From Rhodospirillaceae bacterium (lineage in GTDB: Bacteria; Pseudomonadota; Alphaproteobacteria; UBA7985): a stretch of DNA of 55,170 bases. How positions within the stretch are numbered: the first letter of the stretch is position 1; the number at the start of each line of letters is the position of its first letter. The stretch is taken from positions 1-55,170 of the forward strand of contig PAFB01000149.1 of assembly GCA_002700865.1 (NCBI GenBank), given 5' to 3'. Positions 1 to 55,170 of this stretch are shown here, piece by piece. A model generated the notes under the pieces. The model made no database searches. It saw nothing but the letters and a program-made list of their open reading frames with translations, and was not told where the DNA came from. Both the position numbers and the translations under genes were made by a program.

Positions 1-138
1 CGAGCGGTCTTCGTTAGCCTCCATGGCCGCGCGGTCGCGGCGATCGCCGAGGGTGACGCGGTGGCCCTCGCGGGCCAGCAGACCGGCGATCAGGCCGCCC
101 GCCGGTCCGGCTCCGATAACGGCGACGCGCAGGCTCAT
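1..138 (-). CDS. FAD/NAD(P)-binding oxidoreductase, N-terminal 46 codons only (runs off the window edge)
   Basis: Minus-strand ATG at 138..136 forms an ATGA overlap with the stop of the upstream aldolase gene. MSLRVAVIGAGPAGGLIAGLLAREGHRVTLGD carries the GxGxxG dinucleotide-binding fingerprint. The frame stays open to nt 1. Confidence 0.6.
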   Translation of the reverse strand, partial: MSLRVAVIGAGPAGGLIAGLLAREGHRVTLGDRRDRAAMEANEDRS

Positions 139-923
139 GGTCTTTGCAGACGCCGCTTGAGGCCTTCGCTGGCCTCGGTTCCCGCCTGCTTGAGCAAGGC
201 AAGGTCGCTGCCCAGAACCAGCAGCCGGGCCCCGGCGGCGGCGGCGCGATGGGCGCCCTCGGCGTTCATGGCGAAGGTTCCAACCAGCTTGCCCGCCTTG
301 CCCGCCACCGCGAGCACGCGCTCGAAGGCCTCGGCGAGCCGCGGGTCGTCCATGCCGACACCGAGTGAAACGGCCATGTCCCCGGGACCGAAGAACAGCA
401 GGTCGATCCCGTCGGTTTTGGCGATGGCCCCGGCCTGCTCCAACCCGGCGGCGGTCTCGATCTGTGCGCAGACCAGCACCTGCTGATTGGCGGCGCGGAA
501 CATCTGCGGCATGGGAATGGCGCCGTAACCGGTCGCGGGTGTCAGTGGATGGACGCCGCGTGTGCCTTCGGGTGGATAGCGGCACCAGCTGGCCAGTTGC
601 TTGGCCTGCGCAGCGCTCTCGACCATGGGCGCTAGAATACCGTCAGAACCGGCTTCGAGCGCGTCCTGCACTGCCGCGCGGGCGAGTTCGGGGATGCGGG
701 TGATGGCGCTCAGGCCGGCGCGCTGGCTGGCCATGATCAGGCCAGCGGCGGTTTCCACCCCCATGACGGCGTGTTCGCGGTCAATGACGATGCAGCCAAA
801 TCCAGCCTGAGCCAACACGCCGGCGACGGCCGGGTCCTTCAGGGAGGCAAAGGTCGCGGTCATAGGGCCAGCGGCGAGGGTGGTCTTCAAGGTCATAAGC
901 CGGGTCGCACGTGGTTTGCGCAA
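135..923 (-). CDS. HpcH/HpaI-family aldolase (2-keto-3-deoxy-acid aldolase type)
   Basis: 262-aa ORF with family-typical blocks GCIVIDREHA, ITRIPE, DGILAPMVESAAQA, YPPEGTRG, CAQIETAAGL and DLLFFGPGDMA. TTG start at 923, with an alternative ATG at 896. Confidence 0.8.
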   Translation of the reverse strand: MRKPRATRLMTLKTTLAAGPMTATFASLKDPAVAGVLAQAGFGCIVIDREHAVMGVETAAGLIMASQRAGLSAITRIPELARAAVQDALEAGSDGILAPMVESAAQAKQLASWCRYPPEGTRGVHPLTPATGYGAIPMPQMFRAANQQVLVCAQIETAAGLEQAGAIAKTDGIDLLFFGPGDMAVSLGVGMDDPRLAEAFERVLAVAGKAGKLVGTFAMNAEGAHRAAAAGARLLVLGSDLALLKQAGTEASEGLKRRLQRP

Positions 924-1141
924 GCCACTAGAAAATCAGTTTAAAGCACCTAGAGCAATAGGCTGGCGATGTGGGCCAACCGCCCGAACGGATTGATTGT
1001 TCAGAAAGGCGTTTGGCAGCGGTGGCGGTTCCCCTGCACAAACTGCGCGAGATCGGTACAGGCTCTGCGCAGGATCGCGCATTTCGTCAGCCCCTGCGAT
1101 CAACGACCCTGCCGCCTGACCAACCAACTCAAGAGGTAACA

Positions 1142-1276
1142 ATGAACGAAAAACCCCGCTGCGGCTGCGGCCACTCCGTCACCGGTTTCTGCATGGGCTG
1201 GCACGCCCTGTCTGAAGAGGACTATCAGAAGAAAAAAGAGGCCTACGAGCTCAAGCAGCAGAACAAAGAGCGTTGA
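1142..1276 (+). CDS. Small Cys-rich hypothetical protein (44 aa)
   Basis: ATG 1142 has AAGAGG 5 nt upstream. Translation is MNEKPRCGCGHSVTGFCMGWHALSEEDYQKKKEAYELKQQNKER. The 101-aa track ORF from 971 looks like a spurious 5' extension. No family recognised. Confidence 0.45.
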   Translation: MNEKPRCGCGHSVTGFCMGWHALSEEDYQKKKEAYELKQQNKER

Positions 1277-1328
1277 AGCAACCCGGCCGGTCGCCAATAT
1301 AGGCCGACAACGGCAGCAACAGGCGGGG

Positions 1329-2237
1329 GTGAGCGTGGTCGCGTGGACGGAAGTCAGAAGCGCCTACATGGTGGCGAAGCTTGGCACCGTCTCGGCGGCA
1401 GCCGATGCGCTGGGCGTGCACCGCGCCACCATCCTCCGCCATATCGACGCGCTGGAAACCGAGCTAGGGTCGAAGCTGTTCCAGCGCCACCAACGCGGCT
1501 ACACGCCTACCGACGTGGGCCAAGAGCTACTTGAAGTCGGCAGCCGCGCAGATGACGAGCTGACCCAGTGGCTGGGCCGAGCACGACACCGGCGGGACGA
1601 GCCCTCGGGCGAGCTAATCATCACCGCCTTACCCGGCTTCGAAGTTACGCTAGTGCGCGCCATGATCCGCATGCAGCGGGATTTCCCCGCCGTCTCTTGC
1701 CGCATCGTCACCACCGAGCAACTGATGCGGATGGAATTTGGTGAGGCCCATGTTGCCCTCCGGGCAGGTGGTCGACCCAGCAACCCGGATTTCGTGGTGC
1801 TCCATCACAGTAGTCACAGCCTCGGCCTCTTCGCCCACAAGAGCTACACACAGCAGTATGGCATCCCGACCTCAGACGCCGACTTCGAACAGCACCGTTT
1901 CTGCGCGGGGGGCGAGGTCTCCTACCACGTCGGGCCGCTAGAATGGATTGAGCAGAACGTACCGCCAAAGAGCATTGCCCTGCGCACCGACAGCCTGCTG
2001 ATCGGGCACAGCGCCGTGGTCCAGGGCCACTGTATCGGCCCAATGTGGCAGGCCGAGGCCGAGCAAGACCCGGACCTCGTTGAAGTCGTGGCACCGCGCT
2101 CGGACTGGACAATTGATTTCTGGATTGTCACCCATGTTGATCTGCACCGTACCACCAAGGTGCGCTCCTTCGTCCATCGACTGAAGGAAATTGAACTCGA
2201 TCTGGGTGCTGCCCAGCGCCATTGGCCGAAACCCTAA
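1329..2237 (+). CDS. LysR-family transcriptional regulator
   Basis: 302-aa ORF with GTG start. The N-terminal winged HTH (YMVAKLGTVSAAADALGVHRATILRHIDALETELGSKLFQRHQRGYTPT) and the ~200-aa C-terminal effector-domain length are typical of LysR regulators. Confidence 0.85.
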   Translation: MSVVAWTEVRSAYMVAKLGTVSAAADALGVHRATILRHIDALETELGSKLFQRHQRGYTPTDVGQELLEVGSRADDELTQWLGRARHRRDEPSGELIITALPGFEVTLVRAMIRMQRDFPAVSCRIVTTEQLMRMEFGEAHVALRAGGRPSNPDFVVLHHSSHSLGLFAHKSYTQQYGIPTSDADFEQHRFCAGGEVSYHVGPLEWIEQNVPPKSIALRTDSLLIGHSAVVQGHCIGPMWQAEAEQDPDLVEVVAPRSDWTIDFWIVTHVDLHRTTKVRSFVHRLKEIELDLGAAQRHWPKP

Positions 2238-2441
2238 CGCAGTTCGTGTAGGTTGTGGATGCCGGGCATAGTGATGAAACCAGTCAGAGTCCGAACGCGA
2301 TACAACCACGAGCGGATCGCCGGATCGCCGTCATGGTCCAGCCGCGCGATCCGCGACCAGCGAACATGGAATAAGGCACGGCAATCGCCATTTCTCAAAG
2401 CCCGTCAAAAGGCTCGAGGCGCAAAGGGCGGAGCATAGGGC

Positions 2442-3224
2442 TTAAAACAGGATACCGTACGATGGGTCGCGCAGCAGCGTGACCAATGCCGGTGCCCGTT
2501 GCTGCATCAGCGCGGGGGTATGGAGGCGCCACTCTTGGCCTATATCGTCGGCCCGCAGTCGGTTCAGTCCACGCATAGAGGTGATAGCCCAGAAGGTGAA
2601 CTCGGTCACCTGACAGCTGTAGTCACAGGTTCGATCATCGTAGGTGTAGTAAGCACCATTGGGATATCGGTTAGGCACGCGTGCGTGATAACCGCCGCGG
2701 GCTTCATCCATCAGGTCGGCTATGGCGCTACCACGGAACTCCCCGAAGATGTCCGGAAAGACTTCGGCGTAGCCAAACTGGGTGATGAGGTGCAGCGCCT
2801 CTTCGATGGTTGGGTCCCAGCCTTCACGGCCGCTGATGTCCATCTCGTCTTCGAAGACTGAGACGAGAGCATCGTAAGTCTCATGCTGGCTGTCATTCAG
2901 ACTGTCGAAAAGGCGGTCTGCTGCTCGCTCGTTTGGAAAGACGGCGAAAAACGCACCGCTATCGAGTACTTCATCGAGTACAACCGGGCTGTCAGGAACG
3001 CCATTCTGGTCGTAGTCAAGCAGGCTGCGCATCACCTTGTTTGCGTGAACAAGCGCGCGGTTGCTGACCTGGTCTGTGGCACAGACCGGAACGCCGAAGG
3101 TGTCGACGCCATTGCCCCGGAGCTTGTCCGGGCAGGTGCTCTGTGACAGAGCGGAACCGGGATGTACTAAAATCGCGACGAGCGCAAAGAGTGTTGCGTG
3201 AATGCCTGAATTGAGTAGGTGCAT
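2442..3224 (-). CDS. Hypothetical exported protein (260 aa)
   Basis: Long ORF with a signal-peptide-like N-terminus (ATLFALVAILVHPGSALSQ). No family recognised. Lies in the reduced-GC islet. Confidence 0.6.
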   Translation of the reverse strand: MHLLNSGIHATLFALVAILVHPGSALSQSTCPDKLRGNGVDTFGVPVCATDQVSNRALVHANKVMRSLLDYDQNGVPDSPVVLDEVLDSGAFFAVFPNERAADRLFDSLNDSQHETYDALVSVFEDEMDISGREGWDPTIEEALHLITQFGYAEVFPDIFGEFRGSAIADLMDEARGGYHARVPNRYPNGAYYTYDDRTCDYSCQVTEFTFWAITSMRGLNRLRADDIGQEWRLHTPALMQQRAPALVTLLRDPSYGILF

Positions 3225-3304
3225 GGCTTTCTATCCACTTTTTTAGGGGAATTCAGGTAGACACAAGCCCAGCTCTGTTGCCCGCAACAGCTTGCCTCCC
3301 GGCA

Positions 3305-3802
3305 CTAGCACTCGCCCTGCGCCAGAACCTTATCGACGACCGTCTGCAACCGCGTGCTGTAGAGTTCCGGCTGAAAACCTTCAGAAGCATAGAATTCGCA
3401 GTGAATGTCGACTTGCAGTTCCAGCAGATCAATCCACGCCTGGACATTGGGGACGTAAGCCAACACCTGTTCAAAAGTTTCAGTCATGAGCGTTACGTAC
3501 CAGAAATATCGCTCATCATCTTGCTCTGTGTACTCATAATCGCTGAGTAACCCACCGGAAATTGCCGGGTTGTCCATGGAAATTTTGAGAAAGTCCTTGA
3601 AGGCATCACGGGCAGCCTGCTCGTTCTGCACGGCCCACTGCTCCGTAACCTGCCAGTAAGCAATAACGCCAGCGGATATAGCAAGCGCTACTTGCAACAG
3701 CCCGGCCAGTGCCGCCCAAACCACAGAGTTATTGCCCGTGCGAACTACTGGGGCTGGAGCGTCGAGAGACAATGGGCCTTTGGCCTCATTCGAAGATGTC
3801 AT
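3305..3802 (-). CDS. Hypothetical membrane-anchored protein (165 aa)
   Basis: Single predicted TM helix VVWAALAGLLQVALAISAGVIAYW. Same strand as, and tightly spaced with, the flanking exported-protein genes. No family recognised. Confidence 0.55.
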   Translation of the reverse strand: MTSSNEAKGPLSLDAPAPVVRTGNNSVVWAALAGLLQVALAISAGVIAYWQVTEQWAVQNEQAARDAFKDFLKISMDNPAISGGLLSDYEYTEQDDERYFWYVTLMTETFEQVLAYVPNVQAWIDLLELQVDIHCEFYASEGFQPELYSTRLQTVVDKVLAQGEC

Positions 3803-3829
3803 GGCCTGGTCTTCTCCCCCAAGAAAGGC

Positions 3830-4315
3830 TTAAGTGCATTTCCCAGTATAAAGGAATGCGGACGTGCTCAGCGAAACTTCATTGGAATAAACACTGCTAA
3901 TGTGAAGCACCATGCTCATCTCTCCGACATCGAAAGCAAAGTTAAAGCGCGTCATACCCGCCTCGATATCTGCTCCACCAGAGAGCGCAAGCACGCCCTG
4001 CTGAAAGGTATCGATACCAAAGGTATAGATATCGTTTAGGTCCAGATAATCGCTGCCTTCGGTACTTACGAAAACGGAAATCTCGCCCTTATCCGAAACC
4101 ACAAGCTTGTAGACGATATCTTCTGGCCCCAACGTATCGACGGTTAGGCCCCAACCCAGCCGATTTTCGGCCGTAGCACCGCCAGGCAGCTTCTCGAAAC
4201 CGACTATTTCCTCGACCGGACAAATGTAGACGTCGTCCGCGGCAACTGCTGTGCTCGCAATGGCCAAGGCCAGTACTGAGACCAGAAGGTCGCGGAAAAT
4301 AGGTATTGCTTTCAT
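3830..4315 (-). CDS. Hypothetical exported protein (161 aa)
   Basis: Signal peptide MKAIPIFRDLLVSVLALAIASTAVAADD. AGGAGA sits 7 nt upstream of the ATG. No family recognised. Confidence 0.6.
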   Translation of the reverse strand: MKAIPIFRDLLVSVLALAIASTAVAADDVYICPVEEIVGFEKLPGGATAENRLGWGLTVDTLGPEDIVYKLVVSDKGEISVFVSTEGSDYLDLNDIYTFGIDTFQQGVLALSGGADIEAGMTRFNFAFDVGEMSMVLHISSVYSNEVSLSTSAFLYTGKCT

Positions 4316-4371
4316 GGCTTTATCTCCTGGCTACAGCTCGCTTAGGTTCATTCTAGTGTCTTTTTAGGTGC

Positions 4372-4599
4372 TCAAGCAAATTCAGGGCTAAGCGCCCGGT
4401 GGAATGCGCGATAGTGCCTGAGCTGCGCCTCTTGCACTAAGACAGACATCACCCAGAAGTATACTCCATTGTTCGCAGGGAGAGCGGCCGGGCCATCGCG
4501 CTTAAGCTGTGCGAGAAAATATGCGCGCTGATTGCCGACGATCTCTGTGGTAACGTCCGATCGATGGTCAGGAAAACGAGCATTGAGGACGCGGACCAT
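4372..4599 (-). CDS. Hypothetical 75-aa ORF (weak)
   Basis: ORF only. No Shine-Dalgarno and no recognisable family. May be non-coding. Confidence 0.25.
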   Translation of the reverse strand: MVRVLNARFPDHRSDVTTEIVGNQRAYFLAQLKRDGPAALPANNGVYFWVMSVLVQEAQLRHYRAFHRALSPEFA

Positions 4600-4672
4600 T
4601 TCATGAAGACAACGTCCGTGAGGCTAGCGACCAGCCGACAGTTAGGGATCGCATGATGGGGGCTTTCGGGTC

Positions 4673-6202
4673 ATGAGCGCCAGGGACAAAATTGAGCGAC
4701 TCCAGCAGCTTTTTCCCGGCAGCGTAACAGAAACTCAAGACCCCGAAACCGGGCAGGTTACGCTGCGGGTCGCACCCGAACAGCTGCACACGGCACTGCA
4801 GGCAGCGTTAGGCGACGCGTACTGCTCCGCTGAAAAGACCATGCTGACACAGGTCGAAAGCTACGCCTTCACATGGCCGGGGAAGACAGCAGCCCGGCAG
4901 CAGGCTACGGCCCCGGTTTCCGTGCAGTTTCAACCCCGCCCGGACCTGAGTAAGGACCCTGAGACCACCAGCAACCAGCTTATCATCGGCGATAACCTCG
5001 CTGCGCTGAAGCTGCTGCGGGAAGGGTCAGGCACCGACTCACTCGCCGGAAAGGTGCGTTTGATCTACATCGATCCACCCTACAACACCGGCAACGCCTT
5101 CATTTATCCCGATAACTTCCGCGAAAGCCTCCGCTCTTACACCGCGCGCAAACCCAAGACGACCGATCCAGAAGGCCAGAAGGCGTTCGACGACGACGCC
5201 GATCACCACGGCCGCATTCACGCGGACTGGCTGAGCTTCATGCTGCCGCGATTGATTGTGGCGCGTGACTTGCTGCGCGAAGACGGCTGCATCGTTATTT
5301 CCATTGATGAGCACGAGCTCCCCAACCTCTGGAAGCTCTGTGAAGAAGTGTTTGGCGCGGAAAACTTTGTCGAGTGCATGGTCTACGACAAGAAATCTTC
5401 GGCCAAAGGCGTTCCGCCAACGAAGATGATCGCCGGGGTTCACGAATACATGCTGGTTTTCCAGCGCTCTTCCGCCTTTTCATTCATCGGGCGACCACGC
5501 AGTGAGGAAGGCTTTTACAACCCCGACAATGACCCGCGTGGTCCCTGGCGCAACACCAACTGCAAATCGACCGTGAAAGACCCACGCGAGGCCTTCGACG
5601 TCGAAGATCCCGCAACCGGGCGACGGTTCCGCGATGTCTGGGCCTTTAGCCCAGCGGAAATGGCGCGCAAGGCAGCGGCGGGTGAATTGCTGTTCCCCAA
5701 GGCTGACGGCGGACAAGTGCGGATGAAGGAGTATTTCAACGCCTTCCGCAACGCCAACATTCCGATCAAATCGTCTTGGGGGCTCTATGATGCTCAATAC
5801 AACACCCAGTATCTGACCCGGCTTATGGGGACTAAGGTGTTCCTCAACCCCAAGCACATACGGTTGATGCGTGACCTGCTCGCCTATACTACGCAAGGAA
5901 ATGATATCGTACTGGACTTCTTCGGCGGCTCAGGCACGACAGCCGATGCGCTGCTGTCACTCAACGCCGAAGACGGGCATCAGCGACGCTTTGTGCTGGT
6001 ACAACTCGATGTGCCAGTGGAGCCGTCCTCGGCAGCAGGCAAAGCGGGCTACACGACCATCGCCGACCTGTGCCGCGACCGGATCAACCGCGCAGGTGCG
6101 GCGTTGAACCCGGCCGAGGCTCACCCCAACTGGGATGGGAATGTTGGCTATCGCGTGCTTGATCTTGGTCCGCCGACTCCTGTCGATCTGAAAGTGGATT
6201 GA
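4673..6202 (+). CDS. Site-specific DNA methyltransferase, beta-class, type III Mod-like (N6-adenine/N4-cytosine), no adjacent Res
   Basis: 509-aa ORF. Catalytic motif IV IYIDPPYNTGNAFIYPDNF lies near residue 135 and AdoMet motif I VLDFFGGSGTTADA near residue 418. This IV-before-I order is typical of Mod-like enzymes. Confidence 0.85.
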   Translation: MSARDKIERLQQLFPGSVTETQDPETGQVTLRVAPEQLHTALQAALGDAYCSAEKTMLTQVESYAFTWPGKTAARQQATAPVSVQFQPRPDLSKDPETTSNQLIIGDNLAALKLLREGSGTDSLAGKVRLIYIDPPYNTGNAFIYPDNFRESLRSYTARKPKTTDPEGQKAFDDDADHHGRIHADWLSFMLPRLIVARDLLREDGCIVISIDEHELPNLWKLCEEVFGAENFVECMVYDKKSSAKGVPPTKMIAGVHEYMLVFQRSSAFSFIGRPRSEEGFYNPDNDPRGPWRNTNCKSTVKDPREAFDVEDPATGRRFRDVWAFSPAEMARKAAAGELLFPKADGGQVRMKEYFNAFRNANIPIKSSWGLYDAQYNTQYLTRLMGTKVFLNPKHIRLMRDLLAYTTQGNDIVLDFFGGSGTTADALLSLNAEDGHQRRFVLVQLDVPVEPSSAAGKAGYTTIADLCRDRINRAGAALNPAEAHPNWDGNVGYRVLDLGPPTPVDLKVD

Positions 6203-6320
6203 TCCTATCTGACCGCCGCAGGTTTGCCTTGGGCCTCCTAAACCCCATCTCTGGCCCAACGTGTTTCTCCGCACAGGTTTACTGCTCCGCCCTCATCATC
6301 TCTTCTGGAAAGGTTCTCCT

Positions 6321-6518
6321 ATGGCACCCCTGATCGCCATTCTCCTGCTCGTCGGTCTCACCGTGGTCGTGATTGGCGCGCTCGCCATTCCGATGAATTT
6401 CTTCCGCTGGGTCGCGGGCGTCCGCGAGGAGCGGGACCGACTGGAGGCAGAATTGCTGGAGGCACGCCGCGAAATTCGCAGTCTAAAAGAAGAGCTGATG
6501 CGCCAGAACGACAGCTGA
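6321..6518 (+). CDS. Small membrane protein with charged coiled-coil-like tail (65 aa)
   Basis: ATG 6321. Hydrophobic helix MAPLIAILLLVGLTVVVIGALAIP is followed by EERDRLEAELLEARREIRSLKEELMRQ. No family recognised. Confidence 0.4.
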   Translation: MAPLIAILLLVGLTVVVIGALAIPMNFFRWVAGVREERDRLEAELLEARREIRSLKEELMRQNDS

Positions 6519-6592
6519 GTCGACACGCTCAGGCACGTGACACGGCGCTCGAAGCGCGTACCCACGGCGGCACTGTTCAGTATCAGCAGCGC

Positions 6593-7312
6593 TTAACCTG
6601 TGATGCCATGCCCCTTCATGGCCTCCAGATCAGCTTCGATCTCGGTCCAGTCATCGCGTGGCAGCACCACGCAGGGTTGGGCGATGTCTTCGAGCCACGA
6701 AAACACCGAAAAAAACGGCTGTTCGTAGGAGCGCGTTGCATGGGGGGCCATCGACGGATTGTAGACGAGGCTGCCTGGACCAAGATCACGCCAGCCACTC
6801 TGGCCAAAGCGCCAGCCAGACCGTGATGAGAGGTTTAAGTAAGTCTCCGGCGCCGGATGAGCATGGTCGCGGTAAAGCGTATGCGGGTGGAGCAGGAAGA
6901 ACCCAAGCGTAAAATCTGCGTGCTCGAAGCCACAGGCGCCGGGACCGATCAGCAACGTATGCAGATTACCATTTCGATAACCCAAGCCGACATCAGCGTC
7001 CGCAGCGTAATATTTCATCTGGTCCTCGGCCCAGACCAAATCATCGATCGCTGCCCTCAGAGCCCGTTGTAAGGGCAGGAGCAGCGGTGACTGCATCTGG
7101 TCAACAGCCTGGGTCAATAAGGGTTGATGACGGTCGGCGGAGCGGGGCGGACGATCGGTGAAAGCATCGCGGCTGAGCGCTGTCGTCTGCAAACGGTCTA
7201 GCGTGCGCTGCGCCGCCAAGGCAGTGTCCCCGGGCTCAGCAGCAGCGGTACGAAGCATGCCAGCGATAGCCTCGACCACCGCCCGCACACGCTCAAATCG
7301 ACCGGTCACCAT
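6593..7312 (-). CDS. Cupin-fold protein, DddL-like DMSP-lyase family (tentative)
   Basis: 239-aa ORF with a two-motif cupin signature: LGFFLLHPHTLYRDHAHPAPETYLNLS (HxHxxxxE) and GSLVYNPSMAPHAT. Length and block layout resemble what I recall of DddL (LGLVLFAP..YP.H.H....E.Y..LSG ... N.P...H). Confidence 0.55.
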   Translation of the reverse strand: MVTGRFERVRAVVEAIAGMLRTAAAEPGDTALAAQRTLDRLQTTALSRDAFTDRPPRSADRHQPLLTQAVDQMQSPLLLPLQRALRAAIDDLVWAEDQMKYYAADADVGLGYRNGNLHTLLIGPGACGFEHADFTLGFFLLHPHTLYRDHAHPAPETYLNLSSRSGWRFGQSGWRDLGPGSLVYNPSMAPHATRSYEQPFFSVFSWLEDIAQPCVVLPRDDWTEIEADLEAMKGHGITG

Positions 7313-7355
7313 CGGTGACCGCTAGATGTGCGATAACTCCGTCTCATACCGCCGC

Positions 7356-8735
7356 TTAGGCTTCGCCCATCAAACGAGCGTCGTAGGGAAACCGGGTGAT
7401 ATTCTCAAAGCCGGTTTCCGTTACAATAAGCTGGTCTTCAAGCTTGATGCAGAAATCGCCGTCTTCCTCACCAACCAGCGCCTCCACGCATAAGCACATA
7501 CCCGGCTCCAATTCATAATCGTTGGCGCCTTCCTGGAATTCTTCCTTGTAGGGGATGCAGGGCCACTCATCGCACAGACCAACGCCATGGAAGCGGCAGC
7601 TATACTGCCGTGCCACGTATTTGGGATCTAGCTGGTGACCGCCAAAGGTGAGCTCCTTCATCGTCGTGCCTGGTTTCACCAGCTGCTCGTTGGTGCGCAT
7701 GTGCTCGACCGCGTGCTTGTAAGCCTCGATCATGTCTGCGCGCGGTGCCTCGTCACCAATCCACCAGGTGCGGGAAATGTCGATGCAGAAGCCGTATATG
7801 CCGACGAGATCGGTATCGAAGGCAAGGATTTCGTTGTTCTGCAGCTTTCGCGGGCCACACTCCTGAAACCACGGGTTGGTTCGCGGGCCGGACGCCAGCA
7901 AGCGGGTTTCAATCCACTCGCCGCCACGCTTGATGTTGCCGGCGTGCAGAACGGACCAGATTTCGTCCTCGGTCATGCCCGGTTGAACTGCTGCCTGCAT
8001 CTCGTAAACTGATTGCTCACAGGACCAGCTCGCGCACTTCATGGCCAGCTGTTCATCGATGCTCTTGACGCTGCGGGCCTTCTCCATCGCCTCCTCACCG
8101 CGCATGACGGCGAAGCCTGCGTCGCGCAGCGCATAAAAACCATCGAGCATGATCTTGTCCACGCCCAGCCGCATATTCCCCCCGGCGTGCTCGGCCATCA
8201 GGTCGATGACTTGCTGTGCGAAGGCGTCTGCAGCCTGCTGGGTTCGGTCGCCGCTGGTAAAGTAGAACATGCTTGCTCCGCTCCGGACCTCCTGGACCAG
8301 CGGGTTGAAGTCACACAGGAAGGGGCTGTTTTTGTAGTCCCAGACCACGAGGTGCCCGTCCGCTGTCACCAAACAGGCGCGGAAGGGATTGTGGGTGTTC
8401 CACAACTGCATGCTGGTGCTGTCGCTGGCGTAGCGGATGTTCAGCGGGTCGAATAGCAGCACGCCGCCCCAATCACGTTCGTGCAGGGCTTTGACGATTC
8501 GGTCGAGCCGGTAGGCCCGCATAGCCTGCAGGTCCGGCGCTTGCAGCCCCGCCGCGTGCCATTCCTGCCAAGCCAGGTCAGTCGGTCCGATTTCAATGCG
8601 GTTGCCGTTGTTCGGGCTGCCATCGTCTAAGGTATCGCCACGCGCACGGTCGATCCGCACCGAAGGGGCAGCTTCGGCCTTTGAGCTTCCAAAAGGCATG
8701 ACCTTGCGGGTGTTGCTGTAAAACTCGCCATCCAT
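7356..8735 (-). CDS. dddP: DMSP lyase DddP (M24 metallopeptidase-like family)
   Basis: 459-aa ORF with GGAGGA SD. Blocks match characterised DddP as I recall it: RIEIGPT, LNIRYASDSTSMQLWNTHNPFRA, WDYKNSPF, GGEWIETRLLASGPRTNPWFQECGPR, FDTDLVG, HGVGLCDEWP and DFCIKLEDQLIVTE. Confidence 0.8.
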   Translation of the reverse strand: MDGEFYSNTRKVMPFGSSKAEAAPSVRIDRARGDTLDDGSPNNGNRIEIGPTDLAWQEWHAAGLQAPDLQAMRAYRLDRIVKALHERDWGGVLLFDPLNIRYASDSTSMQLWNTHNPFRACLVTADGHLVVWDYKNSPFLCDFNPLVQEVRSGASMFYFTSGDRTQQAADAFAQQVIDLMAEHAGGNMRLGVDKIMLDGFYALRDAGFAVMRGEEAMEKARSVKSIDEQLAMKCASWSCEQSVYEMQAAVQPGMTEDEIWSVLHAGNIKRGGEWIETRLLASGPRTNPWFQECGPRKLQNNEILAFDTDLVGIYGFCIDISRTWWIGDEAPRADMIEAYKHAVEHMRTNEQLVKPGTTMKELTFGGHQLDPKYVARQYSCRFHGVGLCDEWPCIPYKEEFQEGANDYELEPGMCLCVEALVGEEDGDFCIKLEDQLIVTETGFENITRFPYDARLMGEA

Positions 8736-8860
8736 CCTGCGTATCCTCCACTACAATAACCTATCAAACACCCAGATAGCATTCCCGGTCGAGAGATCTT
8801 CCAATTTGCGTCACCGATGCGACACCTTTGCACCCTTAAACCGCGACACGTTGACAACCG

Positions 8861-9457
8861 TCAGGCGAAAAGCAGCGTCACCGCGGAGAGCACAGCGACC
8901 CCTGCCAACGCCGCCGCCATCCCGAGGTTAATCAACCGCTGAAGACGCTGGGACAGGTCAAGAGCGTGAAGCCGAACGCCGGCCCAGAGCCAAAGGAAGT
9001 GTAACGGAAACCAAACCAAGTTGGCGATCACCAGCTTGGCCCCGATCTCAAACCAAAGGGCTTCAGGCGCAAAGCTGAAGCCAGTGAAGAGTGCGGTATT
9101 GACCGCGTAGGCCTTAGGGTTGAGCACCTGGAGCACGACTGCGCTTAGAACGCCGGGCGGGTGCCGCGCTTCTATAAAAGCGATGCGCGAGCCAGCGAAG
9201 GCGATCCGTACAGCGAGATAGAACAAGAAGGCCGTCGACCCTGCCAGCAGTGCAAGCCGCAGCCCCGGCGCCGACAGCAGCACGGCGGCCAGGCCACTCA
9301 TCACTGCCAGCATGACGATGTTGGCCCCCAGCATGATCCCAAGCACAAACACCACCGAGCGCCGGAAACCGTAGGACGCGCCAAAGCCCGCCACCGTCAG
9401 GACGGCCGGTCCAGGGGTGAGGACGAGGAAAAATGCGGCGAGGCCGAAGCTAATCAT
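8861..9457 (-). CDS. LysE/RhtB-family amino-acid (small-molecule) exporter
   Basis: About 200-aa polytopic membrane protein. The N-terminal MISFGLAAFFLVLTPGPAVL block is typical of LysE translocators. ATG 9457 preferred, with an alternative GTG at 9487. Confidence 0.8.
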   Translation of the reverse strand: MISFGLAAFFLVLTPGPAVLTVAGFGASYGFRRSVVFVLGIMLGANIVMLAVMSGLAAVLLSAPGLRLALLAGSTAFLFYLAVRIAFAGSRIAFIEARHPPGVLSAVVLQVLNPKAYAVNTALFTGFSFAPEALWFEIGAKLVIANLVWFPLHFLWLWAGVRLHALDLSQRLQRLINLGMAAALAGVAVLSAVTLLFA

Positions 9458-9599
9458 AATGCCATTTGCTGCGCCTTTGCCGCGCACAGCAAGCGCAAAG
9501 TCACCGCAGCCGCGCCAGGGTGACAGGCACCCTTGCGGGACTTTTGGGACAAACGGCCTAAATCACCGATCTATTAAGCTTTTTTCCGGAGACTGCGCC

Positions 9600-10907
9600 A
9601 TGCAGGAGCATCCGCGCCGCCGCGACTTGATCGACGAACTCCACGCGCGCCCCTTTGCCGAGGTCAGCGCCCCCTGTGACGTGGTTTTTCTCGCCTGCAA
9701 GCACCCGGAGAATGCGGTCGGGCGCGACCGGGCTGCGGAACGCGACCGGCTCATCGATCGGCTGAGCACCGCCGGGCTCGACGCCGAGAAGGTCGGCACC
9801 AACCACTTCCTCGACCGCGTAGCGGCCTGCGACCGGCTGAAATGGGAGCAGCATTCGGAGTTCACCAGCCTCGCGCTGTTCCGCGAGGACACAGCGGCTG
9901 AGGCCTTCGACTTTGATGACTCCCGCGCCACCCTCGAAGGCTGGGCACAGAGCCTGACTTCCCCGGCGCTGGTGCAGGTTTCCATCCGCGTCGAACCCGT
10001 CCCCGAAGACCCGGCAACCATGGCGACGCGCCTGTCCCAGTGGTTCAACCCAAAAAGCCTCGCCGCCGCCCGCATACTCGACGGCAGTGGCGTGCTTGCC
10101 GGGGATTTCCAACTCGACGAGCATGGCCACATGCGCTTCGCCCTGTTCGTTGCGACCGACACCAGCCCGGCCCGCGTCGGGCAGGTGGTGCAGTCGGTGC
10201 TGGAGATCGAGACCTACCGCGCCATGGCCATGCTCGGCCTGCACCGAGCGCGCAAGTTGGCCAAGGCATTGACCGACTTCGACCAGCGGCTCGAAGACAT
10301 CGTGCTGACCATGGCCAAGGCCGACGCGAACGCCGAAGGTCTGCTGTTCAACCTTCTCGACATCTCGTCGACGCTGGAGGAGCAGGCGGCGCTGATGACT
10401 TTCCGCTTCGGCGCGACTGAGGCCTACAACGCCATCGTCCACGACCGGATCGAGCTGCTGCGAGAGCAGCGGTTCGAGGGGCTACAGACCTTCCACGAGT
10501 TCATGATGCGCCGCTTTGACCCGGCGATCCGGACCGTCAGCTCGACTCAGGACCGGCTCAACAGCCAGCTCGACCGAACGACCCGGACGGCCGAGCTGCT
10601 GCGCACCCGTGTCGACGTCTCGCGCTCAGCGCAGAACCAGTCGCTGCTGACCAGCATGGACCGGCGCACGGGGCTGCAGCTGCGGCTGCAGCGCACGGTC
10701 GAGGGCCTATCGGTGATCGCGATCAGCTACTACGCCGTTAACCTGCTCTCCGGGCTGCTGTATCCGCTGGCCGACGCCGCCGGCTTCTCCAAAGCGGAAC
10801 TGACCGCCGGGCTGGTGCTGCCGGTTGTCGGCGTGGTGGCGCTGCTGATCCGACAGGTACGGCTCGGCGCGCGACGCCGAGACGACAATAGCCCGGGACA
10901 GGACTAA
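9600..10907 (+). CDS. DUF3422-family membrane-anchored protein
   Basis: ATG 9600 has GGAGA 7 nt upstream. The N-terminus MQEHPRRRDLIDELHARPF is typical of DUF3422. There are two C-terminal hydrophobic helices (LSVIAISYYAVNLLSGLLYPL and LVLPVVGVVALLI). Track ORF codons 1-61 look like a spurious extension. Confidence 0.7.
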   Translation: MQEHPRRRDLIDELHARPFAEVSAPCDVVFLACKHPENAVGRDRAAERDRLIDRLSTAGLDAEKVGTNHFLDRVAACDRLKWEQHSEFTSLALFREDTAAEAFDFDDSRATLEGWAQSLTSPALVQVSIRVEPVPEDPATMATRLSQWFNPKSLAAARILDGSGVLAGDFQLDEHGHMRFALFVATDTSPARVGQVVQSVLEIETYRAMAMLGLHRARKLAKALTDFDQRLEDIVLTMAKADANAEGLLFNLLDISSTLEEQAALMTFRFGATEAYNAIVHDRIELLREQRFEGLQTFHEFMMRRFDPAIRTVSSTQDRLNSQLDRTTRTAELLRTRVDVSRSAQNQSLLTSMDRRTGLQLRLQRTVEGLSVIAISYYAVNLLSGLLYPLADAAGFSKAELTAGLVLPVVGVVALLIRQVRLGARRRDDNSPGQD

Positions 10908-10940
10908 GCTTGACGCCGCCGCCGCGCGCGGGGAGGGTGA

Positions 10941-12521
10941 TTGAGCAACCACAGCGCCGGATCCGCCATGCTCGACCAGAATCTCTACACCTGCTTCCGA
11001 GACAGGCGCCCCACTGACCCGTCTGCCCTGTTCCTGCGCGCGGATCGGGGTAGCCTTGCCTACGGCGACCTAGATGGGGAAACCGGGCAATACGCCGCCG
11101 CGCTGGCCGCCTGCGGGGTCTCACCCGGTGATCGGGTGGTTGTCCAGGTCGGTAAATCGATGGAATTCGTGCTGCTCTACCTCGCCTGTCTGCGCGTTGG
11201 TGCGGTGTTCGTTCCACTCAACCCGGCCTACACTCCGACTGAATTGGCTTACTTCCTCGATGATGCCAAACCGCAAGTGCTGGTCTGCGACCCTGACGCG
11301 GACGCCACCCATGACCTCGCCGCATTGGCAGGGGAGGCTGGCATTGGCCATTGCCTGACGCTGGGCATGGATGGAAGCGGTAGCCTGCCCGAAGCCGCAG
11401 CGGCCTTGCCACCTTCCGACGACATCATTCACCGCGAACGCGATGACCTCGCAGCGATCCTTTACACCTCGGGCACCACAGGGCGATCAAAGGGTGCGAT
11501 GATCACCCACGGCAACCTGATCTCGAACGGGCTTGTGCTGCACGAATACTGGGGTTGGGTGCCGGGAGACGTATTGCTCCACGCCCTGCCCGTATTTCAT
11601 GTCCACGGCCTCTTCGTTGCGCTGCACTGCGCCCTGCTCAACGGCTCGGAAGTCATCTTTCTCGACGCCTTCGACCCCGCGCGACTGGTGGCCGAGTTGC
11701 CCGGAGCCAGCGTGCTCATGGGTGTTCCAACCTTCTATGTCCGACTGTTGAACACGCCCGGATTCGACCGCAGCGTTAGCGACGGCGTGCGGGTGTTCAT
11801 CTCCGGCTCCGCGCCACTGCTGCCCGAGACCTTCGACCAGTTCGAAGCCCTGACCGGACAGCCGATCCTCGAACGCTACGGCATGACCGAGGCGGGGATG
11901 ATCACCTCCAACCCCTATGACGACGGGGAACGCATTGCCGGCACAGTGGGCTACGCCCTGCCCGGTATCCATGCCCGGGTCACTGACCGCGACGGCGCGA
12001 CGCTGCCAGCAGGAGAAATCGGTATTTTAGAAATCGCTGGCCCAAACGTCTTCGCTGGCTACTGGAATATGCCCGAGAAGACGGCAGAAGAATTCCGCAC
12101 CGATGGCCACTTCATCACCGGCGATATGGCAACCATGGCCGAAGACGGACGCATCACCATCGTCGGCCGCGCCAAGGACTTGATCATCAGCGGCGGCTTC
12201 AACGTCTACCCCAAAGAGGTGGAGGAGCAATTAGACCAAATACCGGGAGTGCGGGAGAGCTGCGTCATTGGCCTGCCCCACCCGGACCTCGGCGAGGCCG
12301 TCATAGCGGTGATCGTGCCGGAAGCAGGTGGTGAAGCGGTCGGTGCCTCGGGCGCGGGCGCGGGGGCGATATCCTCGGAAAGCGTCGCCACCTTCCTTGC
12401 CGACCGGTTGGCACGGTTCAAGCAACCCCGGCAAGTGGTTCTGGTCGACGCCCTGCCCCGCAACGCGATGGGCAAGGTGAAGAAAAAAGCGCTGCGGGAA
12501 GACTATGCAGGCTTGTTCTAA
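10941..12521 (+). CDS. AMP-dependent acyl-CoA synthetase, malonyl-CoA synthetase (MatB)-like
   Basis: 526-aa ORF, TTG start with GGAGGG SD. Carries the AMP-binding motif ILYTSGTTGRSKGAMITH. The N-terminal MSNH and the block VVVQVGKSMEFVLLYLACLRVGAVFVPLNPAYTPTELAYFLDDAKP closely resemble rhizobial MatB as I recall it. Confidence 0.75.
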   Translation: MSNHSAGSAMLDQNLYTCFRDRRPTDPSALFLRADRGSLAYGDLDGETGQYAAALAACGVSPGDRVVVQVGKSMEFVLLYLACLRVGAVFVPLNPAYTPTELAYFLDDAKPQVLVCDPDADATHDLAALAGEAGIGHCLTLGMDGSGSLPEAAAALPPSDDIIHRERDDLAAILYTSGTTGRSKGAMITHGNLISNGLVLHEYWGWVPGDVLLHALPVFHVHGLFVALHCALLNGSEVIFLDAFDPARLVAELPGASVLMGVPTFYVRLLNTPGFDRSVSDGVRVFISGSAPLLPETFDQFEALTGQPILERYGMTEAGMITSNPYDDGERIAGTVGYALPGIHARVTDRDGATLPAGEIGILEIAGPNVFAGYWNMPEKTAEEFRTDGHFITGDMATMAEDGRITIVGRAKDLIISGGFNVYPKEVEEQLDQIPGVRESCVIGLPHPDLGEAVIAVIVPEAGGEAVGASGAGAGAISSESVATFLADRLARFKQPRQVVLVDALPRNAMGKVKKKALREDYAGLF

Positions 12522-12656
12522 TCGTCGGCACAATAGCGGCCTTGCCCGTCATGGTGAAAAACCTGACCTGTCTGCGCTTGCTTTCGCATTCAATCCGGAT
12601 ATTTGGCAGGGGAGGTTTGAAGACCCCCTTCCCCCCCGATCGCAGGAACCCCTTTC

Positions 12657-13844
12657 ATGACCGACACCGCTGCCCGCGCGGGCATGCCTTCTGGCACCGT
12701 TACCAAGGACTTTGGCTTTGGCACCCAGATCCGCAAATCACCCTACTTCGACGCGACCGTGCGCTGGGGCGCAACAGGGTTCTCCGTCTATAATCACATG
12801 TACATTCCGCGTGATTTTGGTGATCCGGAGCAGAATTTCTGGAACCTGATAAACGACGCCATCCTCTGCGACGTAGCGGTCGAGCGGCAGGTAGAGATCA
12901 GCGGCCCAGACGCCGCCGCCTTTGTCCAGCGGCTGACCCCGCGTGATCTATCCAAACTTGCTGTGGGCCAGTGCAAGTACGTGCTGATTACCAACGCCGC
13001 GGGCTGCCTGATCAACGACCCCGTGCTGCTACGTCTGGCGGAGGACCGATTCTGGCTGTCACTGGCCGACAGCGACGTGCTGCTGTGGGCGCAGGGGGTG
13101 GCAGTGAACAGCGGCCTCGACGTCCATATCCACGAGCCCGACGTCTCCCCCCTGCAACTTCAGGGACCGAAGTCGGGAGAGATTATGGCTGCGTTGTTTG
13201 GTGATGACATCCGCGACCTGCGCTACTACTGGCTGCGCGAATTGGAGCTTCACGGCATTCCGGTCGTCGTTTCCCGCACCGGTTGGTCGAGCGAGCTGGG
13301 TTACGAAATCTATCTTCAGGACAGCGCGCAGGGGGACGCCCTGTGGGAAGCGATCATGGCCGCGGGCCAGCCCTTCGGCCTGCAGCCCGGGCACACGTCG
13401 TCCATCCGGCGGATCGAAGGCGGAATGCTGTCCTACCAGGCCGACGCCGATATCACGGTCAACCCCTTCGAGCTGGGACTGGACCGGCTGGTTGAACTCG
13501 ACGGTGGCCATGACTTCATCGGTCGTGAGGCGTTGTTGAAAATCCGTGACGCCGGGGTTGATCGCGTGCAGGTGGGGCTCCGTCTCGACGCCGAACCCCT
13601 GACCGGACCGAACACAACATTCTGGACTGTCACCGCGACCACGGGCGGGACCGTGGGGCGGGTTACGTCGGCTGTGTATTCCCCGCGGTTGGAGCAAAAC
13701 ATCGCACTGGCCTTCGTTAGCACCGATCACGCCGGTTTGGGCACTAAACTGCGGGTCCAGCGCGCGCAGGGCGACTGCCCCGCCGAGGTGGTCGAACGAC
13801 CCTTCTTTGATCCGCGTAAGGCCAAGGCCAAGGGCGATAACTAG
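12657..13844 (+). CDS. dmdA: GcvT-family aminomethyltransferase, DmdA-like (candidate DMSP demethylase)
   Basis: 395-aa ORF. Blocks parallel characterised DmdA as I recall it: IRKSPYFDATV..G...FSVYNHMYIP, ERQVEISGPDAAAFVQRLTPRDLSKLAVGQCKY, INDPVLLRLAEDRFWLSLADSDVLLWAQGVA, EPDVSPLQLQGP, VSRTGWSSELGYEIY and IRRIEGGMLSY. The GcvT-family call is confident. The DmdA-specific call is moderate. Confidence 0.6.
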   Translation: MTDTAARAGMPSGTVTKDFGFGTQIRKSPYFDATVRWGATGFSVYNHMYIPRDFGDPEQNFWNLINDAILCDVAVERQVEISGPDAAAFVQRLTPRDLSKLAVGQCKYVLITNAAGCLINDPVLLRLAEDRFWLSLADSDVLLWAQGVAVNSGLDVHIHEPDVSPLQLQGPKSGEIMAALFGDDIRDLRYYWLRELELHGIPVVVSRTGWSSELGYEIYLQDSAQGDALWEAIMAAGQPFGLQPGHTSSIRRIEGGMLSYQADADITVNPFELGLDRLVELDGGHDFIGREALLKIRDAGVDRVQVGLRLDAEPLTGPNTTFWTVTATTGGTVGRVTSAVYSPRLEQNIALAFVSTDHAGLGTKLRVQRAQGDCPAEVVERPFFDPRKAKAKGDN

Positions 13845-14104
13845 GACGGCAGCGACGGCGGGCATGTCGAACAGAGCCCGGCCGTTCAACGCATGAACAA
13901 GCGCGGTCAGACCATCGGCTGATGGCTGCTTCGTGGGTGCGGTGGTGATCGCCGCCGGAATCGCTGCAATCGAACTGTACGGACACGTATGACCCTGGGC
14001 GAAGTTGTAGCCTTGGGCGGCGGCGTGACAGCGGAGGTGGAGCAGGGCTATTCTGCTGGCGGTCGCGCCCGGTAGAGGCGCGCTGGAACAGGGAACCCCG
14101 AAGC

Positions 14105-15928
14105 ATGACCACCTTCACCTCAGGGACCGCGGCTGCACCCTTCTCGACTTGGGCCGAAAGCGCTTCTCGCCTCGTCTCCGTCGCCGCCGGACGCCAACCT
14201 GCAGACTGCGTTATCCGTGGTGGCAAGGTGGTCAACGTGCAGAGCCGCGAAGTGCTCGACGGCTGGGAGGTTGCGGTTGCCGCTGGCCGCTTCGCCTACG
14301 TTGGCCTAGACGCGGCGCACACCATCGGTGCTGAGACAGAGGTGATCGACGCCGACGGACGCTATATCATCCCAGGTTTTTGTGACGGGCACATGCATAT
14401 TGAAAGCGGCATGTTGACCCCGGCGGAGTTCTGCGCAGCCGTCATGCCGCACGGAACCACGACCATTTTTACTGACCCGCATGAGATTGCCAACGTTCTG
14501 GGACTGGAAGGCGTGAGGATGATGCACGACGAAGCCTTGATGCAGCCCATGAACGTTTTTACTCAGATGCCGTCCTGCGCGCCCTCAGCCCCGGGGCTAG
14601 AGACGACGGGATTTGAAATCAGCCCAGCCGACGTAGTCGAGGCCATGGCCTGGCCTGGAATCATCGGGTTGGGGGAGATGATGAACTTCCCCGGCGTTAT
14701 CAACGGCGATCCGAAAATGCTCGCGGAAATAGCTGAAACTATGCGCGCGGGTAAGACCGTCGGCGGGCACTACGCCTCGCCAGATTTGGGAACGGCCTTC
14801 CACGCCTATGTCGCTGGTGGCCCGGCCGACGATCACGAAGGTACGGCAGAGGCCGACGCGATTGCTCGTGTGCGGCAAGGGATGCGCGCCATGCTGCGGC
14901 TTGGTTCGGCTTGGTACGATGTCGAAAGTCAGATCACGGCGATCACGGAAAAGGGTCTGGACCCGCGCAATTTCATCCTGTGCACCGACGACTGCCATTC
15001 AGGCACACTGGTCAACGACGGCCATATGAACCGGGTGGTGCGTCATGCGATCGACTGCGGTTGCGACCCGCTGGTGGCGCTCCAAATGGCAACGATCAAC
15101 ACCGCCGGCCATTTCGGGCTAGAGCGAGAACTAGGCAGCATTGCACCCGGCCGCCGTGCCGATATGATCCTGAGCAGCGACTTGTACAGCCTGCCCATCG
15201 AGACCGTTTTTGCCCGCGGCGTCCGGGTCGCTACAGATGGCCAGCGGCTCGTCGACTGTCCTCACTACGATTGGCCGCAAAGCGCACGCGAGACTGTGCG
15301 ACTGGGCAAAACCCTGCAAGCAAAAGACTTCAGCATTGCCGCGCCCGCAGGTGCCAATGCTGTTCGCGCCCGGGTAATTGGCGTTGTGGAAAATCAAGCA
15401 CCGACACGAGCGCTGAGCTTCGAACTGCCCGTCACAGAGGGTCGGGTGCAGGCAACCGGCGAGGTCTGCCAGATCGCACTGGTCGAGCGCCACCGCGCCA
15501 CTGGCGGGCTCACCAACGGCTTTGTCTCCGGCTTCGGCTATCAGGGCTCCATGGCCATTGCGTCGACCGTCGCCCACGACAGCCACCATATGATTGTTGT
15601 CGGCACTGACCGGGACATGATGGCGGCGGCGGCGAACCGGCTGGGTGAGGTCGGCGGCGGGGTCACGGTGTGGAAAGACGGCGCCGAAATCGCGCTGGTC
15701 GAGCTGCCCATCGCGGGGCTGATGTCCGACCGGCCTGCGCACGAGGTTGCTGAAAAGGCGCAGGCTATGGTCGACGCTATGGCGGCCTGTGGTTGCAGCC
15801 TCAACAACGCCTTCATGCAGCACTCTTTGCTGGCGTTGGTTGTGATTCCGGAGCTGAGAATTTCAGATTTGGGACTGGTGGACGTGACTCGTTTCGAGAT
15901 CACCGATGTGCTCGAAGAAAACAGCTGA
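14105..15928 (+). CDS. ade: Adenine deaminase (amidohydrolase superfamily)
   Basis: 607-aa ORF with metal-binding IIPGFCDGHMHIESG and the blocks HGTTTIFTDPHEIANV and SVAHDSHHMIVVG-like (STVAHDSHHMIVVGTD). Length includes the C-terminal domain typical of Ade. Confidence 0.85.
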   Translation: MTTFTSGTAAAPFSTWAESASRLVSVAAGRQPADCVIRGGKVVNVQSREVLDGWEVAVAAGRFAYVGLDAAHTIGAETEVIDADGRYIIPGFCDGHMHIESGMLTPAEFCAAVMPHGTTTIFTDPHEIANVLGLEGVRMMHDEALMQPMNVFTQMPSCAPSAPGLETTGFEISPADVVEAMAWPGIIGLGEMMNFPGVINGDPKMLAEIAETMRAGKTVGGHYASPDLGTAFHAYVAGGPADDHEGTAEADAIARVRQGMRAMLRLGSAWYDVESQITAITEKGLDPRNFILCTDDCHSGTLVNDGHMNRVVRHAIDCGCDPLVALQMATINTAGHFGLERELGSIAPGRRADMILSSDLYSLPIETVFARGVRVATDGQRLVDCPHYDWPQSARETVRLGKTLQAKDFSIAAPAGANAVRARVIGVVENQAPTRALSFELPVTEGRVQATGEVCQIALVERHRATGGLTNGFVSGFGYQGSMAIASTVAHDSHHMIVVGTDRDMMAAAANRLGEVGGGVTVWKDGAEIALVELPIAGLMSDRPAHEVAEKAQAMVDAMAACGCSLNNAFMQHSLLALVVIPELRISDLGLVDVTRFEITDVLEENS

Positions 15929-16005
15929 CCTCACCCGGAGACCCCAGAGACCACGAGAACGACGAAAGCCTCCTCAGGGAGACGGTTTGTGGGTCGTCTA
16001 CAAGC

Positions 16006-16695
16006 TCAGTTTTTGGTTTCAGCGCTCGTGGGTTCCTTGAGCATCTCAAACAGTTCCGCCATTGCGTCCTTTCCGATGTAGCCGGCGAAGGGGAGGCCTT
16101 GTACAATGAAACCGGGCGTGGATCGAATGCCGCCAGCGAGTGCACGCTGCAAATTGTGACGGATGTGCAGACCGATTTCAGGGCGCTGCATGTCGATAAG
16201 AATCTGATCTGGGTCGCCCCCCAGTGACGCGACAATGGACAGTGCAGCCTCGGGCGACGGCACCGTTCGCGCGGTCATCATCGCCTTATGAACCTCCAGA
16301 TATAAACCCTGATACGATGCTGCGAGGGCGATCTGCGCCAGCGGCAGCGACTGCGGCGTCAGGATAGGCAGTTCGCGGATCACCAATCGGATGTCTGTGT
16401 CTTCGGCAGCGAGCGCGTCGACTTCGGGGCTCGATACCTTGCAGAAGGTACAGTAATAATCGAGGAATTCCTCGACCACGATCGCGCCATCAGGGTTCCG
16501 GGCGACAAAGCCATCAGGCAGCGCGTACAGCGCGTCCCCCTGGGCTTCTGCCTGCTCCGTGACTATAGACGTTGGCGACGCATCTAACGCCTGAGTCTCG
16601 GCCAATGCCAGGCCAGCGAAGATCAACGACATCAGCGCCATGAGCACAGTACGAAGGCCGGGCAGGAGCAGGAGAAAGTGCAAGCAGTTCATCAT
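16006..16695 (-). CDS. DsbA-family thiol:disulfide oxidoreductase (exported)
   Basis: ATG 16695 opens a signal peptide MMNCLHFLLLLPGLRTVLMALMSLIFAGLALAE. Carries the thioredoxin-fold CxxC motif YYCTFCK. The upstream 76 codons of the track ORF look like a spurious extension. Confidence 0.7.
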   Translation of the reverse strand: MMNCLHFLLLLPGLRTVLMALMSLIFAGLALAETQALDASPTSIVTEQAEAQGDALYALPDGFVARNPDGAIVVEEFLDYYCTFCKVSSPEVDALAAEDTDIRLVIRELPILTPQSLPLAQIALAASYQGLYLEVHKAMMTARTVPSPEAALSIVASLGGDPDQILIDMQRPEIGLHIRHNLQRALAGGIRSTPGFIVQGLPFAGYIGKDAMAELFEMLKEPTSAETKN

Positions 16696-16744
16696 GAATT
16701 GCTTATGCCGCCGCTTCACACGGTGAGGCAAGGCTGCACCTTGC

Positions 16745-17047
16745 TCAGACACGAGGTCTTGATCGGCGCCCTGCGGGCAGGGTGAGCCTCTGCGGAGGCT
16801 GTTGTGTAGGCGCTGAGCTCCTCGGCGAAGACCTCTTTGGCACGTTCCCCAGCGCTGCGGGTGCAAGCAATCCACCTTGTGCCGCCAAAACACCATAGCC
16901 GCCCATGGAATATCCGATGACACCCACCCGCTCCGTTGCGGTCCGGCTCAGCACCGGATGCGTCTGAAACCTCGCGTGCTCTTTGGGAATTAGTGTATAG
17001 TGCCTTTTGATGTTTGCATGAGTGTGGAGCCGCATTGTGAAAATCAC
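16745..17047 (-). pseudogene. Possible remnant of an alpha/beta-hydrolase gene
   Basis: Only about 35 codons look protein-like: HPVLSRTATERVGVIGYSMGGYGVLAAQGG with a GxSxG nucleophile elbow. The flanks are low-complexity, and the 5' part is overlapped by the HCCA-isomerase-like gene on the other strand. Confidence 0.3.
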
Positions 17048-17627
17048 CGCTTACCTATCGATTGGCAGCACCTACACATTTCTTACCGCGCTTCGACTGC
17101 GGGACGTGATCGATCGCGAAGGTATCACGGTGGAATTCCGCCCGTTCAGTGTCAGGGCCATCATGCGAGAGATGAACAACATTCCATTTCCGCCGGAAAA
17201 GGAGGCGAAGGTCCGCTACATGTGGCGGGATATCGAACGCCGGGCTGCGGGCTACGGCTTGCCATCGCCGAAGGTGCCCGCCCCCTACCCGCTGCAGGAC
17301 TTTGACCGCGCCAACCACGTTGGCATTATCGCCGAGCAACAGGGCTGGTACATCGACTATTTCGAAGCCACGTATCGCGCCTGGTTCCTCGACGGGTTAG
17401 AGGCCGGTAGCGATGCAAACATCCATCAGGTCTGCCAGGGTCTTGGCCGATCGTTTGACGACGTGACAGCCGCCGCCCTCACGCCGGAAGCCGAGGCTGG
17501 CTACCGCGCGAATACCGAAGCAGCCAAGGCCGCTGGCGTTTTTGGTGCGCCCTCGTTCGTGGTTGGTGACGAGCTGTTCTGGGGGGATGATCGGCTAGAG
17601 GATGCCATTGCCTTTTCCCGGCGTTGA
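17037..17627 (+). CDS. 2-hydroxychromene-2-carboxylate isomerase / DsbA-like (kappa-GST type) family protein
   Basis: DsbA-like fold without CxxC. The C-terminal block FGAPSFVVGDELFWGDDRLEDAI is typical of the HCCA isomerase family. GTG 17037 has GGAG 7 nt upstream, with an alternative GTG at 17022. Confidence 0.75.
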   Translation: MKITAYLSIGSTYTFLTALRLRDVIDREGITVEFRPFSVRAIMREMNNIPFPPEKEAKVRYMWRDIERRAAGYGLPSPKVPAPYPLQDFDRANHVGIIAEQQGWYIDYFEATYRAWFLDGLEAGSDANIHQVCQGLGRSFDDVTAAALTPEAEAGYRANTEAAKAAGVFGAPSFVVGDELFWGDDRLEDAIAFSRR

Positions 17628-17689
17628 GGGCTCCACCGATGTTCTGAAAGCATTGGAACCACAGCCACTGGCATGTCATACCCGGGGTC

Positions 17690-18382
17690 ATGAGCTACGC
17701 CGTGACCCCACCCCCAATTTCCGCCCTGCCAATTCTCGGCAGCAACCAGCTCTTTCCAATCCATCGCGCCTTTTGCGTGGGACGCAACTACGCTGCGCAC
17801 GCGGCCGAAATGGGCAACGTCGTTGATCGGGAAGCACCCTTCTATTTCCTCAAATCGCCCCAGCACGTGGCCTTTGCAAACGGTAAAGATCCCGTGCCGG
17901 TGCCCCCACGCACTGACAATTATCATCACGAGATCGAGCTGGTTGCTGCTCTGGCAAAGGGCGGAAGCGGGATCAGCATCGATACGGCGCTTGACCATAT
18001 CTTTGGTTACGCCGTCGGGCTGGACATGACCCGACGCGACTTGCAGCAGGACAGCAAAGACAAGCGCCGCAGTTGGGACACGGGCAAAGACTTCGAATTC
18101 AGCGGCCTGTGTTCGGCACTGTGCCAGCCCGGCGCGGGTGCTCGGCCAGATCAGGGCGCCATCAGCCTGCACGTAAACGGCGACCTGCGGCAGAGCGGCA
18201 ACCTTGCCGACCAGGTCTGGTCGTTAGCGGAAATCATTGCTGACCTTTCCACGCTCTACACGCTAATGCCCGGGGATCTGATCTTCACCGGCACCCCCGC
18301 TGGTGTGGGGCCAGTTGTTGCGGGCGACGCACTCGTCGGGACCATTGAAGGGATCGGGACGCTCGAAGTACGCCTTATCTAA
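17690..18382 (+). CDS. Fumarylacetoacetate hydrolase (FAH)-family protein
   Basis: 230-aa ORF with blocks CVGRNYAAHAAEMG, HHEIELVAAL, GYAVGLDMTRRDLQ and PGDLIFTGTPAGVGPV. Confidence 0.85.
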   Translation: MSYAVTPPPISALPILGSNQLFPIHRAFCVGRNYAAHAAEMGNVVDREAPFYFLKSPQHVAFANGKDPVPVPPRTDNYHHEIELVAALAKGGSGISIDTALDHIFGYAVGLDMTRRDLQQDSKDKRRSWDTGKDFEFSGLCSALCQPGAGARPDQGAISLHVNGDLRQSGNLADQVWSLAEIIADLSTLYTLMPGDLIFTGTPAGVGPVVAGDALVGTIEGIGTLEVRLI

Positions 18383-18484
18383 CCACCGTCCAAAATACCA
18401 GAATGCGGTTGAGATGATCGCGGGAAGTGACTAAGCCCAAGGCTCGACGCGAAAAATGATACTTAATTCGAAAAGTCCGGATCC

Positions 18485-18907
18485 ATGAACATTTACCACA
18501 AGACCGCCGCTACAGCCCGCGGAGGCCGCTCGGGCAGCACGAGTCTCGATAACGGCACCTTTTCCATCGACACAGTTCTACCAGGTGCCAAAAAAGAGGG
18601 CCTGACCCCCGAAGAGCTGTTTACGCTCGGCTATGCCGCTTGCTTTGATAACGCGATGAAGGAAGCTGCAAAGTTCAAGGAAATCGAACTTGGTGACGAC
18701 TGGCACACACAAATTGCCGTTGGGCTAGGAAACTCCGACGACAACAAGCGGTTGCGTTTTGACGTGGACATCACCGCGATGCTGCCAGGCATGGATCAAG
18801 AAACAGCAGATCGGCTGATGGCGACAACCCACAAACTCTGTCCCTTCTCCAACTCTCTGAGTGAGACGATCAGCGTCCGACTGAAGGCTAAAACCACCCT
18901 CGACTAA
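18485..18907 (+). CDS. ohr: Organic hydroperoxide resistance protein Ohr (OsmC/Ohr family)
   Basis: 140-aa ORF with an N-terminal ARGGRSG block and both conserved Cys contexts, LGYAACF and HKLCPFSN. Confidence 0.85.
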   Translation: MNIYHKTAATARGGRSGSTSLDNGTFSIDTVLPGAKKEGLTPEELFTLGYAACFDNAMKEAAKFKEIELGDDWHTQIAVGLGNSDDNKRLRFDVDITAMLPGMDQETADRLMATTHKLCPFSNSLSETISVRLKAKTTLD

Positions 18908-18951
18908 AGCCCAGCAACGCTGGTTCCATCCGTGCCGTAAAGATCTAAAAG

Positions 18952-18981
18952 TGGCCCCGTTTCAAAGCGAGACCGGGGCCA
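18952..18981 (+). terminator. Hairpin downstream of ohr (weak or bidirectional terminator candidate)
   Basis: An 8-bp GC-rich stem, TGGCCCCG (18952-18959) with CGGGGCCA (18974-18981), and a 14-nt loop. There is no T-tract on the plus strand. A TTTT run follows it on the minus strand. Confidence 0.3.
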
Positions 18982-19149
18982 GCTCAGTCTATGGCAAAGT
19001 GCTGCTCTCCGCTGATCTCGCTGTGCTGGTTCACGACTTGGCAGCAGCGCGGGTGCCGGCAGCAGTGGAATTGTTTGAAACATCGTGTTCCTGTTCATTT
19101 GATAGATATTAGCTACTATTTCTAATTATCGCCTGCAGAGCCGGCCTTA

Positions 19150-19158
19150 TGATAGAAT
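19150..19158 (+). promoter_or_regulatory. Extended -10-like element TGATAGAAT upstream of the DUF1800/DUF1501 operon
   Basis: TGnTAGAAT lies in the AT-rich 292-nt intergenic region, about 42 nt upstream of the GTG at 19200. No convincing -35 element. Confidence 0.2.
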
Positions 19159-19199
19159 ATCGGTTCAGAGTTTGAAGCAAACCACCGGAAGATAGTGCG

Positions 19200-21818
19200 G
19201 TGACATGTCAAATTTTCTGGCGCATGGCAAAAGCAGCGATCCTCGGATTGATGGTATCGGTATGGCCGGCGCTGGCCTCAGCACAGCATCTACAGATGCG
19301 AATGACCCCCGGAGATGCCCGGCATTTGCTCGAACGCGCTGGGCTGGGCGCGCATCCCGATGAAATAAATGCGCTGTTGGGTCTATCCCGGGCGCAGGCT
19401 ATCGACGCCATGGTCGACCAGCTTGATGTCTCTGCACCTTTCAACGAACCCCCGATCAGCCTCAGCGACGGTGAGCATGTCCACTACTGGATGTTAAACG
19501 ACTACGAGGAACAGGACAGACAAGCTTTCCGGGTCGAGCGCGACAAGGAGATGGGTGAGCTTCGCCGATGGTGGATCCGGGAGATGCTGTCAACGTCGTC
19601 CCCAGCCGGAGAGCGACTGCTGCTCATCTGGTCCAACCACTTTGTATCCGCCTATGGCAGTCTGAATGAGGAGGTCCACGCACTCTACAATCAGCACATG
19701 ATGCTACGGGAGAAGGGACACGGCCGTTTCAGAGACCTGCTTCGGGCCGTTGTTCGTGATGCGGCCATGCTGAACTATCTCGACAACAACAATAGCCGCG
19801 AGGAACAGCCAAACGAGAACCTCGCCCGAGAATTACTGGAGCTGTTTGTCCTCGGCGAAGGCCAGTACACCGAAATGGACGTCAAGGAAGTCGCCCGTGC
19901 TTTGACCGGTTACTCCTATAATGATCTGCGGGATTTTGAATTTCAGTTCCAGCCCTGGGATCACGATGAGGGCTCGAAGCGGATACTCGGCAAGATCGGA
20001 CGCTTCGATGCCGATGACGTAATCGATATCCTGCTGGAGACCGATGCGGCGGCTGCGTTTATCGTAGGAACCTTCTGGCAAGCGTATATTTCCGAATTCG
20101 AAAAAGATCCAGCAGCCATCGAAGCGCTTGCGACAGACTGGCGCAAGACCGACTATGACATCAGTGCGCTCGTGCGAATTATGCTTTCGTCAGAGGAGTT
20201 CTGGGATCCCCGTTATCGCGGCACTATCGTCAAATCGCCGGTTGACCTGATGATCGGAACACTTCGCAGCGGCGGGCGACTGCCCCAGTGGTGGCCCACG
20301 TTGAGCGTACAGCTTGAAAGTCTTGGCCAGCACTTGTTCGAAGCACCTAACGTCGCGGGCTGGCCTGGCGGGGCTGACTGGATCACGCCCGCGCGACTGC
20401 TGAGCCGTAACGAAGCACTGCAACAGCTTGCTGCACTTTACGACGGGCCGGCCCCTTCGGCCGCATCGGATCCGGCGGGCACCCCAGACGGACTTGCCGC
20501 GGACGGGATGATGACTCCGTTGGCAGGAATGCCGCTCAGCTTGCGATACGGTGCGGAGGACTTCGAAGGCCCACCAACTATTGTGATCCGAGGCTACAAG
20601 ACCAGAGAAGATGGCAGAGACATCCCAATCTGGCGATCAGAGGTATTTGAGGCCTCGGGTGGTATCGACACCGGCCGACTGGGCCGGATCGATAGCCTCG
20701 CGGACCTAAACTGGCAGGTCGATACGCTGGTATACCCCGAAGACCTCGACCCTCCTGACTGGTTCAGCGTCGGGTTCTACAATGATCATTGCTGCGGCCC
20801 AGGCGGAAGCTCCGGGGGCGACCGGAACCTGTTTATCGACTGGCTACGCTTCGACGATCAACTCTACCTTGCCAGCGATGGACTGCAGAAACCCGGCTGT
20901 CGAGGGTCGAACAATGACGACCCACCGGGCAATTTTTACTGCTCCGGTGAACTGCAACTGCGCGTTGCCCAGACGCTCGAACCTGAGCCTATGGGCGGTT
21001 CAGGCGAAGATCTGGCGACTTCGGCGCTGAACCCAGACCGACAGGACCGCCTCGTCATTGGACGCGTTGCTTTTGACTGGGGGCGCGCGCTGGACCGTAC
21101 GCGCAGTTGGAACAGCCTGTCGATCTCGCTCATGGACGTACGCATGAACCATCTGCACTACGATGCACTGCGGCTTGAACTGGTGGAACACCGTCGCAAT
21201 GGTCGTCGCGAACTGCTGCTCGACATTCGTGAAAGTAATTGCAGGCCTGACTGTTTTTACGGGCAATGGCCATCTACCACCTTCAAGGAATTCAATTCAG
21301 GCGAAAAACGTGTCGAATATCTGCTCTGGCCTGGCGGTGACGTGGACCAGCGTGGACAGTACGATCAACTCGACGAGGACCACCGTAAGCTGGTGCACGG
21401 GCTATGGTCCGCCATGCCTACACTGTTCGACACCATGAAAGACGGCAGGAACTGGCGTCGGCGCGGGCAGGACCGGGTCGGCAGCAGCTGGGATCCTATC
21501 CTTGCCAAGATCACTGATGCCCTGCCGCGCACACGCTATTCAAAGGAACTTAGTAACCCCGTTCCGCTGATAGAGCCCATGGCTCAGAATAGCGGTTCGA
21601 TGATGTCAGCGATGATGTCGCAAGAAGCGTCGGGAGCGGTTATGCTGCTTGGCATGCCCGATGAACGGGTCGAGTGGCTAGGCAGCGCGTCCGGGGCTGA
21701 ACGCTTCGAGGGAGACGCACTGGTAGAAATCACCCTCGCCGGGCGACCATCGCGGCCGCTGAGCTCCGGTTTCGGTTTCAGCGACCTGATCATCGACCCG
21801 GTTTATCAACTCAAGTAA
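19200..21818 (+). CDS. DUF1800-domain protein with ~460-aa C-terminal extension (872 aa)
   Basis: DUF1800 hallmark blocks lie in residues ~1-410: LLIWSNHF, AAMLNYLDNNNS, NENLARELLELFVLGEGQYTEMDVKEVARALTGYS and EAPNVAGWPGG. The N-terminal signal peptide is AILGLMVSVWPALASA. The extension contains FYNDHCCGPGGSSGGDRNLFIDWLRFDDQLYL. Confidence 0.8.
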   Translation: MTCQIFWRMAKAAILGLMVSVWPALASAQHLQMRMTPGDARHLLERAGLGAHPDEINALLGLSRAQAIDAMVDQLDVSAPFNEPPISLSDGEHVHYWMLNDYEEQDRQAFRVERDKEMGELRRWWIREMLSTSSPAGERLLLIWSNHFVSAYGSLNEEVHALYNQHMMLREKGHGRFRDLLRAVVRDAAMLNYLDNNNSREEQPNENLARELLELFVLGEGQYTEMDVKEVARALTGYSYNDLRDFEFQFQPWDHDEGSKRILGKIGRFDADDVIDILLETDAAAAFIVGTFWQAYISEFEKDPAAIEALATDWRKTDYDISALVRIMLSSEEFWDPRYRGTIVKSPVDLMIGTLRSGGRLPQWWPTLSVQLESLGQHLFEAPNVAGWPGGADWITPARLLSRNEALQQLAALYDGPAPSAASDPAGTPDGLAADGMMTPLAGMPLSLRYGAEDFEGPPTIVIRGYKTREDGRDIPIWRSEVFEASGGIDTGRLGRIDSLADLNWQVDTLVYPEDLDPPDWFSVGFYNDHCCGPGGSSGGDRNLFIDWLRFDDQLYLASDGLQKPGCRGSNNDDPPGNFYCSGELQLRVAQTLEPEPMGGSGEDLATSALNPDRQDRLVIGRVAFDWGRALDRTRSWNSLSISLMDVRMNHLHYDALRLELVEHRRNGRRELLLDIRESNCRPDCFYGQWPSTTFKEFNSGEKRVEYLLWPGGDVDQRGQYDQLDEDHRKLVHGLWSAMPTLFDTMKDGRNWRRRGQDRVGSSWDPILAKITDALPRTRYSKELSNPVPLIEPMAQNSGSMMSAMMSQEASGAVMLLGMPDERVEWLGSASGAERFEGDALVEITLAGRPSRPLSSGFGFSDLIIDPVYQLK

Positions 21819-21833
21819 GTGGAAAATCACGGT

Positions 21834-23003
21834 ATGGATCGCCGCAAAGTTCTGAGTTCTCTGGTCGCTGGTCTTAGCCTGCCGTTAGCCCCGATCGAGC
21901 TGGCGCAGGCGGCCGGGCGCTCAGGCCGGCGCCTCATCCTTGTCGAATTGTCCGGCGCTAACGACGGCCTGAACACCGTAGTACCCTGGGCCAACGACCG
22001 CTATCGCGCGATCCGCCCCTCGGTGGCGCTTGACCGCGGGGATCTGATAACGCTTGACGACCAATTGGGGCTCAACAATGCACTGGCGGACCTTGGTCCG
22101 GCCTGGCAGGCAGGAGAATTGGCTGTGCTTCAAGGGCTGGGCTACCCTGAGCAGAACCGCTCCCACTTCAAGTCCATAGCGCTTTGGGAAACCGGTGGTG
22201 ACGGCAACCGTGCAGGCCGCAGTGGCTGGCTCACCGAAGACGTGGAGACCATGGGTAATGGCTTCGATGCGCATGGGATCAGCCTCGATGGCGGCATGGG
22301 TATCTTCGCTTCATCGAGCGGGTTGTGGCTGTCCTTCACCTCGCTGCATCATCTACAGACACTTTCTGCAACCAACGCGGGTCTGGGCGGCTTAACCACC
22401 GACAGTGCCAACCCCGCCCTCTCAATGTTGCTCGACCGGGGCAACGCGCTCGACAGCGCCATGGGACAAATCAGCACCAAGATCAAGCAGACTGGGATGG
22501 CCCGTCACGTGCGCATCGACGGCGGCGAATTGGGACGACAAGCGGCCCTCGCTGCGACCCTAATTCGGGCAGGGGTGGATGCACCGGTGCTCAAGATGAA
22601 AATCGGCGGCTTTGATACGCATGAAAATCAGCGCGGTGATCATGAGCGACTGCTACGTGATCTGGGACGGTCGCTGGCGGGCCTTCGGGCGGCGCTGAAG
22701 CAATCGGGGCACTGGGACCAGACGCTGATCCTGACCTATAGCGAGTTTGGTCGGCGAGCGACGGAGAACTATTCCAACGGCACTGACCATGGTACGGCGG
22801 CGCCGCACTTGCTTCTCGGCGGCGGGGTTCGCGGGGGGCTGTTTGGGCGACACCCGGATCTGGAAGACCTCGAAGATGGCGATTTGAAATACACGTTGGA
22901 CTATCGCGCGGTTTATCAGCGTCTGCTCGCCGGTTGGTTTGGGTTGTCGGACAACCGTTTTAGCGGCTTTGACGATGCAAGCCTCGACGGTGTTCTGATC
23001 TAG
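21834..23003 (+). CDS. DUF1501-domain protein (sulfatase/alkaline-phosphatase-like fold, Tat-type signal)
   Basis: Tat-like signal MDRRKVLSSLVAGLSL. Blocks LVELSGANDGLNTVVP, GLGYPEQNRSHFKS, GGFDTHENQ and GTDHGTAAP. An alternative GTG at 21819 directly follows the DUF1800 stop. Confidence 0.85.
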   Translation: MDRRKVLSSLVAGLSLPLAPIELAQAAGRSGRRLILVELSGANDGLNTVVPWANDRYRAIRPSVALDRGDLITLDDQLGLNNALADLGPAWQAGELAVLQGLGYPEQNRSHFKSIALWETGGDGNRAGRSGWLTEDVETMGNGFDAHGISLDGGMGIFASSSGLWLSFTSLHHLQTLSATNAGLGGLTTDSANPALSMLLDRGNALDSAMGQISTKIKQTGMARHVRIDGGELGRQAALAATLIRAGVDAPVLKMKIGGFDTHENQRGDHERLLRDLGRSLAGLRAALKQSGHWDQTLILTYSEFGRRATENYSNGTDHGTAAPHLLLGGGVRGGLFGRHPDLEDLEDGDLKYTLDYRAVYQRLLAGWFGLSDNRFSGFDDASLDGVLI

Positions 23004-23033
23004 GCTAACTCACCTCGTCTTTGGCCTCGCCGA

Positions 23034-23456
23034 TCATACAATCCGGCTGAGAAGCTGTTTCAGCAGCTGCGTCTCATTTGCTGAAATTGGTGCAAGCAGG
23101 TCGCCAATTACATCGGCCACCGCTTCAAGCAGCTCTTCAACCACCTGCTCTCCCTCGGCGGTCAGCGAGACCATGACAACCCTGCCGTCACTGGTCGAAT
23201 TTTCCCGCCTGACCAATCCCTTGCCTTCGAGCCCCTGGATCATGCGCGTCATTTGCGACTTATCGCGAACCATCCGCCTGCTCAGTTCATTCTGACTGAC
23301 CTGGCCTGCATCAGCCAGCGTCATGAGCAGCATTCCGCCACCAGGACCTACGCTTTTTCGATCAAAGTCCCCGGCTTTTTGCTGCAACCCGAAGTGGATC
23401 GATCGCATGAAACGATCGAACATCAGTGCCAAGTCTGTATCCCGTGTCTTTTTCAT
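23034..23456 (-). CDS. MarR-family transcriptional regulator
   Basis: 140-aa ORF with a winged-HTH region VSQNELSRRMVRDKSQMTRMIQGLEGKGLVRRENSTSDGRVVMVSLTAEGE. Confidence 0.85.
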   Translation of the reverse strand: MKKTRDTDLALMFDRFMRSIHFGLQQKAGDFDRKSVGPGGGMLLMTLADAGQVSQNELSRRMVRDKSQMTRMIQGLEGKGLVRRENSTSDGRVVMVSLTAEGEQVVEELLEAVADVIGDLLAPISANETQLLKQLLSRIV

Positions 23457-23459
23457 GTG

Positions 23460-23474
23460 GTTGATTTTATCAAC
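23460..23474. promoter_or_regulatory. Candidate MarR operator: perfect palindrome GTTGAT-TTT-ATCAAC
   Basis: 6-bp arms with a 3-nt spacer, 4 nt upstream of the marR start codon, in the marR/membrane-protein divergent region. Two further TCAAC half-sites follow (GTCAAC, TTCAAC) within 40 nt. Confidence 0.35.
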
Positions 23475-23543
23475 TTTCTATCTTAGTGGACTTAGTCAAC
23501 GTATTTCAACTGTCCCGCGGGGACAATGGCAAGGAAATTCACG

Positions 23544-23993
23544 ATGAGTTCTGTTCAGAAAAATACGCTCCGCGTGGCGGCAATCCGTTGGCTCCTGTGG
23601 GGGCTGGTCCACGTGCTCGCCGGGGTAATGGTGTTGATGAACGACGCCACTGGAGGCCTACAGGCCGTTGCCGATGGCGTTAATCCTGCGGCGCTGGCAG
23701 CAGACTACCACGGAGCCGTCGAGGGCGTCCTCAATCAGCATGGTTGGAACCTGGGCTGGTTCGGAGTGGCCACGATCATCGGTGCTGCGATGATCTGGCA
23801 TCAGAACCGGACTGCAATCTGGGTCACTAGCATGGTAGGTGGCCTCGCCGATATTGGGTATCTGCTGTTTCTGGACTTCGCTGGCTATGTGAACTTCGTA
23901 CCCGGCACCGTCATGACATTCATTTCCGGCGCAGCCGTACTTCTGAGTTTCTGGGTGTGGTTCTCAACGCGAAGCCAGGGCAAAGTGGCCTGA
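23544..23993 (+). CDS. Hypothetical polytopic membrane protein (divergent from marR)
   Basis: About 4 hydrophobic helices (IRWLLWGLVHVLAGVMVLM, LGWFGVATIIGAAMIW, IWVTSMVGGLADIGYLLFL, VMTFISGAAVLLSFWVWF). ATG 23544 has AAGGAA 7 nt upstream, with an alternative ATG at 23526. Confidence 0.55.
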   Translation: MSSVQKNTLRVAAIRWLLWGLVHVLAGVMVLMNDATGGLQAVADGVNPAALAADYHGAVEGVLNQHGWNLGWFGVATIIGAAMIWHQNRTAIWVTSMVGGLADIGYLLFLDFAGYVNFVPGTVMTFISGAAVLLSFWVWFSTRSQGKVA

Positions 23994-24028
23994 TTCCCTG
24001 CCTGAGTCCCTGCCTGCGTCCCTGCGCC

Positions 24029-24808
24029 TCAGTGACCCAAACCAAGGAGGAAATCGCGCAGGCAGGTACCGGTCTGAGCGCCGCCTTCGAGCAGGATCGA
24101 GTGCTTCAGCGAAGGCAACACCCGCAGTGTGGCGAAAGGCATGGCCTCGGCAATCAATTGGTTTAACCGTGGGGGACAGCCGCCGTCATTCTCCCCTGTC
24201 AGCACCAGTGACCGCGCTGTGATTTCATGCAGCCAGGGGGCCATCTCAGTCTCGGCGTAGATATCGAAGACATTCAGGAACACCTCTGGGTCAGTGCCGA
24301 TCACCTGCGCCATACGGGCCTCAACCACTTCGGGATGCTCGGCGATAAAGGCGTCCGTGAACCAACGGTTGGCCAGTGTGCTCAGCACCTCAGCAATCCC
24401 CTGCTGGCGCATCGCGGAGACAACTGCCCTAACATTGATGCTATCTTGTTCCGTGCGGAAGGCAGCGGTGGACAGCAGCCCCAGGGACAGCACCCGATCG
24501 GGAAAGGCGCGGGCATAGGCCGGCGCGATCATCCCCCCCAGCGAATGCCCGGCGATATGTGCTGCCTCCACCCCGACTTCTGCCCGCACTTGTTCGAGGT
24601 CGGCGACCAGCGCGTCAAGACCAAAACGCCCGTCCGGTTGAGGCGAGTTACCGTGCCCGCGCAAATCGTAGGCGATGACGGTAAAGTGTGCTTCCAACAG
24701 CGGAAGAGCCGTCGCCCAAGTAGCCCGCGAGGCCCCGATGCCATGGATCAGGATCAAGGGCGGCCCTTCACCCGATACTGAGTACGCGCAAGACAGCGGC
24801 TGAGTCAT
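24029..24808 (-). CDS. Alpha/beta-fold hydrolase
   Basis: 259-aa ORF with an oxyanion region LILIHGIGASRATW, a nucleophile elbow GHSLGG, and a C-terminal His context LKHSILLE. Confidence 0.85.
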   Translation of the reverse strand: MTQPLSCAYSVSGEGPPLILIHGIGASRATWATALPLLEAHFTVIAYDLRGHGNSPQPDGRFGLDALVADLEQVRAEVGVEAAHIAGHSLGGMIAPAYARAFPDRVLSLGLLSTAAFRTEQDSINVRAVVSAMRQQGIAEVLSTLANRWFTDAFIAEHPEVVEARMAQVIGTDPEVFLNVFDIYAETEMAPWLHEITARSLVLTGENDGGCPPRLNQLIAEAMPFATLRVLPSLKHSILLEGGAQTGTCLRDFLLGLGH

Positions 24809-24861
24809 GAAGGCCTCTCTGATTGACGTGTTTCGATAATGAGACCGGCCAAAGTATCGCG

Positions 24862-25947
24862 TCAGCGAACAGCCTGCAGGCTTGGTCTTCCGCCCTCGCG
24901 CAGGAACGCGTCTCGGACACGGGCCGGACGGTCGGTGAAGTGCGGCATCACCTCTTCAGCAAAGCACTGAATGGCCTCCAGCGTGTCTGAAGACTCAAGG
25001 CCAAAATTGAAATTCAGGATCACTCGATCGATACCCAGGTCCGCATATCGCCCCAGCCGATCAACCATCTCAGTGGGGCGGCAGATCAGCAGGCTCTTTT
25101 CCAATTCCTCGGCTGATTGAGCGCGCGGGATTTGCCGGATCATCCCCGCGTCGACAAGACCGGGGCCAAGATAAATGTTGTCGAACCGGCAATAGTAGTC
25201 ATAGGCCGCTCGGTTTTTTCGTGTGCGCTCAGCTTCAGAGGTTGCGACGTGCGCTACGCGCGACAGCGACAGCGTCAGCGCATCGCCCTCATTATTCATG
25301 TCGGCCTTGGCACGGTTGAAGGCATCAACCTGGTCCACCAACAGCTGGTGATTCCCCGACAACGGCGTCGTCTGGATGTGGAACCCACGGCGGGTACAGG
25401 CGTAAATGCCCTCGGGGTTCATCACCGCCATCATCATGGGCGGGCCACCCGGACGAACCGGACGCGGCATGATGGTCAGCGCGTCAAACTGGTAGAATTT
25501 TCCATCCCAGCTCACTTCTTCTTCCCGCAACAGCGCCTGCAGCACATCGAGGCTTTCGTCGAAGCGCTCGCGGGTCTCCTCCATCGGCACGCCGAGGCGC
25601 TCCATCTCAAACTTAAAGGCACCGCGACCAACCCCGAGGAACAGCCGTCCGTCACAGAAGATGTCAGCGACGACGACCTCGCCGGCATAGGTCCGCATGT
25701 CGTGCAGCGGCAACACAACCACACTGGTCAGGATTTTGATCTGGCGGGTGTGGGCGGCGATCTTCACGGCAAAAGTGAGCGGCGCCGGCATCATCAGGCA
25801 GTTGACCAGGTGGTGTTCGGTCACTGACACGGCATCGAAGCCGAGGTCATCGGCACGCTTTGCTTGTTCCAGCATGTCCCGATAGACCCGATCACCGCCG
25901 TAGGCCTTATCTGGGTAATCAGACGACAACTGTACGCTGAATTCCAT
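24862..25947 (-). CDS. LLM-class (luciferase-like) flavin-dependent oxidoreductase
   Basis: ATG 25947 follows an SD-like GAGGAGCAGG. MEFSVQLSSDYP..., GFDAVSVTEHH and LFLGVGRGAFKFE are typical of luciferase-like monooxygenases. The first 35 codons of the track ORF look like a spurious extension. Confidence 0.85.
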   Translation of the reverse strand: MEFSVQLSSDYPDKAYGGDRVYRDMLEQAKRADDLGFDAVSVTEHHLVNCLMMPAPLTFAVKIAAHTRQIKILTSVVVLPLHDMRTYAGEVVVADIFCDGRLFLGVGRGAFKFEMERLGVPMEETRERFDESLDVLQALLREEEVSWDGKFYQFDALTIMPRPVRPGGPPMMMAVMNPEGIYACTRRGFHIQTTPLSGNHQLLVDQVDAFNRAKADMNNEGDALTLSLSRVAHVATSEAERTRKNRAAYDYYCRFDNIYLGPGLVDAGMIRQIPRAQSAEELEKSLLICRPTEMVDRLGRYADLGIDRVILNFNFGLESSDTLEAIQCFAEEVMPHFTDRPARVRDAFLREGGRPSLQAVR

Positions 25948-26264
25948 CTTTACCTGCTCCTCATGAACATGCTTTGGGTTGGTAGACGGTAGACCAGTGT
26001 CGTCTCTGCGGTCTGCCCGTTCGCGCCACGGCTGGAGGACAATTTGACGCACCCCTTCACCTGAACCAAACCCAATTATCCTCGCAGACCCATACCTGCG
26101 CTTATTTTTCTACGTGACCCAAGAACCAACATTATCCCAAAACCGGGTAAAGTGAGAACAGGAAATCAGGGTTCAGCCCCATTGAGCCACTTTTCTTTAC
26201 CTATCGTAGCCTCCACAACAGGCTGTTCGTTTTAGGTAGAATAAAATTAATTAAATAATATTTT

Positions 26265-27302
26265 TTGGGGCAAAGCGTGACCAACAACTCCGACACGCCA
26301 ATCGACGGCTCGAATAAGCTGTTCGACAATAATCTGCTAGAAGGGCGGCACGTGCCAAGTCCGGGGCTATGGGATGAGATGCGCAGCTTTCTCGCAATTG
26401 CTCGGGCCGGCAGCCTACTCGGCGCCACAGAAACGTTGGGCATATCTCAACCAACGCTTTCACGCCGCTTGATGACGCTGGAAGACCGCCTCGGGCAGCT
26501 GGTGATACGCAAGCCCCATGGGGTCGAACTGACCACCAAGGGGCGAGAGGTTGCGGAACGCATCGCGAAAATCGATCTAGAATTCTCTGACTTGTTTACC
26601 GCCTCGTCTGCGGCGACGTACCGATCCGTGGTCAAGGTCGCGGCAACGGACGGATTGGCGGCATTCTGGCTGGCGCCACATATTCCTGGGCTTCTGCAAC
26701 AAGGGATCCAAGTTAGCCTTGAAATCATCTCGCTGCAGAACATCCCCAACTTGAAAAAGAACGAAGTGGACATCATCGTCGCTTTTCCAGTGCCGGTGCA
26801 AGACGATTTCATCGTTGAGGATCTGGGCCATCTGCACCTGACAACCTTTGCCTCGCTTGAATATATCAAACGCTTTGGCACCCCGACGCGCGACAATCTC
26901 AGCGACCACCGCTTTGTCGGGAATCGTCAATATCTCTCCAGTAGTGATTTCTGGCGAGACTGGGTGGATGTAACCAAGGAAGCCCAATACATCGCCGGAA
27001 CCGATATGAACGTGACCTATGCGACCATGATTAAGTCCGGCCTCGGTCTCGGGCTGCTGGGCAACTATATGAACATGGACCCCTACCTGATCCATGTCGA
27101 TCTGGGGGTTAACATTGGTCACGGGATCCGGATGTTCAGCCTCGAGCAGAAACGCAACTACCCAGAAATTGCGGCTACCAAGCAGTGGATCCGCGGTATT
27201 TTTCGGGGCAACCCCTGGTTCTTGAGCGAAATGATCGTGAACGACGAGGTCAGTGATTATGACCAACGGGTGCGATGGCTCATGAACCACTACTCGACCT
27301 GA
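26265..27302 (+). CDS. LysR-family transcriptional regulator
   Basis: HTH region WDEMRSFLAIARAGSLLGATETLGISQPTLSRRLMTLEDRLGQLVIRKPHGVELT plus an effector domain. The start is uncertain (TTG 26265 or GTG 26277). GC is lower than in the neighbours. Confidence 0.8.
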   Translation: MGQSVTNNSDTPIDGSNKLFDNNLLEGRHVPSPGLWDEMRSFLAIARAGSLLGATETLGISQPTLSRRLMTLEDRLGQLVIRKPHGVELTTKGREVAERIAKIDLEFSDLFTASSAATYRSVVKVAATDGLAAFWLAPHIPGLLQQGIQVSLEIISLQNIPNLKKNEVDIIVAFPVPVQDDFIVEDLGHLHLTTFASLEYIKRFGTPTRDNLSDHRFVGNRQYLSSSDFWRDWVDVTKEAQYIAGTDMNVTYATMIKSGLGLGLLGNYMNMDPYLIHVDLGVNIGHGIRMFSLEQKRNYPEIAATKQWIRGIFRGNPWFLSEMIVNDEVSDYDQRVRWLMNHYST

Positions 27303-27585
27303 GAGACATCCATTCGGTTGCGCAGACGTAGCATTCGAGTCTGCTGTTGCAGGATGTCGTAGGGGTGCGCACTGGACACCCCTTCGAACATCTGACGCTT
27401 GGCCTCTGCCACCCGCGAGAGCGCATCCGCAGCCAGGTCAAGGGCGTGGATGAACTCGAATTCAGCCTCCGGCTCGTCGGCGCTCATTTTTACTTCTGCC
27501 GACATCAGCACATCGAGCATCAAAGCAAGCAACTCAGCCTTATCAATGTCGGACGAAACCGATTTAAGGTTGCGGAGCGTCATGC
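27290..27585 (-). CDS. ORF fragment abutting the symmetry axis (C-terminal >=97 codons of an unknown helical protein)
   Basis: The minus-strand frame stays open from the axis to the stop at 27290 (...MTLRNLKSVSSDIDKAELLALMLDVLMSAEVKMSADEPEAEFEFIHALDLAADALSRVAEAKRQMFEGV...DVSQVE). Codon 27584-27586 is split by the axis. The native 5' end is either lost or at ATG 27583. Confidence 0.4.
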
Positions 27586-27586
27586 G
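27585..27586. other. Symmetry axis of the palindrome (centre of CATGC|GCATG), no unique loop or spacer
   Basis: Sequence 27575-27596 reads gagcgtcatgc|gcatgacgctc. The axis equals the exact midpoint of the window. Confidence 0.95.
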
Positions 27587-27881
27587 CATGACGCTCCGCA
27601 ACCTTAAATCGGTTTCGTCCGACATTGATAAGGCTGAGTTGCTTGCTTTGATGCTCGATGTGCTGATGTCGGCAGAAGTAAAAATGAGCGCCGACGAGCC
27701 GGAGGCTGAATTCGAGTTCATCCACGCCCTTGACCTGGCTGCGGATGCGCTCTCGCGGGTGGCAGAGGCCAAGCGTCAGATGTTCGAAGGGGTGTCCAGT
27801 GCGCACCCCTACGACATCCTGCAACAGCAGACTCGAATGCTACGTCTGCGCAACCGAATGGATGTCTCTCAGGTCGAGTAG
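27586..27881 (+). CDS. Mirror twin of the axis-abutting ORF fragment
   Basis: Exact mirror of 27290..27585(-). Coordinates sum to 55171. Confidence 0.4.
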
Positions 27882-28906
27882 TGGTTCATGAGCCATCGCA
27901 CCCGTTGGTCATAATCACTGACCTCGTCGTTCACGATCATTTCGCTCAAGAACCAGGGGTTGCCCCGAAAAATACCGCGGATCCACTGCTTGGTAGCCGC
28001 AATTTCTGGGTAGTTGCGTTTCTGCTCGAGGCTGAACATCCGGATCCCGTGACCAATGTTAACCCCCAGATCGACATGGATCAGGTAGGGGTCCATGTTC
28101 ATATAGTTGCCCAGCAGCCCGAGACCGAGGCCGGACTTAATCATGGTCGCATAGGTCACGTTCATATCGGTTCCGGCGATGTATTGGGCTTCCTTGGTTA
28201 CATCCACCCAGTCTCGCCAGAAATCACTACTGGAGAGATATTGACGATTCCCGACAAAGCGGTGGTCGCTGAGATTGTCGCGCGTCGGGGTGCCAAAGCG
28301 TTTGATATATTCAAGCGAGGCAAAGGTTGTCAGGTGCAGATGGCCCAGATCCTCAACGATGAAATCGTCTTGCACCGGCACTGGAAAAGCGACGATGATG
28401 TCCACTTCGTTCTTTTTCAAGTTGGGGATGTTCTGCAGCGAGATGATTTCAAGGCTAACTTGGATCCCTTGTTGCAGAAGCCCAGGAATATGTGGCGCCA
28501 GCCAGAATGCCGCCAATCCGTCCGTTGCCGCGACCTTGACCACGGATCGGTACGTCGCCGCAGACGAGGCGGTAAACAAGTCAGAGAATTCTAGATCGAT
28601 TTTCGCGATGCGTTCCGCAACCTCTCGCCCCTTGGTGGTCAGTTCGACCCCATGGGGCTTGCGTATCACCAGCTGCCCGAGGCGGTCTTCCAGCGTCATC
28701 AAGCGGCGTGAAAGCGTTGGTTGAGATATGCCCAACGTTTCTGTGGCGCCGAGTAGGCTGCCGGCCCGAGCAATTGCGAGAAAGCTGCGCATCTCATCCC
28801 ATAGCCCCGGACTTGGCACGTGCCGCCCTTCTAGCAGATTATTGTCGAACAGCTTATTCGAGCCGTCGATTGGCGTGTCGGAGTTGTTGGTCACGCTTTG
28901 CCCCAA
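27869..28906 (-). CDS. LysR-family transcriptional regulator (mirror copy)
   Basis: Exact mirror twin of 26265..27302(+), with an identical 345-aa translation in the ORF track. Confidence 0.8.
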   Translation of the reverse strand: MGQSVTNNSDTPIDGSNKLFDNNLLEGRHVPSPGLWDEMRSFLAIARAGSLLGATETLGISQPTLSRRLMTLEDRLGQLVIRKPHGVELTTKGREVAERIAKIDLEFSDLFTASSAATYRSVVKVAATDGLAAFWLAPHIPGLLQQGIQVSLEIISLQNIPNLKKNEVDIIVAFPVPVQDDFIVEDLGHLHLTTFASLEYIKRFGTPTRDNLSDHRFVGNRQYLSSSDFWRDWVDVTKEAQYIAGTDMNVTYATMIKSGLGLGLLGNYMNMDPYLIHVDLGVNIGHGIRMFSLEQKRNYPEIAATKQWIRGIFRGNPWFLSEMIVNDEVSDYDQRVRWLMNHYST

Positions 28907-29223
28907 AAAATATTATTTAATTAATTTTATTCTACCTAAAACGAACAGCCTGTTGTGGAGGCTACGATAGGTAAAGAAAAGTGGCTCAATGGGGCTGAAC
29001 CCTGATTTCCTGTTCTCACTTTACCCGGTTTTGGGATAATGTTGGTTCTTGGGTCACGTAGAAAAATAAGCGCAGGTATGGGTCTGCGAGGATAATTGGG
29101 TTTGGTTCAGGTGAAGGGGTGCGTCAAATTGTCCTCCAGCCGTGGCGCGAACGGGCAGACCGCAGAGACGACACTGGTCTACCGTCTACCAACCCAAAGC
29201 ATGTTCATGAGGAGCAGGTAAAG

Positions 29224-30309
29224 ATGGAATTCAGCGTACAGTTGTCGTCTGATTACCCAGATAAGGCCTACGGCGGTGATCGGGTCTATCGGGACATGCT
29301 GGAACAAGCAAAGCGTGCCGATGACCTCGGCTTCGATGCCGTGTCAGTGACCGAACACCACCTGGTCAACTGCCTGATGATGCCGGCGCCGCTCACTTTT
29401 GCCGTGAAGATCGCCGCCCACACCCGCCAGATCAAAATCCTGACCAGTGTGGTTGTGTTGCCGCTGCACGACATGCGGACCTATGCCGGCGAGGTCGTCG
29501 TCGCTGACATCTTCTGTGACGGACGGCTGTTCCTCGGGGTTGGTCGCGGTGCCTTTAAGTTTGAGATGGAGCGCCTCGGCGTGCCGATGGAGGAGACCCG
29601 CGAGCGCTTCGACGAAAGCCTCGATGTGCTGCAGGCGCTGTTGCGGGAAGAAGAAGTGAGCTGGGATGGAAAATTCTACCAGTTTGACGCGCTGACCATC
29701 ATGCCGCGTCCGGTTCGTCCGGGTGGCCCGCCCATGATGATGGCGGTGATGAACCCCGAGGGCATTTACGCCTGTACCCGCCGTGGGTTCCACATCCAGA
29801 CGACGCCGTTGTCGGGGAATCACCAGCTGTTGGTGGACCAGGTTGATGCCTTCAACCGTGCCAAGGCCGACATGAATAATGAGGGCGATGCGCTGACGCT
29901 GTCGCTGTCGCGCGTAGCGCACGTCGCAACCTCTGAAGCTGAGCGCACACGAAAAAACCGAGCGGCCTATGACTACTATTGCCGGTTCGACAACATTTAT
30001 CTTGGCCCCGGTCTTGTCGACGCGGGGATGATCCGGCAAATCCCGCGCGCTCAATCAGCCGAGGAATTGGAAAAGAGCCTGCTGATCTGCCGCCCCACTG
30101 AGATGGTTGATCGGCTGGGGCGATATGCGGACCTGGGTATCGATCGAGTGATCCTGAATTTCAATTTTGGCCTTGAGTCTTCAGACACGCTGGAGGCCAT
30201 TCAGTGCTTTGCTGAAGAGGTGATGCCGCACTTCACCGACCGTCCGGCCCGTGTCCGAGACGCGTTCCTGCGCGAGGGCGGAAGACCAAGCCTGCAGGCT
30301 GTTCGCTGA
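29224..30309 (+). CDS. LLM-class flavin-dependent oxidoreductase (mirror copy)
   Basis: Exact mirror twin of 24862..25947(-). ATG at 29224. Identical translation. Confidence 0.85.
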   Translation: MEFSVQLSSDYPDKAYGGDRVYRDMLEQAKRADDLGFDAVSVTEHHLVNCLMMPAPLTFAVKIAAHTRQIKILTSVVVLPLHDMRTYAGEVVVADIFCDGRLFLGVGRGAFKFEMERLGVPMEETRERFDESLDVLQALLREEEVSWDGKFYQFDALTIMPRPVRPGGPPMMMAVMNPEGIYACTRRGFHIQTTPLSGNHQLLVDQVDAFNRAKADMNNEGDALTLSLSRVAHVATSEAERTRKNRAAYDYYCRFDNIYLGPGLVDAGMIRQIPRAQSAEELEKSLLICRPTEMVDRLGRYADLGIDRVILNFNFGLESSDTLEAIQCFAEEVMPHFTDRPARVRDAFLREGGRPSLQAVR

Positions 30310-30362
30310 CGCGATACTTTGGCCGGTCTCATTATCGAAACACGTCAATCAGAGAGGCCTTC

Positions 30363-31142
30363 ATGACTCAGCCGCTGTCTTGCGCGTACTCAGTATCGGG
30401 TGAAGGGCCGCCCTTGATCCTGATCCATGGCATCGGGGCCTCGCGGGCTACTTGGGCGACGGCTCTTCCGCTGTTGGAAGCACACTTTACCGTCATCGCC
30501 TACGATTTGCGCGGGCACGGTAACTCGCCTCAACCGGACGGGCGTTTTGGTCTTGACGCGCTGGTCGCCGACCTCGAACAAGTGCGGGCAGAAGTCGGGG
30601 TGGAGGCAGCACATATCGCCGGGCATTCGCTGGGGGGGATGATCGCGCCGGCCTATGCCCGCGCCTTTCCCGATCGGGTGCTGTCCCTGGGGCTGCTGTC
30701 CACCGCTGCCTTCCGCACGGAACAAGATAGCATCAATGTTAGGGCAGTTGTCTCCGCGATGCGCCAGCAGGGGATTGCTGAGGTGCTGAGCACACTGGCC
30801 AACCGTTGGTTCACGGACGCCTTTATCGCCGAGCATCCCGAAGTGGTTGAGGCCCGTATGGCGCAGGTGATCGGCACTGACCCAGAGGTGTTCCTGAATG
30901 TCTTCGATATCTACGCCGAGACTGAGATGGCCCCCTGGCTGCATGAAATCACAGCGCGGTCACTGGTGCTGACAGGGGAGAATGACGGCGGCTGTCCCCC
31001 ACGGTTAAACCAATTGATTGCCGAGGCCATGCCTTTCGCCACACTGCGGGTGTTGCCTTCGCTGAAGCACTCGATCCTGCTCGAAGGCGGCGCTCAGACC
31101 GGTACCTGCCTGCGCGATTTCCTCCTTGGTTTGGGTCACTGA
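30363..31142 (+). CDS. Alpha/beta-fold hydrolase (mirror copy)
   Basis: Exact mirror twin of 24029..24808(-), with an identical 259-aa translation. Confidence 0.85.
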   Translation: MTQPLSCAYSVSGEGPPLILIHGIGASRATWATALPLLEAHFTVIAYDLRGHGNSPQPDGRFGLDALVADLEQVRAEVGVEAAHIAGHSLGGMIAPAYARAFPDRVLSLGLLSTAAFRTEQDSINVRAVVSAMRQQGIAEVLSTLANRWFTDAFIAEHPEVVEARMAQVIGTDPEVFLNVFDIYAETEMAPWLHEITARSLVLTGENDGGCPPRLNQLIAEAMPFATLRVLPSLKHSILLEGGAQTGTCLRDFLLGLGH

Positions 31143-31177
31143 GGCGCAGGGACGCAGGCAGGGACTCAGGCAGGGAA

Positions 31178-31627
31178 TCAGGCCACTTTGCCCTGGCTTC
31201 GCGTTGAGAACCACACCCAGAAACTCAGAAGTACGGCTGCGCCGGAAATGAATGTCATGACGGTGCCGGGTACGAAGTTCACATAGCCAGCGAAGTCCAG
31301 AAACAGCAGATACCCAATATCGGCGAGGCCACCTACCATGCTAGTGACCCAGATTGCAGTCCGGTTCTGATGCCAGATCATCGCAGCACCGATGATCGTG
31401 GCCACTCCGAACCAGCCCAGGTTCCAACCATGCTGATTGAGGACGCCCTCGACGGCTCCGTGGTAGTCTGCTGCCAGCGCCGCAGGATTAACGCCATCGG
31501 CAACGGCCTGTAGGCCTCCAGTGGCGTCGTTCATCAACACCATTACCCCGGCGAGCACGTGGACCAGCCCCCACAGGAGCCAACGGATTGCCGCCACGCG
31601 GAGCGTATTTTTCTGAACAGAACTCAT
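31178..31627 (-). CDS. Hypothetical polytopic membrane protein (mirror copy)
   Basis: Exact mirror twin of 23544..23993(+). Confidence 0.55.
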   Translation of the reverse strand: MSSVQKNTLRVAAIRWLLWGLVHVLAGVMVLMNDATGGLQAVADGVNPAALAADYHGAVEGVLNQHGWNLGWFGVATIIGAAMIWHQNRTAIWVTSMVGGLADIGYLLFLDFAGYVNFVPGTVMTFISGAAVLLSFWVWFSTRSQGKVA

Positions 31628-31696
31628 CGTGAATTTCCTTGCCATTGTCCCCGCGGGACAGTTGAAATACGTTGACTAAGTCCACTAAGATAGAAA

Positions 31697-31711
31697 GTTG
31701 ATAAAATCAAC
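31697..31711. promoter_or_regulatory. Candidate MarR operator palindrome GTTGAT-AAA-ATCAAC (mirror copy)
   Basis: Exact mirror of 23460..23474. Confidence 0.35.
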
Positions 31712-31714
31712 CAC

Positions 31715-32137
31715 ATGAAAAAGACACGGGATACAGACTTGGCACTGATGTTCGATCGTTTCATGCGATCGATCCACTTCGGGTTGCAGCAAAAAGCCGG
31801 GGACTTTGATCGAAAAAGCGTAGGTCCTGGTGGCGGAATGCTGCTCATGACGCTGGCTGATGCAGGCCAGGTCAGTCAGAATGAACTGAGCAGGCGGATG
31901 GTTCGCGATAAGTCGCAAATGACGCGCATGATCCAGGGGCTCGAAGGCAAGGGATTGGTCAGGCGGGAAAATTCGACCAGTGACGGCAGGGTTGTCATGG
32001 TCTCGCTGACCGCCGAGGGAGAGCAGGTGGTTGAAGAGCTGCTTGAAGCGGTGGCCGATGTAATTGGCGACCTGCTTGCACCAATTTCAGCAAATGAGAC
32101 GCAGCTGCTGAAACAGCTTCTCAGCCGGATTGTATGA
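31715..32137 (+). CDS. MarR-family transcriptional regulator (mirror copy)
   Basis: Exact mirror twin of 23034..23456(-), with an identical 140-aa translation. Confidence 0.85.
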   Translation: MKKTRDTDLALMFDRFMRSIHFGLQQKAGDFDRKSVGPGGGMLLMTLADAGQVSQNELSRRMVRDKSQMTRMIQGLEGKGLVRRENSTSDGRVVMVSLTAEGEQVVEELLEAVADVIGDLLAPISANETQLLKQLLSRIV

Positions 32138-32167
32138 TCGGCGAGGCCAAAGACGAGGTGAGTTAGC

Positions 32168-33337
32168 CTAGATCAGAACACCGTCGAGGCTTGCATCGTC
32201 AAAGCCGCTAAAACGGTTGTCCGACAACCCAAACCAACCGGCGAGCAGACGCTGATAAACCGCGCGATAGTCCAACGTGTATTTCAAATCGCCATCTTCG
32301 AGGTCTTCCAGATCCGGGTGTCGCCCAAACAGCCCCCCGCGAACCCCGCCGCCGAGAAGCAAGTGCGGCGCCGCCGTACCATGGTCAGTGCCGTTGGAAT
32401 AGTTCTCCGTCGCTCGCCGACCAAACTCGCTATAGGTCAGGATCAGCGTCTGGTCCCAGTGCCCCGATTGCTTCAGCGCCGCCCGAAGGCCCGCCAGCGA
32501 CCGTCCCAGATCACGTAGCAGTCGCTCATGATCACCGCGCTGATTTTCATGCGTATCAAAGCCGCCGATTTTCATCTTGAGCACCGGTGCATCCACCCCT
32601 GCCCGAATTAGGGTCGCAGCGAGGGCCGCTTGTCGTCCCAATTCGCCGCCGTCGATGCGCACGTGACGGGCCATCCCAGTCTGCTTGATCTTGGTGCTGA
32701 TTTGTCCCATGGCGCTGTCGAGCGCGTTGCCCCGGTCGAGCAACATTGAGAGGGCGGGGTTGGCACTGTCGGTGGTTAAGCCGCCCAGACCCGCGTTGGT
32801 TGCAGAAAGTGTCTGTAGATGATGCAGCGAGGTGAAGGACAGCCACAACCCGCTCGATGAAGCGAAGATACCCATGCCGCCATCGAGGCTGATCCCATGC
32901 GCATCGAAGCCATTACCCATGGTCTCCACGTCTTCGGTGAGCCAGCCACTGCGGCCTGCACGGTTGCCGTCACCACCGGTTTCCCAAAGCGCTATGGACT
33001 TGAAGTGGGAGCGGTTCTGCTCAGGGTAGCCCAGCCCTTGAAGCACAGCCAATTCTCCTGCCTGCCAGGCCGGACCAAGGTCCGCCAGTGCATTGTTGAG
33101 CCCCAATTGGTCGTCAAGCGTTATCAGATCCCCGCGGTCAAGCGCCACCGAGGGGCGGATCGCGCGATAGCGGTCGTTGGCCCAGGGTACTACGGTGTTC
33201 AGGCCGTCGTTAGCGCCGGACAATTCGACAAGGATGAGGCGCCGGCCTGAGCGCCCGGCCGCCTGCGCCAGCTCGATCGGGGCTAACGGCAGGCTAAGAC
33301 CAGCGACCAGAGAACTCAGAACTTTGCGGCGATCCAT
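32168..33337 (-). CDS. DUF1501-domain protein (mirror copy)
   Basis: Exact mirror twin of 21834..23003(+). Confidence 0.85.
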   Translation of the reverse strand: MDRRKVLSSLVAGLSLPLAPIELAQAAGRSGRRLILVELSGANDGLNTVVPWANDRYRAIRPSVALDRGDLITLDDQLGLNNALADLGPAWQAGELAVLQGLGYPEQNRSHFKSIALWETGGDGNRAGRSGWLTEDVETMGNGFDAHGISLDGGMGIFASSSGLWLSFTSLHHLQTLSATNAGLGGLTTDSANPALSMLLDRGNALDSAMGQISTKIKQTGMARHVRIDGGELGRQAALAATLIRAGVDAPVLKMKIGGFDTHENQRGDHERLLRDLGRSLAGLRAALKQSGHWDQTLILTYSEFGRRATENYSNGTDHGTAAPHLLLGGGVRGGLFGRHPDLEDLEDGDLKYTLDYRAVYQRLLAGWFGLSDNRFSGFDDASLDGVLI

Positions 33338-33352
33338 ACCGTGATTTTCCAC

Positions 33353-35971
33353 TTACTTGAGTTGATAAACCGGGTCGATGATCAGGTCGCTGAAACCGAA
33401 ACCGGAGCTCAGCGGCCGCGATGGTCGCCCGGCGAGGGTGATTTCTACCAGTGCGTCTCCCTCGAAGCGTTCAGCCCCGGACGCGCTGCCTAGCCACTCG
33501 ACCCGTTCATCGGGCATGCCAAGCAGCATAACCGCTCCCGACGCTTCTTGCGACATCATCGCTGACATCATCGAACCGCTATTCTGAGCCATGGGCTCTA
33601 TCAGCGGAACGGGGTTACTAAGTTCCTTTGAATAGCGTGTGCGCGGCAGGGCATCAGTGATCTTGGCAAGGATAGGATCCCAGCTGCTGCCGACCCGGTC
33701 CTGCCCGCGCCGACGCCAGTTCCTGCCGTCTTTCATGGTGTCGAACAGTGTAGGCATGGCGGACCATAGCCCGTGCACCAGCTTACGGTGGTCCTCGTCG
33801 AGTTGATCGTACTGTCCACGCTGGTCCACGTCACCGCCAGGCCAGAGCAGATATTCGACACGTTTTTCGCCTGAATTGAATTCCTTGAAGGTGGTAGATG
33901 GCCATTGCCCGTAAAAACAGTCAGGCCTGCAATTACTTTCACGAATGTCGAGCAGCAGTTCGCGACGACCATTGCGACGGTGTTCCACCAGTTCAAGCCG
34001 CAGTGCATCGTAGTGCAGATGGTTCATGCGTACGTCCATGAGCGAGATCGACAGGCTGTTCCAACTGCGCGTACGGTCCAGCGCGCGCCCCCAGTCAAAA
34101 GCAACGCGTCCAATGACGAGGCGGTCCTGTCGGTCTGGGTTCAGCGCCGAAGTCGCCAGATCTTCGCCTGAACCGCCCATAGGCTCAGGTTCGAGCGTCT
34201 GGGCAACGCGCAGTTGCAGTTCACCGGAGCAGTAAAAATTGCCCGGTGGGTCGTCATTGTTCGACCCTCGACAGCCGGGTTTCTGCAGTCCATCGCTGGC
34301 AAGGTAGAGTTGATCGTCGAAGCGTAGCCAGTCGATAAACAGGTTCCGGTCGCCCCCGGAGCTTCCGCCTGGGCCGCAGCAATGATCATTGTAGAACCCG
34401 ACGCTGAACCAGTCAGGAGGGTCGAGGTCTTCGGGGTATACCAGCGTATCGACCTGCCAGTTTAGGTCCGCGAGGCTATCGATCCGGCCCAGTCGGCCGG
34501 TGTCGATACCACCCGAGGCCTCAAATACCTCTGATCGCCAGATTGGGATGTCTCTGCCATCTTCTCTGGTCTTGTAGCCTCGGATCACAATAGTTGGTGG
34601 GCCTTCGAAGTCCTCCGCACCGTATCGCAAGCTGAGCGGCATTCCTGCCAACGGAGTCATCATCCCGTCCGCGGCAAGTCCGTCTGGGGTGCCCGCCGGA
34701 TCCGATGCGGCCGAAGGGGCCGGCCCGTCGTAAAGTGCAGCAAGCTGTTGCAGTGCTTCGTTACGGCTCAGCAGTCGCGCGGGCGTGATCCAGTCAGCCC
34801 CGCCAGGCCAGCCCGCGACGTTAGGTGCTTCGAACAAGTGCTGGCCAAGACTTTCAAGCTGTACGCTCAACGTGGGCCACCACTGGGGCAGTCGCCCGCC
34901 GCTGCGAAGTGTTCCGATCATCAGGTCAACCGGCGATTTGACGATAGTGCCGCGATAACGGGGATCCCAGAACTCCTCTGACGAAAGCATAATTCGCACG
35001 AGCGCACTGATGTCATAGTCGGTCTTGCGCCAGTCTGTCGCAAGCGCTTCGATGGCTGCTGGATCTTTTTCGAATTCGGAAATATACGCTTGCCAGAAGG
35101 TTCCTACGATAAACGCAGCCGCCGCATCGGTCTCCAGCAGGATATCGATTACGTCATCGGCATCGAAGCGTCCGATCTTGCCGAGTATCCGCTTCGAGCC
35201 CTCATCGTGATCCCAGGGCTGGAACTGAAATTCAAAATCCCGCAGATCATTATAGGAGTAACCGGTCAAAGCACGGGCGACTTCCTTGACGTCCATTTCG
35301 GTGTACTGGCCTTCGCCGAGGACAAACAGCTCCAGTAATTCTCGGGCGAGGTTCTCGTTTGGCTGTTCCTCGCGGCTATTGTTGTTGTCGAGATAGTTCA
35401 GCATGGCCGCATCACGAACAACGGCCCGAAGCAGGTCTCTGAAACGGCCGTGTCCCTTCTCCCGTAGCATCATGTGCTGATTGTAGAGTGCGTGGACCTC
35501 CTCATTCAGACTGCCATAGGCGGATACAAAGTGGTTGGACCAGATGAGCAGCAGTCGCTCTCCGGCTGGGGACGACGTTGACAGCATCTCCCGGATCCAC
35601 CATCGGCGAAGCTCACCCATCTCCTTGTCGCGCTCGACCCGGAAAGCTTGTCTGTCCTGTTCCTCGTAGTCGTTTAACATCCAGTAGTGGACATGCTCAC
35701 CGTCGCTGAGGCTGATCGGGGGTTCGTTGAAAGGTGCAGAGACATCAAGCTGGTCGACCATGGCGTCGATAGCCTGCGCCCGGGATAGACCCAACAGCGC
35801 ATTTATTTCATCGGGATGCGCGCCCAGCCCAGCGCGTTCGAGCAAATGCCGGGCATCTCCGGGGGTCATTCGCATCTGTAGATGCTGTGCTGAGGCCAGC
35901 GCCGGCCATACCGATACCATCAATCCGAGGATCGCTGCTTTTGCCATGCGCCAGAAAATTTGACATGTCAC
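33353..35971 (-). CDS. DUF1800-domain protein with long C-terminal extension (mirror copy)
   Basis: Exact mirror twin of 19200..21818(+), with an identical 872-aa translation. Confidence 0.8.
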   Translation of the reverse strand: MTCQIFWRMAKAAILGLMVSVWPALASAQHLQMRMTPGDARHLLERAGLGAHPDEINALLGLSRAQAIDAMVDQLDVSAPFNEPPISLSDGEHVHYWMLNDYEEQDRQAFRVERDKEMGELRRWWIREMLSTSSPAGERLLLIWSNHFVSAYGSLNEEVHALYNQHMMLREKGHGRFRDLLRAVVRDAAMLNYLDNNNSREEQPNENLARELLELFVLGEGQYTEMDVKEVARALTGYSYNDLRDFEFQFQPWDHDEGSKRILGKIGRFDADDVIDILLETDAAAAFIVGTFWQAYISEFEKDPAAIEALATDWRKTDYDISALVRIMLSSEEFWDPRYRGTIVKSPVDLMIGTLRSGGRLPQWWPTLSVQLESLGQHLFEAPNVAGWPGGADWITPARLLSRNEALQQLAALYDGPAPSAASDPAGTPDGLAADGMMTPLAGMPLSLRYGAEDFEGPPTIVIRGYKTREDGRDIPIWRSEVFEASGGIDTGRLGRIDSLADLNWQVDTLVYPEDLDPPDWFSVGFYNDHCCGPGGSSGGDRNLFIDWLRFDDQLYLASDGLQKPGCRGSNNDDPPGNFYCSGELQLRVAQTLEPEPMGGSGEDLATSALNPDRQDRLVIGRVAFDWGRALDRTRSWNSLSISLMDVRMNHLHYDALRLELVEHRRNGRRELLLDIRESNCRPDCFYGQWPSTTFKEFNSGEKRVEYLLWPGGDVDQRGQYDQLDEDHRKLVHGLWSAMPTLFDTMKDGRNWRRRGQDRVGSSWDPILAKITDALPRTRYSKELSNPVPLIEPMAQNSGSMMSAMMSQEASGAVMLLGMPDERVEWLGSASGAERFEGDALVEITLAGRPSRPLSSGFGFSDLIIDPVYQLK

Positions 35972-36012
35972 CGCACTATCTTCCGGTGGTTTGCTTCAAA
36001 CTCTGAACCGAT

Positions 36013-36021
36013 ATTCTATCA
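36013..36021 (-). promoter_or_regulatory. Extended -10-like element (mirror copy)
   Basis: Exact mirror of 19150..19158. Confidence 0.2.
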
Positions 36022-36189
36022 TAAGGCCGGCTCTGCAGGCGATAATTAGAAATAGTAGCTAATATCTATCAAATGAACAGGAACACGATGTTTCAAACAA
36101 TTCCACTGCTGCCGGCACCCGCGCTGCTGCCAAGTCGTGAACCAGCACAGCGAGATCAGCGGAGAGCAGCACTTTGCCATAGACTGAGC

Positions 36190-36219
36190 TGGCCCCGGTC
36201 TCGCTTTGAAACGGGGCCA
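36190..36219 (-). terminator. Hairpin downstream of ohr (mirror copy)
   Basis: Exact mirror of 18952..18981. Confidence 0.3.
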
Positions 36220-36263
36220 CTTTTAGATCTTTACGGCACGGATGGAACCAGCGTTGCTGGGCT

Positions 36264-36686
36264 TTAGTCGAGGGTGGTTTTAGCCTTCAGTCGGACGCTG
36301 ATCGTCTCACTCAGAGAGTTGGAGAAGGGACAGAGTTTGTGGGTTGTCGCCATCAGCCGATCTGCTGTTTCTTGATCCATGCCTGGCAGCATCGCGGTGA
36401 TGTCCACGTCAAAACGCAACCGCTTGTTGTCGTCGGAGTTTCCTAGCCCAACGGCAATTTGTGTGTGCCAGTCGTCACCAAGTTCGATTTCCTTGAACTT
36501 TGCAGCTTCCTTCATCGCGTTATCAAAGCAAGCGGCATAGCCGAGCGTAAACAGCTCTTCGGGGGTCAGGCCCTCTTTTTTGGCACCTGGTAGAACTGTG
36601 TCGATGGAAAAGGTGCCGTTATCGAGACTCGTGCTGCCCGAGCGGCCTCCGCGGGCTGTAGCGGCGGTCTTGTGGTAAATGTTCAT
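36264..36686 (-). CDS. ohr: Organic hydroperoxide resistance protein Ohr (mirror copy)
   Basis: Exact mirror twin of 18485..18907(+). Confidence 0.85.
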   Translation of the reverse strand: MNIYHKTAATARGGRSGSTSLDNGTFSIDTVLPGAKKEGLTPEELFTLGYAACFDNAMKEAAKFKEIELGDDWHTQIAVGLGNSDDNKRLRFDVDITAMLPGMDQETADRLMATTHKLCPFSNSLSETISVRLKAKTTLD

Positions 36687-36788
36687 GGATCCGGACTTTT
36701 CGAATTAAGTATCATTTTTCGCGTCGAGCCTTGGGCTTAGTCACTTCCCGCGATCATCTCAACCGCATTCTGGTATTTTGGACGGTGG

Positions 36789-37481
36789 TTAGATAAGGCG
36801 TACTTCGAGCGTCCCGATCCCTTCAATGGTCCCGACGAGTGCGTCGCCCGCAACAACTGGCCCCACACCAGCGGGGGTGCCGGTGAAGATCAGATCCCCG
36901 GGCATTAGCGTGTAGAGCGTGGAAAGGTCAGCAATGATTTCCGCTAACGACCAGACCTGGTCGGCAAGGTTGCCGCTCTGCCGCAGGTCGCCGTTTACGT
37001 GCAGGCTGATGGCGCCCTGATCTGGCCGAGCACCCGCGCCGGGCTGGCACAGTGCCGAACACAGGCCGCTGAATTCGAAGTCTTTGCCCGTGTCCCAACT
37101 GCGGCGCTTGTCTTTGCTGTCCTGCTGCAAGTCGCGTCGGGTCATGTCCAGCCCGACGGCGTAACCAAAGATATGGTCAAGCGCCGTATCGATGCTGATC
37201 CCGCTTCCGCCCTTTGCCAGAGCAGCAACCAGCTCGATCTCGTGATGATAATTGTCAGTGCGTGGGGGCACCGGCACGGGATCTTTACCGTTTGCAAAGG
37301 CCACGTGCTGGGGCGATTTGAGGAAATAGAAGGGTGCTTCCCGATCAACGACGTTGCCCATTTCGGCCGCGTGCGCAGCGTAGTTGCGTCCCACGCAAAA
37401 GGCGCGATGGATTGGAAAGAGCTGGTTGCTGCCGAGAATTGGCAGGGCGGAAATTGGGGGTGGGGTCACGGCGTAGCTCAT
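36789..37481 (-). CDS. FAH-family protein (mirror copy)
   Basis: Exact mirror twin of 17690..18382(+). Confidence 0.85.
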   Translation of the reverse strand: MSYAVTPPPISALPILGSNQLFPIHRAFCVGRNYAAHAAEMGNVVDREAPFYFLKSPQHVAFANGKDPVPVPPRTDNYHHEIELVAALAKGGSGISIDTALDHIFGYAVGLDMTRRDLQQDSKDKRRSWDTGKDFEFSGLCSALCQPGAGARPDQGAISLHVNGDLRQSGNLADQVWSLAEIIADLSTLYTLMPGDLIFTGTPAGVGPVVAGDALVGTIEGIGTLEVRLI

Positions 37482-37543
37482 GACCCCGGGTATGACATGC
37501 CAGTGGCTGTGGTTCCAATGCTTTCAGAACATCGGTGGAGCCC

Positions 37544-38134
37544 TCAACGCCGGGAAAAGGCAATGGCATCCTCTAGCCGATCATCCCCCCAGAACAGCTC
37601 GTCACCAACCACGAACGAGGGCGCACCAAAAACGCCAGCGGCCTTGGCTGCTTCGGTATTCGCGCGGTAGCCAGCCTCGGCTTCCGGCGTGAGGGCGGCG
37701 GCTGTCACGTCGTCAAACGATCGGCCAAGACCCTGGCAGACCTGATGGATGTTTGCATCGCTACCGGCCTCTAACCCGTCGAGGAACCAGGCGCGATACG
37801 TGGCTTCGAAATAGTCGATGTACCAGCCCTGTTGCTCGGCGATAATGCCAACGTGGTTGGCGCGGTCAAAGTCCTGCAGCGGGTAGGGGGCGGGCACCTT
37901 CGGCGATGGCAAGCCGTAGCCCGCAGCCCGGCGTTCGATATCCCGCCACATGTAGCGGACCTTCGCCTCCTTTTCCGGCGGAAATGGAATGTTGTTCATC
38001 TCTCGCATGATGGCCCTGACACTGAACGGGCGGAATTCCACCGTGATACCTTCGCGATCGATCACGTCCCGCAGTCGAAGCGCGGTAAGAAATGTGTAGG
38101 TGCTGCCAATCGATAGGTAAGCGGTGATTTTCAC
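37544..38134 (-). CDS. HCCA isomerase / DsbA-like family protein (mirror copy)
   Basis: Exact mirror twin of 17037..17627(+). Confidence 0.75.
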   Translation of the reverse strand: MKITAYLSIGSTYTFLTALRLRDVIDREGITVEFRPFSVRAIMREMNNIPFPPEKEAKVRYMWRDIERRAAGYGLPSPKVPAPYPLQDFDRANHVGIIAEQQGWYIDYFEATYRAWFLDGLEAGSDANIHQVCQGLGRSFDDVTAAALTPEAEAGYRANTEAAKAAGVFGAPSFVVGDELFWGDDRLEDAIAFSRR

Positions 38135-38426
38135 AATGCGGCTCCACACTCATGCAAACATCAAAAGGCACTATACACTAATTCCCAAAGAGCACGCGAG
38201 GTTTCAGACGCATCCGGTGCTGAGCCGGACCGCAACGGAGCGGGTGGGTGTCATCGGATATTCCATGGGCGGCTATGGTGTTTTGGCGGCACAAGGTGGA
38301 TTGCTTGCACCCGCAGCGCTGGGGAACGTGCCAAAGAGGTCTTCGCCGAGGAGCTCAGCGCCTACACAACAGCCTCCGCAGAGGCTCACCCTGCCCGCAG
38401 GGCGCCGATCAAGACCTCGTGTCTGA
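38124..38426 (+). pseudogene. Possible alpha/beta-hydrolase remnant (mirror copy)
   Basis: Exact mirror of 16745..17047(-). Confidence 0.3.
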
Positions 38427-38475
38427 GCAAGGTGCAGCCTTGCCTCACCGTGTGAAGCGGCGGCATAAGCAATTC

Positions 38476-39165
38476 ATGATGAACTGCTTGCACTTTCTCC
38501 TGCTCCTGCCCGGCCTTCGTACTGTGCTCATGGCGCTGATGTCGTTGATCTTCGCTGGCCTGGCATTGGCCGAGACTCAGGCGTTAGATGCGTCGCCAAC
38601 GTCTATAGTCACGGAGCAGGCAGAAGCCCAGGGGGACGCGCTGTACGCGCTGCCTGATGGCTTTGTCGCCCGGAACCCTGATGGCGCGATCGTGGTCGAG
38701 GAATTCCTCGATTATTACTGTACCTTCTGCAAGGTATCGAGCCCCGAAGTCGACGCGCTCGCTGCCGAAGACACAGACATCCGATTGGTGATCCGCGAAC
38801 TGCCTATCCTGACGCCGCAGTCGCTGCCGCTGGCGCAGATCGCCCTCGCAGCATCGTATCAGGGTTTATATCTGGAGGTTCATAAGGCGATGATGACCGC
38901 GCGAACGGTGCCGTCGCCCGAGGCTGCACTGTCCATTGTCGCGTCACTGGGGGGCGACCCAGATCAGATTCTTATCGACATGCAGCGCCCTGAAATCGGT
39001 CTGCACATCCGTCACAATTTGCAGCGTGCACTCGCTGGCGGCATTCGATCCACGCCCGGTTTCATTGTACAAGGCCTCCCCTTCGCCGGCTACATCGGAA
39101 AGGACGCAATGGCGGAACTGTTTGAGATGCTCAAGGAACCCACGAGCGCTGAAACCAAAAACTGA
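38476..39165 (+). CDS. DsbA-family thiol:disulfide oxidoreductase (mirror copy)
   Basis: Exact mirror twin of 16006..16695(-). ATG at 38476. Confidence 0.7.
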   Translation: MMNCLHFLLLLPGLRTVLMALMSLIFAGLALAETQALDASPTSIVTEQAEAQGDALYALPDGFVARNPDGAIVVEEFLDYYCTFCKVSSPEVDALAAEDTDIRLVIRELPILTPQSLPLAQIALAASYQGLYLEVHKAMMTARTVPSPEAALSIVASLGGDPDQILIDMQRPEIGLHIRHNLQRALAGGIRSTPGFIVQGLPFAGYIGKDAMAELFEMLKEPTSAETKN

Positions 39166-39242
39166 GCTTGTAGACGACCCACAAACCGTCTCCCTGAGGA
39201 GGCTTTCGTCGTTCTCGTGGTCTCTGGGGTCTCCGGGTGAGG

Positions 39243-41066
39243 TCAGCTGTTTTCTTCGAGCACATCGGTGATCTCGAAACGAGTCACGTCCACCAGTCCC
39301 AAATCTGAAATTCTCAGCTCCGGAATCACAACCAACGCCAGCAAAGAGTGCTGCATGAAGGCGTTGTTGAGGCTGCAACCACAGGCCGCCATAGCGTCGA
39401 CCATAGCCTGCGCCTTTTCAGCAACCTCGTGCGCAGGCCGGTCGGACATCAGCCCCGCGATGGGCAGCTCGACCAGCGCGATTTCGGCGCCGTCTTTCCA
39501 CACCGTGACCCCGCCGCCGACCTCACCCAGCCGGTTCGCCGCCGCCGCCATCATGTCCCGGTCAGTGCCGACAACAATCATATGGTGGCTGTCGTGGGCG
39601 ACGGTCGACGCAATGGCCATGGAGCCCTGATAGCCGAAGCCGGAGACAAAGCCGTTGGTGAGCCCGCCAGTGGCGCGGTGGCGCTCGACCAGTGCGATCT
39701 GGCAGACCTCGCCGGTTGCCTGCACCCGACCCTCTGTGACGGGCAGTTCGAAGCTCAGCGCTCGTGTCGGTGCTTGATTTTCCACAACGCCAATTACCCG
39801 GGCGCGAACAGCATTGGCACCTGCGGGCGCGGCAATGCTGAAGTCTTTTGCTTGCAGGGTTTTGCCCAGTCGCACAGTCTCGCGTGCGCTTTGCGGCCAA
39901 TCGTAGTGAGGACAGTCGACGAGCCGCTGGCCATCTGTAGCGACCCGGACGCCGCGGGCAAAAACGGTCTCGATGGGCAGGCTGTACAAGTCGCTGCTCA
40001 GGATCATATCGGCACGGCGGCCGGGTGCAATGCTGCCTAGTTCTCGCTCTAGCCCGAAATGGCCGGCGGTGTTGATCGTTGCCATTTGGAGCGCCACCAG
40101 CGGGTCGCAACCGCAGTCGATCGCATGACGCACCACCCGGTTCATATGGCCGTCGTTGACCAGTGTGCCTGAATGGCAGTCGTCGGTGCACAGGATGAAA
40201 TTGCGCGGGTCCAGACCCTTTTCCGTGATCGCCGTGATCTGACTTTCGACATCGTACCAAGCCGAACCAAGCCGCAGCATGGCGCGCATCCCTTGCCGCA
40301 CACGAGCAATCGCGTCGGCCTCTGCCGTACCTTCGTGATCGTCGGCCGGGCCACCAGCGACATAGGCGTGGAAGGCCGTTCCCAAATCTGGCGAGGCGTA
40401 GTGCCCGCCGACGGTCTTACCCGCGCGCATAGTTTCAGCTATTTCCGCGAGCATTTTCGGATCGCCGTTGATAACGCCGGGGAAGTTCATCATCTCCCCC
40501 AACCCGATGATTCCAGGCCAGGCCATGGCCTCGACTACGTCGGCTGGGCTGATTTCAAATCCCGTCGTCTCTAGCCCCGGGGCTGAGGGCGCGCAGGACG
40601 GCATCTGAGTAAAAACGTTCATGGGCTGCATCAAGGCTTCGTCGTGCATCATCCTCACGCCTTCCAGTCCCAGAACGTTGGCAATCTCATGCGGGTCAGT
40701 AAAAATGGTCGTGGTTCCGTGCGGCATGACGGCTGCGCAGAACTCCGCCGGGGTCAACATGCCGCTTTCAATATGCATGTGCCCGTCACAAAAACCTGGG
40801 ATGATATAGCGTCCGTCGGCGTCGATCACCTCTGTCTCAGCACCGATGGTGTGCGCCGCGTCTAGGCCAACGTAGGCGAAGCGGCCAGCGGCAACCGCAA
40901 CCTCCCAGCCGTCGAGCACTTCGCGGCTCTGCACGTTGACCACCTTGCCACCACGGATAACGCAGTCTGCAGGTTGGCGTCCGGCGGCGACGGAGACGAG
41001 GCGAGAAGCGCTTTCGGCCCAAGTCGAGAAGGGTGCAGCCGCGGTCCCTGAGGTGAAGGTGGTCAT
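39243..41066 (-). CDS. ade: Adenine deaminase (mirror copy)
   Basis: Exact mirror twin of 14105..15928(+). Confidence 0.85.
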   Translation of the reverse strand: MTTFTSGTAAAPFSTWAESASRLVSVAAGRQPADCVIRGGKVVNVQSREVLDGWEVAVAAGRFAYVGLDAAHTIGAETEVIDADGRYIIPGFCDGHMHIESGMLTPAEFCAAVMPHGTTTIFTDPHEIANVLGLEGVRMMHDEALMQPMNVFTQMPSCAPSAPGLETTGFEISPADVVEAMAWPGIIGLGEMMNFPGVINGDPKMLAEIAETMRAGKTVGGHYASPDLGTAFHAYVAGGPADDHEGTAEADAIARVRQGMRAMLRLGSAWYDVESQITAITEKGLDPRNFILCTDDCHSGTLVNDGHMNRVVRHAIDCGCDPLVALQMATINTAGHFGLERELGSIAPGRRADMILSSDLYSLPIETVFARGVRVATDGQRLVDCPHYDWPQSARETVRLGKTLQAKDFSIAAPAGANAVRARVIGVVENQAPTRALSFELPVTEGRVQATGEVCQIALVERHRATGGLTNGFVSGFGYQGSMAIASTVAHDSHHMIVVGTDRDMMAAAANRLGEVGGGVTVWKDGAEIALVELPIAGLMSDRPAHEVAEKAQAMVDAMAACGCSLNNAFMQHSLLALVVIPELRISDLGLVDVTRFEITDVLEENS

Positions 41067-41326
41067 GCTTCGGGGTTCCCTGTTCCAGCGCGCCTCTACC
41101 GGGCGCGACCGCCAGCAGAATAGCCCTGCTCCACCTCCGCTGTCACGCCGCCGCCCAAGGCTACAACTTCGCCCAGGGTCATACGTGTCCGTACAGTTCG
41201 ATTGCAGCGATTCCGGCGGCGATCACCACCGCACCCACGAAGCAGCCATCAGCCGATGGTCTGACCGCGCTTGTTCATGCGTTGAACGGCCGGGCTCTGT
41301 TCGACATGCCCGCCGTCGCTGCCGTC

Positions 41327-42514
41327 CTAGTTATCGCCCTTGGCCTTGGCCTTACGCGGATCAAAGAAGGGTCGTTCGACCACCTCGGCGGGGCAGTCGC
41401 CCTGCGCGCGCTGGACCCGCAGTTTAGTGCCCAAACCGGCGTGATCGGTGCTAACGAAGGCCAGTGCGATGTTTTGCTCCAACCGCGGGGAATACACAGC
41501 CGACGTAACCCGCCCCACGGTCCCGCCCGTGGTCGCGGTGACAGTCCAGAATGTTGTGTTCGGTCCGGTCAGGGGTTCGGCGTCGAGACGGAGCCCCACC
41601 TGCACGCGATCAACCCCGGCGTCACGGATTTTCAACAACGCCTCACGACCGATGAAGTCATGGCCACCGTCGAGTTCAACCAGCCGGTCCAGTCCCAGCT
41701 CGAAGGGGTTGACCGTGATATCGGCGTCGGCCTGGTAGGACAGCATTCCGCCTTCGATCCGCCGGATGGACGACGTGTGCCCGGGCTGCAGGCCGAAGGG
41801 CTGGCCCGCGGCCATGATCGCTTCCCACAGGGCGTCCCCCTGCGCGCTGTCCTGAAGATAGATTTCGTAACCCAGCTCGCTCGACCAACCGGTGCGGGAA
41901 ACGACGACCGGAATGCCGTGAAGCTCCAATTCGCGCAGCCAGTAGTAGCGCAGGTCGCGGATGTCATCACCAAACAACGCAGCCATAATCTCTCCCGACT
42001 TCGGTCCCTGAAGTTGCAGGGGGGAGACGTCGGGCTCGTGGATATGGACGTCGAGGCCGCTGTTCACTGCCACCCCCTGCGCCCACAGCAGCACGTCGCT
42101 GTCGGCCAGTGACAGCCAGAATCGGTCCTCCGCCAGACGTAGCAGCACGGGGTCGTTGATCAGGCAGCCCGCGGCGTTGGTAATCAGCACGTACTTGCAC
42201 TGGCCCACAGCAAGTTTGGATAGATCACGCGGGGTCAGCCGCTGGACAAAGGCGGCGGCGTCTGGGCCGCTGATCTCTACCTGCCGCTCGACCGCTACGT
42301 CGCAGAGGATGGCGTCGTTTATCAGGTTCCAGAAATTCTGCTCCGGATCACCAAAATCACGCGGAATGTACATGTGATTATAGACGGAGAACCCTGTTGC
42401 GCCCCAGCGCACGGTCGCGTCGAAGTAGGGTGATTTGCGGATCTGGGTGCCAAAGCCAAAGTCCTTGGTAACGGTGCCAGAAGGCATGCCCGCGCGGGCA
42501 GCGGTGTCGGTCAT
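41327..42514 (-). CDS. dmdA: GcvT-family aminomethyltransferase, DmdA-like (mirror copy)
   Basis: Exact mirror twin of 12657..13844(+). Confidence 0.6.
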   Translation of the reverse strand: MTDTAARAGMPSGTVTKDFGFGTQIRKSPYFDATVRWGATGFSVYNHMYIPRDFGDPEQNFWNLINDAILCDVAVERQVEISGPDAAAFVQRLTPRDLSKLAVGQCKYVLITNAAGCLINDPVLLRLAEDRFWLSLADSDVLLWAQGVAVNSGLDVHIHEPDVSPLQLQGPKSGEIMAALFGDDIRDLRYYWLRELELHGIPVVVSRTGWSSELGYEIYLQDSAQGDALWEAIMAAGQPFGLQPGHTSSIRRIEGGMLSYQADADITVNPFELGLDRLVELDGGHDFIGREALLKIRDAGVDRVQVGLRLDAEPLTGPNTTFWTVTATTGGTVGRVTSAVYSPRLEQNIALAFVSTDHAGLGTKLRVQRAQGDCPAEVVERPFFDPRKAKAKGDN

Positions 42515-42649
42515 GAAAGGGGTTCCTGCGATCGGGGGGGAAGGGGGTCTTCAAACCTCCCCTGCCAAATATCCGGATTGAATGCGAAAGCAAGCGCAGA
42601 CAGGTCAGGTTTTTCACCATGACGGGCAAGGCCGCTATTGTGCCGACGA

Positions 42650-44230
42650 TTAGAACAAGCCTGCATAGTCTTCCCGCAGCGCTTTTTTCTTCACCTTGCC
42701 CATCGCGTTGCGGGGCAGGGCGTCGACCAGAACCACTTGCCGGGGTTGCTTGAACCGTGCCAACCGGTCGGCAAGGAAGGTGGCGACGCTTTCCGAGGAT
42801 ATCGCCCCCGCGCCCGCGCCCGAGGCACCGACCGCTTCACCACCTGCTTCCGGCACGATCACCGCTATGACGGCCTCGCCGAGGTCCGGGTGGGGCAGGC
42901 CAATGACGCAGCTCTCCCGCACTCCCGGTATTTGGTCTAATTGCTCCTCCACCTCTTTGGGGTAGACGTTGAAGCCGCCGCTGATGATCAAGTCCTTGGC
43001 GCGGCCGACGATGGTGATGCGTCCGTCTTCGGCCATGGTTGCCATATCGCCGGTGATGAAGTGGCCATCGGTGCGGAATTCTTCTGCCGTCTTCTCGGGC
43101 ATATTCCAGTAGCCAGCGAAGACGTTTGGGCCAGCGATTTCTAAAATACCGATTTCTCCTGCTGGCAGCGTCGCGCCGTCGCGGTCAGTGACCCGGGCAT
43201 GGATACCGGGCAGGGCGTAGCCCACTGTGCCGGCAATGCGTTCCCCGTCGTCATAGGGGTTGGAGGTGATCATCCCCGCCTCGGTCATGCCGTAGCGTTC
43301 GAGGATCGGCTGTCCGGTCAGGGCTTCGAACTGGTCGAAGGTCTCGGGCAGCAGTGGCGCGGAGCCGGAGATGAACACCCGCACGCCGTCGCTAACGCTG
43401 CGGTCGAATCCGGGCGTGTTCAACAGTCGGACATAGAAGGTTGGAACACCCATGAGCACGCTGGCTCCGGGCAACTCGGCCACCAGTCGCGCGGGGTCGA
43501 AGGCGTCGAGAAAGATGACTTCCGAGCCGTTGAGCAGGGCGCAGTGCAGCGCAACGAAGAGGCCGTGGACATGAAATACGGGCAGGGCGTGGAGCAATAC
43601 GTCTCCCGGCACCCAACCCCAGTATTCGTGCAGCACAAGCCCGTTCGAGATCAGGTTGCCGTGGGTGATCATCGCACCCTTTGATCGCCCTGTGGTGCCC
43701 GAGGTGTAAAGGATCGCTGCGAGGTCATCGCGTTCGCGGTGAATGATGTCGTCGGAAGGTGGCAAGGCCGCTGCGGCTTCGGGCAGGCTACCGCTTCCAT
43801 CCATGCCCAGCGTCAGGCAATGGCCAATGCCAGCCTCCCCTGCCAATGCGGCGAGGTCATGGGTGGCGTCCGCGTCAGGGTCGCAGACCAGCACTTGCGG
43901 TTTGGCATCATCGAGGAAGTAAGCCAATTCAGTCGGAGTGTAGGCCGGGTTGAGTGGAACGAACACCGCACCAACGCGCAGACAGGCGAGGTAGAGCAGC
44001 ACGAATTCCATCGATTTACCGACCTGGACAACCACCCGATCACCGGGTGAGACCCCGCAGGCGGCCAGCGCGGCGGCGTATTGCCCGGTTTCCCCATCTA
44101 GGTCGCCGTAGGCAAGGCTACCCCGATCCGCGCGCAGGAACAGGGCAGACGGGTCAGTGGGGCGCCTGTCTCGGAAGCAGGTGTAGAGATTCTGGTCGAG
44201 CATGGCGGATCCGGCGCTGTGGTTGCTCAA
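42650..44230 (-). CDS. MatB-like AMP-dependent acyl-CoA synthetase (mirror copy)
   Basis: Exact mirror twin of 10941..12521(+). Confidence 0.75.
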   Translation of the reverse strand: MSNHSAGSAMLDQNLYTCFRDRRPTDPSALFLRADRGSLAYGDLDGETGQYAAALAACGVSPGDRVVVQVGKSMEFVLLYLACLRVGAVFVPLNPAYTPTELAYFLDDAKPQVLVCDPDADATHDLAALAGEAGIGHCLTLGMDGSGSLPEAAAALPPSDDIIHRERDDLAAILYTSGTTGRSKGAMITHGNLISNGLVLHEYWGWVPGDVLLHALPVFHVHGLFVALHCALLNGSEVIFLDAFDPARLVAELPGASVLMGVPTFYVRLLNTPGFDRSVSDGVRVFISGSAPLLPETFDQFEALTGQPILERYGMTEAGMITSNPYDDGERIAGTVGYALPGIHARVTDRDGATLPAGEIGILEIAGPNVFAGYWNMPEKTAEEFRTDGHFITGDMATMAEDGRITIVGRAKDLIISGGFNVYPKEVEEQLDQIPGVRESCVIGLPHPDLGEAVIAVIVPEAGGEAVGASGAGAGAISSESVATFLADRLARFKQPRQVVLVDALPRNAMGKVKKKALREDYAGLF

Positions 44231-44263
44231 TCACCCTCCCCGCGCGCGGCGGCGGCGTCAAGC

Positions 44264-45571
44264 TTAGTCCTGTCCCGGGCTATTGTCGTCTCGGCGTCGC
44301 GCGCCGAGCCGTACCTGTCGGATCAGCAGCGCCACCACGCCGACAACCGGCAGCACCAGCCCGGCGGTCAGTTCCGCTTTGGAGAAGCCGGCGGCGTCGG
44401 CCAGCGGATACAGCAGCCCGGAGAGCAGGTTAACGGCGTAGTAGCTGATCGCGATCACCGATAGGCCCTCGACCGTGCGCTGCAGCCGCAGCTGCAGCCC
44501 CGTGCGCCGGTCCATGCTGGTCAGCAGCGACTGGTTCTGCGCTGAGCGCGAGACGTCGACACGGGTGCGCAGCAGCTCGGCCGTCCGGGTCGTTCGGTCG
44601 AGCTGGCTGTTGAGCCGGTCCTGAGTCGAGCTGACGGTCCGGATCGCCGGGTCAAAGCGGCGCATCATGAACTCGTGGAAGGTCTGTAGCCCCTCGAACC
44701 GCTGCTCTCGCAGCAGCTCGATCCGGTCGTGGACGATGGCGTTGTAGGCCTCAGTCGCGCCGAAGCGGAAAGTCATCAGCGCCGCCTGCTCCTCCAGCGT
44801 CGACGAGATGTCGAGAAGGTTGAACAGCAGACCTTCGGCGTTCGCGTCGGCCTTGGCCATGGTCAGCACGATGTCTTCGAGCCGCTGGTCGAAGTCGGTC
44901 AATGCCTTGGCCAACTTGCGCGCTCGGTGCAGGCCGAGCATGGCCATGGCGCGGTAGGTCTCGATCTCCAGCACCGACTGCACCACCTGCCCGACGCGGG
45001 CCGGGCTGGTGTCGGTCGCAACGAACAGGGCGAAGCGCATGTGGCCATGCTCGTCGAGTTGGAAATCCCCGGCAAGCACGCCACTGCCGTCGAGTATGCG
45101 GGCGGCGGCGAGGCTTTTTGGGTTGAACCACTGGGACAGGCGCGTCGCCATGGTTGCCGGGTCTTCGGGGACGGGTTCGACGCGGATGGAAACCTGCACC
45201 AGCGCCGGGGAAGTCAGGCTCTGTGCCCAGCCTTCGAGGGTGGCGCGGGAGTCATCAAAGTCGAAGGCCTCAGCCGCTGTGTCCTCGCGGAACAGCGCGA
45301 GGCTGGTGAACTCCGAATGCTGCTCCCATTTCAGCCGGTCGCAGGCCGCTACGCGGTCGAGGAAGTGGTTGGTGCCGACCTTCTCGGCGTCGAGCCCGGC
45401 GGTGCTCAGCCGATCGATGAGCCGGTCGCGTTCCGCAGCCCGGTCGCGCCCGACCGCATTCTCCGGGTGCTTGCAGGCGAGAAAAACCACGTCACAGGGG
45501 GCGCTGACCTCGGCAAAGGGGCGCGCGTGGAGTTCGTCGATCAAGTCGCGGCGGCGCGGATGCTCCTGCAT
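44264..45571 (-). CDS. DUF3422-family protein (mirror copy)
   Basis: Exact mirror twin of 9600..10907(+). Confidence 0.7.
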   Translation of the reverse strand: MQEHPRRRDLIDELHARPFAEVSAPCDVVFLACKHPENAVGRDRAAERDRLIDRLSTAGLDAEKVGTNHFLDRVAACDRLKWEQHSEFTSLALFREDTAAEAFDFDDSRATLEGWAQSLTSPALVQVSIRVEPVPEDPATMATRLSQWFNPKSLAAARILDGSGVLAGDFQLDEHGHMRFALFVATDTSPARVGQVVQSVLEIETYRAMAMLGLHRARKLAKALTDFDQRLEDIVLTMAKADANAEGLLFNLLDISSTLEEQAALMTFRFGATEAYNAIVHDRIELLREQRFEGLQTFHEFMMRRFDPAIRTVSSTQDRLNSQLDRTTRTAELLRTRVDVSRSAQNQSLLTSMDRRTGLQLRLQRTVEGLSVIAISYYAVNLLSGLLYPLADAAGFSKAELTAGLVLPVVGVVALLIRQVRLGARRRDDNSPGQD

Positions 45572-45713
45572 GGCGCAGTCTCCGGAAAAAAGCTTAATAG
45601 ATCGGTGATTTAGGCCGTTTGTCCCAAAAGTCCCGCAAGGGTGCCTGTCACCCTGGCGCGGCTGCGGTGACTTTGCGCTTGCTGTGCGCGGCAAAGGCGC
45701 AGCAAATGGCATT

Positions 45714-46310
45714 ATGATTAGCTTCGGCCTCGCCGCATTTTTCCTCGTCCTCACCCCTGGACCGGCCGTCCTGACGGTGGCGGGCTTTGGCGCGTCCTAC
45801 GGTTTCCGGCGCTCGGTGGTGTTTGTGCTTGGGATCATGCTGGGGGCCAACATCGTCATGCTGGCAGTGATGAGTGGCCTGGCCGCCGTGCTGCTGTCGG
45901 CGCCGGGGCTGCGGCTTGCACTGCTGGCAGGGTCGACGGCCTTCTTGTTCTATCTCGCTGTACGGATCGCCTTCGCTGGCTCGCGCATCGCTTTTATAGA
46001 AGCGCGGCACCCGCCCGGCGTTCTAAGCGCAGTCGTGCTCCAGGTGCTCAACCCTAAGGCCTACGCGGTCAATACCGCACTCTTCACTGGCTTCAGCTTT
46101 GCGCCTGAAGCCCTTTGGTTTGAGATCGGGGCCAAGCTGGTGATCGCCAACTTGGTTTGGTTTCCGTTACACTTCCTTTGGCTCTGGGCCGGCGTTCGGC
46201 TTCACGCTCTTGACCTGTCCCAGCGTCTTCAGCGGTTGATTAACCTCGGGATGGCGGCGGCGTTGGCAGGGGTCGCTGTGCTCTCCGCGGTGACGCTGCT
46301 TTTCGCCTGA
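45714..46310 (+). CDS. LysE/RhtB-family exporter (mirror copy)
   Basis: Exact mirror twin of 8861..9457(-). ATG at 45714. Confidence 0.8.
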   Translation: MISFGLAAFFLVLTPGPAVLTVAGFGASYGFRRSVVFVLGIMLGANIVMLAVMSGLAAVLLSAPGLRLALLAGSTAFLFYLAVRIAFAGSRIAFIEARHPPGVLSAVVLQVLNPKAYAVNTALFTGFSFAPEALWFEIGAKLVIANLVWFPLHFLWLWAGVRLHALDLSQRLQRLINLGMAAALAGVAVLSAVTLLFA

Positions 46311-46435
46311 CGGTTGTCAACGTGTCGCGGTTTAAGGGTGCAAAGGTGTCGCATCGGTGACGCAAATTGGAAGATCTCTCGACCGGGAATGCTATCTGGG
46401 TGTTTGATAGGTTATTGTAGTGGAGGATACGCAGG

Positions 46436-47815
46436 ATGGATGGCGAGTTTTACAGCAACACCCGCAAGGTCATGCCTTTTGGAAGCTCAAAGGCCGAAGC
46501 TGCCCCTTCGGTGCGGATCGACCGTGCGCGTGGCGATACCTTAGACGATGGCAGCCCGAACAACGGCAACCGCATTGAAATCGGACCGACTGACCTGGCT
46601 TGGCAGGAATGGCACGCGGCGGGGCTGCAAGCGCCGGACCTGCAGGCTATGCGGGCCTACCGGCTCGACCGAATCGTCAAAGCCCTGCACGAACGTGATT
46701 GGGGCGGCGTGCTGCTATTCGACCCGCTGAACATCCGCTACGCCAGCGACAGCACCAGCATGCAGTTGTGGAACACCCACAATCCCTTCCGCGCCTGTTT
46801 GGTGACAGCGGACGGGCACCTCGTGGTCTGGGACTACAAAAACAGCCCCTTCCTGTGTGACTTCAACCCGCTGGTCCAGGAGGTCCGGAGCGGAGCAAGC
46901 ATGTTCTACTTTACCAGCGGCGACCGAACCCAGCAGGCTGCAGACGCCTTCGCACAGCAAGTCATCGACCTGATGGCCGAGCACGCCGGGGGGAATATGC
47001 GGCTGGGCGTGGACAAGATCATGCTCGATGGTTTTTATGCGCTGCGCGACGCAGGCTTCGCCGTCATGCGCGGTGAGGAGGCGATGGAGAAGGCCCGCAG
47101 CGTCAAGAGCATCGATGAACAGCTGGCCATGAAGTGCGCGAGCTGGTCCTGTGAGCAATCAGTTTACGAGATGCAGGCAGCAGTTCAACCGGGCATGACC
47201 GAGGACGAAATCTGGTCCGTTCTGCACGCCGGCAACATCAAGCGTGGCGGCGAGTGGATTGAAACCCGCTTGCTGGCGTCCGGCCCGCGAACCAACCCGT
47301 GGTTTCAGGAGTGTGGCCCGCGAAAGCTGCAGAACAACGAAATCCTTGCCTTCGATACCGATCTCGTCGGCATATACGGCTTCTGCATCGACATTTCCCG
47401 CACCTGGTGGATTGGTGACGAGGCACCGCGCGCAGACATGATCGAGGCTTACAAGCACGCGGTCGAGCACATGCGCACCAACGAGCAGCTGGTGAAACCA
47501 GGCACGACGATGAAGGAGCTCACCTTTGGCGGTCACCAGCTAGATCCCAAATACGTGGCACGGCAGTATAGCTGCCGCTTCCATGGCGTTGGTCTGTGCG
47601 ATGAGTGGCCCTGCATCCCCTACAAGGAAGAATTCCAGGAAGGCGCCAACGATTATGAATTGGAGCCGGGTATGTGCTTATGCGTGGAGGCGCTGGTTGG
47701 TGAGGAAGACGGCGATTTCTGCATCAAGCTTGAAGACCAGCTTATTGTAACGGAAACCGGCTTTGAGAATATCACCCGGTTTCCCTACGACGCTCGTTTG
47801 ATGGGCGAAGCCTAA
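46436..47815 (+). CDS. dddP: DMSP lyase DddP (mirror copy)
   Basis: Exact mirror twin of 7356..8735(-), with an identical 459-aa translation. Confidence 0.8.
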   Translation: MDGEFYSNTRKVMPFGSSKAEAAPSVRIDRARGDTLDDGSPNNGNRIEIGPTDLAWQEWHAAGLQAPDLQAMRAYRLDRIVKALHERDWGGVLLFDPLNIRYASDSTSMQLWNTHNPFRACLVTADGHLVVWDYKNSPFLCDFNPLVQEVRSGASMFYFTSGDRTQQAADAFAQQVIDLMAEHAGGNMRLGVDKIMLDGFYALRDAGFAVMRGEEAMEKARSVKSIDEQLAMKCASWSCEQSVYEMQAAVQPGMTEDEIWSVLHAGNIKRGGEWIETRLLASGPRTNPWFQECGPRKLQNNEILAFDTDLVGIYGFCIDISRTWWIGDEAPRADMIEAYKHAVEHMRTNEQLVKPGTTMKELTFGGHQLDPKYVARQYSCRFHGVGLCDEWPCIPYKEEFQEGANDYELEPGMCLCVEALVGEEDGDFCIKLEDQLIVTETGFENITRFPYDARLMGEA

Positions 47816-47858
47816 GCGGCGGTATGAGACGGAGTTATCGCACATCTAGCGGTCACCG

Positions 47859-48578
47859 ATGGTGACCGGTCGATTTGAGCGTGTGCGGGCGGTGGTCGAG
47901 GCTATCGCTGGCATGCTTCGTACCGCTGCTGCTGAGCCCGGGGACACTGCCTTGGCGGCGCAGCGCACGCTAGACCGTTTGCAGACGACAGCGCTCAGCC
48001 GCGATGCTTTCACCGATCGTCCGCCCCGCTCCGCCGACCGTCATCAACCCTTATTGACCCAGGCTGTTGACCAGATGCAGTCACCGCTGCTCCTGCCCTT
48101 ACAACGGGCTCTGAGGGCAGCGATCGATGATTTGGTCTGGGCCGAGGACCAGATGAAATATTACGCTGCGGACGCTGATGTCGGCTTGGGTTATCGAAAT
48201 GGTAATCTGCATACGTTGCTGATCGGTCCCGGCGCCTGTGGCTTCGAGCACGCAGATTTTACGCTTGGGTTCTTCCTGCTCCACCCGCATACGCTTTACC
48301 GCGACCATGCTCATCCGGCGCCGGAGACTTACTTAAACCTCTCATCACGGTCTGGCTGGCGCTTTGGCCAGAGTGGCTGGCGTGATCTTGGTCCAGGCAG
48401 CCTCGTCTACAATCCGTCGATGGCCCCCCATGCAACGCGCTCCTACGAACAGCCGTTTTTTTCGGTGTTTTCGTGGCTCGAAGACATCGCCCAACCCTGC
48501 GTGGTGCTGCCACGCGATGACTGGACCGAGATCGAAGCTGATCTGGAGGCCATGAAGGGGCATGGCATCACAGGTTAA
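47859..48578 (+). CDS. Cupin-fold DddL-like protein (mirror copy)
   Basis: Exact mirror twin of 6593..7312(-). Confidence 0.55.
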   Translation: MVTGRFERVRAVVEAIAGMLRTAAAEPGDTALAAQRTLDRLQTTALSRDAFTDRPPRSADRHQPLLTQAVDQMQSPLLLPLQRALRAAIDDLVWAEDQMKYYAADADVGLGYRNGNLHTLLIGPGACGFEHADFTLGFFLLHPHTLYRDHAHPAPETYLNLSSRSGWRFGQSGWRDLGPGSLVYNPSMAPHATRSYEQPFFSVFSWLEDIAQPCVVLPRDDWTEIEADLEAMKGHGITG

Positions 48579-48652
48579 GCGCTGCTGATACTGAACAGTG
48601 CCGCCGTGGGTACGCGCTTCGAGCGCCGTGTCACGTGCCTGAGCGTGTCGAC

Positions 48653-48850
48653 TCAGCTGTCGTTCTGGCGCATCAGCTCTTCTTTTAGACTGCGAATTTC
48701 GCGGCGTGCCTCCAGCAATTCTGCCTCCAGTCGGTCCCGCTCCTCGCGGACGCCCGCGACCCAGCGGAAGAAATTCATCGGAATGGCGAGCGCGCCAATC
48801 ACGACCACGGTGAGACCGACGAGCAGGAGAATGGCGATCAGGGGTGCCAT
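48653..48850 (-). CDS. Small membrane/coiled-coil protein (mirror copy)
   Basis: Exact mirror twin of 6321..6518(+). Confidence 0.4.
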   Translation of the reverse strand: MAPLIAILLLVGLTVVVIGALAIPMNFFRWVAGVREERDRLEAELLEARREIRSLKEELMRQNDS

Positions 48851-48968
48851 AGGAGAACCTTTCCAGAAGAGATGATGAGGGCGGAGCAGTAAACCTGTGC
48901 GGAGAAACACGTTGGGCCAGAGATGGGGTTTAGGAGGCCCAAGGCAAACCTGCGGCGGTCAGATAGGA

Positions 48969-50498
48969 TCAATCCACTTTCAGATCGACAGGAGTCGGCG
49001 GACCAAGATCAAGCACGCGATAGCCAACATTCCCATCCCAGTTGGGGTGAGCCTCGGCCGGGTTCAACGCCGCACCTGCGCGGTTGATCCGGTCGCGGCA
49101 CAGGTCGGCGATGGTCGTGTAGCCCGCTTTGCCTGCTGCCGAGGACGGCTCCACTGGCACATCGAGTTGTACCAGCACAAAGCGTCGCTGATGCCCGTCT
49201 TCGGCGTTGAGTGACAGCAGCGCATCGGCTGTCGTGCCTGAGCCGCCGAAGAAGTCCAGTACGATATCATTTCCTTGCGTAGTATAGGCGAGCAGGTCAC
49301 GCATCAACCGTATGTGCTTGGGGTTGAGGAACACCTTAGTCCCCATAAGCCGGGTCAGATACTGGGTGTTGTATTGAGCATCATAGAGCCCCCAAGACGA
49401 TTTGATCGGAATGTTGGCGTTGCGGAAGGCGTTGAAATACTCCTTCATCCGCACTTGTCCGCCGTCAGCCTTGGGGAACAGCAATTCACCCGCCGCTGCC
49501 TTGCGCGCCATTTCCGCTGGGCTAAAGGCCCAGACATCGCGGAACCGTCGCCCGGTTGCGGGATCTTCGACGTCGAAGGCCTCGCGTGGGTCTTTCACGG
49601 TCGATTTGCAGTTGGTGTTGCGCCAGGGACCACGCGGGTCATTGTCGGGGTTGTAAAAGCCTTCCTCACTGCGTGGTCGCCCGATGAATGAAAAGGCGGA
49701 AGAGCGCTGGAAAACCAGCATGTATTCGTGAACCCCGGCGATCATCTTCGTTGGCGGAACGCCTTTGGCCGAAGATTTCTTGTCGTAGACCATGCACTCG
49801 ACAAAGTTTTCCGCGCCAAACACTTCTTCACAGAGCTTCCAGAGGTTGGGGAGCTCGTGCTCATCAATGGAAATAACGATGCAGCCGTCTTCGCGCAGCA
49901 AGTCACGCGCCACAATCAATCGCGGCAGCATGAAGCTCAGCCAGTCCGCGTGAATGCGGCCGTGGTGATCGGCGTCGTCGTCGAACGCCTTCTGGCCTTC
50001 TGGATCGGTCGTCTTGGGTTTGCGCGCGGTGTAAGAGCGGAGGCTTTCGCGGAAGTTATCGGGATAAATGAAGGCGTTGCCGGTGTTGTAGGGTGGATCG
50101 ATGTAGATCAAACGCACCTTTCCGGCGAGTGAGTCGGTGCCTGACCCTTCCCGCAGCAGCTTCAGCGCAGCGAGGTTATCGCCGATGATAAGCTGGTTGC
50201 TGGTGGTCTCAGGGTCCTTACTCAGGTCCGGGCGGGGTTGAAACTGCACGGAAACCGGGGCCGTAGCCTGCTGCCGGGCTGCTGTCTTCCCCGGCCATGT
50301 GAAGGCGTAGCTTTCGACCTGTGTCAGCATGGTCTTTTCAGCGGAGCAGTACGCGTCGCCTAACGCTGCCTGCAGTGCCGTGTGCAGCTGTTCGGGTGCG
50401 ACCCGCAGCGTAACCTGCCCGGTTTCGGGGTCTTGAGTTTCTGTTACGCTGCCGGGAAAAAGCTGCTGGAGTCGCTCAATTTTGTCCCTGGCGCTCAT
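48969..50498 (-). CDS. Type III Mod-like DNA methyltransferase (mirror copy)
   Basis: Exact mirror twin of 4673..6202(+). Confidence 0.85.
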   Translation of the reverse strand: MSARDKIERLQQLFPGSVTETQDPETGQVTLRVAPEQLHTALQAALGDAYCSAEKTMLTQVESYAFTWPGKTAARQQATAPVSVQFQPRPDLSKDPETTSNQLIIGDNLAALKLLREGSGTDSLAGKVRLIYIDPPYNTGNAFIYPDNFRESLRSYTARKPKTTDPEGQKAFDDDADHHGRIHADWLSFMLPRLIVARDLLREDGCIVISIDEHELPNLWKLCEEVFGAENFVECMVYDKKSSAKGVPPTKMIAGVHEYMLVFQRSSAFSFIGRPRSEEGFYNPDNDPRGPWRNTNCKSTVKDPREAFDVEDPATGRRFRDVWAFSPAEMARKAAAGELLFPKADGGQVRMKEYFNAFRNANIPIKSSWGLYDAQYNTQYLTRLMGTKVFLNPKHIRLMRDLLAYTTQGNDIVLDFFGGSGTTADALLSLNAEDGHQRRFVLVQLDVPVEPSSAAGKAGYTTIADLCRDRINRAGAALNPAEAHPNWDGNVGYRVLDLGPPTPVDLKVD

Positions 50499-50571
50499 GA
50501 CCCGAAAGCCCCCATCATGCGATCCCTAACTGTCGGCTGGTCGCTAGCCTCACGGACGTTGTCTTCATGAA

Positions 50572-50799
50572 ATGGTCCGCGTCCTCAATGCTCGTTTTCC
50601 TGACCATCGATCGGACGTTACCACAGAGATCGTCGGCAATCAGCGCGCATATTTTCTCGCACAGCTTAAGCGCGATGGCCCGGCCGCTCTCCCTGCGAAC
50701 AATGGAGTATACTTCTGGGTGATGTCTGTCTTAGTGCAAGAGGCGCAGCTCAGGCACTATCGCGCATTCCACCGGGCGCTTAGCCCTGAATTTGCTTGA
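50572..50799 (+). CDS. Hypothetical 75-aa ORF (weak, mirror copy)
   Basis: Exact mirror of 4372..4599(-). Confidence 0.25.
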   Translation: MVRVLNARFPDHRSDVTTEIVGNQRAYFLAQLKRDGPAALPANNGVYFWVMSVLVQEAQLRHYRAFHRALSPEFA

Positions 50800-50855
50800 G
50801 CACCTAAAAAGACACTAGAATGAACCTAAGCGAGCTGTAGCCAGGAGATAAAGCC

Positions 50856-51341
50856 ATGAAAGCAATACCTATTTTCCGCGACCTTCTGGTCTCAGTACTG
50901 GCCTTGGCCATTGCGAGCACAGCAGTTGCCGCGGACGACGTCTACATTTGTCCGGTCGAGGAAATAGTCGGTTTCGAGAAGCTGCCTGGCGGTGCTACGG
51001 CCGAAAATCGGCTGGGTTGGGGCCTAACCGTCGATACGTTGGGGCCAGAAGATATCGTCTACAAGCTTGTGGTTTCGGATAAGGGCGAGATTTCCGTTTT
51101 CGTAAGTACCGAAGGCAGCGATTATCTGGACCTAAACGATATCTATACCTTTGGTATCGATACCTTTCAGCAGGGCGTGCTTGCGCTCTCTGGTGGAGCA
51201 GATATCGAGGCGGGTATGACGCGCTTTAACTTTGCTTTCGATGTCGGAGAGATGAGCATGGTGCTTCACATTAGCAGTGTTTATTCCAATGAAGTTTCGC
51301 TGAGCACGTCCGCATTCCTTTATACTGGGAAATGCACTTAA
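50856..51341 (+). CDS. Hypothetical exported protein, 161 aa (mirror copy)
   Basis: Exact mirror twin of 3830..4315(-). Confidence 0.6.
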   Translation: MKAIPIFRDLLVSVLALAIASTAVAADDVYICPVEEIVGFEKLPGGATAENRLGWGLTVDTLGPEDIVYKLVVSDKGEISVFVSTEGSDYLDLNDIYTFGIDTFQQGVLALSGGADIEAGMTRFNFAFDVGEMSMVLHISSVYSNEVSLSTSAFLYTGKCT

Positions 51342-51368
51342 GCCTTTCTTGGGGGAGAAGACCAGGCC

Positions 51369-51866
51369 ATGACATCTTCGAATGAGGCCAAAGGCCCATT
51401 GTCTCTCGACGCTCCAGCCCCAGTAGTTCGCACGGGCAATAACTCTGTGGTTTGGGCGGCACTGGCCGGGCTGTTGCAAGTAGCGCTTGCTATATCCGCT
51501 GGCGTTATTGCTTACTGGCAGGTTACGGAGCAGTGGGCCGTGCAGAACGAGCAGGCTGCCCGTGATGCCTTCAAGGACTTTCTCAAAATTTCCATGGACA
51601 ACCCGGCAATTTCCGGTGGGTTACTCAGCGATTATGAGTACACAGAGCAAGATGATGAGCGATATTTCTGGTACGTAACGCTCATGACTGAAACTTTTGA
51701 ACAGGTGTTGGCTTACGTCCCCAATGTCCAGGCGTGGATTGATCTGCTGGAACTGCAAGTCGACATTCACTGCGAATTCTATGCTTCTGAAGGTTTTCAG
51801 CCGGAACTCTACAGCACGCGGTTGCAGACGGTCGTCGATAAGGTTCTGGCGCAGGGCGAGTGCTAG
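51369..51866 (+). CDS. Hypothetical membrane-anchored protein, 165 aa (mirror copy)
   Basis: Exact mirror twin of 3305..3802(-). Confidence 0.55.
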   Translation: MTSSNEAKGPLSLDAPAPVVRTGNNSVVWAALAGLLQVALAISAGVIAYWQVTEQWAVQNEQAARDAFKDFLKISMDNPAISGGLLSDYEYTEQDDERYFWYVTLMTETFEQVLAYVPNVQAWIDLLELQVDIHCEFYASEGFQPELYSTRLQTVVDKVLAQGEC

Positions 51867-51946
51867 TGCCGGGAGGCAAGCTGTTGCGGGCAACAGAGCT
51901 GGGCTTGTGTCTACCTGAATTCCCCTAAAAAAGTGGATAGAAAGCC

Positions 51947-52729
51947 ATGCACCTACTCAATTCAGGCATTCACGCAACACTCTTTGCGCTCGTCGCGATT
52001 TTAGTACATCCCGGTTCCGCTCTGTCACAGAGCACCTGCCCGGACAAGCTCCGGGGCAATGGCGTCGACACCTTCGGCGTTCCGGTCTGTGCCACAGACC
52101 AGGTCAGCAACCGCGCGCTTGTTCACGCAAACAAGGTGATGCGCAGCCTGCTTGACTACGACCAGAATGGCGTTCCTGACAGCCCGGTTGTACTCGATGA
52201 AGTACTCGATAGCGGTGCGTTTTTCGCCGTCTTTCCAAACGAGCGAGCAGCAGACCGCCTTTTCGACAGTCTGAATGACAGCCAGCATGAGACTTACGAT
52301 GCTCTCGTCTCAGTCTTCGAAGACGAGATGGACATCAGCGGCCGTGAAGGCTGGGACCCAACCATCGAAGAGGCGCTGCACCTCATCACCCAGTTTGGCT
52401 ACGCCGAAGTCTTTCCGGACATCTTCGGGGAGTTCCGTGGTAGCGCCATAGCCGACCTGATGGATGAAGCCCGCGGCGGTTATCACGCACGCGTGCCTAA
52501 CCGATATCCCAATGGTGCTTACTACACCTACGATGATCGAACCTGTGACTACAGCTGTCAGGTGACCGAGTTCACCTTCTGGGCTATCACCTCTATGCGT
52601 GGACTGAACCGACTGCGGGCCGACGATATAGGCCAAGAGTGGCGCCTCCATACCCCCGCGCTGATGCAGCAACGGGCACCGGCATTGGTCACGCTGCTGC
52701 GCGACCCATCGTACGGTATCCTGTTTTAA
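51947..52729 (+). CDS. Hypothetical exported protein, 260 aa (mirror copy)
   Basis: Exact mirror twin of 2442..3224(-). Confidence 0.6.
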   Translation: MHLLNSGIHATLFALVAILVHPGSALSQSTCPDKLRGNGVDTFGVPVCATDQVSNRALVHANKVMRSLLDYDQNGVPDSPVVLDEVLDSGAFFAVFPNERAADRLFDSLNDSQHETYDALVSVFEDEMDISGREGWDPTIEEALHLITQFGYAEVFPDIFGEFRGSAIADLMDEARGGYHARVPNRYPNGAYYTYDDRTCDYSCQVTEFTFWAITSMRGLNRLRADDIGQEWRLHTPALMQQRAPALVTLLRDPSYGILF

Positions 52730-52933
52730 GCCCTATGCTCCGCCCTTTGCGCCTCGAGCCTTTTGACGGGCTTTGAGAAATGGCGATTGCCGTGCCTTAT
52801 TCCATGTTCGCTGGTCGCGGATCGCGCGGCTGGACCATGACGGCGATCCGGCGATCCGCTCGTGGTTGTATCGCGTTCGGACTCTGACTGGTTTCATCAC
52901 TATGCCCGGCATCCACAACCTACACGAACTGCG

Positions 52934-53842
52934 TTAGGGTTTCGGCCAATGGCGCTGGGCAGCACCCAGATCGAGTTCAATTTCCTTCAGTCGATGGACG
53001 AAGGAGCGCACCTTGGTGGTACGGTGCAGATCAACATGGGTGACAATCCAGAAATCAATTGTCCAGTCCGAGCGCGGTGCCACGACTTCAACGAGGTCCG
53101 GGTCTTGCTCGGCCTCGGCCTGCCACATTGGGCCGATACAGTGGCCCTGGACCACGGCGCTGTGCCCGATCAGCAGGCTGTCGGTGCGCAGGGCAATGCT
53201 CTTTGGCGGTACGTTCTGCTCAATCCATTCTAGCGGCCCGACGTGGTAGGAGACCTCGCCCCCCGCGCAGAAACGGTGCTGTTCGAAGTCGGCGTCTGAG
53301 GTCGGGATGCCATACTGCTGTGTGTAGCTCTTGTGGGCGAAGAGGCCGAGGCTGTGACTACTGTGATGGAGCACCACGAAATCCGGGTTGCTGGGTCGAC
53401 CACCTGCCCGGAGGGCAACATGGGCCTCACCAAATTCCATCCGCATCAGTTGCTCGGTGGTGACGATGCGGCAAGAGACGGCGGGGAAATCCCGCTGCAT
53501 GCGGATCATGGCGCGCACTAGCGTAACTTCGAAGCCGGGTAAGGCGGTGATGATTAGCTCGCCCGAGGGCTCGTCCCGCCGGTGTCGTGCTCGGCCCAGC
53601 CACTGGGTCAGCTCGTCATCTGCGCGGCTGCCGACTTCAAGTAGCTCTTGGCCCACGTCGGTAGGCGTGTAGCCGCGTTGGTGGCGCTGGAACAGCTTCG
53701 ACCCTAGCTCGGTTTCCAGCGCGTCGATATGGCGGAGGATGGTGGCGCGGTGCACGCCCAGCGCATCGGCTGCCGCCGAGACGGTGCCAAGCTTCGCCAC
53801 CATGTAGGCGCTTCTGACTTCCGTCCACGCGACCACGCTCAC
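52934..53842 (-). CDS. LysR-family transcriptional regulator (mirror copy)
   Basis: Exact mirror twin of 1329..2237(+). Confidence 0.85.
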   Translation of the reverse strand: MSVVAWTEVRSAYMVAKLGTVSAAADALGVHRATILRHIDALETELGSKLFQRHQRGYTPTDVGQELLEVGSRADDELTQWLGRARHRRDEPSGELIITALPGFEVTLVRAMIRMQRDFPAVSCRIVTTEQLMRMEFGEAHVALRAGGRPSNPDFVVLHHSSHSLGLFAHKSYTQQYGIPTSDADFEQHRFCAGGEVSYHVGPLEWIEQNVPPKSIALRTDSLLIGHSAVVQGHCIGPMWQAEAEQDPDLVEVVAPRSDWTIDFWIVTHVDLHRTTKVRSFVHRLKEIELDLGAAQRHWPKP

Positions 53843-53894
53843 CCCCGCCTGTTGCTGCCGTTGTCGGCCTATATTGGCGACCGGCCGGGTTGCT

Positions 53895-54029
53895 TCAACG
53901 CTCTTTGTTCTGCTGCTTGAGCTCGTAGGCCTCTTTTTTCTTCTGATAGTCCTCTTCAGACAGGGCGTGCCAGCCCATGCAGAAACCGGTGACGGAGTGG
54001 CCGCAGCCGCAGCGGGGTTTTTCGTTCAT
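53895..54029 (-). CDS. Small Cys-rich hypothetical protein, 44 aa (mirror copy)
   Basis: Exact mirror twin of 1142..1276(+). Confidence 0.45.
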   Translation of the reverse strand: MNEKPRCGCGHSVTGFCMGWHALSEEDYQKKKEAYELKQQNKER

Positions 54030-54247
54030 TGTTACCTCTTGAGTTGGTTGGTCAGGCGGCAGGGTCGTTGATCGCAGGGGCTGACGAAATGCGCGATCCT
54101 GCGCAGAGCCTGTACCGATCTCGCGCAGTTTGTGCAGGGGAACCGCCACCGCTGCCAAACGCCTTTCTGAACAATCAATCCGTTCGGGCGGTTGGCCCAC
54201 ATCGCCAGCCTATTGCTCTAGGTGCTTTAAACTGATTTTCTAGTGGC

Positions 54248-55036
54248 TTGCGCAAACCACGTGCGACCCGGCTTATGACCTTGAAGACCACCCTCGCCGC
54301 TGGCCCTATGACCGCGACCTTTGCCTCCCTGAAGGACCCGGCCGTCGCCGGCGTGTTGGCTCAGGCTGGATTTGGCTGCATCGTCATTGACCGCGAACAC
54401 GCCGTCATGGGGGTGGAAACCGCCGCTGGCCTGATCATGGCCAGCCAGCGCGCCGGCCTGAGCGCCATCACCCGCATCCCCGAACTCGCCCGCGCGGCAG
54501 TGCAGGACGCGCTCGAAGCCGGTTCTGACGGTATTCTAGCGCCCATGGTCGAGAGCGCTGCGCAGGCCAAGCAACTGGCCAGCTGGTGCCGCTATCCACC
54601 CGAAGGCACACGCGGCGTCCATCCACTGACACCCGCGACCGGTTACGGCGCCATTCCCATGCCGCAGATGTTCCGCGCCGCCAATCAGCAGGTGCTGGTC
54701 TGCGCACAGATCGAGACCGCCGCCGGGTTGGAGCAGGCCGGGGCCATCGCCAAAACCGACGGGATCGACCTGCTGTTCTTCGGTCCCGGGGACATGGCCG
54801 TTTCACTCGGTGTCGGCATGGACGACCCGCGGCTCGCCGAGGCCTTCGAGCGCGTGCTCGCGGTGGCGGGCAAGGCGGGCAAGCTGGTTGGAACCTTCGC
54901 CATGAACGCCGAGGGCGCCCATCGCGCCGCCGCCGCCGGGGCCCGGCTGCTGGTTCTGGGCAGCGACCTTGCCTTGCTCAAGCAGGCGGGAACCGAGGCC
55001 AGCGAAGGCCTCAAGCGGCGTCTGCAAAGACCATGA
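54248..55036 (+). CDS. HpcH/HpaI-family aldolase (mirror copy)
   Basis: Exact mirror twin of 135..923(-). Confidence 0.8.
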   Translation: MRKPRATRLMTLKTTLAAGPMTATFASLKDPAVAGVLAQAGFGCIVIDREHAVMGVETAAGLIMASQRAGLSAITRIPELARAAVQDALEAGSDGILAPMVESAAQAKQLASWCRYPPEGTRGVHPLTPATGYGAIPMPQMFRAANQQVLVCAQIETAAGLEQAGAIAKTDGIDLLFFGPGDMAVSLGVGMDDPRLAEAFERVLAVAGKAGKLVGTFAMNAEGAHRAAAAGARLLVLGSDLALLKQAGTEASEGLKRRLQRP

Positions 55037-55170
55037 GCCTGCGCGTCGCCGTTATCGGAGCCGGACCGGCGGGCGGCCTGATCGCCGGTCTGCTGGCCCG
55101 CGAGGGCCACCGCGTCACCCTCGGCGATCGCCGCGACCGCGCGGCCATGGAGGCTAACGAAGACCGCTCG
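55033..55170 (+). CDS. FAD/NAD(P)-binding oxidoreductase, N-terminal 46 codons only (mirror copy, runs off the window edge)
   Basis: Exact mirror of 1..138(-). ATG 55033 overlaps the aldolase stop (ATGA). Confidence 0.6.
   Translation, partial: MSLRVAVIGAGPAGGLIAGLLAREGHRVTLGDRRDRAAMEANEDRS

Follow-up and report, generated by a model that had tools for sequence, protein, structure and literature searches.

A perfectly palindromic 55,170-nt contig in two marine alphaproteobacterial MAGs is very probably an assembly artefact

The window, that is, the whole 55,170-nt stretch of DNA analysed here, is a perfect palindrome, and the palindrome is very probably an assembly artefact in which a 27,585-nt assembled chromosomal sequence was joined to its own reverse complement. 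Under this explanation, one 27,585-nt sequence assembled from a short-read Tara Oceans Mediterranean metagenome would have been linked, at one of its tips, to its reverse-complemented copy, and the product would have been written out as a single 55,170-nt contig. This contig would then have been binned twice, once into each of two MAGs that are both in GenBank. The source region would be ordinary chromosome of an abundant uncultured marine alphaproteobacterium. The features on which the argument relies are the following.

Positions 1 to 27585 (no strand): left arm, one copy of the 27,585-nt fragment, from the chromosome of an uncultured marine alphaproteobacterium.
Positions 27586 to 55170 (no strand): right arm, exact reverse complement of the left arm (0 mismatches), very probably an artefactual second copy.
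Positions 27570 to 27601 (no strand): fold-back junction, with TTGCGGAGCGTCATGC to the left and GCATGACGCTCCGCAA to the right of the axis between 27585 and 27586.
Positions 1 to 138 (minus strand): truncated 5' end (46 codons) of a FAD_binding_3/cNMP-binding oxidoreductase gene at the contig end, mirrored at 55033-55170 (plus strand).
Positions 26277 to 27302 (plus strand): LysR-family regulator of 341 aa, the final full gene before the axis (accessions MAV48162/48165 and RPH11942/11945).
Positions 27290 to 27583 (minus strand): mirror twin of the 97-aa gene (MAV48163.1 / RPH11943.1 or RPH11944.1).
Positions 27588 to 27881 (plus strand): right-arm copy of a native 97-aa hypothetical gene, whose ATG lies 2 nt from the axis.
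Positions 27582 to 27881 (plus strand): chimeric 99-aa annotation MAV48164.1 (CMM70_09930), whose first two codons lie beyond the axis, in mirrored sequence.

The original prediction, made from the sequence alone, was that the window is a perfect, spacer-less palindrome of 2 x 27,585 nt. Full-length comparison of the window with its own reverse complement confirms it, as 55,170 of 55,170 positions are identical (0 mismatches, 0 indels). Base counts are likewise symmetric across the window (A=T=11,123; C=G=16,462). The axis has no spacer, being flanked by ...GAGCGTCATGC on its left and GCATGACGCTC... on its right, and it coincides with the midpoint of the contig. Chance cannot account for it, since a perfect inverted match of 27,585 nt has a probability of about 4^-27585.

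The exact sequence of the fold-back-specific protein MAV48164.1 is found in NCBI only, on one 55,170-nt contig, so that the window is indeed a complete record, as had been supposed. The contig was identified from the cluster table; the gene-position index, which does not include it, gave no match for the 99-aa chimeric protein or for the 396-aa upstream-start version of the luciferase-like gene. Two MAGs carry this contig: one named "Rhodospirillaceae bacterium" (proteins MAV48139-MAV48188) and TMED89 (GCA_002172925.2). In each of the two records, all genes checked carry a pair of protein accessions at mirrored positions on either side of the axis, and the numbers of the mirrored accessions always add up to the same value (96327 for all MAV pairs, 23887 for all RPH pairs). 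These pairs bear out the further claim that gene counts from the record are inflated twofold. Only 27,585 nt are unique, as had also been stated.

The genes of the arm (25 ORFs scanned) are ordinary metabolic and regulatory genes; DMSP genes are among those carried. The outer ends of the window cut through a gene, as had been noted from the sequence: positions 1-138 (minus strand) encode the first 46 aa, with the GxGxxG motif, of a 657-aa FAD-binding oxidoreductase. No telomere-resolvase (protelomerase), integrase, partition or replication gene was found among the 25 ORFs, and a PHROGs search of the arm returned no phage-structural or replication family. The PHROGs matches of the 509-aa methylase are to DNA methyltransferase families only, and the one remaining match in the arm is to a weakly similar acetyltransferase. 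Megablast of 25 kb of the arm detected no phage similarity, and plasmid similarity was limited to three short matches in an acyl-CoA ligase gene. Given these results, a plasmid or phage origin was rejected.

Evidence on the nature of the junction comes from the same locus in other assemblies. Fifteen independent contigs, at 99.4-99.9% identity, pass straight through the axis into other, non-mirrored chromosomal genes (a 189-aa ORF, an SBP_bac_3 gene, Impact_N, EamA, LysR and a Na/H exchanger). Among them are a 121,794-nt scaffold (L040), the GTDB species representative (L021) and a contig of TMED89 itself (NHEQ02000111.1, L010), which thus shows the native arrangement in the same pooled dataset and bin. 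A 37,194-nt Tara scaffold (L015, L033, L041) covers nearly the whole arm and then continues for more than 9 kb past the axis. The arm is collinear at 99.4-99.9% identity with native loci of the same population (L001-L011, L013-L015, L017-L021) and about 97% identical to a sister lineage (L012, L016); the relatives are named as Rhodospirillaceae, Geminicoccus or unclassified Alphaproteobacteria MAGs, and a Roseobacter origin, suggested by the DMSP genes and the GC content, was rejected. Left-arm alignments that extend as far as the axis all end at 27585, and right-arm alignments begin exactly at 27586. It had been proposed to search for the 27.6-kb unit continuing into non-mirrored sequence, and such continuations exist on both sides: past the axis in these 15 contigs and past the outer end in two. 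This native read-through at the axis supports the original proposal of a technical or in-silico fold-back of one ~27.6-kb genomic fragment, of which the in-silico option fits best.

The native breakpoint falls within coding sequence, among the final codons of the 189-aa ORF and 2 nt upstream of the ATG of the 97-aa ORF. Twenty-eight indexed blocks of the collection contain the exact 97-aa protein, and the 189-aa ORF lies upstream and overlaps it by ATGA in all ten places fetched. The native letters are ...GAGATCGCT and GCATGACG... on the two sides of the breakpoint, with 0 nt shared left of the axis in 10 of 10 loci. No palindrome, inverted repeat or microhomology was found at the native breakpoint, and the only inverted repeats near it are imperfect, of chance-level quality (9-11 nt, 59-133 nt apart) and off-centre. 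A natural palindrome or inverted repeat that folds a de Bruijn graph at this place was therefore rejected. As zero microhomology bars a de Bruijn fold-back on the native sequence, the junction k-mers need an outside source, such as chimeric reads or a software step.

The provenance of the records agrees with a short-read origin. The TMED genomes (NHBG-NHMJ, including NHEQ, which is TMED89) were obtained from Tara Oceans Illumina paired-end reads with MEGAHIT v1.0.3, CD-HIT-EST and Minimus2, the latter run with OVERLAP=100 and MINID=95 (TMED paper). Short-read de novo assembly is thus documented for TMED89. For the "Rhodospirillaceae bacterium" (MAV) record, we infer the same origin and the same pipeline (the TOBG set of Tully et al.), because the contig and the contig count are shared and the record carries the 'MAG:' naming. 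Both published descriptions, that of TMED and that of the presumed pipeline of the second record, give 660,937 Mediterranean secondary contigs; since these counts agree, one assembly was probably binned twice. Neither long reads nor whole-genome amplification appear in the published methods for TMED89 and for the presumed pipeline of the second record.

The comparison of the two arms points to a single assembled sequence. Between samples, contigs of this population diverge by 0.1-0.6%, whereas the arms differ at 0 of 27,585 nt. The arms therefore derive from one assembled sequence rather than from two samples or two molecules; they are identical at every base, and share the same outer end, because this one sequence was used twice. 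A Minimus2 merge of two contigs from different samples was rejected on the same grounds, as 0.1-0.6% divergence would be expected and no difference is seen. The limits of the arm also recur in other assemblies. Five of eight independent contigs end at most 273 nt from the window's outer end (at +51, +19, -30, -197 and -273 nt), and an independent metaSPAdes contig of 27,497 nt reaches 19 nt past the outer end on one side and stops 95 nt before the axis on the other. As both the clustered contig ends and the metaSPAdes contig match its limits, the arm behaves as a natural assembly unit. Native sequence extends past the outer end in two contigs (L028, L029), and this position is a recurrent assembly break caused by strain variation, not a biological boundary.

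Two variants of the joining step can be suggested, both of which would yield exactly 2 x 27,585 nt. Our best guess for the first is that a few chimeric reads provided a self-reverse-complementary (k+1)-mer at a tip of the MEGAHIT graph, and that MEGAHIT wrote out the resulting palindromic unitig whole. In the second, equally conjectural, MEGAHIT might have folded the unitig to one arm plus a terminal palindrome of k+1 nt (100 nt if the final k was 99), after which the all-against-all Minimus2 step (OVERLAP=100) could have matched the end of the contig to that of its reverse-complemented copy and merged the two. The two variants depend on what we take to be the handling of palindromic unitigs by MEGAHIT, its preset list of k values and the treatment of self-overlaps by Minimus2. 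Terminal palindromes, which would be the sign of a folded palindromic unitig, were absent from the other contigs fetched: in a scan of 43 loci, nothing gave a signal except runs of N in two scaffolds (L001, L020).

The explanation that survives best after an assembly artefact places the origin in the wet lab. Chimeric molecules may have formed physically in the Illumina library, by strand-switching or fold-back at a broken end during end repair or PCR, and then have been assembled faithfully. Such molecules would supply the junction-spanning k-mers that a k-mer assembler needs from somewhere, given a native breakpoint without palindrome. Another assembly also breaks 95 nt from the axis, so that the true path may be weak there and a rare chimeric path may win. 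However, priming by fold-back usually requires a short inverted repeat, and its products retain a loop or spacer; neither feature is present. The junction is also absent from every other assembly and collection searched: the junction 32-mer has 0 matches in GTDB representative genomes, IMG/VR and JGI metagenome contigs, and no junction-crossing protein variant other than MAV48164.1 is on record. We regard this origin as possible but rather unlikely; it overlaps with an assembly artefact in that both are technical.

A real inverted duplication in a subpopulation of cells in one Tara sample is much less plausible. A chromosome break next to the 97-aa gene, capped by a hairpin and then replicated, would give a giant perfect, spacer-less palindrome without microhomology, as observed here, which must then have persisted until it was sequenced. 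Against this, all 15 independent contigs that cover the axis are native, including the one from the same dataset and bin, and the outer ends match a recurrent assembly break instead of a biological boundary. A biological duplication seeded by a short inverted repeat (fold-back priming) is not supported, as there is neither such a native repeat at the breakpoint nor a central spacer. Long perfect palindromes are not stable in bacteria, owing to SbcCD and replication slippage. Palindromic contigs are a documented assembler error.

Long-read or amplification artefacts (a missed SMRTbell adapter, a nanopore template-complement read or an inverted MDA chimera) had been put forward as technical causes, and a spacer-less junction at an arbitrary position without microhomology does fit a hairpin adapter that was missed, or a strand switch at the end of a template. 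They are nevertheless extremely improbable: the Illumina, MEGAHIT and Minimus2 provenance, with methods that include neither long reads nor whole-genome amplification, excludes them for TMED89, and raw long reads would not give 27,585/27,585 identity.

Finally, an unfolded covalently closed hairpin telomere of a linear replicon, or a head-to-head replicative dimer junction of one, fits only in its formal geometry (a perfect spacer-less palindrome) and has a negligible probability, as the axis falls within coding sequence, all native contigs covering it run on into further genome sequence (among them the 121.8-kb scaffold), the native sequence has no palindromic resolution site, the 25 ORFs include none of the protelomerase, integrase, partition and replication genes, and phage similarity is absent while plasmid similarity is short and scattered. 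The biological alternatives first envisaged (a hairpin-ended replicon, a head-to-head dimer junction or a break-induced palindrome) are thus left without support, the axis being intragenic, the native breakpoint having no palindrome or inverted repeat and the arm no telomere-resolvase or replicon gene.

An assembly artefact, which remains our preferred explanation, makes this contig a matter of data hygiene only, as it carries no information on the biology of the organism. It doubles about 25 genes in two public MAGs and has introduced at least one chimeric protein into NCBI nr (MAV48164.1, with two spurious N-terminal residues). Estimates of redundancy, copy number and pangenome content would be inflated by it, and the contig might be mistaken for a hairpin-ended replicon, or for a complete element bounded by inverted terminal repeats. 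The prevalence of such contigs in MEGAHIT + Minimus2 pipelines could be measured by testing each contig against its own reverse complement.

Among known systems, the replicons resolved by protelomerases (TelN of phage N15, ResT of Borrelia, TelA of Agrobacterium) also show a perfect palindrome, which in their case arises from a replicated hairpin end. They differ from the present contig, where the arm carries no resolvase gene, the native locus has no palindromic site, the axis is intragenic and the chromosome continues. Fold-backs from SMRTbell, nanopore or MDA data share with our case an inverted junction, spacer-less or nearly so, at an arbitrary genomic position, but they need another type of data, as TMED89 is from Illumina reads only (and the second record presumably so). 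In addition, Lasken and Stockwell reportedly described in 2007 that MDA chimeras usually show microhomology and an offset between the two breakpoints; both are zero here.

The closest likeness is with assembly errors. Whole-contig perfect palindromes have been described as such errors in short-read SPAdes assemblies of isolates (81 contigs; PMC9455707), and whole-contig palindromes have also been reported for SAG assemblies (bioRxiv 10.1101/2023.06.06.543983). As in the window, the whole contig is then an exact palindrome, its genes occur as identical reverse-complement twins, gene counts are inflated and annotations are duplicated. Our literature search turned up no paper describing such contigs for MEGAHIT or Minimus2 in particular. 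Those cases concern isolates or SAGs, whereas the present contig was obtained from a metagenome with MEGAHIT v1.0.3 followed by Minimus2; it is a large (55 kb) and persistent example, being present in two GenBank MAGs.

The window is identical to its own reverse complement at 55,170/55,170 positions (self reverse-complement comparison), so the original prediction of a perfect palindrome spanning the whole contig holds exactly. The two arms meet without a spacer at the axis 27585|27586 (...GAGCGTCATGC|GCATGACGCTC...), and such a palindrome cannot have originated by chance. An exact scan for the junction 32-mer returned no match in GTDB representatives, IMG/VR or JGI metagenomes.

Native, non-mirrored sequences of the same population show what lies across the axis. 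The 97-aa hypothetical ORF adjoining it (27588-27881) occurs in 28 indexed blocks of the collection, and at 10/10 loci fetched a 189-aa ORF lies before it, the two overlapping at ATGA. Farther upstream those loci carry a non-mirrored set of genes: SBP_bac_3, Impact_N, EamA, LysR and Na/H exchanger. The right arm is 99.4-99.9% identical to the native loci, with alignments beginning precisely at 27586, and all left-arm alignments reaching the axis in the native loci compared end at 27585. The base directly left of the axis differs in all ten loci (native ...GAGATCGCT|GCATGACG vs window ...GCGTCATGC|GCATGACG). In total, 15 independent contigs read natively through the axis, including a 121,794-nt scaffold (L040), a 37,194-nt Tara scaffold (L015, L033, L041) carrying nearly the whole arm plus more than 9 kb beyond the axis, and a GTDB species-representative MAG (L021). 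The breakpoint separates the two final sense codons of the 189-aa ORF and sits 2 nt upstream of the ATG where the 97-aa ORF begins; no inverted repeat centred on this breakpoint was found in the native sequence.

The fold-back creates ORFs that are impossible on the native sequence, with several in-frame starts possible. The 99-aa version whose start, 27582, lies to the left of the axis corresponds to MAV48164.1 (CMM70_09930, "MAG: Rhodospirillaceae bacterium"), from a single 55,170-nt contig, and its twin is MAV48163.1. MAV48164.1 (27582-27881, +) is chimeric, as its first two residues (MR) come from mirrored sequence while the native protein has 97 aa; NCBI protein cluster entries contain no other junction-crossing variant. 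Six further window proteins each have two accession pairs, symmetric about the axis, with constant pair sums (96327 for MAV and 23887 for RPH); the RPH accessions are those of "Alphaproteobacteria bacterium TMED89" (GCA_002172925.2, NHEQ02).

Window proteins with mirrored accession pairs
LysR regulator, 341 aa: MAV 48162 / 48165; RPH 11942 / 11945
Luciferase-like monooxygenase, 361 aa: MAV 48161 / 48166; RPH 11941 / 11946
MarR regulator, 140 aa: MAV 48158 / 48169; RPH 11938 / 11949
DNA methylase, 509 aa: MAV 48143 / 48184; RPH 11927 / 11960
Hypothetical, 260 aa: MAV 48140 / 48187; RPH 11924 / 11963
LysR regulator, annotated as 289 aa: MAV 48139 / 48188; RPH 11923 / 11964

These mirrored pairs in both series indicate that one mirrored contig was deposited in two MAGs, and the doubling of gene counts that had been anticipated is real (about 25 genes). 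TMED genomes (NHBG-NHMJ) derive from Tara Oceans Mediterranean Illumina reads, assembled per sample with MEGAHIT v1.0.3 (meta-sensitive preset), then passed through CD-HIT-EST (-c 0.99) and Minimus2 (OVERLAP=100, MINID=95) (PMC5507172). A global-ocean paper from the same group describes an identical pipeline and 660,937 Mediterranean secondary contigs, the same count as in the TMED paper. Given this shared pipeline and count, the simplest reading of the MAV and TMED89 records is one assembly that went through binning on two occasions, so they do not count as independent of each other. A further TMED89 contig, NHEQ02000111.1 (L010, 8,905 nt), is 99.58% identical to window 21346-27585 and crosses the axis natively, so the true junction is present in the same pooled dataset. 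As TMED89 v2 holds both the palindromic contig and this separate one, the region 21346-27585 is present three times in the MAG, a strain-level redundancy in the bin.

Pfam scans of one arm (25 ORFs) gave the following gene content.

Genes of one arm
Outer 138 nt of the window: FAD-binding oxidoreductase, truncated
Arm: HpcH/HpaI aldolase
Arm: LysR regulators (two)
Arm: MarR regulator
4673-6202 (+): DNA methylase, 509 aa
6593-13844 group: DMSP-lyase-family cupin
6593-13844 group: M24 peptidase (creatinase-like)
6593-13844 group: LysE exporter
6593-13844 group: DUF3422
6593-13844 group: AMP-dependent ligase
6593-13844 group: GCV_T-family (DmdA-like) aminomethyltransferase
Arm: adenine deaminase
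Arm: DsbA-like proteins (two)
Arm: FAA hydrolase
Arm: OsmC-like protein
Arm: DUF1800/DUF1501 pair
Arm: alpha/beta hydrolase
Arm: luciferase-like monooxygenase

Judging by these assignments, the arm carries ordinary chromosomal genes. No telomere resolvase, integrase, replication, partition or phage-structural protein was found among the 25 ORFs (Pfam and PHROGs), and scans of one arm detected no tRNA or Rfam family. In a megablast search with 25 kb of the arm, nothing matched phages, and the plasmid matches were limited to three short ones, all in the ligase gene.

The predicted truncated oxidoreductase at the ends is indeed there: of its 657 aa, the outer 138 nt code for the N-terminal 46, GxGxxG motif included. 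Native sequence continues beyond the outer end with the oxidoreductase gene, then AdoHcyase, CobW and more genes. Of eight independent contigs, five stop close to the window's end, at +51, +19, -30, -197 and -273 nt relative to it, and an unrelated metaSPAdes contig (27,497 nt) extends from 19 nt past the outer end to 95 nt before the axis. The arm thus behaves as a natural short-read assembly unit with recurrent break points. Contigs assembled independently from different samples with MEGAHIT or metaSPAdes (L030-L034) repeatedly end at most ~270 nt from the outer end, either within the HpcH gene or where the FAD-binding oxidoreductase gene begins, and the last 34 nt of one of them (L032) diverge. 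This pattern suggests a strain-variation hotspot that breaks short-read assemblies.

In a sister lineage (L012, L016; ~97% identity), similarity to the window is lost left of 6635. Between the HpcH-family and DMSP-lyase genes, this lineage has only one Abhydrolase_3 gene, whereas the window lineage has a LysR gene, three hypothetical genes and the 509-aa methylase. The ~5.7-kb stretch 924-6634 (mirror 48537-54247) therefore looks like a strain-variable island. One hypothetical gene (165 aa, 3305-3802, -) matches the PADLOC model Drt1b|RTasTM (E=3.5e-22), which describes the small protein that accompanies a defence reverse transcriptase, and the neighbouring methylase (4673-6202, +) matches Type III methyltransferase models (E=1e-130, PADLOC). 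Neither a reverse transcriptase nor a Res subunit was seen near these two genes, so the Drt1b-like gene may be a remnant or belong to an unrelated membrane-protein family.

The genes at 6593-13844 suggest, as a prediction from their families, that this pelagic alphaproteobacterium, uncultured but sampled widely, can break down DMSP or methylated amines. Over 20 contigs from Tara, HARO18 and KOPF15 keep the same gene order. Two apparent size differences among native loci are not biological. Behind them are runs of N, which are scaffold gaps (around 3779 in L001 and at 12152-12251 in L020), and a 228-nt duplicated alignment segment, possibly introduced by scaffolding, of HARO18 scaffold_1337 (L001, L014) against window 23906-24133, in the interval from the 149-aa ORF to the hydrolase gene.

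How did the join arise? Contigs of this population from different samples diverge by 0.1-0.6%, while the two arms show 0 differences where separate samples or contigs would give tens; both arms are thus one assembled sequence used twice. The native breakpoint has no palindrome on which the graph could have folded back, so genuine sequence by itself is not enough, and the junction k-mers must derive from a small number of chimeric reads or else from the software. MEGAHIT keeps both strands explicitly and can produce palindromic unitigs, which it would fold into one arm ending in a (k+1)-nt palindrome. With a final k of presumably 99 for the preset used, this palindrome would be 100 nt, exactly the Minimus2 overlap threshold. 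Two candidate routes thus fit the observed length: a Minimus2 self-overlap join would give 2 x (27,585 + 50) - 100 = 55,170 nt, and an unfolded MEGAHIT unitig would likewise measure 55,170 nt.

The technical or in-silico fold-back originally proposed is thus upheld by native read-through in 15 contigs and by the short-read provenance of TMED89. Its suggested SMRTbell, nanopore and MDA causes are excluded for TMED89 by the Illumina provenance, and for the MAV record only if it is the same assembly. Chimeric reads formed in the wet lab are a possible, if rather unlikely, seed of the fold-back, and would be compatible with an assembly artefact. A true palindromic duplication in a subpopulation of cells is very improbable, as it has no positive support and the same dataset contains native read-through. 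A hairpin telomere or dimer junction can practically be dismissed: it is contradicted by native read-through, the axis lies inside coding sequence, and there is neither a resolvase gene among the 25 arm ORFs nor a resolution site at the native breakpoint.

The palindrome is an assembly artefact of a known kind, not a biological feature, and it persists in two public MAGs, with about 25 genes doubled and one chimeric protein in nr. Whole-contig perfect palindromes have been described as assembly errors in short-read SPAdes assemblies (81 contigs in an M. bovis study; PMC9455707) and are also documented in SAG assemblies (bioRxiv 10.1101/2023.06.06.543983).

Follow-up and report, generated by a model that had tools for sequence, protein, structure and literature searches.

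Organization of the locus

The window, meaning the whole 55,170-nt stretch analyzed here, is contig C13 of a 160-contig metagenome-assembled genome (MAG) whose nearest genomes carry the NCBI labels 'Geminicoccus sp. SP156', 'Rhodospirillaceae bacterium', and 'Alphaproteobacteria bacterium'. On its minus strand, a lysE gene, a dddP gene, and a cupin gene follow one another in this order, all co-directional. The features discussed are the following:

6593..7312, minus strand: DddU-family cupin gene (cupin-DLL superfamily), 239 aa, probable DMSP/DMSOP lyase (PF16867, clade)
7313..7355, minus strand: dddP-cupin spacer, 43 nt (46 nt with a cupin start at the GTG at 7309)
7356..8735, minus strand: dddP, M24-fold di-metal DMSP lyase, 459 aa (NF043017, PDB matches, ligands)
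8736..8860, minus strand: lysE-dddP intergenic region, 125 nt, probable dddP regulatory region (conserved across four species)
8861..9487, minus strand: LysE-family exporter gene, co-directional with and upstream of dddP (PF01810, 47.6 bits)
9417..10907, plus strand: DUF3422 protein gene, divergent from lysE, context (PF11902, 431 bits)
10941..12521, plus strand: MatB-like acyl-CoA ligase gene, context (NF005702, 722 bits for a cut-off of 558)
12657..13844, plus strand: DmdA-like GcvT-family aminomethyltransferase gene, context (best NCBIfam match NF009133)
27585..27586, no strand: fold-back axis of a 2 x 27,585-nt palindrome (reverse-complement comparison)
46436..48578, plus strand: mirror image of dddP and the cupin gene on the opposite arm of the palindrome (translations identical)

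An initial annotation, made from the sequence of the window, had described a tandem of dddP and a 'DddL-like' cupin gene with a mirror copy elsewhere in the contig. The tandem of two unrelated families held up, while the DddL label did not, and the mirror copy is not an independent locus. The 459-aa and 239-aa open reading frames (ORFs) do lie on one strand, the minus strand in the 6593-8735 copy, with 43 nt between them, and the sequence blocks quoted for them (RIEIGPT, WIETRLLASGPRTNPWFQECGPR, HAHPAPETY, and NPSMAPHAT) were all found in the proteins. As the start codon of the relatives aligns with the second codon of the window's cupin gene, a GTG, the cupin product is probably 238 aa long and the gap 46 nt. 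Similarly, the DUF3422 gene is syntenic in relatives and annotated there as 443 aa, so translation probably begins downstream of position 9417.

Two further neighbors were compared with enzymes of DMSP metabolism. The DmdA-like protein, encoded 4 kb away, reached 361 bits on the DMSP demethylase model NF009133, under its cut-off of 410. The CoA ligase at 10941..12521 was considered as a DmdB or PrpE and rejected, as it scores as a member of the NCBIfam malonyl-CoA synthase subfamily.

The mirror copy belongs to a palindromic contig

The window and its reverse complement are identical (0 mismatches, zero spacer), and this contig is both the sole palindromic one among the 160 and the largest of the assembly. 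A 97-aa ORF has its ATG 2 nt downstream of the axis (27585|27586), and its orthologues in genomes G001 and G004 begin at the same Met. In four congeners that carry the axis region, it is single copy with no fold-back. The palindrome is thus most likely an assembly fold-back artefact. Because the entire contig equals its own reverse complement, the copy at 46436..48578 does not count as a second locus.

The 459-aa protein as DddP

The 459-aa protein scored 749.4 bits on the NCBIfam DddP equivalog NF043017 (residues 26-456, cut-off 600), and its matches in the PDB included 4rzy (RlDddP, 635 bits) and 4b28 (617 bits). All six ligands of the two-metal center are kept (D307, D309, D319, H383, E418, and E433, for reference ligands Asp295, Asp297, Asp307, His371, Glu406, and Glu421), as are both proposed catalytic residues (Y378 and D389, for Tyr366 and Asp377; PMC4108388). 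From its sequence, the assignment of this protein to DddP, already made in the initial annotation, is certain.

The cupin groups with DddU

The 239-aa cupin matched the Pfam model PF16867 DMSP_lyase with 79.9 bits (cut-off 27) and nothing whatever in NCBIfam. Since PF16867 is the model that was used to gather the whole cupin-DLL superfamily (10.1101/161257), it cannot tell DddL from the other cupin-DLL types, and the match does not point to DddL. NF043016 and NF043018, the accessions beside NF043017, were tried as DddL/DddQ models and turned out to be unrelated families, and 14 named control genomes yielded no useful cupin lyase. The verified DddU of Amylibacter cionae H-12 (P0029) was used as the reference. 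Its genome holds one PF16867 gene, the neighbors of this gene (thiolase, ECH-3HCDH, lyase, CoA ligase, LysR, and ABC genes) are the cluster described in PMC11497337, and H146, E150, Y152, and H185 in its numbering agree exactly with the published residues.

The window's cupin is 47.2% identical to this DddU over residues 2-234, which places it within the DddU definition of PMC13310141 (identity of 40% or more to a ratified DddU, with coverage of 70% or more) and below the >70% identity to H-12 DddU that the original paper used for homologues (PMC11497337). The DddU site aligns to H152, E156, Y158, and H191 of the window's protein, a His/Glu/Tyr/His site that is invariant across 17 family members. 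When the metal ligands and the rest of the active site were checked, all six residues (H150, H152, E156, Y158, H191, and W206) were present, and 60 of the 63 family-invariant columns are retained. In a tree with references for DddU, DddL, DddQ, and DddW, from which L103 and L099 (its extracted ORF was out of frame) were excluded, the window's cupin and H-12 DddU fell in one 24-row clade (support 96/95), standing apart from DddL, DddQ, and DddW. Named DddL proteins, in contrast, are only 26-29% identical to the cupin over 144-191 residues (33-43 bits) and form their own clade (support 100/99). These sequence comparisons place the cupin in the DddU family and not in DddL, and it is probably a DMSP/DMSOP lyase.

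The neighborhood also differs from those of dddL and canonical dddU. The cupin gene is flanked by dddP, lysE, an 85-aa ORF, and a DNA methyltransferase gene, with no acuR-acuI-dddL arrangement, and no thiolase, ECH, CoA-ligase, LysR, or ABC genes of a ddd-acu block adjoin it.

A DddL-type cupin in a locus truly present twice, as a biological inverted duplication, would account for the Pfam DMSP_lyase match, the DddL-like length of ~230 aa, and the identical proteins encoded on both arms. The superfamily-wide reach of PF16867 and the distance to named DddL refute its first part, and a zero-mismatch, zero-spacer palindrome that is unique in the assembly and single copy in relatives opposes the second, which makes this explanation extremely improbable.

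An AF2 model of the cupin (pLDDT 91.5) had DddQ structures as all of its top six PDB matches (E 2e-12 to 1e-10, TM 0.62-0.75, target-length normalised). The predicted fold would be a DddQ-like jelly roll with an N-terminal helical part, and PiDddU was likewise reported to have a predicted fold closest to DddQ.

Both dddP (dN/dS = 0.024 vs L004) and the cupin gene (dN/dS = 0.10) are under purifying selection, and lysE gave a dN/dS of 0.05. The last 42 nt of the cupin gene diverge from relatives because an indel breakpoint falls there. Decay as the cause of the cupin's long branch was ruled out by its dN/dS and by the 60/63 invariant positions kept.

Linkage of dddP and the cupin gene among relatives

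Within one uncultured genus, the tandem recurs in four genomes at species level, and many metagenome contigs have it too. The LysE-DddP-cupin block occurs in L004-L008, L010-L012, G001, G010, and G004. Among loci from named genomes, a dddP lies within 4 kb of a cupin homologue in 4 of 69, all in the window's own clade. The tandem was absent at 65 further DddU-like genes, and in none of the 9 other class-level genomes with both gene types were the two adjacent. The earlier view that a tandem of two non-homologous families with DMSP-lyase members is unusual was thus borne out, and we conclude that the linkage of these two known lyase families is real and lineage specific. The lysE gene next to dddP is 92-95% identical in the tandem-type relatives, and no lysE was found around type-B dddP in the regions examined.

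Within the genus, dddP and the cupin gene are adjacent in four genomes, 1.6 kb apart in one, and on separate contigs in five. In G006, G007, G009, and the contig of P0010, the orthologous cupin gene lies directly downstream of genes for a GMC oxidoreductase (550 bits on the choline-dehydrogenase model, cut-off 605) and an aldehyde dehydrogenase (~405 bits on betaine-aldehyde-dehydrogenase (BADH) models). The latter was considered as a DddC and rejected, since the BADH models score far above the MMSDH model. As congeners hold the cupin apart from dddP, the linkage is not required, and the native substrate of the cupin may not be DMSP.

The cupin could be a cupin-DLL enzyme acting natively on another compound, such as an onium carboxylate, for example the product of the choline-dehydrogenase-like and BADH-like pair. 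In that case it would adjoin dddP because both enzymes serve some common native pathway, and both would cleave DMSP only as a side activity. The position of the congeneric cupins behind such a pair fits this idea, as do the low catalytic efficiency and DMSOP preference of DddU and the disputed view of the Tawfik laboratory that DddP and DddQ-like cupins are only promiscuous DMSP lyases and that true lyases are a minority among cupin-DLL proteins (10.1101/168930, 10.1101/161257). On the other hand, a ΔdddU mutant of A. cionae H-12 partly lost DMSP lyase activity, the dddU of this strain is DMSP-induced and lies inside a ddd-acu cluster, the catalytic residues of the window's cupin are all conserved, and a DmdA-like gene is close by. 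On balance, we consider a non-DMSP native substrate rather unlikely.

Spacer and upstream region

A scan of the 43-nt dddP-cupin spacer found no terminator-like or sigma-70-like site, and no obvious Shine-Dalgarno sequence precedes the cupin gene. Among relatives, the spacer shows 63% mean column identity and varies in length, with a 45-nt insertion in L012. The 125-nt lysE-dddP intergenic region, in comparison, has 87% mean column identity across four species, with a conserved block GTCGCAT.GGTGACGCAAAT and an invariant GGAGGA 7-8 nt upstream of the dddP ATG. An Rfam scan of positions 6000-10000, including this region, gave no match. By the usual signs of an operon (one strand, a 43-nt gap without a terminator, and adjacency conserved across species), we infer that dddP and the cupin gene are co-transcribed from the conserved region upstream of dddP.

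Could the adjacency be without function, the cupin gene being expressed independently and having come to lie downstream of dddP through a chance rearrangement in one sublineage? The relative placement of the two genes differs among genomes of the genus, the spacer shows little conservation and no fixed length, dddP has a conserved upstream region of its own, and the indel breakpoint in the cupin 3' end suggests that the region is prone to rearrangement. Yet the block is kept between species at a synonymous divergence of 0.7-1.3 from the window, many independent metagenome contigs carry it, and the two genes are co-directional and closely spaced, with neither a terminator nor a promoter-like site in between. 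Chance adjacency is therefore improbable.

A proposed transcription unit for two unrelated lyases

The best explanation, to which we assign a probability of about 0.72, is a lysE-dddP-dddU-like block of an uncultured marine alphaproteobacterium that would encode two unrelated, co-transcribed lyases, the mirror copy being a fold-back. DddP, with its M24 fold and two-metal, mainly iron center, would cleave DMSP to DMS and acrylate. The cupin would be a single-metal DddU-family enzyme in which, by analogy with DddU and DddQ, the metal-bound substrate is deprotonated by the motif tyrosine Y158 and then undergoes beta-elimination. If both genes are read as a common transcript that starts in the conserved dddP upstream region, the cell would possess two lyases of unrelated mechanism that act on dimethylated sulfur propionates.

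A division of labor, with DddP preferring DMSP and the DddU-type cupin preferring DMSOP, is plausible by analogy: the efficiency of DddP was reported to be 3-13-fold higher on DMSP, and that of DddU, DddQ, and DddK 2-83-fold higher on DMSOP (PMC10686828). The published DddU is weak (kcat/KM 88 M-1 s-1).

Several points count against the block of two co-transcribed lyases: the cupin gene without a visible Shine-Dalgarno sequence behind a poorly conserved spacer; a 47% identity lower than the >70% cut-off of the original DddU paper, together with the missing ddd-acu neighbors of canonical dddU; the congeners in which the cupin is unlinked from dddP, behind choline-dehydrogenase-like and BADH-like genes; the argument that DMSP lysis by DddP and the DddQ-like cupins is mere promiscuity (10.1101/168930); and the weak activity of the published DddU.

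More tentatively, the block might form a two-substrate module in which DddP acts on DMSP, the cupin on DMSOP or another onium propionate, and LysE exports a toxic product, e.g., acrylate. The 'other onium propionate' is suggested by the choline-dehydrogenase-like and BADH-like partners of the orthologues. If true, this would be the first case of gene linkage explaining the retention of several unrelated 'DMSP lyases' by marine bacteria.

Biologically, the climate-active gas DMS comes chiefly from DMSP cleavage. It is an acknowledged open question why lyases of several unrelated families occur together in many marine bacteria (PMC11497337), and dddP and dddU are the dominant lyase genes at a coastal time-series site (PMC13310141). 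In a host group that is abundant and uncultured, the conserved link between dddP and a DddU-type cupin gene offers a testable handle on lyase multiplicity and on the dispute over which of these enzymes are true lyases. There is also an annotation lesson. DddL and DddQ share one KEGG KO (PMC13310141), so neither this KO nor a PF16867 match suffices for a DddL call, and a 'dddL' in a MAG survey may be another cupin-DLL type.

Comparison with known systems

The closest characterized relatives of the cupin are the DddU proteins of Amylibacter (Neptunicoccus) cionae H-12 and Phaeobacter inhibens P66 (Environ Microbiol 2023, PMC11497337), with 47% full-length identity (lengths of 228 and 239 aa), a shared His/Glu/Tyr/His site, a common clade in the tree, and a predicted fold nearest DddQ. 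Unlike their hosts, that of the window's cupin is an uncultured non-roseobacter alphaproteobacterium, and its gene adjoins lysE and dddP, whereas H-12 dddU adjoins thiolase, enoyl-CoA hydratase, CoA ligase, LysR, and ABC transporter genes.

DddL of Sulfitobacter and Rhodobacter sphaeroides (PMC3017554) shares with the cupin the cupin-DLL superfamily, a length of ~230 aa, and the HxHxxxExY motif with a third His. It differs in its low identity (26-29% over ~150 residues), its clade, and its gene context, as dddL lies in an acuR-acuI-dddL operon and the window's cupin gene has no acuR/acuI neighbors.

The DddP proteins of Ruegeria lacuscaerulensis and Roseobacter denitrificans (4rzy, 4s00, and 4b28) match the window's DddP over the full length with 617-635 bits, and the latter scores above the equivalog cut-off and conserves the six ligands and the Tyr/Asp pair. 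The window's protein has ~17 additional N-terminal residues, and its gene is immediately followed by a cupin lyase gene, an arrangement not found in the nine other genomes of the class sample with both genes.

It is common for a cell to have several lyases, for example in Ruegeria pomeroyi (DddP, DddQ, and DddW) and Roseovarius nubinhibens (tandem dddQ). Of the 14 class-level genomes found to hold a DddP-type gene, 9 had more than one lyase. In multi-lyase genomes such as that of R. pomeroyi, however, the different families lie at separate loci, whereas in the window two unrelated families are immediate neighbors.

A dddP-cupin tandem on a palindromic contig

As the initial annotation stated, two open reading frames (ORFs) of 459 and 239 aa lie 43 nt apart on the same strand:

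7356-8735, minus strand, 459-aa ORF (dddP)
6593-7312, minus strand, 239-aa ORF (cupin)

A mirror copy of the pair had also been described at 46436-48578. The proteins encoded there are identical to those of 6593-8735, but the reverse complement of the window equals the window itself, with 0 mismatches and no spacer around an axis at 27585|27586. The window is an entire contig (C13) of a 2.32-Mb, 160-contig metagenome-assembled genome (MAG; 73% complete), in which it is both the longest contig and the only palindromic one. In the four congeners carrying the region that flanks the axis, this region is single, without an inverted duplicate. A 97-aa ORF has its ATG 2 nt downstream of the axis, and its orthologues in two congeners (G001 and G004) begin at the same Met, so the fold-back point is intergenic. 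Because the palindrome is perfect, confined to one contig, and single-copy in the congeners, the second copy is most likely an assembly fold-back, which would reduce the unique sequence to 27,585 nt and make all features in 27586-55170 duplicates.

The 459-aa protein is a DddP

The 459-aa protein scored 749 bits against the NCBIfam DddP equivalog NF043017 (cut-off 600) and 617-635 bits against the DddP structures 4rzy, 4s00, and 4b28, whereas matches to prolidases and creatinases stayed below 46 bits. The RdDddP metal ligands Asp295, Asp297, Asp307, His371, Glu406, and Glu421 (PMC4108388) are all kept (D307, D309, D319, H383, E418, E433), as are both candidate bases, Tyr366 and Asp377 in RdDddP (PMC4108388) and Y378 and D389 here. 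On these sequence criteria, the protein is a DddP, as first proposed.

The cupin is a divergent DddU rather than a DddL

The 239-aa protein had been called DddL-like. It does match Pfam PF16867 (79.9 bits), but this model was used to gather the whole cupin-DLL superfamily, comprising DddL, DddQ, DddW, DddK, DddY, and four unnamed clades (10.1101/161257), so the match is uninformative about DddL specifically. The six superfamily-defining residues, metal ligands included, are kept (H150, H152, E156, Y158, H191, W206). Roseobacter 228-aa "DMSP lyase family proteins" are homologues at 45-50% identity.

As a DddU reference, we used the cupin P0029 of Neptunicoccus (Amylibacter) cionae CGMCC 1.15880. 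We identify it as the experimentally verified DddU because it is the one PF16867 gene of its genome, its neighbours (thiolase, enoyl-CoA hydratase/3HCDH, AMP-dependent ligase, LysR regulator, and ABC transporter) follow the order published for IEX10_RS05385-05420, and its residues H146, E150, Y152, and H185 carry the numbers published for PiDddU. For DddL, the reference was the Sulfitobacter sediminis gene with the highest PF16867 score (L092, 128.6 bits); its close homologues carry the names "DMSP lyase DddL [Sulfitobacter noctilucae]", "DddL [Roseobacter cerasinus]", and "dimethylpropiothetin dethiomethylase".

Table. Comparison of the window's cupin with DMSP-lyase families
Verified DddU (P0029): 47% identity, residues 2-234
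Six named DddL proteins: 26-29% identity, 144-191 residues, 33-43 bits
DddQ and DddQ-like: 23-28% identity, partial
DddW-like: no match

In a maximum-likelihood tree (LG+C20+F+G4), the window's cupin and DddU fell in one 24-row clade (support 96/95), apart from DddL (100/99), DddQ, and DddW on their long branches. Identity and phylogeny together replace the DddL-like assignment with a DddU one. With at least 40% identity and at least 70% coverage to a ratified sequence, the criterion of a 2026 survey (PMC13310141), the protein is classed as DddU, while its 47% identity falls short of the >70% cut-off of the original DddU paper; it is accordingly treated here as a divergent DddU-family protein.

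Three SAR116 single-cell cupins (L065, L066, L069) also fall inside the DddU clade, at 39-43% identity to the window's cupin. Given this position, the "dddL" reported for SAR116 (10.1101/2021.05.06.443042) may be DddU-type. No dddP was found in the flanks (up to 4 kb) of any of the three.

The terminal branch of the cupin is long, and the protein is only 79% identical to its nearest relative, against about 95% for DddP and the LysE-family exporter encoded upstream. Its dN/dS is nevertheless 0.10 (0.05 for lysE and 0.024 for dddP), and it keeps 60 of the 63 columns invariant in the 16 other family members, no worse than other members do. One of its three departures is V2, where the others have M, which, with the DNA alignment, points to the GTG at 7309 as the true start. 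Homology with relatives ends 42 nt before the stop codon, at an indel breakpoint (6551-6634; mirror 48537-48620) where the relatives carry 3.3 kb more, containing an alpha/beta-hydrolase (Abhydrolase_3) gene and a 710-aa HpcH_HpaI-family gene. This breakpoint accounts for the different, longer C-terminal tail.

Putative operon structure and neighbours

Neither a terminator-like nor a sigma-70-like site was found in the dddP-cupin spacer, and no Rfam element at the locus. This spacer is 63% conserved, variable in length, and without a clear Shine-Dalgarno sequence. The 125-nt lysE-dddP gap (8736-8860) is 87% conserved across four species. An invariant GGAGGA precedes the dddP ATG, and the block GTCGCAT.GGTGACGCAAAT is also conserved. 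The gap is likely a regulatory region, and the block could be an operator; co-transcription from upstream of dddP would be the simplest reading. Just past the divergent DUF3422 gene lie a MatB-like ligase gene and the following:

12657-13844, DmdA-like GcvT-family protein, best match DMSP demethylase DmdA (361 bits, missing the cut-off of 410), 223 bits against a TMAO demethylase model

Distribution of the tandem

The block AMP-ligase/DUF3422/LysE/DddP/cupin was found on contigs of several independent metagenomes and in three named MAGs (L010-L012).

Table. Arrangement of dddP and the cupin gene in the genus
Directly adjacent: G000 (the window's MAG), G001, G010, G004
1.6 kb apart, cyclase and DsbA-like gene between: G003
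On different contigs: G002, G005, G006, G007, G009
Both not found: G008

The G003 layout (L116, G003:C21:5000-12000) is an intermediate arrangement, with dddP, a PF04199 cyclase, a DsbA-like protein, the cupin, and an ATG22/MFS transporter on one strand. The dddP of the unlinked genomes belongs to a second type, which is 87-89% identical and has no accompanying LysE. In the long-read "pilon" MAG G004 (L012, G004:C3:33381-34668), dddP matches as two overlapping pieces in different frames, probably a sequencing-error frameshift and not a pseudogene.

The window's MAG contains a second dddP (C138:9888-11264; L003 1498-2922, minus strand; 88% identical) with no cupin or LysE nearby. It is of the type of congeners without the tandem, and near-complete congeners carry one type only. 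Two other contigs, C12 and C160, share 10.6 kb at 99.86% identity; together with the two dddP types, this suggests that the MAG may mix two congeneric populations. A second PF16867 cupin (C155:13685-14332; L091 4686-5333, minus strand; 215 aa) shares 32% identity with the window's cupin across the barrel core. Its branch is very long, and it resembles DddQ weakly (E 2e-9 to 5cu1).

Beyond the genus, the 65 other DddU-like loci from named genomes all lacked dddP within 4 kb. In a class-wide sample of 400 evenly drawn genomes, a DddP-type gene was present in 14 others, 9 of which also had cupin-DLL genes; in none of the 9 were the two near each other. Since 0/65 loci and 0/9 genomes were linked, co-occurrence is common and linkage rare and lineage-specific, which bears out the initial description of the pairing as unusual. 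A limited text search found no report of a dddP-dddU tandem. The linkage of these two known lyase families is real, conserved, and unusual.

Possible roles of the two enzymes

DddP works with a centre of two metals and has Asp or Tyr as its base (PMC4108388); in DddQ and DddU, a single metal is held by His, Glu, and His, and the motif Tyr acts as the base (PMC11497337). In purified form, DddP enzymes were 3-13-fold more efficient on DMSP, and DddU, DddQ, and DddK 2-83-fold more efficient on DMSOP (PMC10686828). With these mechanisms and preferences established, the best-supported reading is that dddP and the cupin would form a two-lyase module, whose substrates may be complementary.

The chief alternative is that the cupin acts natively on a different onium compound. 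In G006 (L108), G007 (L110), and the P0010 contig (L009; near-identical to, and used as context for, the G009 cupin), cupins 50-56% identical to the window's are encoded immediately downstream of a GMC oxidoreductase resembling choline dehydrogenase and an aldehyde dehydrogenase resembling betaine aldehyde dehydrogenase, both below equivalog cut-offs. This pair is a hint that a pathway oxidising onium alcohols may supply the cupin, suggesting such a substrate, and DddP and DddQ-type enzymes have been argued to be merely promiscuous lyases (10.1101/168930).

The AlphaFold2 model of the cupin, of high confidence (pLDDT 91.5, pTM 0.89), had DddQ structures as its top six PDB matches; neither DddL nor DddU appeared among the descriptions of the hits listed. 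The predicted fold would thus resemble DddQ, just as the DddU authors reported a structural relationship to DddQ for PiDddU.

Follow-up and report, generated by a model that had tools for sequence, protein, structure and literature searches.

Contigs that read identically on both strands raise the question of whether they represent linear replicons with hairpin ends, rearranged chromosomes or errors of assembly. Here we address this question for C13, a contig of the metagenome-assembled genome (MAG) G000, which comprises 160 contigs and 2.32 Mb at 73% completeness and 4.3% contamination. The window, that is the whole stretch of DNA analyzed here with its 55,170 nucleotides, is the complete contig. 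Self-comparison revealed that C13 equals its own reverse complement over its entire span, and an inverted-repeat search resolved it into two arms (Table 1) that are 100% complementary with a spacer of 0 nt and zero divergence. A perfect palindrome of 27.6 kb is far beyond anything that chance could produce. The center of the contig reads GAGCGTCATGC|GCATGACGCTC. C13 is the sole palindromic contig among the 160 and also the longest, and half of it (27.6 kb) falls within the usual size range of contigs in this MAG. We consider it very probable that the palindrome is a fold-back artefact of assembly and that one arm of 27,585 bp is real. The mirror-image contig is neither a telomere nor another biological structure, and its real arm is single-copy chromosome of an uncultured marine alphaproteobacterium belonging to the species-level lineage of GCA_965662775.1. 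An earlier note on this DNA had described the palindrome, reading frames that cross its axis and an outer gene cut after 46 codons; recomputation confirmed all of these observations.

Table 1 Coordinates of the arms, the axis and the genes at the axis and at the outer ends of the window.
Feature	Position	Strand	Basis
Arm A, the single real 27.6-kb chromosomal segment	1..27585		Inverted repeat I1; colinear with G004:C3:11800-52646
Arm B, exact reverse complement of arm A, phantom duplicate	27586..55170		Self-comparison
Axis, fold-back junction	27585..27586		Native similarity ends exactly there (alignment A1, 18 alignments)
FAD-binding monooxygenase/cNMP-binding gene, first 46 codons, cut at contig end	1..138	-	Pfam NAD_binding_8/FAD_binding_3
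Mirror of the cut FAD-binding gene	55033-55170	+	Mirror symmetry
LysR-family regulator, convergent with the 97-aa gene, whose 3' end it overlaps	26265..27302	+	Pfam; native loci arranged alike
Complete conserved hypothetical gene, 97 aa, arm A copy	27290..27583	-	Homologue starts and gene calls elsewhere
Mirror copy of the 97-aa gene, arm B	27588..27881	+	Homologue starts and gene calls elsewhere
Remnant of the upstream 189-aa GNAT-like gene, GCA and stop TGA (mirror 27580-27585, minus strand)	27586..27591	+	Gene overlap in L005; alignment A1; Pfam Acetyltransf_1
Artefactual 160-codon ORF, antisense of one copy of the 97-aa gene plus the other copy	27399..27881	+	ORF list
Twin of the artefactual 160-codon ORF	27290..27772	-	ORF list

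Evidence against a biological fold comes from other assemblies of the same DNA. We compared arm B with 18 native records, namely 16 contigs from independent marine assemblies, G008 (GCA_965662775.1) and LXNH01006038.1, which together derive from Tara and other marine assemblies and include two NCBI MAGs and one JGI contig. Using megablast we obtained identities of 99.4-99.9%, with alignments that start at query base 1 in 18/18 records and extend to the limit of each native locus. The native junction CGAGATCGCTGCATGACGCTCCGCAACC, tested as a 28-mer, is present in all 18 records, while a 24-mer spanning the fold-back junction is present in none of them, and the fold-back conclusion of the earlier note is upheld. 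A 36-mer across the fold-back was found neither in the GTDB-representative genome collection (185,579 species) nor in JGI metagenome contigs; a native 40-mer was found in CBFIIW010000017.1, from the MAG 'Alphaproteobacteria bacterium Co_bin_828' (G008), and also matched LXNH01006038.1. Contig C17 of G008 matches positions 23270-27585 of the window at 99-100% and goes on beyond the axis.

Alignment of 11 native loci to the center placed the break at single-base resolution. Identity begins at the first base right of the axis, and left of it there is none, the native loci reading ...GATTACGAGATCGCT and the window ...GCGGAGCGTCATGC, so that ...GATCGCT|GCATGA in the native DNA stands against ...GTCATGC|GCATGA in the contig. 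The 18 records run through the axis for distances ranging from 240 bases (L034) to about 10 kb. The genes recovered there encode the GNAT-like protein followed by SBP_bac_3, Impact_N, EamA, LysR, an aminopeptidase and a Na/H exchanger, which supplies the native sequence beyond nt 27585 that the earlier note had proposed to seek in related genomes. The native site ...GATTACGAGATCGCT|GCATGACGCTCC... is not palindromic, and no inverted repeat is centered at or near the axis, in agreement with the earlier view that the contig does not turn at a dedicated site. Where independent assemblies contain this DNA, it runs on with no fold-back. Within the MAG itself, no other contig carries the native continuation at high identity; the nearest sequence is an orthologous locus on C142 that is 67-80% identical. 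As a separate observation, L013:13320-13582 (HARO18-2 scaffold_1337) contains about 230 extra or duplicated bases, relative to the window and the other loci, in the stretch from the alpha/beta-hydrolase gene to the next gene.

Two nucleotides separate the axis from the start codon of a 97-aa ORF, which had been read as the fragment of a gene cut by the axis. Its homologues do not support that reading. The product has five homologue clusters, all opening with MT[LV]RN at the identical methionine, and the gene was called on 47 other contigs, where it encodes either the identical protein or a variant of 98% identity. These 47 are the contigs that we read among the 28 + 109 blocks in which the collection index lists the protein. 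Because all homologues share its ATG and gene callers elsewhere give 97 aa, the 97-aa ORF is a complete small gene, and the truncated one is its upstream GNAT-like neighbor. This neighbor, a 189-aa gene, precedes the 97-aa gene with a four-base overlap (ATGA) in 16/16 loci listed; in L005, for example, the 189-aa gene at 9435..10004 overlaps the 97-aa gene at 10001..10294. It is called GNAT-like from a weak Pfam match to Acetyltransf_1, whose score of 20.7 bits equals the cut-off. The axis separates the last two sense codons of this gene (GCT|GCA TGA), so that 188 codons are missing from the contig and the last codon and the stop are left. The earlier note had named a native start at ATG 27583, together with a conserved palindromic site at this position in relatives, as what would refute its reading: the native start is indeed there, the palindromic site is not.

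Two 160-codon ORFs cross the axis as products of the fold. Their N-terminal 62 codons, which make up the part beyond the axis (MASATRESASAARSRAWMNSNSASGSS...), read the other, mirror copy of the 97-aa gene in antisense. The artefactual 160-aa product, used as a probe for other fold-back contigs, retrieved no record elsewhere. The 97-aa protein has no match in Pfam, NCBIfam or PDB sequences and is so far confined to close relatives, where its gene appears translationally coupled (ATGA) to the GNAT-like gene, e.g. in L014:8585-9444. Versions from sister lineages (P0003-P0006 set) are 110 aa long with a different C-terminal tail, and the same set includes one 80-aa form with an internal deletion.

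The arm is ordinary chromosomal DNA, as the earlier note had concluded for the 27.6-kb unit. A Pfam scan of its 26 ORFs returned metabolic, transport and regulatory or housekeeping families alone: LysR (twice), MarR, HpcH aldolase, DNA methylase, DMSP_lyase, M24 peptidase, LysE, DUF3422, AMP-ligase, GcvT, adenine deaminase, DSBA (twice), FAH, OsmC, DUF1800/DUF1501, alpha/beta hydrolase and luciferase-like monooxygenase. Among the 26 ORFs Pfam detected neither resolvases nor replication initiators, partition proteins, transposases or integrases, and the arm contains no tRNA genes and no matches to Rfam families. The relative G004 carries the entire arm colinearly on its contig C3 (11800-52646) at 70-89% identity, and this similarity reaches past both ends of the arm. 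The gene cut at the outer ends, of the FAD/NAD Rossmann type, is at least 546 aa long in another relative (G001:C25), with the domains FAD_binding_3 and cNMP_binding.

Several features of the arm deserve mention in their own right. Pfam matches alone point to a cluster related to DMSP metabolism at positions 6593-8735 and 12657-13844, in which an M24 peptidase/creatinase-type gene (DddP-like) is directly followed by a PF16867 DMSP_lyase cupin, and a predicted GcvT-family gene (DmdA-like) lies 4 kb from this pair. Between 2400 and 6200 the G+C content is 0.55-0.56, compared with about 0.60-0.65 around it. Three hypothetical proteins, secreted or membrane-bound and lacking Pfam matches, are encoded there together with an orphan N6/N4 DNA methylase (4673-6202); since relatives of the genus carry this stretch at 70-76% identity, it is not a recent insertion. 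The outermost 1.3 kb (1-1304, mirror 53867-55170) is 98% identical to G001:C25, which belongs to a different species in the genus, and includes perfectly matching stretches of up to 451 nt, while the adjoining DNA is 84-87% identical. It spans the start of the FAD-binding gene, the HpcH/HpaI aldolase and about 0.4 kb beyond the aldolase, and suggests either recent interspecies exchange or a chimeric join from contig merging.

The MAG bears the marks of a particular kind of assembly. Among 12 distinct exact overlaps between contig ends, six are 31, 41, 61, 71, 71 and 91 nt long; the shortest contig measures 7,539 bp, and Ns occur exclusively in runs of 1-3. The MAG thus looks like a multi-k de Bruijn assembly of short reads followed by consensus merging. 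Overlaps, length floor and Ns fit a published pipeline that combined MEGAHIT 1.0.3 in meta-sensitive mode, CD-HIT-EST and Minimus2 and binned contigs from 7.5 kb upwards (PMC5507172), in which the MAG may have originated. A sheared library insert, to which the earlier note had likened the unit, is not applicable to an object that is a short-read MAG contig.

Palindromic contigs have precedents. Rahman & Medvedev (2022, PMC9528984) showed that palindromic maximal unitigs arise when the de Bruijn graph contains inverted loops, and that SPAdes and MEGAHIT keep them at full length. C13 resembles their 'lonely inverted loops' in being a self-reverse-complement contig of even length, with no spacer and with both ends at one coordinate. 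It differs from the error-free case of PMC9528984, in which the turn requires a natural palindrome of k-1 bases, in that the native sequence here is not palindromic at the axis. For Mycobacterium bovis, 81 whole-contig palindromes produced by SPAdes were judged to be errors and removed (PMC9455707). Like these, C13 is one palindrome throughout, with every gene duplicated in reverse complement; unlike these contigs from isolate genomes, it comes from a marine metagenome bin that was probably assembled with MEGAHIT. A literature search for 'palindromic contigs' together with MEGAHIT returned nothing specific to that assembler.

How could the fold have arisen? The de Bruijn graph built from the short reads of the source sample may have had a dead end 2 nt upstream of the start codon of the 97-aa gene. 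One or more chimeric fold-back reads, each consisting of a strand continued by its own complement, would then have contributed junction k-mers and created an inverted loop. The contig walk would pass through the loop, retrace the unitig on the opposite strand and end at the node where it had started. A walk that stops at its start node yields a palindrome that is whole-length, even and spacer-less with identical cut points at both ends. The outer ends, taken previously to be random breaks, need not be physical at all, as a walk through an inverted loop stops at the same node in both directions; given the exact runs of up to 451 nt shared with G001, a branch point in the metagenome graph is likely there.

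Since no natural palindrome exists at the turn, the source of the junction k-mers must lie outside the genome, a fold-back chimeric read being the most plausible one, and the palindrome was probably seeded by such a read at a dead end of the de Bruijn graph. A palindromic read pairs each junction k-mer with its reverse complement, so one read suffices for a canonical count of 2. The 'mercy k-mer' rescue of MEGAHIT favors reads that bridge dead ends. Library preparation generates fold-back, or inverted chimeric, reads that join a strand to its own complement, and these would supply the junction k-mers. The snap-back artefacts described so far are known to have their turn at a short inverted repeat; the join here is blunt and lacks microhomology. 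Other origins of the junction were considered and rejected. Both snap-back priming and sister-strand annealing through a terminal palindrome predict native identity past the axis, and there is none. A natural hairpin or palindrome that could serve as the turning point was not found at the native site, and a chimera from a missed adapter in long reads is ruled out by the short-read hallmarks of the MAG.

Within the artefact reading, the turn could instead be the work of software alone, if the assembler or the merging step reversed at the dead end with no junction read involved. The axis has no natural palindrome or microhomology, and hairpin-turning snap-back chimeras therefore fit it poorly, which speaks for such a software turn. 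We nevertheless consider it unlikely, because sequences of 22 or more bases that are missing from the input cannot be created by de Bruijn graphs or by overlap mergers. To our knowledge, no mechanism has been described by which an assembler makes k-mers absent from the input. Sequencing error is excluded as their source, since the junction differs from the native sequence at nearly every base on one side.

The shape of the contig alone is compatible with a genuine rearrangement, in that a real junction would lead a de Bruijn assembler to a contig of identical shape; by the reasoning of PMC9528984, real and chimeric junction k-mers are equivalent in this respect. A giant palindrome could form in vivo in a sub-population of cells if the chromosome broke 2 nt upstream of the 97-aa gene and the end was capped as a hairpin and replicated, and the product would be exactly a perfect, spacer-less palindrome. 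Against this stand the native junction in 18/18 other records of the lineage, the absence of the fold-back junction from the public collections searched and the lack of any divergence between the arms. An inverted dimer of a chromosome arm would, moreover, be without the remaining chromosome. Long perfect palindromes are also known to be unstable or lethal in bacteria through cleavage by SbcCD. On balance, we hold an in vivo origin to be very improbable.

A hairpin-telomere linear replicon, or the replicated dimer junction of one, in the style of N15-type phage-plasmids, Borrelia or the Agrobacterium linear chromosome, has nothing in its favor beyond perfect symmetry about a central point, and we give it practically no credence. 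A replicated telomere junction is a perfect palindrome centered on the resolution site, and C13 shares this palindromy about a center with the protelomerase systems N15 telRL/TelN, Klebsiella phage phiKO2 TelK, Borrelia ResT and Agrobacterium TelA. Unlike them, it comes with no protelomerase, no conserved palindromic site and no replicon functions, and its relatives run straight through. The search of the rest of the assembly that the earlier note had suggested bore this out: PF16684, the catalytic domain of ResT/TelK, had no match at E<=0.1 in the MAG or in five genus relatives, four of which are 94-98% complete and one (G004) 82%. This absence alone is not proof, the MAG being 73% complete. 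In addition, the DNA ends at the axis in 0/18 records, the relatives have no palindromic site at the axis position, Pfam detects no replication or partition genes in the arm, and the arm is colinear with part of a large chromosomal contig of a relative (G004:C3). Judged by these sequence comparisons, a hairpin-telomere replicon fails every defining feature tested, which agrees with the earlier conclusion that this is not an evolved hairpin telomere.

The importance of the finding is confined to data hygiene and quality control. The phantom arm (27,585 bp with about 26 genes) inflates the size and the gene counts of the MAG, and the mirror duplication creates false paralogues and the false 160-aa ORF. 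The fold-back also conceals the true neighbor of the 97-aa gene, the GNAT-like gene. Screens for hairpin telomeres, inverted terminal repeats or 'complete' linear elements should remove self-reverse-complement contigs first.

C13 probably is also mis-binned and sits in the bin of a congeneric species. We set positions 23270-27585 of the window against the rest of the MAG (C34, C40, C142, C93, C76, C138, C150, C87, C136 and C104). The inner part of C13 (23270-27585) is 99-100% identical to G008, whereas the sampled pieces of C34, C40 and C142 reach at most about 80% identity to that genome and C34 barely matches it. Furthermore, the MAG has its own divergent copies of many arm genes on other contigs (47-88% aa identity), including an orthologous upstream locus on C142. 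Since doubling the length of a contig halves its apparent read depth, the fold may have misled coverage-based binning of C13. The MAG also contains redundant sequence: C12:1-10579 and C160:2912-13490 are 99.86% identical, and C1 and C51 have 1.6 kb in common at 98.5%. Both pairs are probably strain duplicates left by the merging step.
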